A stretch of DNA of 64,000 nucleotides from Eledone cirrhosa. Lineage: Eukaryota. Where the stretch lies: contig OZ024742.1 of assembly GCA_964016885.1 (NCBI GenBank), positions 193,130,001 through 193,194,000 of the forward strand, read 5' to 3'. Every line of letters begins with the position of its first letter. Position 1 is the first letter of the stretch. Positions 1 through 64,000 of the stretch are shown piece by piece. A program made the translations under genes and the position numbers. The notes beneath the pieces are model-generated. The model was not told the origin of the DNA. It did not search any database and was given only the letters and a program-made list of their open reading frames with translations.

Positions 1-2493
1 GAAGATTTTGAAAAAATGGAGTCTAACCCCAAAGAAAAAAAAATGTGAACGAATACACCAACATAAATAACACACACACAAAAAAACAGCATTCGCACAG
101 ACAACAAAAAAATCTATCATCTATACACCTATTGACTTAACTGCCGCCAGAGAGAAACTGGCAGAAGCAAAAAAGCACATAGATTTGGGGGAGAACGGAA
201 TGTTTTCCATTAATCCCCCCCCCCCCCATAATTCAAGAAGACAAGACTAGAAAACACTGTTCTGTTTAGAACAGTCCTAAACAACACAAGAAAGCCAGCA
301 CAGCCCAGCCAAATGGAGATAGAGTTGGTCCTAAAAAACCATATGAAGAATATTCTCTTCATACGAAAGGACCGACTCTATGGCAGCATTTCTGTTTTAA
401 CAAAAGACAAGGAAACAGCACAGAGGCTTTCCCTAAGCCCACTCACATCAACAGCATACAGTTTCTATCCCTCCTACATGGGTAGAAGAACTCAGAGAGT
501 CAAAATACAGACAATGCTGACCACAATGGACTTCTGGTGGGCTATTGCTGGCTTCATAGACATGGGCAAGGACACAGTGCTGTCAATGGGGAAGGCATCT
601 GGTGATGCGTTCCTGGGAATGGGCCTCGACCTACTAGTCCAAATGAGGCCCGAAAGAATAGCGCAAATCCCGGATCGCATCTGGCTGGATGACCTCACCC
701 GAATATATATAATTGTAGAGGGGAGAAGACCAGCATGCTATTCATGCACGGAAAGGGGACACGTTAAGGCTAACTGCCCGATTCGTATCCCCCAAAAAGG
801 ACTATTGCCCACACCCACCACAAACAGTACACCAACACCACCCACCTCCAAAAATACACTAATACCACACACAGCAAACAAAATACAGACACCACCAACC
901 ACAAGCACAACACAAACATCATCATCACCAGCACCAAACACAAGCGCGACACAAAAATCACCACCACCATCAACAACCACAACACAAACATCACCACCAC
1001 CATCACCAACCACAAGCACGACACAAACATCACCACCACCATCACCAACCACAAGCACGACACAAACATCACCACCACCACCACAAAACACATTCCAAAC
1101 AAATAATAAAAAAAAACAGCAACAAATCTACTCCTCCCGCAAAAAAAACAACCAGATACTACGTCCCTCCCACCTAGCGCTGAAGAGTTTCCCCCAATTT
1201 CTGAAGAAGGAGGAGAAGCCTTCAGACAAGTTAAAAGAAAAAAACGAAAGCACACACCCAGCACACCACAACAACAAATAACCCACACACAAACACCAAC
1301 TCCAATCAAAAACACCCACCCTCGACAAACAAAAATAAATCTGCGCCTCCCCCCTTCGAAACATTGACAGCATCACAAAAAAAGACTTTACAATACACAT
1401 ATATAAATAAAGAAAACAAAAAACTGTTTAAATTAATAAACAATAGCCCTTTGGTGCAGACCGAAGGGCCAAACTTTATCTCAACAGAGAACTTCACCCA
1501 TTTAAAAATGATAAAGATCCCTCTGGACCTTTATCGCTCCTTAAAAGAACAATTTAAACAGGACGTGAGCCCCCCCCCCCCACTGTTTAAAACCGTTAAA
1601 TAGCGTCCTCTTGAAAGATTTCCCCATAACCTCCCCTCTCCCTGACACAACTCCAAATACCCCAACCCCACCACACTCGGATACCCCCACACCACCACAA
1701 AACATCCCTCCACCCAACACACCCGATCCCATGGAAATTACACAACCCGGAGAGGTAGGTGCTTTTCTTTCTTCACTTTCAACACCAAAATAGATCAATT
1801 GAAAGTTGGTTGTTTGAATGCGCGTGGCCTGGGCTCAGCTTGGAAGCAAGCAAAGCTTCTAAGTGACCTCAGGTCACGAAGTATAGATGTGATGGTTGTT
1901 TGCGAGAGTCGGATCAGCAGCGTGCGACAGCTGGCTCCCGCCCTCGATGACTTTGAGATGCACGCATCTCTCTGTCAACCCGGAGGCGGGGGTGGGGTTG
2001 CCGTACTGCTGGATAAATATCTGGCTCTCGACGTACAGATTGTTCACTCGGACCCGGGCCGTCGATTACTGGTGCTGAACGTCGGAGGCGGTGAAGGCGG
2101 GTCTTTCAGACTGGTCGGTCTTTATGCCCCCTTCGGGGCTGAAAGAGCCGACTTCTTCTAGCGTCTGGAGACTTTTCTAGGAACGTCGCGATCCCTGCTT
2201 TTAGTGGGGGACTGGAATGGAATCCTAGATGCGCGTTGGGACTATGCAGGGGCATGCCCCGATAGAGGGGGGGGGGGATAGCAGCCTCAAGGAGTTACTC
2301 AATCGATTCGACCTGGTCGATAGATTTCGACTAGATTTTCCAACTGTGCCAACCTGGACCTGGGCAAACCGCAGTGGTCAATCTAGATCGTACCTAGATA
2401 GGTTTTTGGTTAGGAGTATTTAGTTGTCCAGAATTGCTCATGGTTGGCTATTCAGATCACAAATTAGTGACCTGCATGGTCAACCTTGATAGA
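1..2493 (+). mobile_element. Tx1/L1-clade non-LTR retrotransposon, divergent relative of the 17.5-29 kb copies; 5' end outside window, 3' part lost
   Basis: ORF1 313-1281 has a gag-type knuckle CYSCTERGHVKANC and IVEGRRP, shared with 18350/24116 ORF1. APE motifs start at 1799 (CLNARGL, LVGLYAP, GDWN, SYLDRF, SDHK). Stop at 2159-2161 plus frameshifts. Breaks off near 2493. Confidence 0.9.
313..1281 (+). CDS. ORF1 (gag-like CCHC knuckle, Pro/Thr-rich tandem repeats), disrupted
   Basis: CX2CX4HX4C motif; TQTSPPPSPTTST repeats at about 900-1085; coding appears to continue in another frame (1364-1603). Confidence 0.8.
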   Translation: MEIELVLKNHMKNILFIRKDRLYGSISVLTKDKETAQRLSLSPLTSTAYSFYPSYMGRRTQRVKIQTMLTTMDFWWAIAGFIDMGKDTVLSMGKASGDAFLGMGLDLLVQMRPERIAQIPDRIWLDDLTRIYIIVEGRRPACYSCTERGHVKANCPIRIPQKGLLPTPTTNSTPTPPTSKNTLIPHTANKIQTPPTTSTTQTSSSPAPNTSATQKSPPPSTTTTQTSPPPSPTTSTTQTSPPPSPTTSTTQTSPPPPQNTFQTNNKKKQQQIYSSRKKNNQILRPSHLALKSFPQFLKKEEKPSDKLKEKNESTHPAHHNNK

Positions 2494-3600
2494 ACGTTGC
2501 TCATCATTTTTTGCAAATAGTTTCAGGTCATCCATGTAGAACAAGTGATTAATGGTTTTATCATAGACTTTATATCCATGTTTTGTTTCATTGAGCATCT
2601 TACTTAATGGTATAAGTGCCATGCAGAATAAAAGCGGTGATAAAGAGTCACCCTGAACAATTCCACAATTAATATTAACTTCTCCAGCTTCCATTGATTT
2701 TGTTTCACTATTCAAAAGGAGTGTCGTTTTCCATGTCTCCATACTGAATGACAAAAACCTCCTGACAACGGGGGATATTTTGAAAATCTCTAAACATTTT
2801 TCAATCCAACTGTGTGGCAAACTATCGAATGCTTTTTTATAATCAATCCAAGCAATTGATAGATTTTTGTGTCTATTATGACAATCTTCCAGTATCATTT
2901 TGTTAACCAAAAGCTGATCCTTACAGCCATATGAGCCTCGTTTACACCCTTTCTGCTCATTGGGAAATAGGTAATTTGTTATCAGGTGGTCATATGTATA
3001 TTCAGTTAGGACTGATGTTAACATTTTATACATTGTGGTCAAGCAAGTTATCGGTCTGTAATTTTTGGGATTGTTTGTCTCATCATTCTTCGGAAGCAGG
3101 AATGTAATGCCGTTAACTAGCCATGATGGTATCTTTTCTGGCTCCTTAACTATATCATTGTAAAGTTGGGCTAACAGCTCATGTGACTCTGTGAAGGCAT
3201 TTACCCAAACATTTTGTATTTTCTCTTTTCCTGGGGATTTCCATTTGCTTGTATTGCTTATACGAGCAGCTTTGGCCGACACTTTTTGCTTGATTATTTA
3301 TATCAGCATATCTATGTAACTTGTTGATTTTATACTGTATTTCCTTTTCAATTTTCTAAGTTTAGTTTGTCTAACATGTTAACCTACTTTGTAGTTTGTT
3401 AAAATTTCTATGTCAGATCGGAGAAGGTTTATTTGGCGATTGATGTTCTTTTGCCAAGTAGATTACTTATGAGAATTCCTTTGTTTTGTCATTTTCACTC
3501 CACATATGTGAGTGTGAAATAAGTGAGCCGGTGCATAATAGAGATGATTTAAATCAGTAATGTTTAGTTTGTTTGTGATGATAATGTTTTTGAGAATTAT
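2494..3600 (-). mobile_element. Fragment of R4/Dong-like RLE non-LTR element (family A), RT region with internal deletion
   Basis: ORF 2464-3282: NYRPITCL, IDYKKAFD, QGDSLSP, FYMDDLKLF. SAKAARI is fused directly to NTSKWKSPG, so a segment present in the 8371-11763 ORF is missing. Upstream degenerate WQKNINRQINLLRSDI-like segment reaches about 3590. Confidence 0.85.
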
Positions 3601-4138
3601 GTTTGTCTTGTGTATTATCTTTTGGTTCTGTTTGGAGTTCTGGAGTTTTGGTTCTATTTGGAGTTCCGAATGGGGTTTTAACAGTATTAGTTATAGATGT
3701 TATGGAGACACGAGTGACATAATAATGATTTCAACAGCAGAAATTAGAGATGAAATATATGTTTATTTTTGATGTAGCACAAACAATGGTGTGGTACAGA
3801 GGCTGGTTTCTGGCGTGTGATCTGTCTGCTTTCCAGTGGCTGTCTGTTTTTATTTTTCTTCGTTCTCAACCAGCGTTGTTCTATCAAGAGGCGTGAGGCG
3901 TCTTACTACAGTACCCTCTGCCAGATTTTCAAATCATCGAAAATCGATGTCATTACTCACATGTGGAGTAAGATAGCGAATAATGCAACAAGAGGGAGCT
4001 ATTCGCTCTACCAAAAATTGAATCCAGAATAAGGATTTGAAAAATGTTAAAAAAAACTAACAACATGCATGCATAAAAAACAAGGCAAAGAAAAAGCAGA
4101 AACACAGAGGCAAAAAAAAAAGGCGCAGCTAACATAGT

Positions 4139-5643
4139 CTAAATATAGACGGTGCTGCAACATTTTTTGGGCCAGTGGAAGCTACGACCTGAACGGGTCG
4201 TGGTCTTGTAACGTGGCGATGGTGGTGGTGTAGGGACAGGCGATGATGGTGGTTCAGGAACAGGCGTTCGCTCAACAGGCAAATACGAAGGGGTTCGTGG
4301 ATCAGGAACCACAGCGTCCGTGTCAAGGTGCGCCTGCTTAAGCCTGTCTATTGTAACTGTCTCCCTGGACCCCTTAATATCTAACGTGAAATGCTTAGCC
4401 GAGCGCGCTAAGACACGGTAAGGTCCAGTGTAAGGCTGTGTGAGCGGGGGCTTCACAGAATCTTTCCTTACAAAGACATGCGTCCACGAGGCAATATCCC
4501 TCGGGACAGCAGTCTTGACAGTTTGTTTCCTAGTGTCCATTGGCGGCAAATCCTGGAAATAGGAGTGCAAACGGGACACGTAGGAAGCGTGATCTTGGGC
4601 ATCAAGATCGATAGGGGCAAGCATTTGCCCGGGCAACGTCAGAGGGGCACCGTACAATACTTCGGCCGGTGAAAATCCAAAGTCGACATTCACCGTTGAC
4701 CGAATCCCTAGTAGCACAATAGGGAGTTACTCGCTCCAATGCGCCGAGTCCATTGAGGCCATTAAGGAGGCCTTCAGTTGTCGGTGAAAACGCTCCACCA
4801 TACCATTCGAAGCGGGATGGTACGCCGTAGTTCTAATGCGTTTAGCACCAATTAATTTTGACAGCTCGAGGAAAAGGCTCGACTCGAACTGTCGTCCACG
4901 GTCGGTAGTTATTGTGGATGGAACTCCATAACGAGAGATCCATCCAGACACAAGAGCACGTGCTGTTGTCTTCGCGGTGATGTTTTTCAAGGGGATGGCC
5001 TCAGGGCATCTCGAAAAACGGTCAATGACGGTCAGCAGATAAGAAAAACCATCGCTGACAGCCAAGGTCCCACTATGTCAATATGAATATGTGAAAAACG
5101 CGCATCTGGGTTAGCAAAGGTACCCAATGGAGTCTTGACGTGTCGATGGACATTTGATCTCTGGCAAGCGACGCAGGAACGGCACCAAGCAGCAATTTCC
5201 CGCCTCATATTTGGCCAGAAAAATCTAGCTGATATGAGCTTTGCTGTGGCAGAAGATCCTGGATGCGAGATACTATGTAATGCCAGAAACACGGTCCGAC
5301 GATCATTTTCTGGAACGAAGGGCCTAGGCACGTCCAAAGAGACGTCGCAGAGGATTTGGCCAACTGCAGTCGACAGAGGCAAGTATTTCATCTCGCAATT
5401 CGCAAACTCAGGCGATGTAACATCCAATGACTCAAGGGGAGGCTGATCCGCAGCCAAACGAGTCAGATCTATGTCAGAGGGTGACGAGATCGCTGTCACG
5501 GGTAAGCGGGACAAAGCATCGGCCGCTGTATTTAGTGAACCCGGAATGTGCTGGATATCACTCGTATATTGCGAGATGAAATCAAGGTGACTCGTCTCTC
5601 TGGGAGAGTATTTATCAGCCTTCGCTCTCAAAGCAAAAGTCAT
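4139..5643 (-). mobile_element. Ty3/Gypsy pol fragment: end of RNase H plus integrase, disrupted
   Basis: NTAADALSR; HHCC (HSISHPG...CRSCVAC); DDE core ([22 protein letters not shown]); GPY motif (PYTGPY). Frameshift near 5065 and stop at 4727. No LTR recognised. Confidence 0.92.
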
Positions 5644-5935
5644 GAGACTCTGTGAAGGCATTTATCCAAAAGTTTTGTATTTTGTCTTTTCCTGGGGATT
5701 TCCATTTGCTGGTTTTTCTTAGAGCCAAGCGCAACTGTTCAACTGTTATATTTTCCCATATTTGTTCCTCAAGGTGAGCTGTATCTTTCATTTGTCTGTC
5801 TATCCATGGGGCATGTATGTTATGAACTTTTTCTTCGGCCCAGATCTTTTCCCAGAATTCTTGCACTTCCTCCTTGGGTAGTATTGATTTAGCAGTTATT
5901 GTTGACTTACCAATTTTTCTGTAGAAGTTTCTTCT
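5641..5935 (-). mobile_element. Second family-A RLE fragment (pre-RT region), 5'-truncated against (TAA)n
   Basis: RRNFYRKIGK...EFWEKIW...KWKSPGKDKIQNFWINAFTESH; its last ~70 nt closely match 3180-3250. Confidence 0.85.
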
Positions 5936-6203
5936 TATTATTATTATTACAGTTGCATTTATCTTGCTTTATGTTCATACGAGTTATCACCAAGTCACAA
6001 CCAATGACCTCAAGAGACAACAAGGTCCGCCATGTTCAAGAAAGAACATATATACTCACACATGCATCTTTAGTGTTTAGACTTGTGATGTACTTATATT
6101 GACAGAATATTCCTTAGTATATGGGCAGTTCCCATTAGTACTATCTTTTGTATTTCTCCTATAGGCGAGTTTCCTGGGATTTGCGATAAGTAATCATAAG
6201 ACC
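5936..6203 (-). mobile_element. 3'-terminal fragment of an RLE element with 3' UTR and (TAA)n end
   Basis: Minus strand of about 6095-6200 translates YLSQIPGNSPIGEIQKIVLMGTAHILRNILSI*, homologous to LQKACLLGTARTLRYVLNI*; TTA runs at 5936-5949 and from 6204. Confidence 0.8.
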
Positions 6204-8258
6204 TTATTATAATTATTATTATTATTATTATTATTGTTATTCCTTGAATCTCAGTCATTGATGTTGGTTAACTGGAAAGTCCGTTGGATTGAATATCAAG
6301 CCACTACCTGCAGCCTCAGATATTCAGGACGTATCGGAGGGTTCTTGCCGTTCCAAGCAAGCATGCCTTTTGAAGCGTTCCAAAAAGCGTGAAGGGGCCG
6401 ATTTTCTTTAACCATCCCTGGAAACCTTTGGAGATAGTCCCCAGTGCGCCTATGACAATCGGGATCACTTTGACTTCATGGCAGTTCCAAATCCTTTTCA
6501 CCTCCCACTTTAGGTCCTGGTATCGGTTAATTTTCTCCCTCTCCTTCTCTTGCACTCTCGTGTCGAACGGGCAGGCCACATCCACAATCAGGCACGATCT
6601 TTTTTCTTTGTCCACAACCACCAGGTCAGGTCTATTGTGTTCCAGTTTTTTGTCCGTCTGTATCCTAAAATCCCACAGCACCTTCACCTGACTGTTCTCC
6701 ATCACCGCCTCTGGCCTATGCTCATACCATTTCTCAGAATGTGGTAGATTGTTTACTTTGCACAGGTGCCAGTGGATCACCCTGCCCATCACATCGTGTC
6801 TCCAGCCCTTATAGTGGGTCTGGGCTAGGTGTTTACACTCGGACACAATGTGAGCCACAGTCTCCTCTCTCTCTCCACAGATCCTGCACAGTGGGCTAGC
6901 CTCCTCCTTGTAGATATGGTGCTTCAACCACTTCGTTTTGAGGGCCTGCTCCTGCGCAGCCATTAGCATTCCTTCTGTAGCCTTTTTGAGGTCTCCTCTT
7001 CTCAACCAGTTCCATGTCTGTGGATCTCTAAATTCAGTTTTCTCAAAGAAGGTACTATGAAGGGATTTTCCCTTAAGGCTGCTCTTCCTCCTTGATGTTA
7101 TTTCCTCCTTGGATATCCCCTGGCCTACTGTCCCCTGCTTCAGTACAGCTCTGAGCATTGGCTCCTTACTATAGGTCACGTATTTGTATAGGTTGTTTTT
7201 CTCCATCTGAACACAGTCCTCTATGCTGATAAGACCTCTTCCACCCTCAGATCTCCTTAGGTAGAGTCTATCGACATCACTCCTCTTGTGGAACATGTTG
7301 TAGATAGTCAATAGCTTCCTAGTCTTCCTATCCATTTCTTTTTGTTCAGCAACATTCCATCTCAGAATTCCCGCACTGTACCTAATAATAGACACAGCTC
7401 GGGAATTTACTGCGCTTATGGCATTTCTGCTGTTCAGATGTGACTTCAATACGCTCCTTACTCTCCGAATGTATTCAGTTCTTAACAATTCCTTCTTTTT
7501 TTGTTCTTTATGCCATCAGCCTCCAGAACGCCCAAATACTTGTATCCTTCCTCAGAGTCAATTTCCTTTATCATCTCACCTGTTGGTATCTGGATCCCGT
7601 TACTTCTGCTCAACCTACCCCTCCTCATCACAATGACTCCACATTTACCAATACCAAACTGCATACATATATCACTGCTGAAAATACGGACAGTGTCAAC
7701 AAGCACATCCAACTCCTTCTCACTTTTCCCGAAGAGCTTAAGATGGTCCATGAAGAGGAGGTGATTGATGGTAAGCTCTCCCCTTCCCAACTTGTATCCT
7801 GCTCTCACTTTTCGCAGCATAATGGTCAAGGGCATCAGGGCAAGGACAAACAACAGAGGGGACAGGCTATCTCCCTGGAAGATACCTCTCTTGATCTTCA
7901 CGCTTCCCAAGGATACTCCAGTTGATGTCAACTCTGTCTCCCAGGACCCCATACTCCTGCCCAGCAACTGTCTGATGTTATCTGCCACCCTGAAGATCTC
8001 CAGGCTTTTGGTGATCCAGGAATGAGGCACCATGTCAAATGCCTTTCTGTAGTCTATCCATCCCATGGCAAGATCAGTGTGTCTCCTCCTGCAATTCCCC
8101 ATTACCATCTTATCAATAAGCAACTGGTCCTTTGTACCACGTGACTTCTTTCGGCATCCTTTCTGTTCGTCCGGTAACAAGTTGTTTGTGTGGAGGTGAT
8201 GGTAGATTTCCTCAGACACAATGCTCGTCAACAGTTTCCACATTACGGGCAGACATGT
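6204..8258 (-). mobile_element. RLE element B1, 5'-truncated near-identical copy of B2
   Basis: 6242-8258 matches 8297-10314 almost base for base. 1-bp deletion near 7495 splits the ORF; catalytic MDDL reads MDHL. (TTA)n on both sides. Confidence 0.95.
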
Positions 8259-8370
8259 TTATTATTATTATTATTATTATTATTGTTATTGTTATTCCTT
8301 GAATCTCAGTCATTGATGTTGGTTAACTGGAAAGTCCGTTGGATTGAATATCAAGCCACTACCTGCAGCC

Positions 8371-11300
8371 TCAGATATTCAGGACGTATCGGAGGGTTCT
8401 TGCCGTTCCAAGCAAGCATGCCTTTTGAAGCGTTCCAAAAAGCGTGAAGGGGCCGATTTTCTTTAACCATCCCTGGAAACCTTTGGAGATAGTCCCCAGT
8501 GCGCCTATGACACTCGGGATCACTTTGACTTCATGGCAGTTCCAAATCCTTTTCACCTCCCACTTTAGGTCCTGGTATCGGTTAATTTTCTCCCTCTCCT
8601 TCTCTTGCACTCTCGTGTCGAACGGGCAGGCCACATCCACAATCAGGCACGATCTTTTTTCTTTGTCCACAACCACCAGGTCAGGTCTATTGTGTTCCAG
8701 TTTTTTGTCCGTCTGTATCCTAAAATCCCACAGCACCTTCACCTGACTGTTCTCCATCACCGCCTCTGGCCTATGCTCATACCATTTCTCAGAATGTGGT
8801 AGATTGTTTACTTTGCACAGGTGCCAGTGGATCACCCTGCCCATCACATCGTGTCTCCAGCCCTTATAGTGGGTCTGGGCTAGGTGTTTACACTCGGACA
8901 CAATGTGAGCCACAGTCTCCTCTCTCTCTCCACAGATCCTGCACAGTGGGCTAGCCTCCTCCTTGTAGATATGGTGCTTCAACCACTTCGTTTTGAGGGC
9001 CTGCTCCTGCGCAGCCATTAGCATTCCTTCTGTAGCCTTTTTGAGGTCTCCTCTTCTCAACCAGTTCCATGTCTGTGGATCTCTAAATTCAGTTTTCTCA
9101 AAGAAGGTACCATGAAGGGATTTTTCCTTAAGGCTGCTCTTCCTCCTTGATGTTATTTCCTCCTTGGGTATCCCCTGGCCTACTGTCCCCTCCTTCAGTA
9201 CAGCTCTGAGCATTGGCTCCTTACTATAGGTCACGTATTTGTATAGGTTGTTTTTCTCCATCTGAACACAGTCCTCTATGCTGATAAGACCTCTTCCACC
9301 CTCAGATCTCCTTAGGTAGAGTCTATCGACATCACTCCTCTTGTGGAACATGTTGTAGATAGTCAATAGCTTCCTAGTCTTCCTATCCATTTCTTTTTGT
9401 TCAGCAACATTCCATCTCAGAATTCCCGCACTGTACCTAATAATAGACACAGCTCGGGAATTTACTGCGCTTATGGCATTTCTGCTGTTCAGATGTGACT
9501 TCAATACGCTCCTTACTCTCCGAATGTATTCAGTTCTTAACAATTCCTTCATTTTTTTGTTCTTTATGCCATCAGCCTCCAGAACGCCCAAATACTTGTA
9601 TCCTTCCTCAGAGTCAATTTCCTTTATCATCTCACCTGTTGGTATCTGGATCCCGTTACTTCTGCTCAACCTACCCCTCCTCATCACAATGACTCCACAT
9701 TTACCAATACCAAACTGCATACATATATCACTGCTGAAAATACGGACAGTGTCAACAAGCACATCCAACTCCTTCTCACTTTTCCCGAAGAGCTTAAGAT
9801 CGTCCATGAAGAGGAGGTGATTGATGGTAAGCTCTCCCCTTCCCAACTTGTATCCTGCACTCACTTTTCGCAGCATGATGGTCAAGGGCATCAGGGCAAG
9901 GACAAACAACAGAGGGGACAGGCTATCTCCCTGGAAGATACCTCTCTTGATCTTCACGCTTCCCAAGGATACTCCAGTTGATGTCAACTCTGTCTCCCAG
10001 GACCCCATACTCCTGCCCAGCAACTGTCTGATGTTATCTGCCACCCTGAAGATCTCCAGGCTTTTGGTGATCCAGGAATGAGGCACCATGTCAAATGCCT
10101 TTCTGTAGTCTATCCATCCCATGGCAAGATCAGTGTGTCTCCTCCTGCAATTCCCCATTACCATCTTATCAATAAGCAACTGGTCCTTTGTACCACGCGA
10201 CTTCTTTCGGCATCCTTTCTGTTCGTCCGGCAACAAGTTGTTTGTGTGGAGGTGATGGTAGATTTCCTCAGACACAATGCTCGTCAACAGTTTCCACATT
10301 ACGGGCAGACATGTGATAGGTCTATAGTTGGTAACATCATTACCCTTGATTCGGTCTTTCATTATCAGAACTGTGGTACCTTTTGTCAACCACTCTGGCA
10401 CCTCACCCGACACCAAGCAGTCATTGAACATGGCCGTCAGCTTCGGGTGGAGGGATGTTAAATGTCTAATCCAATACCCCTGCACACCATCTGGGCCTGG
10501 TGATTTCCAGTTGGTTAGTTTTTTGGCTTGCCCCTTAAGAGTTTCAACTGTGATACTCAAATCAGTCTGTTGCTGTGCCTGCTCACCGATCTCCCTCTGT
10601 ACTGTCTCAATCCACCCTGCCTGGGCATTGTGTCTAACATCCTGCTCCCATATTCCTCTCCAGAATGTTTTAGCTTGTTCCGCCCCAGGGATCAAGTCGG
10701 TGCCTCTTTCTTTCCCCTCAAGCTGTCCAAACAGCATCTTCTGGTTGTTGTCGAACATGCGGTTCTGTTTATACTGACTGACTCTGTTCTCGTATCGCCT
10801 GATTTTGGCACTCTTTGCTACAATGCATTGCTTCAATTCCTCTATGATAATATTTAGCTTTTTACTCCTAGTTTTGTATTTTATTTCCAGTCTATTTTTA
10901 GTGCCTATGTTTTTTAGTGTCCCATTCAGTAGTGACTCAAGCTTTCCTATGTCATTTCTCATTTCCCCGATTTGCCCACTCAGTCGCTTCTTCCACCACG
11001 GCTCTGCTCTTTCTTGTCTGTTGTTTCCTCTCGCTTTTATACCAAGTAGTTTCCTCACCGTATTTGCTGTTGCTTTGAGGATATTGTTGCACTGGTGAAG
11101 ACTCCTCGCCTCAAGGTATGGGATGACTTTGTTTACCTTAGCTGTTGTTTCTTTTAACTTTTTCCTGTCTACAAATCTTAGGTTCATAGGTCTCCCACTA
11201 TCATTGTTCAACTCATCTACCACTAAATTTAGGATGTCAACCGAATCTTGTCCTAGCCCGTCAGCATTCATCTCCTCAGTGGCCGTATCTCTGTTCCAGG

Positions 11301-11763
11301 TATTATTTATCTCAGTATTCAGATCATTGTCTGCTTCGGGTGGTTCCTCCGCTCTCAGGACCTCCTCACCTTCATTTCCCGCCGGCTCGCTTGTCTGGCA
11401 TACTACACCCGCCATCTCCAAGCCATTCTCTCTGCTCAGTTCCTCCAGTTCCAGCTCGCTTATCCACCCATTAGTTCTTATTACCCGAGCCTGCTCGGCC
11501 AATTTTTGTTCATCTAATTTAAATAAACCAATCTCGTTCCAGATGTTATGCATCCGTCTCCTGTAGCCCCTCTCCTTGGGGTTACTTTTCAGGTAGCATT
11601 GCATAACAGTTCTATTCAATTCTTTCGTCCAGTTGGTTCTGGCCCCTTTCCTTCTTCTTCTTCCTCCAACATCAGCAGTATTTCGTTGACAGTCAGGTTC
11701 CTGCTGCTGAGCCAGGGGGCACCTGTTGGGTGAGAGTCTGTCACATGACGTTCTAGTCTCCAT
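8371..11763 (-). CDS. Intact 1130-aa RT + CCHC + restriction-like endonuclease protein
   Basis: [31 protein letters not shown]; CRIC...H...C; RHD, RPDLVV, DVACPFD, EK..RY (PD-D/ExK). N-terminal WTKELN...GYRRRMHNIW motif and no N-terminal C2H2 fingers, as in R4-clade proteins. Confidence 0.95.
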   Translation of the reverse strand: METRTSCDRLSPNRCPLAQQQEPDCQRNTADVGGRRRRKGARTNWTKELNRTVMQCYLKSNPKERGYRRRMHNIWNEIGLFKLDEQKLAEQARVIRTNGWISELELEELSRENGLEMAGVVCQTSEPAGNEGEEVLRAEEPPEADNDLNTEINNTWNRDTATEEMNADGLGQDSVDILNLVVDELNNDSGRPMNLRFVDRKKLKETTAKVNKVIPYLEARSLHQCNNILKATANTVRKLLGIKARGNNRQERAEPWWKKRLSGQIGEMRNDIGKLESLLNGTLKNIGTKNRLEIKYKTRSKKLNIIIEELKQCIVAKSAKIRRYENRVSQYKQNRMFDNNQKMLFGQLEGKERGTDLIPGAEQAKTFWRGIWEQDVRHNAQAGWIETVQREIGEQAQQQTDLSITVETLKGQAKKLTNWKSPGPDGVQGYWIRHLTSLHPKLTAMFNDCLVSGEVPEWLTKGTTVLIMKDRIKGNDVTNYRPITCLPVMWKLLTSIVSEEIYHHLHTNNLLPDEQKGCRKKSRGTKDQLLIDKMVMGNCRRRHTDLAMGWIDYRKAFDMVPHSWITKSLEIFRVADNIRQLLGRSMGSWETELTSTGVSLGSVKIKRGIFQGDSLSPLLFVLALMPLTIMLRKVSAGYKLGRGELTINHLLFMDDLKLFGKSEKELDVLVDTVRIFSSDICMQFGIGKCGVIVMRRGRLSRSNGIQIPTGEMIKEIDSEEGYKYLGVLEADGIKNKKMKELLRTEYIRRVRSVLKSHLNSRNAISAVNSRAVSIIRYSAGILRWNVAEQKEMDRKTRKLLTIYNMFHKRSDVDRLYLRRSEGGRGLISIEDCVQMEKNNLYKYVTYSKEPMLRAVLKEGTVGQGIPKEEITSRRKSSLKEKSLHGTFFEKTEFRDPQTWNWLRRGDLKKATEGMLMAAQEQALKTKWLKHHIYKEEASPLCRICGEREETVAHIVSECKHLAQTHYKGWRHDVMGRVIHWHLCKVNNLPHSEKWYEHRPEAVMENSQVKVLWDFRIQTDKKLEHNRPDLVVVDKEKRSCLIVDVACPFDTRVQEKEREKINRYQDLKWEVKRIWNCHEVKVIPSVIGALGTISKGFQGWLKKIGPFTLFGTLQKACLLGTARTLRYVLNI

Positions 11764-12332
11764 TTCACCGTTATTCGAACTGTTTATGTTCGATATTTAA
11801 ACACTCTTATCGAGGATTGGCGAATGTATGTTTACATAGCCATCTGTGGATCCGCCATCCCACTTGGCCCTTGTGTGGCATTATCACCACGCTGTATACG
11901 GACACACATAAACAAACAAACACACGGGCAGAAAGGGCCCCAAAAATGAATAAGCATAAGTTTCATTGTAATGTAGTATTCGAATGTCTGACTTAGTTTT
12001 TGTTTTTTAAGTTTTACTTTTTCCCCCCTCTTCTCTGTCCGTGCGCCTGCTTCTCTCTTCATTCTTATTTTCTTTACGTTTTTGGGGTTTCTTTTTTTGT
12101 TTTTGTTTTTCTCTGTTTTTCTCGTTTTTTACTGTTGTTGCTGTGCTGCTTTTGTTGTTTGTTTTTTCTTTTTTCTTTTGAGTCTATCTATATATTTTGA
12201 TGCCTTCCTCTTTGTTAGTAGTAGGAATTCTATAATGTGGAAGTGGTAGCCAGCAGAGACTAGCGGCGTTGGCGATACTGAGACAGTGGTGGCGGTGATG
12301 TCGATACCGAGGCAGTGGTGGCGGTGATGCGA

Positions 12333-12982
12333 CCGTATTACTGTAGTGATGGTGCTGTAGCGGTGGCAGCAGCAGTGAAGGAGTCAGGGGGTGGTGGCGG
12401 CGGTGATGGGATAGTGGTGGTAATGATGGCCGTAGTGAGCGGTGGCGGTGAAGGTGAAAATGCTGTTGTGTTTAGTGTACACAGATGATGGGGTGGGTGG
12501 TGTATCTAGTTTCTGGTGTTGGTGAGTTTCGCTGTCCTATATAGTGTAGCCAGAGGAGAGGAGGGGGGGGGGGGTTCTTCTTCTTCCATTTATAGCCATT
12601 TTATTTTATTTTTTTTTTTGGATATACAGTGTACAATACAAAGTTGAATATTTGAATATTTGAGCCGTATTACTGTAGTGATGGTGCTGTAGCGGTGGCA
12701 GCAGCAGTGAAGGAGTCAAGGGGTGGTGGCGGCGGTGATGGGATAGTGGTGGTAATGATGGCCGTAGTGAGCGGTGGCGGTGAAGGTGAAAATGCTGTTG
12801 TGTTTAGTGTACACAGATGATGGGGTGGGCGGTGTATCTAGTTTCTGGTGTTGGTGAGTTTAGCTGTCCTATATAGTGTAGCCAGAGGAGAGGAGGGGGG
12901 GGTTCTTCTTCTTCCATTTATAGCCATTTTTTTTTGGATATACAGTGTACAATACAAAGTTGAATATTTGAATATTTGAGCC
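12333..12982. repeat. Tandem duplication (about 332 + 318 bp) in the B2 5' region
   Basis: ccgtattactgtagtgatgg starts at 12333 and at 12665; both units end in tgaatatttgag(cc). Confidence 0.93.
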
Positions 12983-13147
12983 TTATAACAATATATTTTG
13001 GGTCCGAATTTTTTGGGGCTCAAGCCGGGTGCTTTACGTAGCATTTGTACTAAGAGTTGTTATTTCACAAATGATTTAAATATGTTAAAAATTCAAAACT
13101 TACGGGAGCGATTTCATGACCTCCGTCACCTCGTGCGTCTTATTCCC

Positions 13148-13215
<68 letters not shown>

Positions 13216-16200
13216 GTTCTTTGAGTCACAGTCATTGATGTTAGTTAACTGGAAAGTTTGTTGAAATGGATATCAAGCCGCTACCTGCAGCCTCAGATAT
13301 TCAGAACGTATCAGGGGGTTCTTGCTGTTCCCAGCAAGCATGCCTTTTGAAGCGTTCCAAAAAGCGTGGTGGGGCCAATTTTCTTTAACCATCCCTGGAA
13401 ACCTTTTGAGATAGTACCTAGTGCGCCTATGACAATCGTGACCACTTTGACTTCATGGCAGTTCCAAATCCTTTTTACTTCCCACTTTAAGTCCTGGTAT
13501 CGGTTAATTTTCTCCCTCTCCTTATCTTGCACTCTCGTGTCGAATGGGCAGGCCACATCCACAATCAGGCACGATCTTTTTTACTTGTCCAAAACCACCA
13601 GGTCAGGTCTATTGTGTTCCAGTTTCTTGTCCGTCTGTATCCTAAAATCCCACAGCACCTTCACCTGATCGTTTTCTATCACCGACTCTGGCTTATGCTC
13701 ATACCACTTCTCAGAATGTGGTAAATTGTTTACTTTGCATAGGTGACAGTGGATCACCCTGCCCATCACATCATGTCTCCAGCCCTTATAGTGAGTCTGG
13801 GCTAGGTGTTTACACTCGGATACAATGTGAGACAAAGACTCCTCTCTCTCTCCACAGATCCTGCACAGTGGGCTAGCCTCCTCCTTGTAGATATGGTGTT
13901 TCAACCACTTCGTTTCGAGTGCCTGCTCTTGCGCAGCCATTAGCATTGCTTCTGTAGCTTTTTTAAGGTCACCTCTTTTTAACCAGTTCCATGTCTGTGG
14001 ATCTCTAAATTCAGTTTTCTCAAAGAACGTACTATGAAGGGATTTTTTATGAAGGTTAGTCTTGCTCCTTGTTATTTCCTCCTTGGACATCCCCTGGTCT
14101 ATTGTCTTCTCCTTTCAGTACAATTATGAGAATTAGCTCCCTACTGTCGGTCACGTATTTGTGCAGGTTGTTTTTCTCCATCTGAGCACAGTCCTCTATG
14201 CAGATAAGACCTCTTCCACCTTCAGATCTCTTTAAGTATCGAAATCACTCCTCTTGTGGAGCATGTTGTAGATAGACAATTCCTTCCTAGTCTTCCTATC
14301 CATTTCTTTTTGTTCAGCAACATTCCATCTCAGAATTCCCGCAGTGTACCTAATAATAGACAGCGCTCGGGAATTTACTGCACTTATGGCATTCCTACTG
14401 TTAAGATGTGACTTTAATACGCTCCTTACTCTCCGAATGTATTCAGTTCTTATCAATTCCTTCATTTTTTTGTTCTTGATGTCATCAGCCTCCAGAACAC
14501 CCAAATACTTGTATCCTTCTTCAGTGTCAATTTCCTTTATCATCTCACCTGTTGGTACCTGGATTTCGTTGCTTTTGCTCAATTTACCCCTCTTCATCAC
14601 AAGGACTCCACACTTACTAATACCAAATTGCATACATATATCATTGCTGAAAATACGGACAGTGTCAACAAGCACATCCATCTCCTTCGCACTCTTCCCG
14701 AAGAGCTAAGATCGTCCATGAAGAGGAGGTGATTGATGGTAAGCTCTCCCCTTCCCAACTTGTATCCTGCTCTCACTTTTCGCAGTATAATGGTCAGGGG
14801 CATCAGGGCAAGGACAAACGGCAGAGGGGACAGACTATCTCCCTGGAAGATACCTCTCTTGATCTTCACCCCTCGCAAGGATTCTCCAGCTCATGTTAAC
14901 TCTGTTTTCCAGGACCTCATACTTTTGCCGAACAACTGTCTGATGTTATCTGCCACATTGAAGATCTCTAGGCTTTTGGTGATCCAAGAATGAGGCACCA
15001 TGTCAAATGCCTTTTTGTAGTCTATCCATCCCATGGTAAGACCAGTGTCTCTCTTCTTGCAATTCCTCATTACCATCTTATCAATAAGCAACTGGTCCTT
15101 TGTACCACGGGACTTCTTTCGGCATCCTTTCTGTTCGTCCGGTAACAAGTTGTTTGCGTGGAGGTGATGGTAGATTTCCTCAGACATGATGCCTGTCAAC
15201 AGTTTCCACATTACGGACAGACATGTAATAGGTCTATAGTTGGTAACATCATTACCCTTGATTCGGTCTTTCATTACCAGAACTGTTGTACCTTTTGTCA
15301 ACCACTCTGGTACCTCACCTGGCATCAAGCAGTCATTGATCATGGTTGTCAGTTTCGGGTGGAGGGATTTTATGTTTTTAATCCAATACCCCTGCACACC
15401 ATCTGGGCCTGGTGATTTTCAGTTGGTTAGTTTTTTGGCCTACACCTCAAGAGTTTCAACTGTGATACTCAAATCAGTTTGTTGGTGTGCCTGTTCACTA
15501 ATCTCCTTTTGTACTATCTCAATCCACACTGCCTGGTCATTATGTTTAACATCCTGCTCCCATATTCCTCTCCAGAATGTTTTAGTTTGTTACGCTTCAG
15601 GGATCAAGTCGTTGCCTCTTTCTTTCCCTTCAAGCTGTCCAAACAGCATCTTCTGGTTATTGTCAAACATGCAGTTCTGTCTATACTGACTGACTCTGAT
15701 CTTGTATCGCCTATTTTTGCACTCTTTGCTACAATGCGTTGCTTCAGTTCCTCTATGATAATATTTAGCTTTTTCCTCCTAGTTTTGTACTTTATTTCCA
15801 GTCTATTTTTAGTGTCTATGTTTTTTAGTGTCCCATTCAATAGGGACTCAAGATTTCCAATGTCATTTCTCATTTCCCTGATTTGACCATTCAGTCGTTT
15901 CTTCCACTAAGGTTCTGATCTTTCTTGTTTGTTGTTTCCTCTCGCTTTTATGCCAAGTAATTTCCTCACCGCAATTATTGTTGCTTTGAGGATATTGTTG
16001 CTCTGGTGAAGGCTCTTCGCCTCAACGTATGGGATGACTTTGTTTACCTTAGCTGTTGTTTCTTTTAACTTTTTCCTGTCTACAAATCTTAGGTTCATAG
16101 GTTTCCCACTATCATTGTTCAATTCATCTACCACTAAATTTAGGATATCAACCAAATCTTGCCCTAGCCCGTCAGCATTCATCTCCTCAATGGCCGTATC

Positions 16201-17460
16201 TTTGTCCCAGGTATTATTTATTTCAGCATTCAGATCATTGTCTGCTTCGGATGGTTCCTCCGTTCTCTCAACCTCTTCACCTTCATTTCCCACTGGCTCG
16301 TTTGCCTGGCATACTCCACTCTCCATTTCCAACCTAATCTCTCTGCTCAGTTCCTCCAATTCCAGCTCGCTTTACCGTCCATTAGTTCTTATTACCCGTG
16401 CCTGCCCGACCAATTTTTGTTCATCTAATTTAAATAGACCAATCTCGTTCCAGATGTTATGCATCTGTTTCCTATAGCCTTTCTCCTTGGGGCTACTCTT
16501 CAGGTAACATTGCATAACAGTTCTATTCAATTATTTCGTCCAGTTGGTTCTGGTCCCTTTCCTTCTTCTTCTTCCTCTGACACCAGCAGTATTTGGTTGA
16601 AAGCCAGGTCCCTGCTGCTGAGCCAGGGAGCACCTACTGGGTGGGAGTCTGTCACATGACATTCCAGTCTCCACACCACCGTTATTCGAACTGCTTAGGT
16701 TCGACATTTAAACACTCTTATCGAGGATTGGTGAATGTATGGTTACATAAGCACAGGTGATTTCATCACCCCCGGTGATTTTAGTGTGGAACTATCACGC
16801 TGTAAACGAACATAAATAAACAAACAAACAAATAGGTAAAAAATAAACCCAAAAAAGAATAAGCATAAGTTTCATTGTAATATAATGTTTGAATGTCTGA
16901 CTTAGTTTTTCTTTTTTCCTTCTCTGTCTGTCTGATTGTTTTTCTTTTCATTTTTCTTTTCTTTACGCTTTTCGTTGTTGCTGTGCTGTTTTGATTTTGA
17001 TTTTTGGCTTTTTGATTTTTTGACCGGGTCATCAAATCAGTCTATTTATATCTTTTGATGCCTTCCTCTTTTAGTGGGGACAGTACGATGCATTTCTTAG
17101 CAGGAAGTAGTGGGAGAGAATAGCGGCGGTAGTGATAATGAGTCAGTGGTAGTGGTGGTGGTGGTGGTGATGTGCTAGTAGTAGTTAGCAGGATGTAGTG
17201 GGAGAGATCAGCGGCGGAAGCGATAATGAGGCAGTGGTGGTGGTGATGTGATCGTTGTACTGTAGTGATGGTGTTGAAGTTGAAGTAGAAATAGATGTTG
17301 AGGTAACTTGACTAGAGTTTTTGACATGGTAGTGGTGATGGTGGCGGTGGTGGTGTTGGTGGTGAAATTATTTGCCTGTCTGTCCACTTAGCTATTTAGC
17401 TATTTAGCCATTTTGCCATTTTCCTCTTTTTCGACTATAACATTTCTGATCCAAAATTAA
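13148..17460 (-). mobile_element. RLE element B3, near full-length, older and degenerate copy of B2
   Basis: Collinear with B2 from the 3' UTR to the start region (about 16670); multiple frameshifts and stops give ORF pieces from 13311 to 16359; related 5' UTR; (TTA)n on both sides. Confidence 0.93.
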
Positions 17461-17508
<48 letters not shown>

Positions 17509-17517
17509 TTTATTATT
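17461..17517. repeat. (TTA)n array separating the divergent RLE and Tx1 trains
   Basis: About 19 ATT units with one mismatch. Confidence 0.98.
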
Positions 17518-20500
17518 GGCGAGCTACGTAGTAAATCGTATCATCGTGAGCTCCGCAAAGGTTTGTTGATTTCGTTTGTTTAAAATTGCCATTCATGGAA
17601 AACATTTTTGTTAACTGTATATAAGTGCACATACATTGTTTTTCGAAAAGGACACTCAAAAAGATTGGGGCCTTGAGCACAAAATTTAAACTTTTGTAAT
17701 TATAGAAAAAAAACTTTCTTTGAATAAAACTTGGATGACTCACAGCCACACGAAGCTGACAGCCTTCCTCACAAACTAACACCTCACACCGATTCTACTA
17801 TTATAAATATTACTACGTTTGCCAACACTAAAAAAAATATAAGCAGTAGCAATATTTTAAATTTGTCTCAGGCAGACATTCATTTCCCGCCATTACCAAA
17901 GATTGCAGGTGTTAAAGCCGCCCCCCTCCCCACCACAACGACAACAGAAACAAAATTAAAAAAATTAACTCGTGATATCGAAATGAATTCAACCAAAATG
18001 AACTCTTCCACACCGAACACCACTGACGCCACCACCACCATAACTGAAACTAAAATTAATAACAAAAATAACGATAACAACAACAGCAACAATTAAATTA
18101 AGAAAACCACCCTGAGTTTTGCCAGAGTAGTAAAACAATGCAAAGCATTTCAGGTAACTCAGGCGGAATTAGAAGAAGCCAAAAAAATGGTAAAGAAAGA
18201 TGGGTACAGGGTCAGCCCCCCCCCCCACACACACATAATAAAATGGAGCATCGGCACCTATGCACCGTGTCTTATCGAACCATTAATATAAAATCGCGCC
18301 GAGTGGAACGGGCATCCGAGTCCCAAATCCAAAATTCTTTGGGACATGTGTGGGCAAAAAAAAACCCCACATCAGACGTGGGCAGAAATATGGAACCGTG
18401 GAGGTGTTCTTTGAAACACCACAGGAGGCTAGAGAACACTCCATGGCCACATTAATAAGTGACGACTTCACACTCGTCCCAAGCTATTGTGGCCAGAGAC
18501 TCGTAAAGATGAGGGTGACCCACGTTCCACCGGCCATCGAAATTCCCTGGCTAATAGCTGCCGTCCTCGCCGGCATCGAAGCCAACACCAAGATAATCGA
18601 AATAACGAAAGAAAAGCAAGAGAACTGGTCCGGATCTGGGATGGAGCACCTGATCCAAGCGGACCAAAAAAGCATTGAGGTGATCCCAGAGGAAATAGAC
18701 CTCACTGACGGCAGCCACCTCACGGTAATTGTCGAGGGAAGAAGGCCTAGGTGTGTCGTTTGTGGTGAAGGGACCCACCTAAGGGCTTTCTGCCCTCAGG
18801 ATAAAAGGTTGAGGCCACCTCTCCTACCCACCAATGTGACTCAACCATCAACACCACCAGCAGCAGAGATGGCAGCAACAACTGTAGCAGCAACAACAGA
18901 AGCAACTGTAACAGCAACAACCCCAGCAACAGTAGCAAAACCAACACCATCACCACCCAAAGCGCCAGAACTAGCACCAGCGCCTACATTATCCACCACG
19001 CCACAACCAAAACCAACGCCTGTGGAGGATTTTCCACTCCCCGGCCTATCACCACTGGAGACAGATTGTGACAACGAAGAGTGGGAAACGGTATCAGGAA
19101 AAAAGAAAAAAAGAAACCCAAAAAGAATAAATTCTATTACCTTCCCCTCCAAAAACAAAATACAGAGGGAAACAAATAAACTATCAAACAAAAAAGTTAG
19201 GACAGATATGCCACCATCCACACCAGCATCACCAACCCCATCACCAGAAACACCAACACCATCACCATCATTAACCCCCAACACCACCATCACCAACACC
19301 ACAAAAGTCACCAAAAAGCGAAACAGAAACAAACCCACCACAAACGCAAAAAAAAACAAAACAACCAAAACGATACACACTACACAGCATTAAATTTGAA
19401 CATCAACCAATTATTACACTACATCCAACACATCACCATCATCACAGAAAAAGACTACACAACAACCCCAACATTCACACCACCTCCAAACATACAAAGC
19501 ACTCGCATCACACAGAAAACGTACACGACACTAAAACAAAAATTCCCCAAAGACATCAGAGACTTCCGACAAACACTCTCCAGGAGGATTTATAAGGATA
19601 TCCTTCCTGAGGAGGCCACAAGCAGTGAAAATAATGGACAAACCATCCTTCCTCTACGGGAAGTAAGGTAAGTGGTCTTTCCCATCTTTTCCACTCCATT
19701 TCAACATGACCTCACTCAGAATAGGCAGCATAAATGGGCGTGGCTTGGGGTCGTCATGGAAGCAGGGCCACCTGCTCAACGACCTCAGGTCGCTAAACAT
19801 AGATGTAGTGGCCATCAGCGAGACCATATCTCCAAAGCACGGGCCTTCGAACCGATCTTCGGCGGCTACGATGTGTACGCATCTCCCAGCCGTCCGGGAT
19901 CGGGGGAGGTGTTGCTGGGCTTTTTCGGAGAGGTTTGGATCTCGCCATACGGGCCATCTTCCTGGACCCAGAAGGTAAGTTAGTGCTGTTAGACGTGACT
20001 AGCGGAAACGGGCAAGATTTCAGGCTAGTGGCCGTCTATGCTCCGAGAGGAGCAGGGCGGACTGATTTCTTCCGGCGTCTGGAGACCTTTCTTGGAACGT
20101 CCCGCTCTTTAGTGTTAGTGGGCGACTGGAACGGGATCTTAGATGCACGCTGGGAATATGTGGGATTAGGGGATAGGGGTGGAGGGTGCAAGAGCCTCAC
20201 CAACCTGCTCAGGCGTTTTGAACTGTCTGACAGGTACCGATTGGATTTCACGAATGTGGAACTGTGGACTTGGACAAATCGCATAATCTCATCCAGATCA
20301 TATCTAGATAGAGTATTTTGTAGGGAAATAGATAGGTCTAGCATAGGCTGTCCACAATTCAAGATAGTCAGCTACACGGACCACAAATTCGTGACCTGTG
20401 TGCTTCACTTAGATAGGCTTCATAGACGAGCATCCAGCTACTGGAAGCTAAACGCCTCCTTACCAGCTTGCAAGGCCTACAGAGACCGGATTAGCGAACT

Positions 20501-23294
20501 AGTTAAGTGGGCGTTGACGGGGGCCATCGCAACAACAAGTGGTGGTTTGCTCTGAAAAGAGCAATTAGAATAGAGCCATTAGGTTTCGTAAGGCTTTAGC
20601 AATGGAGAAAAATAGAGCAGAGGGAGAAGTAGTGAGAAAATTAGACGAGGCGCTTAGCAAATGCGAAATTGGCCCTTGACCAATTCTTCAATGCAAAATA
20701 CAAAGGCTGCGTTGTCAGAGCTAGGGTGCGTGCTCTCAGAGACGAGGGGACGAAAGCCGTTCAATTGGTCCGAGTGGCGGAGGCTTTAGTGGACCACGAC
20801 GGGCGCATGCTACTCGATCCCGGGAAAATGTGTGAAGCTTTTCAGCGACACTTCGCACAGCTGTTCGGAGACAGCGACGGGCCGGATCGAGGGATGAACT
20901 TTAGTGTCTACCTCGACAGACTGCCGCTGCTCTCGGCCACTGAGACGGAGTGTTGCGAAAAGCCGATAACAGCCACTGAAGTACGGGAGGCAATGACTGG
21001 CTGCACGAGGGGTAAATCGCCTGGTTTAGATGGTCTGCCCTATGAACTTTACATACAGATGCCAGACTTGTTCGGAGGCCTCTTGGCGGACGTCTACTGC
21101 AACTGGCAACAGAACGGGAGAATTCCCAGCTCTGTGAGCCGAGGAGCTGTGGCGCTGCTGAGTAAGGATCCGAACAAAGGGGATAACATAGATAATTTCA
21201 GACCCATAACTCTGCTAAACACATAGTTCAAGATTTTGGCCAAGGTGCTAGCAAAGGGGTTGGCATTTGTCGTTGGTTGTCTGGTGGGAGAGGCGTCGAC
21301 GTGCGCCATTCCCGACAGATCTATCCACGACAACCTCCACCTTATGCGATACATCGTAGAGAGGGTAGCTAGGGAACCTGGGTGGGTCCTTGATAAATTT
21401 AGATCAGTCGAAAGCTTTCGATAGGGTCGACCATCGTTACCTAGCGGCAGTCCTGAGGGCGGCTGGCTTTGGGCCCGTCTTCAGAGGCTGGATCACAGCC
21501 ATGAACAGCGACATGTGCTCTGTGGTGAGAGTGAACGGTCACCTTTCGGAACCGTTCAACATCATGCGCTCGGACCGTCAAGGATGTCCTCTCTCGTCCC
21601 TCTTGTACGAATTGACTCTCGAGCCATTACTGCACAAATTGGAGACATTGAGGGGGGTCCGGTGCGAACTAGGATGCGTAAGATCCGTGTCAGCATATGC
21701 GGACGATGTCACCGTAGTGGTGTCGAACGCAAAACACATCGAGGTGATCGGCACTACACTAAGAGAATACGAAGCGGTGACAGGAGCAATGATAAACCAG
21801 GAAAAGTCAGTGGGCCTGCAGTTCAGCACCTGGAGAGGCAGGTCCATGCTGTCTAACAGCGTCGTCGGCCACCGGACGGACCGGTTAAATTGCTAGGGTC
21901 TGGTTCGGTCCAGACCTCCAGACGGATAAAAGCTGGGACGAGGTGACGAGCAGGGTGGCTTCTTTCACCCAGAAATGGGCGGAGAGGAACCTTTCCTTGA
22001 AAGGTTTGAGCGGAGGTGGCCAACGCGTACATCGCGTCCATCTTCTACTACCGCCTGACCGTCGTACCTTGTCCTGACTGCGCTGGAGCGTTTGCTCTTT
22101 CGCTTTTTGTGGAAGGGACGCGCTCCGATGGTCAGGCGGTCCATCTGCTGTCAACACCCGCTACGTGGAGGGCTTTGCATGCCGTGGCTGATGATGCACA
22201 GACACGCCCTCATGTTACGACATCTCCCCCTCTTCCTCGACGGTGATCAGGTGTGGTCGCCGTTTGCTAGACACGTATTTTCCCAGCTCGTCTCCTTGAT
22301 GGAGCTGCAGTCCTGCGTCAAGCGAAGACCGAGAGGGAGCTCTTGGAGACTAGAATGTCTTTAGGCGTTCACAGCCCTCGACCAATCGGGCAATGTGATC
22401 GGTGGAAACTCCACCTTGGCGTTCTATAGAGGATTAGTGGAGGGAAAGAGCGACGACGTACTTGGAGAAATTCTAGGCGTCGACGAAAATCAACTAGCCA
22501 ATCTCTTCGGAAGGAATTTCGGGCCGGGGCCTATGGACAACTTCCAGAAATCCCTGGCCTGGCAGTGCTACCGAGGATCTTTGCCAGTTCGGGATAAACT
22601 CTACAGGCATGGAGGTGCCGTCAGCCGGGCATGTCCGAGATGCGCGCAGAGCGACGAAACCGTCCTGTACGCACTCGTCCAGTGTCCGAGCATTGCTGAC
22701 TTGTGGGTTTATGTCGAACACCTGCTGTCACGTGTAGGACGGATCCAGCTATCAGCTGAGTCACTCGTGAGGATTACCCCGCCATCTTCCTTTAGCCGGG
22801 AAGGGCAGGCAGTTCTTATCTGTCTGGTGGCCATGGCGAAAGAGATAGTATGGTGGACACGTTTGAAAGGGCTGAAGACGCGCACTTACCTCTTCGGCGA
22901 TGCCCTGATTACCTTTTTCAAATTTCATTTGAAAAGGAAAATCAGGGTAGAGAGGGAAGTGCTCTCTTCCCAGCATTTTGTAGAAAGATGGGTGAGAGAA
23001 GCAAGTATGGCCCGTGTGAATGGGCCTACTCTGAGTTTCTGTCTGTAAATTAAAGGTGGAAAACTGGGAGAGAGCCCTTGCCCTGGTGGTCAGGGTCACT
23101 GTGGCCTTTTAATGGGCTTTCTCCACAAATGTCCCTCGGAAGTGTCCCCCCTATTGGGTAATTTTTTCATTGTTATTTTTTTAATTATATCCTGTTTTTT
23201 TTACACGCAGAAATGCCCATTTGTACCGTCCTGTATTGTCCTGTACTGTCCTTAATGTCTACTTTATGTGAACCCTTGTGGTTAATAAAGAAAA

Positions 23295-23295
<1 letters not shown>
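17518..23295 (+). mobile_element. Tx1/L1-clade element C1, full-length but degenerate
   Basis: ORF1 pieces 17731-19671 with CVVCGEGTHLRAFC. ORF2 pieces 19706-23048 with APE, RT (LDQSKAFD, RQGCPLS, AYADD) and C-terminal CPRC...C. AATAAA at 23284, then (ATT)n 23296-23364. Confidence 0.95.
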
Positions 23296-23364
<69 letters not shown>

Positions 23365-23572
23365 GGCGACCTACGTAGGAAATCGTATTATCGTGAGCTC
23401 CGCAAAGGTTTGTTATTTCCGTTTGTTTAAAAATTGCCATTTATGGAAAATTTTATTGTAAACTGTTTATAAGCACACATACATTGTTTTCCGAAAAGGA
23501 CACCCAAAAAGATTGGGGCCTTGTGCCCAAAATTTTAACTTTTATTATTATCCAAAAATTTCTTTGAAAAAA

Positions 23573-25293
23573 ATGGCTAATTCCCCTCTGCACGAAGCAG
23601 CTGAAAGCCTTCCTCACAAAATAACACCTCACACCGACACCACCATTGTAAATGTTACTACGTTTGCCAACACAAAAAAAAAATATAAGCAGTAGCAATA
23701 TTTTAAATTTGTCTCAGGCAGACATTCATTTCCCGCCATTACCAATGACTGCAGGTGTTAAACCCTCCACCACCACCACCACCGCGACAACCACCACCAC
23801 CACCACCACCGCGACAACAGAAACAAAAGAAGAAAAAAATAAATTAACTCGTGACGTCGAAATGAAATCAAGCAAAATGGACTCTTCCCCACCAAAGACG
23901 ACTGACGTCACCACCACCACAACTGAAAATAAAATTAATATTAACGATAGCAACAACAACAACAATGACATTATAAAACCGACCCTCAGTTTCGCCATCG
24001 TAGCAAAACAATTCGAAGCGTTCACGGTAACTCAAGAAGATTTAGAAAATGCCAAACAAATGGTAAAGAAAGATGGGTACAGGGTCAGCCTCACCCCCCC
24101 CCCCCACCTAATAAAATGGAGCATCGGCGCCTGTGCACCGTGTCGTATAGAACAATAAATGTAAAATCGCGCCGAGTGGAACGGGCATCCGAGTCCCAAA
24201 TCCAAAAAGCTTTGGGACATGTGTGGGCAAGAAAAACCCACATCAGACGTGGGCAAAAGTATGGAACCGTGGATGTGTTCTTTGAAACACCAGAGGAGGC
24301 TAGAGAACACTCCATGGCCCCATTAAAAAGTGACGACCTCACACTCGTCCCAAGCTATTGTGGCCAGAGACTCGTAAAGATCAGGGTGACCCACGTTCCA
24401 CCGGCCATCGAAATTCCCTGGCTAATAGCGGCTGTCCTTGCCGGCATCGAAGCCAACACGAAAATAATAGCAGTAGCAAAAGAAAAGCAGGAAAACTGGT
24501 CCGGATCTGGGATGGAGCTCCTGATCCAAGCGGACCAAAAAAGCATTGAGGAGATCCCAGAGGTAATAGACCTCACTGACGGCAGCCACCTCACGGTAAT
24601 TGTCGAGGGCAGAAGACCTAGGTGTGCCGTTTGTGGTGAAGGAACCCACCTAAGGGCTTTCTGCCCTCAGGCTAAAAGGTTGAGGCCACCTCTCCTACCC
24701 ACCCCAGTGACACAACCATCAACACCACCAGTAGCAGAAATGGCAGCAACAACTGTAGCAGCAACAACAGAAGCAACTATAACAGCAACAACCCCAGCAA
24801 CAGTAGCAAAACCAACACCACTACCACCACCAACAAAACCAACACCACCACCACCCAACGCTTCAGAACTAGCACCAGCGCCTACACCATCCACCACACC
24901 ACAACCAAAACTAACGGCTGTGGAGGATTTTCCACTCCCCGGCCTATCACAACTGGAGACAGATTGTGACGACGAGGAGTGGGAAATGATATCCGGAAAA
25001 AAAAAAGAAACCAAAAAAGAAAAAATTCTCTTCCTTCCCCCTCCAAAAACAAAATACAGAGGGAAACAAATAAACTAAGAAACAAAAAAGTTAGGACAGA
25101 TATGCCACCATCCACACCAGCATCACCAACCCCATCAACCCAAACACCAAACCCATCACCATCATTATCCCCAGCACCACCATCACCTACACCACAAAAG
25201 TCACCAAAAAGCGAAACAGAAACAAACCCACAACAAACGCAAACAAAACAAAACAACCAAAACAACCATCTTTTCCACTCCTTTTCAACATGA
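23573..25293 (+). pseudogene. C2 ORF1, broken at homopolymer runs and lacking its C-terminal segment
   Basis: MANSPLHE start; frames change at poly-A near 23675, poly-C near 24095 and poly-A near 25000; CAVCGEGTHLRAFC knuckle. Confidence 0.75.
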
Positions 25294-28200
25294 CCTCACT
25301 CAGAATAGGCAGCATAAATGCGCGTGGCTTGGGGTCGTCATGGAAGCAGGGCCACCTGCTCAACGACCTCAGGTCACTAAACATAGATGTAGTGGCCATC
25401 AGCGAGACCAGAATCTCCGAAGCACAGGCTTTCGCACCGATCTTCGGCGGCTACGATGTGTACGCATCTCCCAGCCGTCCGGGATCGGGGGGAGGAGTTG
25501 CTGTGCTTTTTCGGAGAGGTTGGATCTTTCCATACGGGCCATCTTCCTGGACCCAGAAGGTAAGTTGGTGGTGCTGGACGTGACCAGCGGAGACGGGCAA
25601 GCTTTCAGGTTAGTGGCCGTTTATGCCCCGACAGGAGCAGGGCGGCCTGATCTCTTCCGGCGTCTGGAGACCTTTCTTGGAACGTCCCGCTCTTTAGTGT
25701 TAGTGGGCGACTGGAACGGGATCTTAGATGCACGCTGGGATTGTGTGGGATTAGTGGATAGGGAAGGAGGGTGCAAGAGTCTCACCAACCTGCTCAGACG
25801 TTTTGAACTGTCTGACAGGTACCGAATGGATTTCCCGAATGTACCAATGTGGACTTGGACAAGTCGCATAGGGTCATCCAGATCATATCTAGATAGAGTA
25901 TTTTGTAGGGAAATAGATAGGTCTAGCATAGGCTGTCCACAATTCAAGATAGTCAGCTACACGGACCACAAATTCGTGATCTGTGTGCTTGACTTAGATA
26001 GGCTTCATAGACGAGGACCCGGCTACTGGAAGCTAAACGCGTCCTTACCAGCGCGCAAGGCCTACAGAGACCGGATTAGCGCACTAGTTAAGCGGGCGTT
26101 GACGGGGGCCATCGTCAACAACAAGTGGTGGTTTGCTCTGAAAAGAGCAATTAGAATAGAGTCCATTAGGTTTAGTAAGACTTTAGCAATAGAGAAAAAT
26201 AGAGCAGAGGGAGAATTAGTTAGAAAATTAGATGAGGCGCTTAGCAAAGGCATCGCGACCGACGTACTTGCGGCGAAATTGGCCCTTGACCAATTCTTCA
26301 ATGCAAAGCACGAAGGCTGCGTTGTCAGAGCTAGGGTGCGTGCTCTCAGACACGAGGGGACGAAAGCCGTTCAATGGGCCCGAGTGGCGGAGGCGCGTCG
26401 TGGCAACAAAGCCACGATCCGGTCTTTGGTGGACCACGACGGGCGCATGCTACTCGATCCCGGGCAAATGTGTGAAGCTTTTCAGCGACACTTCGCTCAA
26501 CTGTTCGGGGGCAGTGGCGGGCCGAATCGAGGGATGGACTTTAGTGTCTACCTCGACGGACTGCCGCGGCTTTCGGCCACTGAGGCGGAGTGTTGCGAAA
26601 AGCCGATAACAACCGCTGAAGTACGGGATGCAATGACTAGTTGCACAAGGGGCAAATCGCCTGGTTTGGATGGTCTGCCCTATGAACTTTACGTACAAAT
26701 GCCAAACTTGTTCGGAGGCCTCTTGGCGGACGTCTACTGCAACTGGCAACAGAACGGGAGAATTCCCAGCTCTGTGAACCGAGGAGCGGTGGCGCTGCTG
26801 AGAAAGGATCCGAACAAGGGGATAACATAGATAATTTTAGGCCCATAACTCTGCTAAACACAGAGTTCAAGATTTTGGCCAAGGTGCTAGCAAAGAGGTT
26901 GGCGCTTGTCGTTGGTGGTCTGGTGGGAGAGGCACAGACATGCGCCATTCCCGACAGATCCATCCACGACAACCTCCACCTCATGCGATACATCGTAGAG
27001 AAGGTAGCTAGGGAACCTGGCACGGGTGGGTCTTTGATCAATTTAGATCAGTCGAAAGCCTTCGATAGGGTCGACCATCGTTACCTAGCGGCAGTCCTGA
27101 GGGCGGCTGGCTTTGGGCCCGTCTTCAGAGGCTGGATCGCTGCCATGCACAGCGACATCTGCTCTGTAGTGAGAGTGAACGGTCACCTTTCGGAACCGTT
27201 CAACATCATGCGCTCGGTCCGCCAAGGATGTCGACTCTCGTCCCTATTGACCGTATTGATTCTCGAGCCATTACTGCAGAAACTGGAGACGTTGAGGGGG
27301 GTCCCGCGCGAACTAGGATGCGGAAGATCCGTGTCAGCATATGCCGACGATGTCACCGTAGTGGTGTCAAACGCCAAACACATCGAGGCGATCGGCACTA
27401 CACTAAGAGAATACGAAGCGGTGACAGGAGCAATGATCAACCAGGAAAAGTCAGTGGGCCTGCAGCTCGGCACCTGGAGAGGCAGGTCCATGCCGTCCAA
27501 CAGCGTCGTCGGGCGCTGGACGGACGGACCGGTTAAATTGCTAGGGGTCTGGTTCGGTCCAGACCTCCAGACGGACAAAAACTGGGACGAGGTGACGAGC
27601 AGGGTGGCTTCTCTCACCCAGAAATGGGCCGAGAGGAAGCTATCCCTGAAAGGTCGAGCGGAGGTGGCGAATGCGTACATCGCATCCGCCATCTACTACC
27701 GCCTGACCGTCGTACCTTGTCCTAAGCCCCGCCTGACTGCGCTGGAGCGTTTGCTCTTTCGCTTCTTGTGGAAGGGACGCGCTCCGATGGTCAGGCGGTC
27801 CATCTGCTGTCAACACCCGCTACGCGGAGGGCTGGGTATGCCGTGGCTGATGATGCGCAGACACGCGCTCAGGCTACGACATCTCCACCTCTTCCTCGAC
27901 GGTGATCAGGTGTGGTCGCCGTTTGCAAGAAACGTTTTTCCCCAGCTCGTCTCCTTGACGGAGCTGCAGTCCTGGGTCAAGCGAAGACCGAGAGGGAGCG
28001 CTTGGAGACTGGAATGTCTTCAGGCGCTCACAGCCCTCGACCAATCGGGCAATGTGATCGGTGGAAACTCCACCTTGGCGTTCTATAGGGGATTAGTGGA
28101 GGGGAAGAGCGACGACGTACTTGGAGAAACTCTAGGCGTCGACGAAAATCAACTAGCCAATCTCTTCGGAAGGACTTTCGAGCCGGGGCCTATGGACAAC

Positions 28201-28707
28201 TTCCAGAAATCCCTGGCCTGGCAGTGCTACCGAGGAGCTTTGCCAGTTCGGGATATACTCTACAGGCATGGAGGTGCCGTCAGCCGGGCATGTCCGAGAT
28301 GCGCGCAGGGCGACGAAACCGTCCTGCACGCACTCGTCCAGTGTCCGAGCATTGCTGACTTGTGGGTTTATGTCGAACACCTACTGTCACGTGTAGGACG
28401 GATCCAGCTATCAGCTGAGTCCATCGTGAGGATTGCCCCGCCGTCTTCCTTTAGCCGGGAAGGGCAGGCAGTTTTTATCTGTCTGGTGGCCATGGCGAAA
28501 GAGATAGTATGGTGGACACGTTTGAAAGGGCTGAAGACGAGCACTTACCTCTTCGGTGATGCCCTGATTAACTTTTTCAAATTTCATTTGAAAAGGAAAA
28601 TCAGGGTAGAGAGGGAAGTGCTCTCTTCCCAGCATTTTGTTGAAAGATGGGTGAGAGAAGCAAGTATGGCCCGAATGAATGGGCCTTCTCTGAGTATGTG
28701 TCTGTAA
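25290..28707 (+). pseudogene. C2 ORF2 (APE-RT-CCHC) with two 1-bp frameshifts
   Basis: MTSLRIGSINARGL start. Relative to C1, single bases are missing near 25519 (aggttgg vs aggtttgg) and near 26817 (caagggg vs caaagggg). YADD intact; CPRC...HALVQC. Confidence 0.9.
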
Positions 28708-28948
28708 ATTAAAGGTGGAAAACTGGGAGAGGGTACTTGCCCTGGTGGTCAGGGCCACTGTGGTCTTTTAATGGGCTTTCTCCACAAATGTCCCTTGGAA
28801 GTCTCCCTCCTATTGGGGAATTTTTCTTTGTTATTTTATTTCAACCTCTGTTTTTTACACGCAGAAATGCCCATTTGTACCGTCCTGTATTGTCCTGTAC
28901 TGTCCTTAATGTCTACTTTATGTGAACCCTTGTGGTTAATAAAGAAAA

Positions 28949-28991
<43 letters not shown>

Positions 28992-29083
28992 GGGGTGTAT
29001 AAAATAAAGTACCAGTAATACACTGGGATAATTGCTGGCCTTTTGCCAAAAGTAGAAACAATTATTATTATTATTATTATTAC
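28992..29083 (+). mobile_element. 5'-truncated SINE with (TTA)n tail
   Basis: ggggt..ataaaataaagtaccagtaat...aattgctggcc...agtagaaacaatt matches the 3' half of the SINEs at 61225, 42645 and 61962. Confidence 0.88.
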
Positions 29084-29105
29084 AAATTTAATTATCTAAT
29101 TTTAG

Positions 29106-29167
29106 AGATGATGGAGATGGTATATTCGCAGTGAATGCTTGGTATGACTCCCAAATGAATTCAATAA
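29106..29167 (+). CDS. Exon of M13 (neprilysin/ECE-like) metallopeptidase: DDGDGIFAVNAWYDSQMNSI
   Basis: tttag acceptor and gtaagt donor; VNAWY corresponds to the M13 VNAFY motif; ends in phase 1 and joins in frame to 39108. An acceptor 2 nt later is possible. Confidence 0.88.
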
Positions 29168-29387
29168 GTAAGTAGTAATAATAATTTCCTATTTACAAAT
29201 AAGGTATCCTAATTGTAGGGAGAGATGTAATAAGAATGGTGGGCATTTTCCACAAATATTCAGAGGCTGTTTTCTCCCCAACCTCAAACGGTTTAGCAAT
29301 GATTCACATACTACGATTTTCATTGTTTCCTTTTTACACACACACAAACACGCATACACATATTTCCACACACACACTCAGACACAC

Positions 29388-29389
<2 letters not shown>

Positions 29390-29440
<51 letters not shown>

Positions 29441-29681
29441 GTGTGTGTGTGTGTGAGGGTAGATAATGTTTTGTTTATGAATATCAAGAATGAATGCTGG
29501 CAGCGTAAACATCTTCAAATGAAGTCGGTGTTATAACGGTATGTCGAATCTATTTATCTATAAAACTGTTTATATTGTATTTTGTCTGATGAAGGCATAG
29601 CATATTGTTAATATGATATCCCCGAAATATATATAATGAAATAAATATGGTTTTATAAATATAGTTTTCCATTTATTTAAT

Positions 29682-29738
<57 letters not shown>

Positions 29739-29841
29739 GTATATATGTATGTATGTTTATATATATATATATGTGTGTATGTGTATGTATGTGTATATAT
29801 GTATATATATATATGAATATATATATATATATATATATATA
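29390..29841. repeat. (TA)n/(TG)n microsatellites, representative of many in 29-64 kb
   Basis: Further arrays near 37370-37450, 37905-38010, 38525-38586, 44780-44968, 45706-45764, 46845-46995, 52680-52790, 57440-57530, 59588-59658 and 63434-63567. Confidence 0.95.
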
Positions 29842-30404
29842 AATGAAAGTATAGAAATTGTTTTAGCGAGAAGCTAACAGTATTTCGTAACATATATGCG
29901 ACTATGTCGTCAAGATGGGAAAAATAGTTAACGTAAGATGTAGGAAAAATAACTCAAACCTATCTCAAAAGAGAATCAGGATATAAATTCATCCACAGAA
30001 TTTAGTGAAATCCAGGGAAAAATCAATAGACCCTTAACTCATGATAAGATAAAGTCTAAAATACTTATCCTTCAATTTAGAAAAACATCAAATGCTCTGT
30101 ATAGTCTTAAAGACTATTTCATGAACACTTTCAGTGGAAATGCTCACGGTTAGCATTCATCATCAGCAGAGATCAACATATAACCAGGGCTCTCACAGAA
30201 TTATAAGACAAAAAGGGAATTCTAATATATATATATATATATATATATTTGTTAATGTGTATTTATGTATTTTGTATATGTGTATATATGTGTATATCTG
30301 TAGATGTGTCTATATATGTTTGTATATGTGTATATTTATATATATATATATATATGTATATATATAAATATATATGTGTGTGTGTGTATGTGAATTTGTC
30401 AGTT

Positions 30405-30745
30405 GACACCTGGAACATAGCTTAAGAGAAACATGACAATAATGATAAGCACCCAATATTTTGAACTGGTTTATAGAATTATCTTGGCATTTGTTACTCT
30501 AAGCAGTGCTTTAAAGTATTAGCTTTTAAAGAATTTCCCTTTACTTTAAACCATGACCGACCCCCCAACCATCTCATAGACACCTGAAATATAGGCATTG
30601 TTAGCTTAAGAGAAACTTAAAAATAAGGAGTGAGACCCCAATTTGAACTTGTTTATAGAATTCTTTCTGCCTTTGTCACTCTAAATATAAAATATAGCCT
30701 TAAAGAATTTTAATGAATTTCCTTTTCTTTCAACCAATGATCTCC
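30405..30745. repeat. Diverged tandem duplication, unit about 175 bp
   Basis: gacacctg...agcttaagagaaac...tttatagaatt...gaatttcc occurs twice. Confidence 0.75.
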
Positions 30746-30945
30746 AACAATCCCACTCCCCACCCTCTCCTACCACCTAAAACGATATAAATACCACTAT
30801 ATTTATTTTAGACAGATTCCTGATGATTTCTAAAGAATGAAAGAGTTCTAGTCCTGTAGAATCTCATCTATATTAAAACTGTTATACTCTGCTATGTATT
30901 GAGTACCTTACTTACTGTGGTTACCTCTGATTCAACCCGGAATAA

Positions 30946-30986
<41 letters not shown>

Positions 30987-31539
30987 ATACTTTGGGAGGG
31001 TCATGTTGCCAATAAGAAACACACGCACGAGTTCAATTTATTATAATAAATTTATAAATTTAGGAATTTATAAATTTCCGGTTGGTTGGTTGGGTCCACA
31101 ACTAGATGGTTGTTTATATATTGTCATATATATATATATATATATATTAGAAAGTGAGGTTTTTTTTTACAAAATGAAAAATAACCGAGGTGTCCTACAC
31201 GAGTGAAAGTATAAAGGAAAAAAGATGAAATCGAAAATGCAACTGGAGTCTTATTAAAAAAAAAATATATATATTTATTTGGTTCCTTTACCGGTTTCGC
31301 AGTTCTTCTGCTTTTCAAAACTAGAGTTGAGATGGGGTGGACTGTGGTTTTTCTCATATCTGGTTGGTCTCTGAATGTTACTTGTTTTATATGGAAAAAG
31401 TGGCTCGAAATGCCAGGTGTTTCGAGAAGTAATTTGATTGGTTGGTCAATAATTATACTAAATTTCGCGCCAGTTCGCGTTACAAACTTCTTCAAACAAG
31501 GGGGGGGGGGTTCACAGGATGTTTTTTCATATATGAGTG

Positions 31540-32215
31540 TTTGAATTTCTTTTTACTTAAAAAAGGGGCCCACGTAGGCTTCTTTTTAATAAACGTCATT
31601 TGGTTGGTTATAAATGAAATTATGGCTGTCACGTGAACAAGTTTTCATTAAATTTTCGCGCCCTTCTTTGGAAATCTATTCTGTAGCCTTTTTAGAGAAT
31701 TTTATGAGAAGCAAAAGATAATGGTCAAGAGAAATGGGATGGGAGAATTGTTCTTATTCAGTGAATATGGTTAGTTCGCTGGGGTGTCAGAATTCAGATT
31801 TTTTATTGAATAAAGAAAGTAAAGATATGTATGTTTATTTGTGTGCTTGTGTGTGTGTGTGTGTGTGTGTGTCTGTGTGTGTGTGTTGTGTGTGTGTGTG
31901 TTTGAATTTCTTTTTATTTAAAAAAATGGGGCTCACGGAGGCTTTTTTTAATAAACGTAATTTGACTGGTTATACATGAAATTATTGCTGTGACGTAAAC
32001 AAGTTTTCATTACATTTTCGCGCCCTTATTTGGAAATCTATTCTGTAGCCTATTTAGAGAATTTTATGAGAAGCAAAAGATAATGGTCAAGAGAAATGGG
32101 ATGGGAGGTTTGTTCTGGTTCAGTGAATATGGTTAGTTCGCTGGGCTGTCAGAATTCAGATTTTCTATTGAATAAAGAAAGTAAAGACATGTATGTTTAT
32201 TTGTGTGCTTGTGTG
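31540..32215. repeat. About 360-bp tandem repeat (2 copies) 3' of the Penelope ORF, probable pseudo-LTR remnants
   Basis: 31542-31850 is repeated at 31902-32212; shorter duplications at 32230-32450 and 32460-32520 vs 32665-32722. Confidence 0.85.
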
Positions 32216-32633
32216 TCTGTGTATATAGGTGTTATGTGTGTGTGTGTGGGAGTATGTTAAGATGGAGAGAATATATATTTTGTGTGTGTATATATGTGTG
32301 TAGGAAAGTGATTCTATTAGTAGAAATGGGGGAGGGGAGTTGTGTGTGTGGGTATGGGTGTTATGTATGTGGGAGTATGGTTAGCATGTTAAGATGAAGA
32401 GAATATATATATATTGTGTGTGTGTGTGTAGGAAAATGATTCCTTTAGTAGGAATATTTTTGAATAGACATATTTTCCTTACTTATTCGTATTTGTTCTG
32501 TTGTATTGTCAGTGCAAACGTATGTTAAGGTTTATTTAGTTCGGGTTTTTATTTTCTAAAGTAGAAGGTGTTATGTATGGGTGTATGTGTCTGTTTGGAT
32601 GGTTAGCATGTTTTTGTATTGACATAATGTATA

Positions 32634-34757
32634 TTAAACCATATTTAATACTGGTCTATATTTTTGAATAAACATATTTTCCTTATTTATTCGTATTTGT
32701 TCTGTTGTATTGTTAGTGCAAAGGTAAAATGGGAAGACTTGGAATTTGGGTGTCTTATTACTTGCGCATATGTATAGATGTGCGCTTAGTGGTATCTGTC
32801 TCGTGGTTGGATCTCGTAATTGTTGGCGATGAACTGTCATTCTGTTTCTGAGTGTGAGTTTAGTTTGTCCTATATAATCTTCATTGCATCCTTTACATTT
32901 AATGGCATAAAGTAGATTTTTTGATGAGCAAGTGAAGTGATGTTTTACAGTAACATTTTGTCCTGATTTAAATGTATACGTATTGCCTTCAATAAGGTGA
33001 ATGCAGATTGCACAATTAGAGCGACCACATTTTTTGACACTTGGTTGTGGGTTTGTGCTAGGTAATTTGGTATTGGTGAGTAATGTTTTCAGTGAATTCG
33101 GTTGTCTTTTGCTTTTGATTATTTTGTGTGTTTCAAGGGATTTTTCATTCTTGGGTTTTGTTTTAGTAGTAGGATGTTCTTGTGAATAATCTTGTAAGCT
33201 TCCGTATTTCTTGGGTTGTGTGTTGAGATATATGATAGAATATTGGACGTACCTTGAATTTGTTTCTGTTTTCGTAATTCATCAATGCCTATTGCTTTAG
33301 CCCTTTCTATCCCATTATTTATTATTAATAGTGGGTACTCTCTTTCGAGTAGAATTTCCTTTAATTCTTGAAGTCTTTTATTTCGCGTTTCATAATTGGA
33401 GACAATTGTGTAAACTCTTCTGGCTAGTTTAAAAGGAATGTTCGTCTTCGTGTGCTTTGGATGGTTGGAGGTGAATCGCAGGTACTGTTTGGAATTTGTT
33501 GGTTTGTAGTGTATGTCAGTTTCAATATTTGTGTCTTTTTTTAAGATTAAGATGTCCAGAAATGGGAGTTGATCTTGGCTGTATTCCATTGTTAATTGGA
33601 TGTGGTTATTGATGCCGTTTATTAAGTTTTTGAAATCCTTCAGCTGGTCGAGTGTGTGGGACCAAAGAATGAGACAATCATCCAAGTAGCGTTTCCAATT
33701 CTCTGATAAATATTTGTGGAAGTTCAATCCGTATTTTGATTTGGACTGTTCATATATCTGGACTTCTAAGTATGCCATGACTAAGTGGGCATAAGTTGGA
33801 GCGGCTTTTGTACCCATCGCAGTCCCCGATATTTGCTTGTAAGTACTGCCATCGAAATCAAAAAAGTAGTTCTGTGAGATGAATTTTAATCCCTCGGTGA
33901 TGAAGCTTTTTTCTATTCTGTCAGATATCTCATTGGGATATTTCTCTAGCCAGAATCCTATTGCTTCTGGTCCGTATTGGTGTGGAATCGTTGTGTAGAG
34001 ATTCACTACATCAAAAGACACAATAATAGTGTCGTTGTTGACATGTTTGGGGAGGTGGTTTAAGAGGTCCAGATTGTCTCTTACAAGGCTTGGTATGTGT
34101 TTGAGAATTGGTTTTAGTAGTATTTTAGTCTATAAAGTTGCTCAGTCTCTGTGTTTCACATTGTGGGCCCGCTACAATTGGTCTTAATTTAAGGTCTGTG
34201 GGGTATTGTGTGTTCACGCAGGCTGAGGTGGCTTGTTTACAGGCATCGTTAATTATTTTAAACTTGTGGATCTTCGGAAGTCCGTAAAGCTTGCTGGTTT
34301 TGTATTCAAAATGTGTTAAATAATCGCGTTCCTTTGTAGTTAGGTATTCCTGGTATCGATAAATCAGTGTGTTTAATCTGGTCATTGTTTTGATTGCTGG
34401 TAGTTTTTTACTCTTTCATAGTAATTAGTATTTTAGAAGAGAGAGAACATAGAATTTTTATATTTTTCAGCCTCCATAATGACAACAGTACTTCCCTTGT
34501 CCGCTTCCTTAATTATAATGTCCGTATTGTTTTTTAGTTCATGGATAATCTCCCATTCCCTTCGACTAGTGTTGTGTTTGGGTTTAGGTTGCGGTAGTTC
34601 ATGGTATGGGAAGGTAACTATGTGGTCACAAAATTTGTCCAGAACTCTGTTTCTACATTTTGCTGGGTTGTAGCTGCTTTTATTCCGTACAATTGATTCG
34701 TCGTTATTCTCCTTGTTAAAGAATTCTTCTGTGCGACGTAATTTTCTACAGAAGTGT
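32634..34757 (-). mobile_element. Penelope-like element (RT + GIY-YIG), degenerate and 5'-truncated
   Basis: KEADKGSTVV, LYGLPKIHK, LRPIVAGP, SFDVVNLYT, GTAMGT, RYLDD, LPFLD; then CGRSNCAIC...LLYAIKCKGC..YIGQT...RMTVH. Confidence 0.93.
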
Positions 34758-37366
34758 GAGATATATATATATATAAATAAAATAACAGGAGGCTGGACTG
34801 GTATAAATCCTTGAAAAGTTTATTATGCTATCATCATTTCAATGACTGGGTTCCGTATGAATCCGGTGATATCATCAGGTATTCGAAATATAACAAAGGA
34901 ATATATAAAATCCATGGGTCCGAAATCAAAGACAGAGAGGACGTCTGACCAACTAGCTGCTTTCACCTCGCCAGTCGCCCTCATGTGATGGCAATTCGGC
35001 CTACTAATGACCATCTGGTGAGGGGCGAAGGCTTATAATGTACTACTACCTCTCCGTCAGAGAATAAAAAAAAAGAAGAAAGAAAGAAGAACAGTCAGCG
35101 CAAGGGTCACACTGCAGTCATGCTAGAAGACGCCTCGAAAAATGTTATTCCCAAGAACCCATATTTTAACAAAGGCATATATATGGGTGTCTGTATGGTC
35201 TAATGTGTGAACAGAAAATTGGAACGTTAACTATGTTAAGAGTTATAGAATAACATTAAATTATTAGAAAATTAATAGAAAATTAAAGGTTTGTGTTGCG
35301 AGATTTATTTAATGAAATTACAGAGAGAGTCTTATATGAAAAAGTTTAAGTGGGAATCTCGATAAGTTATCAAGGTGGGATATAGAGTAAAGATATCTAT
35401 CTTTACATATTTATCTCCCTTGATCACTAATTATTTCCCTTTGAAAATCACTTGTATACTCATTTTTGAATCAAAACATGATGGACGTTTTAACTATTTC
35501 TAGCTCGTTGTTTTTTTACTATCCAAGTACCGCCTTTACTGCAGGTTCTTCACTTTGGTGATTCTTTTCGCTCTGATGAGGGCACTAAATCACTCATTTA
35601 TTTTCATTGTACGGGTATCGATTTTTAATCGGTATTCACACCCTCGAACTGCATATGGATGGTTAGTGTTTGAAAAAAATTGAAGGCCATAAAAAACATA
35701 TGTATTCATTAACATTGTTGTTCTCTTCAACATTTTATATATGCTTTTTTGCTCTGCTTATAATAATAATGTTGCTAGACATATTTCCTTCTATTTACTC
35801 GCTTAGTTTGCTTGTCTTGCAATCTATACGTATTGAGCACACTAACCTCCTCTCTACTGGCTTGTATTCTGCGTAACTAATTATCTCTTTCTCCTTTTTG
35901 ATTAGTTTGCTTGCTTTTATATATTGCTGTTACCTCCAGCTAAAGGATGTTCAAAAGAATATAAGATCAAAGCCTGCTGTGACAGACATTAGCGCAATCA
36001 GAGAAACTGATATTATGTTTTTTTTTTTCAAACCTGCTTAAACAATATAGTTTAACTAGTGTCGCAAGGTCTTGTGTTTTGTAGGAATGTTAATTGACTA
36101 GATAAATAGGTGGTTTGCTGAATCTTTCCAAATACGTGATTATCTTAGAAAGGACACAAATTTTGTGCTAAAACTCTGAGCTCCACCACAAATAATTTAG
36201 TGATACAACATGCAATTTTACACTTCGTGTAGTATTAACAACTGCTGCTCTACAAATCCTGACAGTCTCGTGTACGCTTTCTATAGCAATACTATTTTGT
36301 TTGGAAAATTGATTTCACCGTCATTGGTCTCTCTTAGAGAGAAATTCATACAGCCAAATACATTGTTGAATAATCACATAGACCTAGATTTTGTGATTGG
36401 GAATTAAATATTTATATAATCTCTAGAATGTTATTATATCTCAACTTTGCGCCTCGATTACACACTTGGATTGCGGCGTCCAGAATGCAGAGGCATGGAA
36501 GATATCTAAATACAAGGAATTGCTCAAAGGCGACATTTTGTTGCCGGTTGTTGTCGAAAGCTCTCGTGTCCTCAGTCGTAGAATTACTCTACAATATCGG
36601 TAGGAGTGCATCCCTCACGAAGAAAAAGCCCCACGATTTGAAATGGTTGATGAAGTCGGTGTGGTTGACAGTTCTCTGCGGCATTGTTTCGCTATCTTGT
36701 CTTCGGGGTGCAGCTGAGGAATACCATCAAGACAGAAATGTAGACTTTGCTCCTCAATTTTCACATCTCCTTTTTCATTATTTAATTATTCTCGCCTTTC
36801 TTTTCTCTCTTTCTGTTTATTATGTTTTCTTCTTTTAAATACATTCATCATTGTATAATTCTATTCAACAATAAATCTATTTTCTTTCTATATCGACCTA
36901 AGAAAGAGGACTGGAAAAGTGGAACTCAGCATTTGAAAAAGATGTGCAAACAGAACAAGGCACTTTCTAATTCCTTTGTCCTATCACTCGGTCAAAACAT
37001 AATTATAGATTTTGCAGCATTCTAATTGCTGTTCAAATAATATAAATTGAAACCTTATGGCTCAGCGATACAAAATGTCTTGATACACGCAATGCAACAT
37101 ACATACACACGCAAAGACAAGTATATAAATACACACCTATCTATCTATCATGTCTTTATCACCCTGCCCTTCTCAGTCTCTCACTCTCTCTCTCTCTAAT
37201 ATATATATATATATGTGAGTATACATGTATACAGAAATACATATATATTCTTCCCCATATACATACGAACTCAAACACACACATATATATATGTACACAA
37301 ACACACGCAGACACACACATATGTGTGTATGAGTGTGTGTGTGCGTTCGTGTGTTTGTATGGATTC

Positions 37367-37458
<92 letters not shown>

Positions 37459-37919
37459 ATTACTGTATACATGTATATGTGTTTGTGTGTGCGTGTGTGT
37501 GTGTTGCTTCTAAATTAGCTGCCGACCTGATGTTGTGTTCAAGGTAAACAAATTATCCGATCGCTCGCAATTCATTATTTCATAATTAAATCGTTTTCCC
37601 TAGTTTTGGGTTGTGTTTGTTTCCTGTCAAATCGATCAGCATAAAATTGTATGCTCTATACTTAATAGCAGTATCACATGCAATTGTAGACTACATTAAG
37701 AGGCCATTTTAATATGAGAGCAGACAATTTTAATAAGATTAATGAAATGCAGTCGCTTCAATTGACATATTAATCCTTGAAATGTAAAGTAACTATTGTT
37801 TCATTTATTGGGGATCTCGTCAAATGATAAATTGTTGTTTGCTTTGCTGTCTCTATCGATCTAATAATGATGCGGAAAATCTACACACGAAGGCATACCC
37901 CTTAACACACACGCACGCG

Positions 37920-38016
<97 letters not shown>

Positions 38017-38297
38017 TTATATTTATATGTGAGTACCCGTTTCAATCTGTGGTAACCACTGTCAGAAAAGTACTGAGTATTCAATACATTAGTAGATTTT
38101 AAAGAACATGATTTATATAGAAATGGCTTCTGCAAGACTAGAAGGGGATGAGCCATGGATACGCGGCCTGTTGTGCTATTGACTAAAAATAATTTATTCC
38201 TTGTTGCACATTCTGTTAGAAGTCAGGACCGGCTTATAGTATCAGCAACATAAAGACCAATGGAAACATTGGTTAATTATTCCAGTCTGTAGATCGA

Positions 38298-38334
<37 letters not shown>

Positions 38335-38516
38335 GTGTGTGTGTATGAGTTCAATAAATTATTTATGATATATAGTTTAGCGTTGTATGTTTCGACCTCT
38401 GCAAACTTTGCCGCATGATTGTCGTATTCTCTATATTATCAACATAGATAAACTGTAATAATGGACCTATGTACATTCAGACAATATTAGATCTATAATG
38501 ACTCAATGTAAATGTA

Positions 38517-38587
<71 letters not shown>

Positions 38588-38589
<2 letters not shown>

Positions 38590-38704
38590 AAAATGTTTAA
38601 CCCCGACGGCAGAGCTCAAGCCGTTTCGACGGCTATTTCTGGACGCTAATATTGAGTACTCCGGGGCGTTATGGTCCATCTGGTTCCTTACCACACCTCC
38701 TTCG
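38588..38704. repeat. Short PLE pseudo-LTR derivative with internal inversion, within (TA)n
   Basis: 38588-38643 matches 47858-47912; 38646-38704 matches 50478-50540, i.e. the opposite orientation of the same unit. Confidence 0.75.
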
Positions 38705-38754
<50 letters not shown>

Positions 38755-39107
38755 GTGTGTGTAGAAAACTATATTTCATACATATATGTGCTGTGTGTGT
38801 GTGAATCCTCTTAGAAACATGTATACAAGAATACATGAATGCGCGTGCATGCATATGTGCTGTCATACAGTGGCATGTTCACCTATATACGTTTCGTGGC
38901 AATGGTCCAACTAACAAGTCATTTCATACTACTAAATGTTCAATGCTTTACCTGCATAACTTGAATAATATACAACAACAAGCAGATATTTAGTGGGACC
39001 ACGACGTTCGAATGTTGTCCTACTAGATTAAGGTATATGCATCACAATATAAGATAATTATTTTTGATCATTGAACGTTATATTATCACATTGCTCTTCT
39101 TTTACAG

Positions 39108-39159
39108 CTATACCAGCAGGAATTATAAGGAACCCTTTTTTCAACACACATTCTCCTAT
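39108..39159 (+). CDS. M13 peptidase exon: (T)IPAGIIRNPFFNTHSP(M)
   Basis: cttcttttacag acceptor and gtgagt donor; matches FPAGILQPPFF; 52 nt, phase 1 to 2. Confidence 0.92.
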
Positions 39160-39627
39160 GTGAGTACGAATACACTCATTCTGGTTCTAATATTTATGAT
39201 TCGAAGCAAAATGTTATCAATATACTTGAATAATATCTTCTAGGACACGATATATTTTAACAGGTCCCTAATGATTTTTATTGCTTCAGTCTACACTTCA
39301 ATATCGATAAAATACAGGTTTGTTGGAGGTGTTGAGTACACTCTATTAGTCGAGAGGCCACCACATACTCCATTCAGTTACCACATAGCGGCATCTGTAA
39401 AATTAGATTACTAATATTATATTTGAAAATATCTGCAGAAATATTTTCCGTTTACATAATCATTAATAATCAACATTTGGGCGAGAATTGATCCTATATA
39501 TATATATATATATATATATAAATATATATATTAATAGTAATAATAATAAATTTGAAGATTAAAATCCAAAGAGGGCTCAATAAGGATAAATATATATCAA
39601 CTATATAAGAACCGTAGAGCAAATATT

Positions 39628-39762
39628 TATTAAAATAACAGATTAAAGTTTAAGCAAAGAATCGCTGCTTTCACCCTTAACGGGATTTTCTGAGTTTTAG
39701 AAGATCCCGTTAAGGGTGAAAGCATCGATTATTTGCTTAAACTTTAATATTTTATTTTAATA
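39628..39762. repeat. Foldback hairpin with about 60-bp arms
   Basis: aaagtttaagcaaa..atcg.tgctttcacccttaacgggat / atcccgttaagggtgaaagcatcgat..tttgcttaaacttt; one arm recurs at 61410-61458. Confidence 0.9.
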
Positions 39763-39800
39763 TAAATATATATATATATATTTATATATATATATATAAC

Positions 39801-39831
<31 letters not shown>

Positions 39832-39971
39832 GGGAGAGGGAGAGGGGACGGTGTCTTAACTGTTTCATCAAAATATATCACTTGGGAAAGAGAGACCAAA
39901 TTTCCAATGTTTAATTTCACCTACTAGGAAATTATTTACTCTTAATATTTCTATATTTCTCTGTATTACAG

Positions 39972-40039
39972 GTCTTTGAATTTTGGTGGACTTGGTACAA
40001 TATTGGGACATGAACTAATGCACGCTTTTGATAACGATG
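39972..40039 (+). CDS. M13 peptidase exon with HExxH: SLNFGGLGTILGHELMHAFDND(G)
   Basis: tattacag acceptor and gtaatg donor; matches the M13 signature LNFG.IG..IGHE.THGFD; 68 nt, phase 2 to 1. Confidence 0.96.
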
Positions 40040-40416
40040 GTAATGTATACAGAATAAATGGTTTTATTGTAAGGGAAGATTGTTTTAGCCATTTAAGTCA
40101 CAGTAACAATTCACAGACATTGCATCATAACTTTTGCCGCAAGGAATAATGACAAATATAATGTATAGTTTAGCGTTATTGAGTATTGTTAAATCATTAA
40201 ACATAGTTTCAATATCGTGTCTCAGAGCTCCTCGCTTGCCAAATAAGTACAACTCTGGGTAAAATAACTCTTCCATGTAGTAATTGTTTTAAGTTCCACA
40301 CTGTCTTAGATCAAGTAGCTTCCAAGAATAGTACAACTGTAGCTAAAATGACCCTTTCTTGTTGTAGCTGCTTTAATTTCAACACACGGTCTCAGATCAA
40401 ATCACGTGCACGCCAA

Positions 40417-40770
40417 TTACTTTTGGGTCTTGAATAATCGTCCGCCCCTGCTTATTATTTTTTTTCAGATTCCCCAACCCGCTCATATTCCCTCCACCCC
40501 GCTTATTAAATTTTGCTAATCTATCTCCGGTAAAATTTTATTTTAATCGGTAACATTCCTGCAACAATTGATTTTCTTTATACATTAAAAATGTTACATG
40601 ACAACTACAGCATATTACTAGAAATCTCGTATATTAGGGATCTCAATATGTAAACTAAACGACTAATTCTATATTCTTTTTAAATAACCGAGAAATTACT
40701 GCCACCCTGCGCGCCTATTCAAAATTCCTCAATTATTCCAACTCCTCTCTTATTTGGGATCCGAGAGTAC
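40417..40770. mobile_element. Possible old non-autonomous DNA transposon
   Basis: Degenerate inverted ends tacttttgggtcttgaataa and ttatttgggatccgagagta; internal ccc..cttatt repeats. Confidence 0.35.
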
Positions 40771-41129
40771 AAATGTGACACAAATAAGATTTCCAAATTG
40801 TAATTGTTTTTGTTTCAATACAGTCTCAGATCAAGTCGATATGTTCAAGTCGATATGTTCACGTATATATATACTAATTGTATATAATTTGAAAAGAGAA
40901 GAAAGAGAGGCCCCTGTACTCCTTATAATTGTTTTGGATTACATCCAACATCTTTCATTGAATGGTAATGAGACGAATGCGTCACCGATCTGAACTCAGT
41001 TGATGGTTTACTTCTTCCCTAAAACTTAGAAGGAAATGTCCAACCACTCCTTCAACCACGCTGAAATAAGCTGCTGCTCATTTTGAACTCTATTGCTATG
41101 TCTCAAAAATTGAATTCATCTCAATAGAA

Positions 41130-41620
41130 TCTGATATTAGCATAGACACTGTAAATAGGAAACACTCAAAGCAAGTAGAAATCATTAAGCATCTTGTTTC
41201 CTTCATAATGAAATCAGAAAATGACTTCGAAATACGTAGAGCCTTAGCCTGGAGTGTGTTTCACAACCTGGATAAAATTTGGAAATCCAATATACCAAAC
41301 AAAGTTAAAATCGGCATGTTTAGATGGATATAGAGCCATTTAGATGGATATTACACTACTCTTCACAGAAAAAACGCAAATTATTCGTTCGCACACCCTT
41401 CTCCCGCTTAATTAGATATACATAAAAATCCCTAAAGTGAGTGCAGGAATGATTGACCGTAGTACAAAGCTAGCTGGTCACTGCTACTACGCAAAAGATG
41501 AGATTGTTTCAGACCTCTTGTGGGAGGTGTCCTCTACCAGAAAGATCAGATACTAGGATATCTGAGAAAGAGATACTGGAATTGAAAATTATGATCTACG
41601 GACCATGATGTGAATCAGGG
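41130..41620 (+). mobile_element. Degenerate RTE-like LINE 3' fragment
   Basis: SENDFEIRRALAWSVFHNLDKIWKSNIPNKVKIGMFR and ...KLAGHCYYAKDEIVSDLLW. Confidence 0.7.
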
Positions 41621-41850
41621 ACTGTTAGTGTGAAATTTCGCTTGCTGCTTCGCCTAAGAGCGATGGATAAAGTGATACAATAATATAACTTGATCTTTTA
41701 TCAGTTTCAAAGAATAGCATTCAAGAAATTCGATTAAACACAGTTACCTGCTCATAACGGAATCATCGTGTAAGTGGTCGAATATTCCACAGATGTTTGT
41801 GCTCAGTGTATCACTTTTCATTGTATAAACACACACACACACACACACAT

Positions 41851-41891
<41 letters not shown>

Positions 41892-41902
41892 TATATATAT
41901 AT

Positions 41903-42050
41903 AGGCGAATTGGCAGAGTTGTTAAGTCGTCGGAAAGAATGCTTTAGGGTAATTGTCCCACTTCATTGAACGCTCTGAGTTCAAAACCCGCCGAGGTCAA
42001 CTTTGCCTTTCATCCTTTCGAGGTCGATAAAAAAAGTACCAATCCACTAA
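41903..42050 (+). mobile_element. tRNA-derived SINE, 3' incomplete
   Basis: ggcgaattggcaga (A-box-like), gagttcaaaaccc (B box), shared core gccgaggtcaactttgcctttcatcctttc. Confidence 0.85.
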
Positions 42051-42644
42051 ATATCGGCTGTGTTCAGACCCTGAGAGGGTTGGGCTCCGACAGGTTTAAA
42101 AGAGCCCTAGACACGCCGTATGACGGTGCGTTTACGACCCCACAGGATCTTTATATTTGTATCCTTTATATATATATATGTGTGTGTGTGCGCGCGTATG
42201 TATATATAATAAAATAACAGAAAGCTGGACTTGTGTAAATCGGTCGCCCTTAAGTGACTTGAGGGCGACCAACTAAAGTAGAATTCGGAATTGACCATAC
42301 AGAATGACCAATTCTATCCAGTGGTGTGCCAACAAACCTAAATATATGTATATATATATATATACACACAGTTCAAGAGTAACCAATCTTAAAGAGAGAG
42401 ATGGAGTTAGGAGAGGGGATAGGAGAGGAGAGATTGGTGAATTAGTTAGAAGCCAAAGCGTAAAGGCATGTGCTCAATGTGCAATATGCAGTAGAAAGCA
42501 GCTAGGTGGCTGGGTTCATGCAGAAGTTAGGCGCGCAGAGCTGAAAATATTCATTAGTTAAGCAAAACAAGACCACAAATTTCACAAGGAAGACATTATT
42601 AAAAGCTTGTCAACATATTTTAGTTTGATGTAAGGAATGTAGAG

Positions 42645-42856
42645 AATAATAATAATAATATTAATAATAATTGTTTCTACTTTAGGCACAAGGCCAGCAA
42701 TTACCCAGTGCATTACTGGTACTTTATTTTATCGACCCCGTAAGGATGAAAGACAAAGTCAACCTCGGCGGGATTTGAACTCAGATCGTAAAGAGACGTA
42801 ACTATACTGAAAAGCATGGCGTCCGACCCTCTACCGATACTGCCAATCCACCGCCG
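42645..42856 (-). mobile_element. tRNA-derived SINE with (TTA)n tail
   Basis: Reverse complement has a ggcggtggattggcag head, B box, shared core and agtagaaacaattattatt end. Confidence 0.9.
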
Positions 42857-42899
42857 TTTATAATTGTTTCGCTACTCTATATAATATTTCTGGATCAGA

Positions 42900-44570
42900 T
42901 GACTATATATCATTATTTATCTGGTTCAATTGAAAATAATTAACATATTTAAAAACAGAGCGGCTCATCGGAACTTCAAAGGAATATAAATTAAAATAAG
43001 GAGAGAATGTTACATAATGTAATGTTCCATATATTGGTATTTCACTATCGTGTCCTGGGTGTATCAATTGTCAGCCATAATCAAGCAGTATTCATCTGTC
43101 GAGGCTGCATTGTGTGAGATCTGCCTATCGGTAACAAGATGGCCGCCAATGGACATATTTACCGTACTAATTAGAGGGTTGTTTCAAGGAAAGGAACTCC
43201 TCGAGAGATTAGAAATTGTGGGTAGTTCATAATTAAGTACTAATTTTTAAATTTTTTAACTGAGAGACAATGTAGGGGAGGTAACTTATAATTATCTAAG
43301 TTAGTTATAGCTATTTAACTTATTAGCTAAAAGTAAAAATGGGGCTAGATGACTATGTTGGGTCAAATATTCTGTTGGCGAAGGAATTAGCCCTTCGATG
43401 TTGACAGCTAATAGTTACCTCCGTTCTATCGTTAATCGGTAGAGGTCGTGATAGAGTTATGTAATATGCTTCGGTAATACAGAGATCACAATATTTTCTT
43501 CGTCCATTGAACGGTTGTGCGCGATAGCTAAAATATCCCATGTTAGTGAGTGTTCAATGTTGGTTAATTTAAGGTTTTTAATGAGCCTAGCTAGAGATGT
43601 CGAACATCTGTTGTTAGGGTCCCGGAAGGAAAAAGAGTGCGAGTTATAGCGTACCTTAAAAGGGGTAGACGTAGACCCGATAGAGGAGCTGGTATTCGAA
43701 GCATTTTAACCGTGCACCTATAGACTATGTTGGGTATCAGGCAATGTCCATTTAGTGGGCATGCATTAGGGTAACGGCAGTTGCATTTACCTCTGCGGTT
43801 AGTGAGAGTAGGGTAGTTTAACCTAAGCGGTTGGTCAGTGTTAGAAGGATTAGATGGGGGAGGTGTGCTACTAGAGTAAGTATTGGTGTAGTGGCGTGGT
43901 GTATTTGATAGGGGTGGTGGTACCGCGGTGTGGGAGTTATACTGTCTTAGTTTATGTTGGTTACTGAATGTGATGTGGCTAGCTAGGTTAGGTGTTGTGG
44001 ACAATGAGATTTTAATATTGATTTTATTAAAGAGTTTGTAATATCTATAGTTGGGGGGGGGGGAATGTTTAGATAGGATAGATAAGAAGAGTTTAGGGAT
44101 ATTAGTGGCTAAATTAGATTAGAATGGGGGGGGTAAGCCAGGTGATATTTCTAGGCATATTCCTTTTAGGGGTTCTAGTGGAGTTGATAGGGGCCTTCCT
44201 AGGGTTATTATTACCTGGGGATTTGTTATTTGTCATCCCATTTCTCATTCCTATTCTAGGGTTGATTTTTAGTTTGCGACTTGGAGTGGGGAGCAGGTCG
44301 CTGCCACCATTAAAGTTCCCTGTATAGGTGCTGTAACTCCTAAAATTCCGGCGAATCTGGCTATATGATAAGGTATTTCTAGTTCTAGTGTTAAGTTTAT
44401 TATGGTGAATTGCTGTGTTATGGCATTTAGGTATGTAGTAAATGGATTGTTCATAACCTGAGTCAGAAAGAGCCTTATTATAATATTGTGCATGGAGATC
44501 CTATATGAGATAGATTTGATTACTGCTCTGATGACTGCCGGTGGGTGGTTAGAGTGTGGGCTAATATATG
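42900..44570 (-). mobile_element. Degenerate Penelope-like element (RT thumb + GIY-YIG) with 3' repeat region
   Basis: [23 protein letters not shown]; CNCRYPNACPLNGHCLIPNIVYRC; CDLCITEAYYI...INDRTE...CQH. Confidence 0.85.
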
Positions 44571-44577
44571 TGAGTAT

Positions 44578-44622
<45 letters not shown>

Positions 44623-44627
<5 letters not shown>

Positions 44628-44774
44628 TTGCGAGGTTTTTTATATGAAATCGTGTGTCGAAACAGATATTGTTATATTTGGGGAGGCTCATATGTGCGTA
44701 ATATTGCCAAAAAAGTGAGTGTATTCTGTTATTAATTCTGGCAATATTACGCAAATATGACCCTCCCCAAATAT

Positions 44775-44781
<7 letters not shown>
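44623..44781. mobile_element. MITE-like foldback within (TA)n
   Basis: About 43-bp inverted arms 44667-44709 and 44739-44781 (tattgttatatttggggagg.tcatat.tgcgtaatattgcca) plus a one-sided extension. Confidence 0.75.
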
Positions 44782-44816
<35 letters not shown>

Positions 44817-44838
44817 TTATATATATATATACATATAC

Positions 44839-44971
<133 letters not shown>

Positions 44972-45317
44972 GCTCTATATTTATTTCCCACTTGCAATAT
45001 ATATATATGTCTTGTTTGGAGCCAAATTGTACGAGTTGTCATTCGTTCCGGTTTTCTGCACTCTCTGTGATTTGAAATCCCGTCGCGGTCAGCTCACCAT
45101 TTTATACTTTTGAGATTGATACTGGATTTACCTTTCCTATATATCTATATCTCACTTGCAATGTAAAACTTTCTTTCTCTGTTCATAGGTAGTGAAACGA
45201 TGGACTCCGCGAAGTTTAAAATAAATGCATAAGACGCCCTTTGTGACCATGGCGGCCCTACGATACCAGCAGAAGTCATCGGTCCATGAATACATATATG
45301 TTATCTATTTATTTCAG

Positions 45318-45448
45318 GTACTTTATTCAATGCTCGGGGAGAATATTCACCATGGCTAACTTCAACCGCAAAAAAGTCGTTTGAAAGGCTTTCTAAGCAG
45401 TTAATACAGCAATATTCACATTTCAAAGTACCTGGTACAAATTTATAT
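45318..45448 (+). CDS. M13 peptidase exon: (G)TLFNARGEYSPWLTSTAKKSFERLSKQLIQQYSHFKVPGTNLY
   Basis: atttcag acceptor and gtaagt donor; 131 nt open, phase 1 to 0; fits G..F...G....W.......F.......QY. The expected next exon (NG..T..ENIAD) was not found in the window. Confidence 0.92.
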
Positions 45449-45703
45449 GTAAGTACTTTTAACATTTTGAGTAGTTAGATAGTGAAAATATATGTACATT
45501 TTATAACATTAAGTATATATTGCCACATAGAATGAATTAATATATATACACATGTAAGCCGAAAATACACACGTAAGTCAAAAGTAAAGAAAAAACGTAA
45601 TGTCAATGTAATATATATATATATACAGTATATATATATACATATATATGTGCGTGTTTGTGTGTCTGTAGTGTGTGCGTGTTTGTGTGTATGTATATTT
45701 ATT

Positions 45704-45767
<64 letters not shown>

Positions 45768-46329
45768 TTTAAAGGCCATTTACTACAATGAAAGCCATAA
45801 AACGACCGTTTCGTTGGCCTGAAAGACCAACGCCTTCAGCCTAAAGCGGTGAAAATGAAATTTCCGTTCCTGGTCTAGCTTCGTTGTAGTAACTGGCCTT
45901 AATAATTATATTAAAACTCGCCATACGGACACAGGTTGCGCTCCATCTTGAACATTTTTTCCATGATTTACAAATAGATATGTGTATGTATATGTATGCA
46001 TATATGTATTTATGTATGTATTTATGTACAAATATGTTTATTCATATATCTGTTTATAATCTATATGTAATTAAAATATAACGATTCTCAAGTGAATGAA
46101 ACTAGACTAGATTTCATTTCAATTTCTTCTGAAATAAATACAAGCATTTGCATGTATGTATGTACATATGTATGTATGTTCTTCTGGTTTTATAATTTCG
46201 CAAATTTGTAAACCAGAACATACATACATATAAATGCAAATGGCTTGTATTTATTTCAATGTATGTGTGTACGTATGTATGTATTTATGTATGTTGCTGA
46301 GAATGAGTTAACGTACCATGTTTTTCAGA

Positions 46330-46546
46330 ATATTTGTAAATCAAGTGATGGTTTGAAGAGAAATCTAAACACACACAATAAGCAAACTAACATGGGAAGT
46401 AAGAACGAAATGAGACATCATTGTATTATTTGTGGACGAGCCTTTCACAGGCTTTCCTTACTCAAAAGGCATTTGAGATTTCATGCCAGGAAAGAATAGA
46501 CATAAACTAAAAGGAGTGGTCAATCTTTGTATTGAGCTGTTGACCT
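46330..46546 (+). mobile_element. C2H2-finger remnant, probably the 3' end of an RTE-type LINE
   Basis: ICKSSDGLKRNLNTH...CIICGRAFHRLSLLKRHLRFH* followed by a short UTR; embedded in tatg repeats; no upstream ORF. Confidence 0.5.
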
Positions 46547-46874
46547 ACACATGTATATATACATTTATGCAGCGACTCGATGACGTATGTATATGTCTGT
46601 GTGTATGTGATAATATGCATAGGTGTACGATATGCCAACGGTGATAAATACACAGTTCAATCAAAACGATAACTTAGCTAGTCAATAAAAGATAGAGCGA
46701 TAAATCAGTTTTGATCGAGTAAAATTCCTTGAATTCCCTGTCGTAGCCTGGGGCATGTATTGCAGTTTATGAGTATTAGTGGATGTGAGAGTCGTTATGT
46801 GTGTATATAAAGATTTATATTTATATGTATGTAAGTGTGTTTGTATATATATATATATATATATATTTATATAA

Positions 46875-46994
<120 letters not shown>

Positions 46995-47337
46995 CGTTTG
47001 GCCTGTAGTGGGTTCTCTTCTTGCTCACATCTCAGTTACGTCGGATGGTCTATATATCCCTCGCTCATGAAATCCACACAGCTTAAGCTGACCTGATCGC
47101 CATGGTGCTTGTTTTTTTCCTATCTTTGCGTTGCTTCCCTTCCTTGTTGTTTACTGTCTCGCTCGCTTTACGCGATTTACTTGTCCCAATAGCTTTATTT
47201 AGCTATTGCTCACACCAACCGGAGGTATATGATTTTTAAAGCGCTGAAATACCAATGAAGGTTGGAAAATCACTGACGAATGACTATTTTTTTATCATAT
47301 GTAACCCATGTGCAACCACGCAGTATTCTTTCTTCTC

Positions 47338-47345
<8 letters not shown>
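46995..47345 (+). repeat. Diverged single copy of the 511-bp repeat family
   Basis: ttgttgtttact..tctc.ctcgctttacgcg, gaggtatatgattttt, aaatcactga.ga and ccatgtgcaacc.gcagtattctt are shared with 50935-51125. Confidence 0.8.
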
Positions 47346-47381
<36 letters not shown>

Positions 47382-47430
47382 AATTTAGACACACACATCT
47401 ACACATCCATGCACATACACACCTACACCA

Positions 47431-47491
<61 letters not shown>

Positions 47492-47855
47492 GTTATTCCA
47501 TAAAGAAGCTCATATACATCCGTTAATATTCATGCACAGGCAATATACTCACAAGAGGGTCATATGAAAGAAAACATTTTGAAAATGTTATTAGATTCAA
47601 ATCTTTTATTAGATTCAAATATATTTATTATAAAGACGAATTTCAATAGTGTCAACGGTTCAGGAATAAAACATGTATTGCTATTGAATGCATCTAGAAT
47701 GTTTTTTGTACGACGTATTCTAAACGACATATTTTCTAGAGCTTCTTATGAAAATATTTACGGATTTTTCTCAACAGGATTTCAATGGTGTTTGTATATT
47801 GTTCACATTTGCTATACTTTTGTCATTGATTTTCAATTGAATGATATATATATAT

Positions 47856-50540
47856 ATAGGAGAAAGTATGACGCCGACGGCAGAGCTCAAGCCGTTTCGA
47901 CGGCTATTTCTGAACTAAAGTAATAGTTTTTTAGACTGGTAAATAAATAGCCGAACTTTTCAAAGGGTACTTCCTTATATGTGAAGATTGTAGTTGTCAA
48001 GAGGATTTGGTCAAAATGTAAAGCAGACACAGAAAAGTCTATTATGGCAGTGGATGCGGGGTGGGGATTGCTGAACATGCCTGTAGAACGACAGGGGAGT
48101 GGGTAAAGCCGCTCAAGCGTAGAAGGTGAAATCTACACAGCCAATTCTAAGGTATGTGTATGAAAGTAGGACAGTGGAGTTTGACGAAAAAAGGTTTCTT
48201 TAGAAAGTGGAGCAGGGACGTTATAGAAATAGTCAATCAAATGCGATTAAGGGACAATGAAAACATATAATAAAAGAGAATATGATAAAAAATGAGAGAA
48301 ATATGTATCAGAATGTATGATTGGAAAGTGAGAAGTGAAATAAAACTAAAGAGTCTAACACAGCTGCTATGAATAGTTAGTATAGCGTAATCGGTTGGTG
48401 CTGCTATTTCGGCCAAAGCTATAGAATGAGTTGCTAGATGAGAATTATTGAAAATTTAGAATTACAATTAATACCACGTCTCTGGGGTCTAACACAGCTG
48501 CTATGAATAGTTAGTATAGCGTATTCGGTGAATGCTAGCTGTAACTTACTGGGTTGGGGGTACTGATGCTAATGCTAAAGACGACCGATGGGCTGCCTCG
48601 GGGTAGGCGAAAGGGGAAAAACACAAAGAAACGAACGAGGAAGAAATTCGGTGGTGGCAATAAGTGATAGGAGACAAAGAGAAGGGGAAAACATATAGGA
48701 AAAGGAAAGAGGTACATCTACCTATATAAGTAGGGGTTTCCTCTATCTTATTCGGCAAGTTGGGTGTTTCAGCCCTAGTCTACCCACCCGCATCGTTAGG
48801 GGGTTTGAGGGCGAGGTAAGTCTTCCGCAATCTGTGTTTGCATGCAGTTACCAGTCGTCTTTTTTGTTTAGGAGTTGATCCTTCGTAAACAGCATTTATA
48901 ATGTTTCCTCCGAGCATAAGTTACACGGACGGCGTCCTCCCGTGCGAGACATGGCTCTGGACAGTAAGCACCAAGTAAGATGGTAAGTTATATTATTATC
49001 TTGGAGGTCCCAGATATGGCCCGAAATTGTGGTGGCATGTCGCCGGACCGTGGTTCGGAACGTATGTCGGTGTTGGTAGAGCCGCATCTTAAAGTCACAA
49101 ACGGTTAATCCTATATAAGCTTTATTGGAAGTGTCCGTCCACACGTTGCACTGGAAGATCACGTTACGTTCTCGGCATCTGTTGTTGAGGGGGCACGTAG
49201 ATTTATCAGGGCAGTTACACCTCCTGGTCGGCTCTTCACTAATTTCTAGGTTGTTTGTTCCATAGGTGTTGAGTTTTTTGTTGTTTGAGGAGACGATGTT
49301 TTGTGCGAAGTTAGGTGTGGTGCTGTAGGATAGCTTGATAATGTTTTTGTTGATTATGTTGTGGTAGCGGTGATGTGGTGGAAAGTTTTTTTAGAGAAGC
49401 CTAAAGAAGATTTTACCGATAGGTGTTGCCACCTCGGCATTGTGGGGAGGATTGAACCATGTTATCTGGCGTGAACGGCGGCGTCTCCTGCTGGTTCGGC
49501 TAAGGGAAGCTGGATAAAATGATATTTCCTCCCAGAAGCCACTCCGCTTGAGGGCCTGGTTGCAATGAGGCGCATGTTCATCGAATATCTGATCATTAGC
49601 GGACAAACGAGATATGCCGAGGGCGATGTTTTTAGCCAGATTATTGCTGATGTTTCTAGGATGGTTAGAGCGGCGGTGGATGTAGTGTAGGTTGTCGTTT
49701 GGTTTCCTGTATGGGTAGTACAGATAATTTTCGAGGTTCAGTGTAACGTCCAGGAAATTTAGTCGCGTTAAGGACGTTTGTAGGGTGATTTTAAATCCCA
49801 GTCCCGGAAGAAGTTGATAAGTTGTTTACGGACCCGGTCTGTATTACTGGGGTTGTACCCTTTTAGGGTAAGGAGCCCATCTTCTCGGTACAATTCTAAA
49901 TTTTCAATAATCGTCATCTAGCAACTCATTCTATAGCTTTGGCCGAAATAGCAGCACCAACTAAATATAGCAACTGTGTTAGACTCTATAGTTTTATTTC
50001 ACTTCTCACTTTCCAGTCTTACATTCTGATACATGTTTCTCTCATTTTTTATTATATTCCTTTTTATTATATTTTTTCATTGTCCCCTAATCGAATTTGA
50101 TTTACTATTTCTATAACGGCTTTCCTCCACTTTCTAAAGAAACCTTTTTTCGCCAACCTCCACTGGCCTACTTTCATACACATTCCTTAGAATTTGCCGT
50201 GTAGATTTCACCTTCTACGCTTGACTGGCTTTATCCACTCCACTTCTACAAGCAAGTTCAACCATCACCACCCTGCTCCCACTTTTCTGTGTCTGCTACA
50301 CATTTTGACCAATCCTCTTGACAACTACAATCTTCCCATATAAGGAAGTACCCTTGAAAAGTTTGGCTATGTATTTACCAGACTAAAAAAACTCTTACTT
50401 TAGTCCAGAAATAGCCGTCGAAACGGCTTGATTTCTGCCGTCGGGGTCATACTCTCTCCTATTACCCACTCTACTAGCCTAAGTATTGACTACTCTGGAG
50501 CGTTATAGTCCATCTGGTTCCTTACCACAACTCCTTTGTT
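47856..50540 (-). mobile_element. 5'-truncated Penelope-like element bracketed by about 600-bp inverted pseudo-LTRs
   Basis: ORF remnants 48800-49890 (LNFLDVTL, HRRSNHP, ITWFNPP, CNCPDKSTCPLNNRC, YIGLT...KMRLYQH, CNLCSEE). 47856-48465 is the inverted counterpart of 49890-50462. Confidence 0.92.
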
Positions 50541-51645
50541 CGTCGGCAAATCACTGATGAGGGACACATTTTATTACATGTTATCCATGTGCAACCTGCA
50601 GTATTCTTTTCCCCATTTTTTCACATATATTTACCTAAACTGTGATTCTGTTTTTTTCTCTCTCTCTCTCTTACTGCTCCCTCTTTCTCTCTGTTTCTCC
50701 CACTTTCTTTCGCCCCCTCTGTCATATCAGTTAACTCTTCCTCACACTTCCAATCACTCACTCACTGTTTCTCCCCTTCTCACTTCACCCCGTTCGCGAC
50801 GAAAACATTTTCTTTCTTTCTCACATTTGGATTCATCTCGAAAGGTCTTTTTTCTAGGCGCTCATATATTCACCTAGCTTATGCTAACATAATAACTATG
50901 TAGCTTGTTCCCTTCCTCTCTACGGTTAGCTCTCTTTGTTGTTTACTTGTCTCACTCGCTTTACGCGTTTTAATTGTCCTAATAACTTAATTTAGTTATT
51001 ATTGCACCGACATGAGGTATATGATTTTTAATGCAATGAAATATCTATGATCGTCGGCAAATCACTGATGAGGGACTCATTTTATTACATGTTATCCATG
51101 TGCAACCTGCAGTATTCTTCTCCCCATTTGTTCACATATATTTACCTAAACTGCGATTCTGTTTTTTTCTCTCTCTCTCTCTTACTGCTCCCTCGTTCTC
51201 TCTGTTTCTCCTACTTTCTTTCGCCCCCTTTGTCATGTCAGTTAACTCTTCCTCACACTTCCACTCACTCACTCACTGTTTCTCCCCTTCTCACTTCACC
51301 CCGTTCGCGACGAAAACATTTTCTTTCTTTCTCACATTTGGATTCATCTCGAAAGGTTTTTTTTCAAAGCGCTCATATATACACCTAGCTTATGCTAACA
51401 TAATAACTATGTAGCCTGTTCCCTTCCTCTCTACGGTTAGCTCTCTTTGTTGTTTACTTGTCTCACTCGCTTTACGCGTTTTAATTGTCCTAATAACTTA
51501 ATTTAGTTATTATTGCACCGACGTGAGGTATATGATTTTTAATGCAATGAAATATCTATGATCGTCGGTAAATCACTGATGAGGGACTCATTTTATTACA
51601 TGTTATCCATGTGCAACCTGCAGTATTCTTCTCCCCATTTTTTCA
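50541..51645 (+). repeat. 511-bp tandem repeat, about 2.2 copies, carrying hammerhead core motifs
   Basis: ctgatga at 50554, 51065 and 51576 (period 511); units nearly identical. Confidence 0.95.
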
Positions 51646-51669
51646 TATATATATATATATATATATATT

Positions 51670-52794
<1,125 letters not shown>

Positions 52795-53519
52795 GGCACT
52801 TTGTTGGGATCATATGAAGTTGTAATGTTTGAGTAGATAACGGCTAGATTATGGCTATTTTCTTTTTTTCTGTTTTTACTCCTATTTTTACTTTCCTTTG
52901 GGCATCTCCAAAATCTCTCTCTGCGATTGGGATGATATATATAACGATCTGCATGAGCCAGCCCCATGAGGTGAACTCTCTTTCTGCGCATCTCCCCCTG
53001 CTAGCTCCCCTGGAAAGCATGTATTATTCTGTCCCTTGCTATCATGTGTTGCAAAAGACTTACGAGTTTACCGTCATATCTTGAAGTTTTCAAATATTCC
53101 AATATTCCAATTGATATGTTCTTATGATAAATACAACTAAAAAAAAAAGAAATTAGACTAAAACATTCTAGCACAGTTAATACATTGATGATGTATCTTT
53201 TAGTTAAGTTAGGTAATTCCTGTAGTAATTTGATAATCTAATCTATCCTCGCAAATAAAAAGAACCAAGGACGCCCCTAGGAGCATTGGATTTGGTGTAC
53301 TTCATATTTGTTTCGGTTGGTGAATACAATCAGGGGTCGCTACTTCTCCTGAAGGTCAATAGTTCTCTTCTAACTGGAGCGGAAGCGCCTTTCCATTGTC
53401 AATTTGCATTGATCATCTGCAAAGCCGCATTGTTCTCTGAACCACTACATCAGTCATTTGATGCGTGCAGCTGGAACTACTGCCACCGATTGATTTGGCA
53501 GGATTTTGTTTTTCTTCTT

Positions 53520-53690
53520 TAGATGGCCGTTGACTCTTATGAGTTCTTCAACACTTTGTCAGGTTTTGATTTTTGGCCTGCATGGTGTCCAATATCACCC
53601 TCCTAACCAAGTAAACTTGGTGGGGTTGCCGGTTTAGTCAACGACGACCCGACAATGTGACAGGTTGTACTGGGTTACACGATATCGAAA
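53520..53690 (-). repeat. Dispersed repeat, putative LINE 5' leader (copy 1 of 3)
   Basis: gatggccgttgactc...caccctcct.accaag...gtttagtc...acaggttgtactggg recurs at 56635 and 58858. Confidence 0.75.
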
Positions 53691-55009
53691 CTAATATATT
53701 TCTAAGGTATCGAATTAATATATTAAAACAACAACGTAGAATTTCCATTAGTGTCTAAAATATCATCTATACTAGAAACGACCATTCTGATAAAGAAAAA
53801 AACACTGTATGATAAAAATAAACGTTTAATATAGAACTACAGTGTCAGATAAAATATTTTATTCTCTGTTTTGTCCCTTTACATTCTGAGCTCAAGTCAC
53901 GGATAATTCTCCACTCAAACTTTCACCCTCCTCAGTCCATGTCATTGGCTTAATCTTAAATATGGTATCTAATGATGGTCACAGAGTGATGAGATTAAAC
54001 CGTAAATGTATGAAGTAAAATATCTCAGTTACTTTTTATCATGATAAATAAACTTTATAGTGGTAAATACAGTTTTAAGAAAGAATATGATTTTTCTGGA
54101 AACGATAGTGTTCCCAGGTGTGTGTTTTACACTAAATCGATTTCGATCTGTATGTTCTACCGATCACTGCCAGTAATAGAATGGATATGATGTAGTCGAC
54201 TATATAGGAATCGTTGCTGATAATTAACAATATTCGACGTTGAAATAAACTAATGGTTTTAGAAGAGTATAATCCATTGTATCGAACTAAATGGAATAAT
54301 GGTTATATTTAATTAATCAAACAAATACCAAAGACATTGAAATGATAACCGTCTCGTATTTTCGGCATATCTTGGATTACATTGTCTTTTAAAGTTCACC
54401 ACTTTTGTTAAGGTGCTAAGATGTAGTTTGGCAGGTAATTCCAGCTGGTCATTTTGGATATCTGTAATTTAGCCAGGACCGAGCATGTCTTTAATCAAAG
54501 TTGAATCTGCCATATCTAATCCGTATTTTAAACAAGTTTCTATATCTAGCACTACAAAATCAAACAATGAATATTTCCGTCTTTAAGACCGTAGGATATG
54601 ATATGAGAGAGATTTGGCTGTTATTTATCATTATCAGAAATTCTGTTAGAGAGTGAATGTTAAAATCTGCTCCCATAAGCTTGTAACATAAAACATATGT
54701 AACAAAAACATAATCCTGCATGATTTTATCAGGGACATGACTAGGTCTGAACATCCCTTCATGCAAAGTAATTCAGACGCCAAGCGTTCAATCACATACT
54801 TCTATTAACAGGTTTAGAACTGGTCACCTAACGAGATAACATAAATCTGTAAACTCCTATCGATAAATTAGGAAAATTTATTTTTTCTTTTCTCAAAAAA
54901 AAAAAAAAAGAAACAAAACGTGCGGTTTCACAGAATCACGAAGCACAATGTGTGGAATGAATCCCCGCTCTTGTGACGGTGTTTATTCCAGTTGTTCTAG
55001 CACCGGTAC

Positions 55010-55265
55010 ACGGTACAGCTTGCTTAAGAAATGATCATGTAAATGGTTAAACACTTTGTAGTCACGTGTACCCTTAACGTACTTCTCAGAAAAACTCACC
55101 ATGATATGCTCTATGATAAAGCTGACCTTTTGAATTACAGTCGCAACTCATCTGACGGACTTCCAATCAGTTTACGTCTACCGGATTTGACTTAAAAGGC
55201 ATGTGTCAAGACGACGATACTACGCAGTGGAATCGAACACGGAATCTAACCATTGCGAACCGAAC
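55010..55265. mobile_element. Degenerate SINE fragments
   Basis: cacgtgtacccttaacgt...tgaattacag core recalled from cephalopod SINEs; B-box-like gtggaatcgaac on the opposite strand. Confidence 0.45.
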
Positions 55266-56634
55266 TGTTTTATCATTTGGTCTGAAACACATAAATTCGT
55301 ACCGAAGTATCCATATCGAAAATTATACCATCGATTTAAGTAAACATTTACAAAGTATTATAATTGTTTACTTTGCCAAGTATTATTATAAGTTTAAACA
55401 TTTTCCTAATTAATATGTTTGCTAATTATTTTTTGAACTATTTTTACATTCTATTCTTTGTAGTATGTTTCATTAATTTTCCCGTCCGAAAGAACATGTA
55501 CACTCCAGACAACTCGAGACGAATAAATATAATTAGTAAGATCATGATCGTTACACAAATTTACCATCTGCATCTTTCGCCCATGCAAAACGCATACCCC
55601 AGTAAGGCAAGACCACGACCGCACCCCTTAACAAATCTCTAGCAAAGGATATAACCATTATAAATGCTAGGGAACTGTCCCTGCTCCAGCTTATATTACA
55701 TCTTCTGAGTTGGGGAAACTACGAAAGTAGCGGTATTACATTTGTGCAGTCTTGCGGGACGCCTCAACAACCACAGTGGTATATATGCTCCAATAAGTCA
55801 GTCCTGGTTTGTGCCAGACAAACAACATAGCGTGGCATATATACACTTATAGAATGACAGACGAAACTATGGTAAAAAATACACCTGTACATTATTTAAT
55901 TATAGTGAAATTGCTTCTACAACACGTGTACCACTCTCTAAGTCTCAGTGATTCTTATCTGATGACAGGCTAAAGCATAATGGCGAATAATCACCTAAAC
56001 CGCATGACTCTCTTCAGTATTGCCCGCTGTTATAAGAATGCCTTAATAACAGCTCAGTTTCCTTCACTCCCAATTGTCTTCCTGCACGTGCTGACACCAA
56101 GCAGTAAGATTTCTGAGTTTACAAATGGGTTGACATAACTATGTTGTCTCATCTACCCCGAGTTTTAAAATAACAGTAACCCTTCACATCCATCCATCCA
56201 TACATACATACATAATGGTGGCTGCCAACTCGTTTTCGAGAACGGCCACTACTTTATATCCATGTAGGAGGACCCCTACCGATGCGCTGAACGAGTGTGA
56301 CTTTTCAGTCCGGCCAGCGACTTGAAAACTTTGGTACAAACATTACACATGTGACAATTATTGACACATAGTGCTGGGCCCATGGTACCATGTGACGACA
56401 AGTGCAGAGAGATCTCCAGATATAAAGCAATGCCTGTGCCGTGAAGTTTTTATAGTGAGCAAAGGCAGTGCACAAAGCCAGTCCCACTCTCTTAACCAAG
56501 ATGATATTTACCAAAAAGAAGAACAAGTCAACATCATTGGATATCATCAGGGTTGCAGGTGTGATATCAGAGTTTTCCTTCTCCTAGAATTCTGCCTTGA
56601 CAAAGGCTAAGGGGTCATCTCTCCCGGTGATTTT

Positions 56635-56825
56635 GGATGGCCATTGACTCTTAAGAGCTCCTTTGCCCTTTGACAGGTTTTGTTTTTAGTCCTGCAGGAT
56701 GTCCAAAGTCACCCTCCTCACCAAGAAACCTTGGTGGGGTTGCCAGTTTAGTCGCCAACGACCCGTCCATGGGACAGGTTGTACTGGGATACATGTTACC
56801 AGTAGCACCAACTGGTGACCTGACA
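56635..56825 (-). repeat. Dispersed repeat, putative LINE 5' leader (copy 2), abutting (ATAC)n
   Basis: Matches the 53520 and 58858 copies; ends gacctgacat before the catacata array at 56830-56962. Confidence 0.8.
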
Positions 56826-56933
56826 TAGTAAATACATACATAATAAATACATACATACACACACGCACACACACACACACATACATACATACATACATAC
56901 ATACATACATACATACATACATACATACATACA

Positions 56934-56962
<29 letters not shown>

Positions 56963-56964
<2 letters not shown>

Positions 56965-57215
56965 GATATGGGACAGGGAGAAGAAAGCATGCACAGTAGT
57001 GGAAATTAGCTGCCCAGCAGATGCCAATATAATATCAAAGATTAGCGAAAAGGAGAATATTAATGCAGAACTAATGAGAAATCTGCAGATACTCCACCCT
57101 GATTAAACCTTCAGATTTATGCCTGTGATTATTGGGGCACTGGGGTATGTTAGTAACTGCCTCAATACAAATCTTGAGAAGCTAGGCTTCACAGGAACAG
57201 AAAGAAATATGAGAT
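56963..57215 (+). mobile_element. RLE endonuclease C-terminal fragment of a different family
   Basis: IWDREKKACTVVEISCPADAN...EKEN...*TFRFMPVIIGALGYV; compare DKEKRSCLIVDVACP...IPIVIGALG in the B elements. Confidence 0.8.
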
Positions 57216-57994
57216 TGGATTGCATCGCCATGTTAAATATACATGCATGTGTTTTAACGACTCTTACATGCATGTGTTTTAACGACTCTTACGTGACGGT
57301 CATCATTACTTGAACACCAATTGTATGTAAAGGAAACAGCTGAGACCTCTATGTGGTCCTTCGCTATGCTAGAAATATCTGTCAACGTACCCTCCAACTA
57401 CGCCGTGTGAATGTTTAAAATAGGACGTATTGTTTCGCAAAGAAGAAGAAGAAGAAGAAGAAGAAGAAGAAGAAGAACAACAACAACACCAACAACAACA
57501 ACAGCAGCAACCACAGCAACAACAACAACAATGAGATCAACAGCAACAACACCTAATTATAGAAACGCTACATTCTCAACGTCCACACACTACATTATAA
57601 AAAGGAAATAACATGTCGCGTAATGAATTCTTTCATATACAAATGCGATCGGACGGTCACACCAAGAATGCCTTGGATCATGGTGAACTAGTTTGATAAA
57701 ACAACTAGGTCAACTTCATACTGAGATATTGTCAGATAGGCGCCCAGAGTCATATAGAGTTTCCTTATCGGTTTAAATATTTTGAATGCGCTAAGTTGGT
57801 TGTTAGATAATTCTTGAACAGAACTCAATTCAATAAGGGATCAACGACATCAATTTCTAGAGGAAGAGTAGAGAACTGCTTCGTGAACTCCTGCATTGAT
57901 ATCAAACATTACTCTTTCTTTTTATTTGGAAGAGACTATTTTGCCGGTCCCGGGCTATTTTGCCGGGAGCAGTCAAACACAATGCTCTGCAACA

Positions 57995-58160
57995 TAGAGT
58001 TGCGGACCATTACGGCATGAGTTCCAATACCGCCGAGGTTAGCTTTGCCTTTCATTCTTACAGGGTCAATAAAATAAAGCACCGGTAATGCATTGGGGTC
58101 GATTTAATTGACTTTCCTCTGTTCTAAAATGGTTAGCCTTGTGCCTAAATCATTATTATG
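57995..58160 (+). mobile_element. Diverged SINE
   Basis: gagttccaataccgccgaggttagctttgcctttcat...ccttgtgcctaaa. Confidence 0.75.
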
Positions 58161-58857
58161 AAGGCAGGTAATGCTAAAAATAAAAACCTACAGATTTAAC
58201 ACACCATTTTATTTATTTTCACCACCAATTATTAAGACAATTTAAACCCTAACCCTAACCTAAACCCGACAATTACACTATATATATTTACCGGAGACCG
58301 CTAAACGAAGCTTTAAAAGGCTGTTTGTCTATGTTACCAGGACCGGCAAATTAACTTATTCGTTTTTAATTCATTAGTATCATGAGACAGCGATCAATTT
58401 AGTTCACCAGCATGAAGGAATGTAGTTGATTATATCAACATTATTACGTATTCCTAGTCCGGTCCTTATTTAATCGAATATCCAAGTTGCGGGACATAAA
58501 CAAACGGTACATATACATGATGGCTGCAAACTCTGCTAATAGTATTGCAATCAACTGTCAGATTACAGAAAATAGCGCACTTTTAGGCCACGGTCAGCCA
58601 CACGAACCTGTAACATAATCTGAACAAACAATGCCTGTGCTTTGAAGGTTTTTTAAATAGGGAAAAGACTTGTACTTGACCAATCAAACTCTCTGAGCAT
58701 CGAAAACACTACCTGAAAAGGAGAACTGCTCAAAATCAGCGGATGCTTCCGAAGCCGCAGGATTTTTTTCATTTTCAAAGTTTCCTTCTCTTAGAAAGGT
58801 GATGTGACAATAACTGGCGACCTTTCACTCCCAGGTTAAAAAAAAAAAATACTATTT

Positions 58858-59050
58858 GGATGGCCGTTGACTCTGTTGAGTTCCTCCAGCCTTTTCCAAG
58901 TCTTGTATTTCATCCCGCAGGGTGTCCAAATATCACCCTCCTCACCAAGGAAGCTTGGTTGCGTTGTCGGTTTAGTCGCCGACGACCTGATAATGAGACA
59001 GGTTGTACTGGGCTACATGTTACCAGTAGCACTAGACAGCGACCTGACAT
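58858..59050 (-). repeat. Dispersed repeat, putative LINE 5' leader (copy 3)
   Basis: Same family; ends gacctgacat followed by atacatacat. Confidence 0.8.
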
Positions 59051-60327
59051 ATACATACATGCATACTCACCCATTTATTTATGTGATGTGCTCCCGTCTA
59101 CCAAATTTCAATTACAGCTTAATCATTTGTTAATCTGAGGAAGGGCGGTAGATACAAAAGCTGAACTCGCTATCGTCTGTACGTTATTCGTGCCAACCCT
59201 CCTCTATGATCATCAATCTTAGGTGATGATCGAAATTATACGATATCGATTTCAAGCGACTGATATAGGGTTGCCCCGAAGGGTCTTTGGAGTAACGTTA
59301 CTCGATAGAGTGTGTAGCTTGGAGATCAGTGATTCACCCCAAGTATAGCTGCTACTACTCCGAATTGAGAGATCACAGCTCCGATATTACGGACATCTGG
59401 TTAAACTGTCTCCGGAAAGAATCGCTGTAGGAAACCCAGGGGTAGAACACGGTCAAGATGGTTGGATGCCATTCATGAGTTCGAGTGGTTTCTCTTAGGG
59501 ATATATCCGGACGAATTAGAGACAGGATTCGCTGAGAGGCATGCTTTAGGACCAATCCCAAGAAAACCTTTTCCAGAAATAAGTGACCGAAGAAGAAGAA
59601 GAAGAAGAAGGAGAAGGAGAAGAAGAAGAAGAAGAAGAAGAAAAAGAAGAAGAAGAAACACGATCCTAGTACTGGTAGGGTTTCATCTCAGGACAGAGCA
59701 CAGAGAGCAGATTCGAATACCATGAAGTATTTTATCCGACGCTCCTAAGACAAAAAAAAAGTTGTGTTTGTGGTCCAAAGAAACCGTATTAATTTAGCAA
59801 GAACTCAAGAAAAAGATCTAGGAGTCATTGGTCAAGCCGAGACTGTAGAAGAAAGTATTCGATGAAATGACCACATTGTGGGACAGAACACGAAACTACT
59901 TTTATTTCTTAATTTCTTTCACATAAAAACAAATAAACAAAATACATATTAGTAATATACAGAATTCATTTTTTAATTTATTATATCCCTATCTATTATA
60001 AAAGATATATTCTCACTGAAGAAAGTAATCAATAATTAAAAGTGTTTCTGACGACTAATTCCCAGAAGAGAAAGCGCGTGTGCGGTTAACGGAATAACAA
60101 ATTAAACAGTTTATTCTTGTGATCTAAGGCAAGAAAGAAGTTCGATGAAATTAACTGAAATGAAATGTTTGCAATAGAATATCAGTTAACTGTTGACTCA
60201 TGTATTGTATTAATCCTTTAACAAAGAAATATCTCGAAATAATCGGAATACTTTGGCGGTGGCAGCTGGTGTTGTTTCATGTAGTTTAGTTTTCATAACA
60301 TGAAACAATTTTTCAAATAATCTTCTC

Positions 60328-60330
<3 letters not shown>

Positions 60331-60369
<39 letters not shown>

Positions 60370-60394
60370 GTCTCTCTCTCCCTCTGTCTCTCTG

Positions 60395-60427
<33 letters not shown>

Positions 60428-60472
60428 CTCTCTCTCACTCTCTCTCCCTCTCTTTTTCTCTCTCTCACTCTC

Positions 60473-60527
<55 letters not shown>

Positions 60528-60840
60528 CTCTTTTTCTTTCTTTTTTTATCTCTCTTTCTTTCTCTCTCTCTCTCTCTCCATCTCTCCCTCTCTATCCTTC
60601 TCTCACCCTCTTCTCAATCTCTCTCCCTCTGTTGCTGGCCCTCATCCCTTTCCCACCATCCCCCCGTATCTCTCTCTCTTTCTATCTCTCTCCCTCTATG
60701 CCTCTTCTCGCTCTCTCTCTCTCTCTCACTCCGTCACTCTCCCTCTTCGCACTCTTTTATCTCTCCCTCTCTCTCCCCCTATTCCCCTTCTCTATCTCTC
60801 TCATATCTCTCCCTCTCTCCCTTCATCTCTCTCTCTCTCA

Positions 60841-60904
<64 letters not shown>

Positions 60905-61215
60905 TTCTGAGCTTCACTGTGTATTTGTTTCTCTCCCTCTCTCCTTTTCTATGTCCCATTGGATAACTTTCTGTTTCTCTTTCCCCTCTCTCATTCTCAG
61001 ACTTTCTCAGTCTCATTGTGTGTGTCTCTCTCTCAATCTCTCTCACTGTGTATATTTCTCTCTCTGTCGCACTGTGTATAGTTCTCTATCTCTCTGCCTC
61101 TCTGTAACTTTCTCTTTTCTTTCACTGTCTCACTCTCTCTGTCACTATGTCCATCTCACCCTCTCTCACTGTGTCTTACAGTATATATTTCCCTCTCTCA
61201 TTCTGTCTCACATTA
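60331..61215. repeat. About 0.9-kb (CT)n-rich polypyrimidine tract
   Basis: Directly visible; degenerates into ctcactgtgt subrepeats. Confidence 0.95.
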
Positions 61216-61224
61216 TATATAGGA

Positions 61225-61395
61225 GAGGGCGGTGAATTGGCAGTATTGACAGCATAGTTACGCCCCCTTACGATCTGAGTTCAAATCCTGCCGAGGTTAA
61301 CTTTGCCTTTCATCCTTTCGGGGTCGATAAAATAAAGAAAGTACCAGTAATGTACTGGGTAATTGCTGGCCTTGTGCCAAATGTAGAAACAATTA
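61225..61395 (+). mobile_element. SINE with internal head deletion
   Basis: gggcggtgaattggcag head, gagttcaaatcc, shared core and gtagaaacaatt end. Confidence 0.88.
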
Positions 61396-61961
61396 TATAT
61401 ATATATATCAAAATAACAGATTAAAGTTTAAGCAAAGATTCGCTGCTTTCACCCTTAAATATATATATGGGATAACAAGTTATCATTTTAGGTAATCCAG
61501 TTAGAGGTAGTGAGTACTCTATACTATGGATAGTTTTAACGTACGGCGTTGTTTGACTCAACAAGAGGTTTCCTTGGTTAGGTGGCGAGGTTAAGAGAAT
61601 TCCTATGCAGGTTATTCTTGGACTAATAGTAGTGAAAGAGTGAAGAATAATATGGTCGGCTGTACAAAAAGGGTTTATTTACAGTATTAACAAATGTTTC
61701 ATTGATCAGGCTGCTGATCATTCGGAATTGCCTCACTCGACCAGTGTGCGTCTCTGATCAAATCATCGGAATAGTGGAGGGTGTAACACATGACACTGGT
61801 ATTTATAGATACATCGGAGAATCAAGTGGATGAAAACAATAAAGATAGTAAACAATAATAAAAGTATAAAGAGGTAAAAATGAAAATGTTAAAGATGTGA
61901 AAAATAAGTACAAAATACGGTTACTGATAATAGTAGTAGTGGTGGTGGTATTTGAAGTTAT

Positions 61962-62151
61962 AATTGTTTCTACTTTTGGCACAAGGCCAGCAATTATCCC
62001 AGTTTATTACTGATGCTTTATTTTATCGATCCCGTAAGGATGAAAGGCAAAGTTAACCTCAGCGGGATTTGAACTCTGAACATAAAAGGCTGTAATCTTT
62101 GCTGCAATGCATGGTGTCTGACCCTCTACCGATACGGCCAATCCCCCGCCC
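61962..62151 (-). mobile_element. SINE with 16-bp target-site duplication
   Basis: tatttgaagttataat at 61949-61964 and 62161-62176, plus an extra partial copy at 62152-62162. Confidence 0.9.
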
Positions 62152-62699
62152 TTGAAGTTATATTTGAAGTTATAATGGTGAGTAAGTGGATGCATAACAT
62201 AGTGATGACAGTAATGATAACAATAACATGAAAAGAAATACGATATATGAGGGGCAATATGTAGTGCATTGATTTCATGAATTGGCGAAATAAAATTGTA
62301 AGAGGTACAACAAAATATCAGATGATTAAAATAAAAAAATAAAAAAGTAAGAGAGAAAGAGATAAAGAACAGGAGATAGAGAATAAATAATAAGGATTCG
62401 AGGATGAGACATAAAGGGTAGGACTAAGGATAGGGGAGAAGGAGATAGAGAGATAGAGAATAAAAAGTGAAAGGGACAGTGATTAAGGTCTAATAGATTG
62501 ATTGTTTTATGTTAATGGAGGTGATGCGGCTATAGAGAGAGAGTGAAAGAAAGGTTGGGAGATTCATGATGTTGATTTAATGACCAGTTGGTCAGTTGAC
62601 ATCTAATAACAGTGGAGTGGTGTGAAGTTATTACATTTAAATCCGTGTGGTTTTGACTGAATTCTGAGATTGCTGGATCGAATCATGTCGGTTGTGGTT

Positions 62700-62940
62700 T
62701 GAAGTTAGAGAATTTGGTTGCTTTGTACCTACATAAGGTTTTTCGCTCCATCTTGTTGTTAAGCAGCATTTTATCATATTTTAAAATATGGAGCAGATCC
62801 ATAGTGCATAGTCCGCAGTGGGACATTCCATTTTTGTAGGCACTCGATAACTTAGACCAGCTAATCTAATATTCCTGTTTGATGTCCTTAAGCTGCCAGA
62901 TCTTATTGATCAGCGTCGTTGTATTCTCAAGTCTACGGTT
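62700..62940 (-). mobile_element. Penelope-like GIY-YIG C-terminal remnant; its 3' repeat probably extends towards 61480
   Basis: TTTLINKIWQLKD...ISW...CGLCTMDLLHI; compare TTISGHIWDLQD...LTW...CNLCSEE at 48900-49040. Confidence 0.65.
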
Positions 62941-63077
62941 TTATATATATATAGATTTCAAAAATATTGATGTAATTCAATTCAAGAATTCAACGTGCAT
63001 TTTCCTCAAAGGAGCGACGGAGTATTTTTAGAATAAGGAAATACAAAGTTTAGATGATAAAGTCCTTCATTGATAAG

Positions 63078-63156
63078 ACCGTTATACATATTTCGAGGAC
63101 GACAAATGGTTACGCAATACAGTGTAGAATCCACTGCCATGCTCTCTTCAGACAGC
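63078..63156 (-). ncRNA. Second hammerhead in the inverted arm
   Basis: Reverse complement reads gctgt-CTGAAGA-gag...ctc-GAAA-tatgta-TA-acggt. Confidence 0.72.
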
Positions 63157-63309
63157 GTCTTACTTAATAAAGTTACAATCAAGGAGGTAATCCAACATTG
63201 AACTGATAAAGGGAACGGACAAACAGCGATGTTCGTTAATCGAATGCCCGTTCCCTTTGTCACTTCAATTTTGGATTACCGCCTTGATTGTAACTTTATT
63301 AAGTAAGAC

Positions 63310-63388
63310 GCTGTCTGAAGAGAGCATGGCAGTGGATTCTACACTGTAGTGTGTAACCATTTGTCGTCCTCGAAATACGTATAACGGC
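63310..63388 (+). ncRNA. Minimal type I hammerhead ribozyme (PLE-type)
   Basis: Stem I gctgt/acggc; CTGAAGA 63315-63321; stem II gag/ctc; GAAA 63372-63375; palindromic stem III tacgta; TA site with predicted cut after 63383. Confidence 0.8.
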
Positions 63389-63430
63389 CTTATAAATGAA
63401 GGACTATATCATCTAAACTTTGTATTTCCT

Positions 63431-63553
<123 letters not shown>

Positions 63554-63745
63554 AATATATATATATAGGGAGTGCGTGGCTCTGATGATCGCCAAACAGT
63601 GTGAAACACGCTGTTAGCTTCTCCCCCTTATTTCGCCGAAAAGAAGTAAGTGACATAGTCACTACTTTAAAACCGATAGCGTATGGTCCGCAAAATGTTT
63701 TAAATTAAACATACCGTATATTGCCAAATATACTATACATACATT

Positions 63746-63785
<40 letters not shown>

Positions 63786-63788
<3 letters not shown>

Positions 63789-63945
63789 AAAGCGGATGCG
63801 GTAAGATATAAGGTGGACCATAACGCACCAGAGTTCTCGATACTTAGGGTAGTAGAGTGGGAAAAAGTCAGGACCCCGACGGCTGAGCTCCTGATCTAGC
63901 TGTTGAAACGGCCGGAGCATAGCTGTCGGAGTCCTGACTCTTTTC
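63786..63945. repeat. PLE pseudo-LTR derivative with inverted junction
   Basis: Related to 50405-50540; aaaagtcaggaccccgacggct / agctgtcggagtcctgactctttt hairpin. Confidence 0.7.
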
Positions 63946-64000
63946 ATATATATATCACTGTGTATCTGTGTATCTCTATCACTCTCTGTTTCACTGGGTA

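Follow-up and report, generated by a model that had tools for sequence, protein, structure and literature searches.

The region is very probably an array in which copies of two young LINE families, an L1/Tx1-like family (C) and a Dong/R4-like family (B), are nested; the two occupy (ATT/AAT)n with a fixed opposite orientation genome-wide, likely as a result of priming at nicks on different strands.

In the window, the whole 64-kb stretch of DNA analyzed, we located all eight runs reading TTA on the + strand and the seven inserts that they separate, as reported in a first-pass annotation (Table 1). These eight are exactly the (TTA)>=4 runs on the + strand of the 64 kb, and the two (TAA)4 runs are at 39538 and 42647. 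The further observation that RLE elements all lie on the - strand and Tx1-like APE elements all on the + strand holds for A and B1-B3 versus C1 and C2. The junction phase is consistent as well: ATT precedes C1, C2 and the SINE (S), and TAA precedes A, B1 and B2 on their own strand, the phase of B3 being ambiguous by a base or two. C2 carries an internal deletion of about 290 bp at the ORF1/ORF2 junction, together with frameshifts. The RLE-type fragment to the left of run 1, absent from the first-pass annotation, also fits the orientation rule.

Table 1. Runs and inserts of the array in the window.
Feature	Position	Strand	Remarks
RLE-type LINE fragment, second such LINE (RT N-terminal region)	5642..5934	-	5'-truncated at run 1; 36% identity to B ORF (tblastn, 5642-5872)
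ATT run 1	5935..5949	+	reads TTA
A, 254-bp 3' end of second RLE family	5950..6203	-	translates as RLE C-terminus
ATT run 2	6204..6235	+	left part imperfect; clean from 6213
B1, Dong/R4-like LINE, 5'-truncated inside RT	about 6236..8258	-	99.4% to B2
ATT run 3	8259..8295	+	TTA 8259-8282, then TTG/TTA units; includes AAC-containing 3' tail of B2
B2, full-length Dong/R4-like LINE	8296..13147	-	intact single ORF 11763-8371, 1130 aa from Met: RT, CCHC, PD..D..EK nuclease
ATT run 4	13148..13216	+	TTA units 13148-13213
B3, older full-length B subfamily copy	13217..17460	-	about 90% to B2; different 5' end; frameshifted
ATT run 5, head-to-head B3/C1 junction	17461..17517	+	TTA 17461-17508, then interrupted tail to 17517
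C1, full-length L1/Tx1-like LINE	17518..23295	+	90.8% to an intact genomic copy; ORFs broken
ATT run 6	23296..23364	+	reads TTA
C2, young L1/Tx1-like LINE	23365..28949	+	ORF1 with CCHC knuckle; ORF2 APE-RT-zf; 97-99% to intact copies
3' hairpin within C2	28925..28937	+	4-bp stem, 5-nt loop
ATT run 7	28950..28991	+	reads TTA
S, 5'-truncated 70-bp end of abundant SINE	28992..29060	+	likely partner of family C
ATT run 8	29061..29082	+	reads TTA

Genome-wide, (ATT)3 lies in phase directly 5' of 579 of the 621 exact C heads (93%), and both exceptions inspected are one-base variants of ATT runs. At the other end, (ATT)3 follows 6,870 of 8,813 C 3' ends and is absent after 22%. In 800 kb taken at random from the genome, ATTATTATT precedes only 0.022% of strand positions, so this pattern is not due to chance. 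In a position-ordered sample of 40 C tails (of 60 planned), all within the first 46 Mb of one contig (working label C1), a 5' ATT run was present at 21/21 resolved full-length copies, with 3 unresolved, and the full-length copies with 5' ATT carry three unrelated 5' heads. Dispersed full-length copies are therefore flanked by ATT at their heads rather than by the unique sequence that the first-pass annotation had named as its counter-case.

Among 5'-truncated C copies of the same sample, 5/16 passed a strict test for 5' ATT, and the others often lie in degenerate ATT-like sites; one copy at such a site is flanked by a 16-bp duplication (L369). An array-biased set, after removal of two subfamily boundaries and of a copy later shown to be full-length (L093), gave 11/14 ATT-flanked truncated copies. 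The proposal of a TTA-specific Tx1 family thus stands for full-length copies and has to be relaxed for truncated ones. With 93% of exact heads and about 75% of all copies (strata weighted) at ATT, family C is well above the 20% of flanks beyond which a target preference is recognized (Kojima 2015). TTC runs adjoin only a few C copies, and the (TC)n/(TTC)n preference of Kibi and Koshi was not found in C. Two candidates were rejected: the apparent duplication beyond the run at copy L393 consists of bases from the head of another C subfamily, and a recurrent break at reference base 2126/1902, taken for a truncation, marks either the boundary of a subfamily or the deletion of C2 itself.

The protein features of family C are those of an APE-type LINE. 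Its ORF2 contains the Pfam domains Exo_endo_phos, RVT_1 and zf-RVT (APE, RT and C-terminal zinc motif), is intact at 1152 codons in about ten copies, and has L1 ORF2p as its best solved relatives (E 1e-52). The APE catalytic residues align and are intact in copy L119, in which the separate ORF1 spans 531 codons. A zinc knuckle, C-x2-C-x4-H-x4-C, is visible in the ORF1 translation; a Pfam search of ORF1 returned no knuckle match. A quick RT tree of 57 rows, drawn without named Tx1L, Kibi, Koshi or L1 and omitting 52 ORFs with too little RT, placed C inside a 34-row group (SH-aLRT 92, unstarred) that includes two U2-flanked Keno-like elements as well as a coral protein bearing the name 'Transposon TX1'. 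The putative clade names Tx1 (C) and Dong (B) fit every feature tested. ATT flanks were absent from the ends of 18 metagenome loci carrying relatives at 24-54% identity.

Family B combines RT, CCHC and a PD..(D/E)xK restriction-like nuclease in one ORF, with motifs conserved across a 59-sequence alignment, and its structure model best matches R2 proteins (E 2.5e-35). Its first 350 residues contain no conserved Cys/His finger, hence no N-terminal zinc finger. Residues 47-117 form a conserved helical domain without a Pfam match; a separate model was poor (pLDDT 52) and a fold search uninformative. The Dong/R4 clade is reported to carry a diverged N-terminal Myb/SANT-like domain (PMC7998251). Family names were absent among the 120 homologues listed.

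The flanks of B mirror those of C. Of 657 exact B heads, 505 matches lie 0-4 nt after (AAT)3, a fraction that we take as about 72% because 6/100 listed rows were counted twice. An AAT run lies within 40 nt of the 5' end in 27/27 evaluable copies (3/30 were not evaluable), and AAT flanks 19/25 truncated copies; the (TAA)n target of Dong is thus found in family B. A DNA search with the B 3' end (21 matches) was kept out of these counts, as it skips common words and misses known copies.

Across 293 distinct runs, C is in sense orientation beside ATT in 142/142 cases, B antisense in 125/128, A antisense in 16/16 and S sense in 30/31; these counts include tails, which are trivially oriented, and come from loci mostly picked for holding these elements. 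The exceptions are three B copies and one SINE. Orientation relative to TTA is therefore not random, and the convergence of two families on one duplex with opposite polarity, as first proposed, is seen both in the window and at hundreds of genomic sites.

The runs flanking 26 full-length C copies sum to a median of 78 bp, versus a length-biased mean of 30 bp for 40 random runs, and a B, A, C or S neighbor lies within 350 nt of 42/49 full-length C copies versus 10/60 random windows. These long summed flanks and frequent neighbors suggest that arrays of C and B elements likely feed themselves, and the former support the earlier idea that each insertion regenerates its target. Long flanking runs could also reflect a preference for long targets, or youth. 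In a search for an empty site with contigs of four runs, none of the 15 joints listed (1,490 more are unlisted) skips the solo copy L087.

The SINE turned out not to specialize on (TTA)n: only 4/70 copies lie in (ATT)4, and its site is instead a short one, Y|ATTAT, with duplications of about 16 bp. Exact duplications of at least 10 bp flank 30/70 copies (median 16 bp), beginning with ATTAT in 29/30 and preceded by C/T in 26/30; under a looser rule, duplications were found at 37/70 copies versus 10/210 controls. The 3' hairpin is common to the C subfamilies, the SINE and a sister Tx1-like family, and this 4-bp hairpin together with about 30 nt of likeness makes it likely that the SINE is partnered with family C. 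The sister family, 66% identical to C, prefers (ATCT)n, and the (ATCT)n repeats that flank it agree with its tail. In the endonuclease, the putative specificity loop of the ATT family is unlike that of the ATCT family.

From the flanks, phase, orientation and domain content, each observed directly, we infer the strand of priming by way of standard target-primed reverse transcription. In family C, the Tx1-like protein would prime on the A-rich (AAT) strand, making the C sense strand continuous with ATT, and the Dong-like B protein would prime on the T-rich (ATT) strand, making the B sense strand continuous with AAT. The core site is likely the one displayed by the hairpin-sharing SINE; it would have the primer end fall on a T/purine step, like the sites of L1-type endonucleases, and would recur every 3 nt along an (ATT)n run. 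Repeat is likely gained with each insertion, through target duplication and a repeat tail, which would leave two new runs usable by either family, so that mixed arrays could grow.

Alternatively, the C endonuclease may be loosely specific, with sites chosen by pairing of the AUU RNA tail with the nicked AAT primer and arrays arising by insertion into earlier tails. The short ATTAT-type sites of the SINE and truncated C copies, the fit of the sister family's tail to its flanks, and the many C copies lying in tails of older C or SINE copies would agree with this. However, a 5-nt pairing does not explain 93% exact (ATT)3 at 5' junctions, the C/T before 26/30 duplications lies outside the paired stretch, and the putative specificity loops of the ATT and ATCT families are unlike, which together leave this explanation unlikely. 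It alters who reads the site; targeting and polarity are unaffected.

Still less probable is that the C transcript itself includes the 5' (ATT)n, through upstream read-through, and that this repeat is carried by full-length copies into ordinary sites. The excess of ATT flanks at full-length (21/21) over truncated copies (5/16) is in its favor, but it predicts unique-sequence duplications outside both runs, and these occur at 1/49 full-length copies versus 13/980 controls, in a test weakened by later insertions beside most full-length copies; moreover, ATT precedes all three unrelated heads. That the array arose by tandem duplication on the spot, by passive pile-up or as an artefact of assembly, as the 99.4% likeness of B1 and B2 might suggest, has almost no probability left: its members diverge by as much as 10% and have different 5' ends, and the genome-wide counts, which show the pattern on both strands and at hundreds of dispersed loci, refute it.

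Several components of this proposed targeting, with priming on opposite strands, are known. Kibi, Koshi and crocodilian Tx1 families target (TC)n, (TTC)n, (TTCC)n and (TTTC)n (PMC4494074, PMC3812793); like C, they are APE-type Tx1-clade LINEs in microsatellites, whereas the repeats here are (ATT)n in C and (ATCT)n in its sister family. Dong (R4 clade) targets (TAA)n in insects, molluscs and cnidarians, and shares with B the single ORF, the RT with C-terminal restriction-like nuclease and the lack of an N-terminal zinc finger; against the Dong features given in these accounts no difference was found, and B resembles an ordinary member (PMC7998251, PMC3812793). The new part on the Dong side is the target shared with an APE family. 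On U2 snRNA genes, APE and RLE elements evolved one target in parallel, as in the pair of Keno and Utopia, but these two, as described, occupy a single conserved site in a gene and share the same 3' flank, without opposite polarity or a renewable target (PMC4640811). SART and TRAS of Bombyx enter a single short tandem repeat in opposite orientations and build arrays there. They belong to the R1 clade of APE elements and use telomeric repeats, whereas here unrelated endonucleases share a dispersed microsatellite that they likely lengthen (PMC10088271). Recently active Dong-R4 (1129) and L1-Tx1 (421) insertions are reported for Octopus vulgaris, with mean lengths close to those of B and C; the likeness is one of length, and the word 'target' is absent from the main text (PMC13282606).

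Dong in (TAA)n, microsatellite targeting by Tx1, the opposed SART/TRAS and the APE/RLE convergence of Keno/Utopia are thus already published. The literature found contains no Tx1 family targeting (ATT)n or (ATCT)n; Repbase, Dfam and the supplements and Fig. 3 of PMC4494074 (further Tx1 targets), which lie outside this search, may list one. Relative to that literature, the novelty is the ATT preference of a Tx1-like family, repeat-seeking as such being known, and the Tx1 target repertoire gains two repeat units. We give about even weight to a broader reading, in which an undescribed Tx1-like lineage that has diversified on AT-rich microsatellites ((ATT)n for C, (ATCT)n for its sister), a SINE seeding ATTAT duplications and Dong on the opposite strand form a three-party system that makes its own landing sites.

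Young, intact APE and RLE enzymes likely read one duplex from opposite sides, which would offer a source for ATT microsatellites and mixed LINE arrays in the genome. As two close relatives differ in their repeat target, the old question of whether LINE target choice is set by the endonuclease loop or by pairing of the RNA tail is open to a direct test by swaps; if the broader reading above is true, C and its sister family are a natural experiment on the way in which the loop of an APE endonuclease changes the target. C-like sequence makes up about 3.5% of a random genome sample, and B about 1.1%.

The sharing of one (ATT)n repeat by LINE families facing in opposite directions is a real pattern. 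A sequence scan found all eight TTA runs of the first-pass annotation in place, with TTA on the + strand in 8/8. Self-comparison, Pfam and tblastn gave the order A0(-), A(-), B1(-), B2(-), B3(-), C1(+), C2(+), S(+), with a TTA run between every neighbouring pair; B is a Dong/R4-like LINE with a restriction-like nuclease (RLE), A is the 3' end of a second RLE family, A0 is an RLE-type fragment, C is an L1/Tx1-like LINE with an APE endonuclease, and S is a SINE 3' end. A0, left of run 1 and absent from that annotation, obeys the orientation rule. Beside 293 distinct ATT-oriented runs in the 3.0-Gb animal assembly, C lay on + in 142/142 cases, B on - in 125/128, A on - in 16/16 and S on + in 30/31, confirming the proposed fixed opposite orientation of RLE and Tx1-like elements; in the random sample taken alone, all C, B and A neighbours of ATT runs keep the rule.

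Genome-wide exact counts placed (ATT)3 in phase directly before 579/621 C heads (5' ends) and directly after 6,870/8,813 C tails (3' ends), the background rate being 0.022%. A position-ordered sample of 40 C tails (all 15 without (ATT)3 and 25/85 with it), chosen against one-head bias, included 3 copies of unresolved structure. A 5' ATT run was present in 21/21 resolved full-length copies, spanning three unrelated heads, whereas 5/16 truncated copies passed the strict 5' ATT test. The claim that ATT is a target and not only a tail is supported for full-length C, with looser targeting among truncated copies. Several strict-test failures were at ATT-like sites (ATTATTGTT, ATTACTACT, ATTATATA) with duplications of 14-22 bp; others had landed in a CTT run or in non-repetitive DNA.

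An RNA origin of the 5' run would predict target duplications of unique sequence beyond the ATT runs; 1/49 full-length C copies had one, a rate similar to that of controls. Alternatively, the C endonuclease may be loosely specific and the AUU tail of the RNA, by pairing with the nicked AAT primer, may pick the site, so that the reader of the site may be the enzyme or the RNA tail. The hairpin loop of the L1 endonuclease may set target specificity, and the stretch aligned with it differs between C and diverged relatives in the same genome whose 3' ends are in (ATCT)n. In this sister family, (ATCT)2 occupies the 3' side of 15 of 30 copies and the 5' side of 11/26 (background 0.33%), and locus L345, whose ORF2 is intact and shares 66% identity with C, has (CTAT)n on both sides. 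First-look candidates for one sister-family 3' end numbered 3,846.

The SINE is abundant (78 matches in 800 kb) and is not a microsatellite specialist, as (ATT)4 follows only 4/70 copies. Its duplications (median 16 bp) start ATTAT, with C or T before them in 26/30. A hairpin at its 3' end is common to C subfamilies; among ten hand-picked variants, 3/4 pairs have changes on both sides, but the hairpin is short and this is suggestive only. The SINE is likely moved by C-family proteins, and so its site is likely their core site.

By target-primed reverse transcription, C would prime on the AAT strand and B on the ATT strand, hence the opposite polarity, and duplication plus tail would turn one run into two. 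Flanks, phase, orientation and domains are the directly observed part of this mechanism. For 26 full-length C copies, the 5' and 3' runs together have a median length of 78 bp, whereas random runs average 30 bp after length-biased weighting. Another array member adjoins 42/49 full-length C copies. These values support net creation of target by insertion, as had been proposed, although long-run preference or youth would act likewise.

B flanks mirror those of C on the opposite strand. Genome-wide, after double-count correction, (AAT)3 lies within 4 nt before about 72% of 657 exact B heads; 3/4 inspected exceptions were interrupted AAT runs, and 19/25 truncated copies were AAT-flanked. The single ORF of B2 is unbroken and encodes RT, a CCHC motif and a PD..D..EK nuclease; its N terminus lacks a zinc finger. 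These traits agree with those described for R4/Dong in the available text of PMC7998251. Where that clade is described as having a diverged N-terminal Myb/SANT-like domain, B has a conserved helical domain (residues 47-117) without a Pfam hit. The best matches of its predicted structure (pLDDT 86.5) are R2 proteins.

C encodes ORF1 with a zinc knuckle and ORF2 (APE-RT-zf), which are broken in the window; about ten copies elsewhere in the genome have them intact. Among solved structures, its nearest relatives are those of L1 ORF2p, its sole informatively named homologue is the coral protein 'Transposon TX1', and two metagenome relatives have U2 snRNA directly 3', as Keno does. A quick RT tree, built without named reference families, groups C with the coral protein and the U2-flanked elements (SH-aLRT 92). 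Subfamilies >90% identical in their ORF2/3' parts have 5' UTR/ORF1 heads of at least three unrelated types, which may reflect exchange of 5' modules, as in mammalian L1. Young copies (L082-L120, picked by 3' identity) are mostly full-length (about 33/39), a share unusual for LINEs. Contigs from runs X1, X2, X5 and X9 (four organisms) cover most of C element L087 at a level of at least 85%; therefore, the family reaches into related species.

In the available text of the sources, several components are already published: Dong inserts in (TAA)n (PMC3812793, PMC7998251), Tx1 families target TC/TTC/TTCC/TTTC repeats (PMC4494074), APE and RLE elements converge on one site (PMC4640811), and SART/TRAS insertions face opposite ways (PMC10088271). 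The available text of three cephalopod repeat papers (PMC13282606, PMC8967140, PMC9115989) names both clades without giving targets. No ATT- or ATCT-specific Tx1 family was found in the literature, Repbase and key figures lying outside the search scope.

Features in the window and at comparison loci (L-numbers)
Feature	Location	Strand	Observation
Diverged Tx1-like element	window 1-2490	+	joined without ATT run to RLE fragment
RLE fragment	window 2479-3351	-	split by insert
Insert	window about 3300-5640		Gypsy-type integrase ORFs
Recurring stretch	window 3179-3260		recurs at 5640-5721
B2 5' UTR	window 12333-12989		tandem duplication, roughly 330 bp; copy number 1-3 across genomic copies
Penelope-like element	window 32634-34129	-	RT plus GIY-YIG
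RLE C-terminal fragment	window 56972-57187	+	
Sister Tx1-like family or families	L345:1249-5020; L252, L311-L354		prefer (ATCT/CTAT)n
U2-flanked metagenome Tx1-like elements	L157:5815-5977; L155:4675-4885		Keno-like insertions
C loci with unrelated heads	L361, L370, L373, L374, L377, L385		near 750-960 on element strand
C tails/flanks changing from ATT to CTT	L006/L086, L240, L373, L389		Koshi-type unit
Unclassified repeat, about 110 bp	flanks of L098, L115, L092, L396		short; recurs together with ATT runs on either side of C; may be a further family that uses the ATT target

What the first reader, a model, noticed from the sequence alone, without database searches (positions are those of the whole stretch)
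50541..51645. Split hammerhead with scrambled strand order in a 511-bp tandem repeat
Seen at 51007-51071, 51518-51582 and the diverged copy 47215-47279: all hammerhead core elements occur in the order [stem III'-UA-stem I], [GAAA-stem III], [stem I'-CUGAYGA]. Types I-III are circular permutations of the opposite order. Pairings: aggtat/atatct (ggtat/atacc in the diverged copy); tgattt/aaatca (tgatttt/aaaatca); an outer stem that covaries (ccgac/gtcgg, accgacg/cgtcggt, ccaacc/ggttgg). Stem II is one R-Y pair (G-U or A-U). The CUGA strand starts 0-1 nt after the outer stem, probably too close to reach its own loop. Inference: it pairs with the hairpin of a neighbouring unit, so only tandem or circular RNA cleaves and releases about 511-nt monomers, as in retrozymes or dimeric PLE hammerheads but with a different architecture.
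Basis: partly seen in the sequence, partly recalled or inferred. Interest (0 to 1): 0.85.

Follow-up and report, generated by a model that had tools for sequence, protein, structure and literature searches.

The report
Kink-turn hammerhead in retrotransposon tails
A hammerhead-ribozyme motif with its strands in scrambled order and a predicted kink-turn brace fills thousands of repeat copies in this animal genome and also sits just behind the gene of one group of jumping genes; it likely cuts its own RNA as a single unit, which would let these elements copy themselves through RNA circles.

Summary
The motif is real. Its order (S-G-C) is the known type-SGC non-circular permutation (Eckert 2023), whose examples came from metatranscriptomes. 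Here a stem-blind pattern finds 22,257 matches against 104 for the control, in tandem units of 511-706 bp. The loop between stem III and the outer stem is a conserved kink-turn consensus. Stem II continues as a 5-bp helix supplied by an upstream strand. Two more helices close the domain on itself. Four helices covary across families and across 15 of 15 metagenome hits. The kink would bend the outer stem back, so the 1-nt linker argues for monomer folding in cis, not against it. The same fold lies in the 3' UTR of RLE-type (probably Hero-clade) non-LTR retrotransposons, here and in other organisms. Of 6 copies that keep their 5' UTR start, 4 run on seamlessly from a ribozyme-bearing tail, as expected of a circular or multimeric template. 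Cleavage is untested, no RNA data were found, and 5' ends do not clearly pile up at the cut.

The parts
50541..51645 (+). Family A element: 5'-truncated array of about 2.2 units of 511 bp, with a fixed 3' end running into (TA)n
50541..50560 (+). Orphan 3' half of a ribozyme (NC 3' strand, stem I', CUGAUGA) at the truncated 5' end of the array
50976..51076 (+). Ribozyme domain copy 1 (helix X to X'); predicted cut after 51021
   Evidence: X 4/4, Y 8/8, P2 5/5, NC 5/6, III 4/4, I 6/6
51487..51587 (+). Ribozyme domain copy 2 (helix X to X'); predicted cut after 51532
   Evidence: X 4/4, Y 8/8, P2 5/5, NC 6/6, III 4/4, I 6/6
51487..51512 (+). Helix X 5' strand (51487-90, pairs with 51584-87) and hairpin Y (51491-98 with 51505-12)
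   Evidence: recurrent in position across families, but short X helices are not individually significant against shuffles
51513..51517 (+). P2a: upstream strand that pairs with 51543-47 and so supplies the rest of stem II
   Evidence: covariation
51518..51526 (+). Outer (NC) stem 5' strand and kink-turn positions 3n, 2n, 1n (U, G, A)
51527..51538 (+). Block S: stem III', U16.1, H17 (A), stem I
51539..51556 (+). NUAA linker, P2b, position 11.1 (U), GAAA, stem III (block G)
51557..51569 (+). Kink-turn 3-nt bulge (UAU), 1b-3b (G, A, U), NC 3' strand, 1-nt linker
51570..51587 (+). Block C: stem I', CUGAUGA, 10.1 (G), helix X 3' strand
51588..51645 (+). 3' tail of the element, ending 113 nt after the predicted cut; inferred priming end for reverse transcription
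47062..47343 (+). Family B element, single truncated copy between TA runs; ribozyme about 47183-47284, predicted cut after 47229, kink-turn of Kt-7 type (3b.3n = A.G)

Best explanation
The repeat is a non-coding mobile tandem element whose unit carries a type-SGC hammerhead fold, braced by a predicted kink-turn, that likely cleaves in cis as a monomer, once per unit, and would yield unit-length RNAs that are likely circularised and copied by the reverse transcriptase of RLE-type non-LTR retrotransposons, which carry the same fold in their own 3' UTR. Shown: the core, four covarying helices, the kink-turn consensus, the fixed spacing, a fixed 3' end in (TA)n with scattered 5' truncations, more-than-unit copies that cross the cut site without a scar, and the fold behind RLE ORFs. 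Inferred: stem III kinks into the NC arm, which returns to a three-way junction with the distal ends of stems I and II and replaces the usual loop-loop contact. The core would form one arm of a four-way junction with P2, X and Y, with position 10.1 coming from either strand. Read-through transcripts of tandem copies would be cut after UH and ligated. Target-primed reverse transcription would start 88-113 nt downstream of the junction and run round the circle for a fraction of a turn to several turns. That the 511-bp units borrow the RLE enzyme is inferred from the shared fold and anatomy only.
For: Stem-blind, kink-blind sample of 30 loci: stem I 157/180, stem III 103/120, NC 146/180 and P2 111/150 cells paired; 0 of 2000 row shuffles reach these values. 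In that sample 1b is G in 28/30, 2b is A in 28/30 and 1n is A in 26/30; 2n is G in 14 and U in 13, and U is a natural Kt-23 variant (PMC5061560). Alignments: 86% paired with 20/22 pairs changed on both sides; 94% across organisms. The top 11 of 3321 mutual-information column pairs are all predicted pairs. 118 chance hits in viral contigs pair at 32-38%. 15 of 15 metagenome hits form 17-21 of 21 pairs, 2 of them fixed by the pattern. In 12 of 13 aligned outside rows, 11.1 pairs with the upstream strand, mostly as the canonical G-C. The core was also found without any pattern, by protein search: GAAA..CUGANGA lies 31-330 nt after the projected RLE ORF end in 25 of 53 own-genome loci. 10 of 15 metagenome loci have an RLE ORF end upstream. 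H17 is never G in 13 rows where the pattern left it free. 4 of 6 RLE copies with a 5' UTR start are preceded seamlessly by tail plus ribozyme. Family A units differ less within arrays (median 0.012, n=16) than between arrays (0.028, n=66).
Against: No cleavage assay and no RNA data. 5' junctions do not clearly peak at the cut: 69, 24 and 72 at positions 0, +1 and +2, confounded by TA microhomology. The within-array similarity was not seen in families B and C (n=2 and 6, noisy). The 10.1-11.1 pair does not covary significantly in the 30-locus sample (22/30; 683 of 2000 shuffles reach it), and in families A, B and D it is G.U, A-U or U-A rather than G-C. In the RLE-linked forms the backbone is broken between A9 and 10.1, which I did not find described for any active natural hammerhead. 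Short units A-F show no DNA similarity to the RLE unit at E 0.1. TA follows only 8 of 20 RLE ends. The geometry is an axis-only estimate. Family A's kink-turn (3b.3n = U.U) meets neither published rule that favours ion-induced folding. A cut that severs the priming tail from the ORF would be harmful unless it is religated or repressed.
Confidence: 0.58

Rival explanations
1. The fold is conserved as a docking structure for the RLE reverse transcriptase at the 3' end and does not cleave; the hammerhead letters are structural or fossil.
For: It lies in the 3' UTR, where non-LTR enzymes bind (established knowledge). No cleavage footprint in 5' ends. Stem II is non-canonical, and 0 of 42 and 0 of 23 rows meet the stem II and core part of the published SGC descriptor. 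An earlier AI note on another genome reached this view (e1-7941993; unchecked).
Against: The helices supported here share no nucleotide with the core and are exactly the hammerhead stems I, II and III, in register. Core letters stay fixed in families found by protein alone while the stems turn over; N7 is free and H17 avoids G. Tandem copies of the autonomous element then need another explanation. Docking and cleavage are not exclusive.
Confidence: 0.17
2. The ribozyme cleaves in cis, but no circle is the template: uncleaved multimeric transcripts are copied, and cleavage only terminates, processes or down-regulates read-through transcripts.
For: Arrays crossing the cut site fit a multimer as well as a circle. 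Within-array units can differ by up to 0.1 in family A. A satellite array of about 90 kb could supply multimers.
Against: The single-ORF RLE element also shows partial-plus-full tandem copies with a fixed 3' end. Retrozymes with type I hammerheads accumulate as circles (PMC7229834 passages).
Confidence: 0.13
3. One reading: the CUGA strand pairs with a neighbouring unit or another molecule, so only tandem or dimeric RNA cleaves.
For: Neighbouring units are nearly identical, so covariation cannot tell own from neighbour. Dimeric cleavage is established for amphibian and PLE hammerheads. A linker of 0-1 nt would be impossible on a straight helix (54-62 A).
Against: The conserved kink-turn consensus and the invariant spacing would serve no purpose in trans. 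Helix X closes each unit. The motifs are 3.6 kb apart in the RLE element. Known dimeric forms arise from an unstable stem III with a palindromic loop, which is absent here.
Confidence: 0.12

Closest known systems
Type-SGC hammerheads (HRIMA-1 and SGC variant; Eckert, Friedrich, Weinberg, Weinberg 2023, PMC10085705)
   Same: Block order S-G-C, full hammerhead core, short linker from stem I into stem II, and an extra helix that ties stems I and II together.
   Different: Published forms take a multi-bp stem II from block C and an 'I' helix that encloses block C. Their supplement has no 'kink', and the paper found none in genomes of known organisms apart from one GCS candidate. Here stem II comes from an upstream strand, a kink-turn consensus extends stem III, and the host is a retroelement in genomic DNA.
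Metazoan non-LTR retrozymes (PMC7229834; bioRxiv 10.64898/2026.07.22.740005)
   Same: Non-coding tandem repeats, one hammerhead per unit, GC under 50%, monomers to long arrays, proposed circular intermediate.
   Different: Those carry type I hammerheads and are linked to Penelope-like elements. These carry an SGC fold shared with RLE non-LTR elements; no link to GIY-YIG loci was seen (2 of 50 loci have a motif, 2.1 kb away or on the opposite strand).
Hammerheads in pseudo-LTRs of Penelope-like elements (PMC4209133)
   Same: Ribozyme near the element end, partial-tandem copies, inverted 5' pieces, and a proposed circle giving more-than-unit cDNA.
   Different: Type I minimal motifs that work as dimers with a GIY-YIG enzyme, against a full stem III, a predicted monomer and an RLE enzyme here.
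R2-group RLE non-LTR retrotransposons, probably the Hero clade
   Same: Single ORF with RT (PF00078), CCHC knuckle and a PD..E..K-type C-terminus; weak match to R2 proteins 9nl3 and 9dou. Relatives occur in fishes, lancelets, lamprey and bivalves, and Hero is the only R2-group clade reported in bivalves (PMC10294476).
   Different: R2 uses an HDV-like ribozyme to process its co-transcript (reference titles; the 5' position is recalled). A 3'-UTR hammerhead was not found in the literature searched.
Kink-turns (Kt-7, box C/D, Kt-23; PMC5061560)
   Same: 3-nt bulge followed by G.A and A.G pairs; variants with 2n = U or A as in Kt-23; role of bending a helix back to make a tertiary contact, as in SAM-I.
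   Different: No natural kink-turn within a hammerhead appeared in the titles and abstract starts of the 30 of 37 papers listed.

Membership tests
Hammerhead ribozyme | Core CUGANGA, GAAA and UH in register with stems I and III | tested here: met
   also in families found by protein search
Hammerhead ribozyme | 10.1-11.1 pair and stem II next to G12/A9 | tested here: inconclusive
   11.1 pairs with the nucleotide after A9 or with the upstream strand in 38/42 and 12/13 rows; the helix continues only through the upstream strand; covariation of this pair is not significant in the 30-locus sample
Hammerhead ribozyme | Site-specific self-cleavage after H17 | not testable with these tools
   needs an in vitro assay; the genomic 5'-end test was inconclusive
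Type-SGC hammerhead (Eckert 2023) | Block order S, G, C | tested here: met
Type-SGC hammerhead (Eckert 2023) | Intact block C supplying a multi-bp stem II, and an 'I' helix enclosing block C | tested here: not met
   0 of 42 and 0 of 23 rows meet the descriptor's CGAAA, CUGAUGA(U)G and two further pairs; so same order, different family
Kink-turn | 3-nt bulge, G1b.A1n and A2b.G2n between a canonical and a non-canonical stem | tested here: met
   kink-blind sample: 1b G 28/30, 2b A 28/30, 1n A 26/30, 2n G or U 27/30; 2n G in 13/13 outside rows
Kink-turn | Adopts the 50-degree kink or binds L7Ae-family protein | not testable with these tools
   needs FRET, gel mobility or a structure
Non-LTR retrozyme | Non-coding tandem unit with one hammerhead per unit, dispersed as monomers to multimers | tested here: met
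   (units 511-706 bp, longest Met-ORF 52-166 aa, 113 aa in family A)
Non-LTR retrozyme | Type I hammerhead | tested here: not met
   the order is SGC
Non-LTR retrozyme | Expressed as linear and circular unit-length RNA | not testable with these tools
   no RNA holder listed
Penelope-like element pLTR | Motif in the terminal repeat of an RT + GIY-YIG element | tested here: not met
   50 GIY-YIG loci examined, none with the motif in a terminal position; a small sample of 10,596 candidates
RLE (R2-group) non-LTR retrotransposon, autonomous carrier | Single ORF with RT, CCHC and restriction-like endonuclease C-terminus | tested here: met
   endonuclease motif read from the sequence and the weak R2 alignment, not from a Pfam model
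Hero clade | RT phylogeny with reference Hero elements | not tested
   no reference sequences available; assignment rests on host range and recall

The most novel reading that the evidence does not exclude
A whole clade of R2-group LINEs in fishes, lancelets, molluscs and other animals, with their non-coding parasites, replicates through circular RNA made by a caged hammerhead in the 3' UTR. That hammerhead is the first natural one with a kink-turn and with stem II built from a fourth strand, and its kink-turn lets a host L7Ae-family protein or the element's own enzyme switch cleavage on or off.
Probability: 0.3. Interest if true: 0.93.

Novelty: new variant of a known kind. Interest (0 to 1): 0.8.

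Why it matters
If it cleaves, it extends hammerhead architecture beyond the three-block scheme (block C is split, and a kink-turn and two helical junctions replace the loop-loop contact). It moves non-circular permutations from metatranscriptome RNAs into animal chromosomes at more than 20,000 copies. It also gives an R2-group LINE a Penelope-like circular route and supplies a second, non-Penelope partner class for retrozymes. The motifs tested escape Rfam and the published SGC descriptor, so ribozyme censuses of animal genomes would be missing the family. The fold is about 100 nt long and can be tested in one transcription assay.

Tried and rejected
Rfam: no hit at gathering score in the window; only sub-threshold matches at 50400-51800. 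MFE folding does not show the pseudoknotted fold. A canonical type I-III reading using the downstream GAAA motifs near 50798 and 50840 was rejected by eye, because no stem III partner with UH fits. A Penelope partner was not found. Expression: no RNA holder listed; two runs of unknown kind laid as contigs only confirm that the repeat is present; neither is evidence on expression. 5'-end pile-up at the cut: 410 against 193 for unequal windows; about 26 of the first 100 listed at -4..0 and about 55 at +7..+10, counted by eye; 69/24/72; all confounded by TA microhomology, so inconclusive. One search was mis-registered by one base and is not used. Viral contigs: 118 chance hits with the loose pattern, 0 with the strict one, and no protein relative. 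Prokaryote genomes: 2 hits, one chance (L458) and one with an RLE ORF end (L459), probably host DNA in the bin. DNA homology of short units to the RLE unit: none. Lunse et al. 2017 is not held; only its title was seen in a reference list.

Full report
1. Observation. The three motifs are at the stated coordinates with the stated pairings. The array spans 50541-51645 with a period of 511 bp. The window lies in a 3.0-Gb genome (G000:C3). A pattern holding only UH, the UAA linker, GAAA and CUGANGA at nearly fixed spacing matches 22,257 times against 104 for the reversed control. Narrower patterns gave 278 against 8, 1347 against 34, 179 against 6 and 814 against 16. Rfam does not recognise the motif.

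2. The order is known. Eckert et al. 2023 (PMC10085705; I read the introduction, four results sections, part 1 of 2 of the discussion, passages, and supplement parts 1 and 8 of 42 plus a term search) define blocks S, G and C. They show that type SGC cleaves as a single transcript at 0.007-0.19 per min. [quoted passage not shown] Their SGC forms take stem II from block C. My re-implementation of the stem II and core part of their descriptor is met by 0 of 42 and 0 of 23 aligned rows here.

3. The real anatomy. Reading 5' to 3' in copy 2: helix X strand, hairpin Y (8 bp), P2a, outer stem, U-G-A, stem III', UA and the cut, stem I, UUAA, P2b, U11.1, GAAA, stem III, a 3-nt bulge, G-A-U, outer stem, 1 nt, stem I', CUGAUGA, G, and the X' strand. 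The loop between stem III and the outer stem fits the kink-turn consensus (PMC5061560, passages and one section). P2 continues stem II from an upstream strand.

Unbiased test: I used the first 30 loci of a pattern with no stems and no kink letters (all 30 kept). Stem I paired in 157/180 cells, stem III in 103/120, the outer stem in 146/180 and P2 in 111/150. None of 2000 row shuffles reached these values, and slid registers were far lower. Kink letters were G 28/30, A 28/30 and A 26/30, with 2n G in 14 and U in 13. The single 10.1-11.1 pair (22/30) was not above shuffles.

Alignment A1 has 42 rows: 3 window copies, 10 family representatives that I picked after seeing pair scores, and 29 of those 30 loci (L207 dropped as a likely chance hit). 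It gives 86% paired and 20 of 22 pairs with double changes; the picked rows bias it upward. Chance hits in 118 viral contigs pair at 32-38%. Shuffles ignore relatedness, but the changes recur between families and between organisms.

4. Cis or trans. GAAA-to-CUGA spacing is 27 nt in 116 of 119 central hits of searches that allowed a range. An axis-only estimate puts the end of the outer stem 9-22 A from the end of stem I with a 50-degree kink and 54-62 A without (rough, with no atomic model). Co-folding of the flanks places X and Y directly before P2a in most of 28 representatives. X is long and beats shuffles in some RLE-linked forms (0-4 of 200) but is short and not significant in the small units. 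I infer a self-contained monomer in which the core is one arm of a four-way junction and the outer stem meets stems I and II in a three-way junction. Domain swapping remains possible.

5. Beyond this genome. One strict scan of metagenome contigs gave 15 hits, all with 17-21 of 21 pairs; 2 pairs were fixed by the pattern, and some hits are near-identical. Alignment A2 (12 of these 15, one hit from a prokaryote bin, and 10 own rows) is 94% paired. Over 55 distinct gap-free rows, the top 11 of 3321 APC-corrected column pairs are all predicted pairs. In the 13 outside rows, 11.1 pairs with the upstream strand in 12 and with the base after A9 in 1; in A1 the numbers are 16 and 33 of 42. Position 10.1 can therefore come from either strand.

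6. The carrier. Ten of the 15 metagenome loci have the C-terminus of a retrotransposon ORF 31-453 nt upstream of the motif. The protein has RT, a CCHC knuckle and a restriction-like C-terminus, weakly matches R2 proteins (E 3e-4), and has relatives named from fishes, lancelets, lamprey and bivalves. Hero is the likely clade (PMC10294476 passages), but I did not test this by tree. Searching G000 with this protein alone, 25 of 53 loci examined carry GAAA..CUGANGA 31-330 nt after the projected ORF end, in about four families. The 53 are the 30 best hits plus 23 that I picked from the list; one place is counted twice. The main family has a 5-bp stem III, a 6-bp stem I, a 12-bp X helix and a kink-turn with 2n = A. 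Its unit is 3,599 bp, and it occurs as a partial plus a full tandem copy. Of 6 copies that keep the 5' UTR start, 4 are preceded without a seam by the 3' tail with an intact ribozyme (5' ends at -25, -42, -521 and -809 from the cut); the other 2 begin 5 and 11 nt into the UTR. Short units A-F share no detectable DNA with this element, so their dependence on it is inferred. No link to Penelope elements appeared in 50 GIY-YIG loci.

7. Element behaviour. Family A arrays share one 3' end about 113 nt after the cut and have scattered 5' ends and some 5' inversions. TA runs follow the last unit in 22/26, 24/24 and 27/35 cases for families A, B and C, and in 8/20 for the RLE family. This fits target-primed reverse transcription (established knowledge). 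Junctions across the cut carry no scar, so the template was a circle or an uncut multimer. Units within A arrays differ less (0.012) than between arrays (0.028), but B and C did not show this. 5' ends do not clearly peak at the cut. No RNA run was listed.

8. Mechanism and odds. Cis cleavage with a circular intermediate 0.58; non-cleaving docking fold 0.17; cis cleavage without circles 0.13; trans or dimer 0.12. The circle model parallels proposals for PLEs and retrozymes (PMC4209133 and PMC7229834, passages; bioRxiv 10.64898/2026.07.22.740005, parts 1-2 of 5; PMC6155905, passages).

9. Novelty. In the library searched, SGC with hammerhead, permutation and genome returns only Eckert 2023. 'Permuted hammerhead' returns 0 papers, and Hero with hammerhead and retrotransposon returns 0. 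Listings for hammerhead with k-turn or RLE showed no natural case (titles and abstract starts only). Most subscription journals are not in the library. Verdict: a new variant of a known ribozyme kind, in a new genomic setting; interest 0.8.

Noticed in passing
window 47858-50460: A 2.6-kb element with long inverted arms (48093-48381 and 49956-50244, 90% complementary) lies between the B copy and the A array; it looks like a DNA transposon.
   Followed up: no
window 32637-34129 (-): Decayed Penelope-like element (RT and GIY-YIG), with a CUGAUGA near 34875 on the minus strand in its 5' region that may be its own hammerhead.
   Followed up: partly
window 2467-11796 (-) and 19809-28704 (+): Several broken RT, endonuclease and zf-RVT ORFs of LINE type, and an integrase zinc-binding fragment at 5035-5661.
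   Followed up: no
window 51572-51666 (-) and 51061-51164 (-): Weak U6 snRNA-like match antisense to the family A tail (17.2 and 14 bits against a gathering score of 44); probably chance.
   Followed up: no
G000:C1:81.55-81.64 Mb (L072-L090): Family A forms a satellite array of about 90 kb with a variant base next to CUGAUGA in many units.
   Followed up: partly
L365 near 7821, L493, L469: A separate repeat family with an ordinary type I hammerhead-like motif also occurs in this genome.
   Followed up: no
L459 (Brevinema MAG contig): A prokaryote bin holds an RLE ORF end followed by the ribozyme motif; probably animal host DNA in the bin.
   Followed up: partly
L095, L098, L099, L107, L110, L144: A diverged own-genome subfamily with UH-to-GAAA spacing one base shorter; two of these loci have RLE ORF remnants upstream.
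   Followed up: partly
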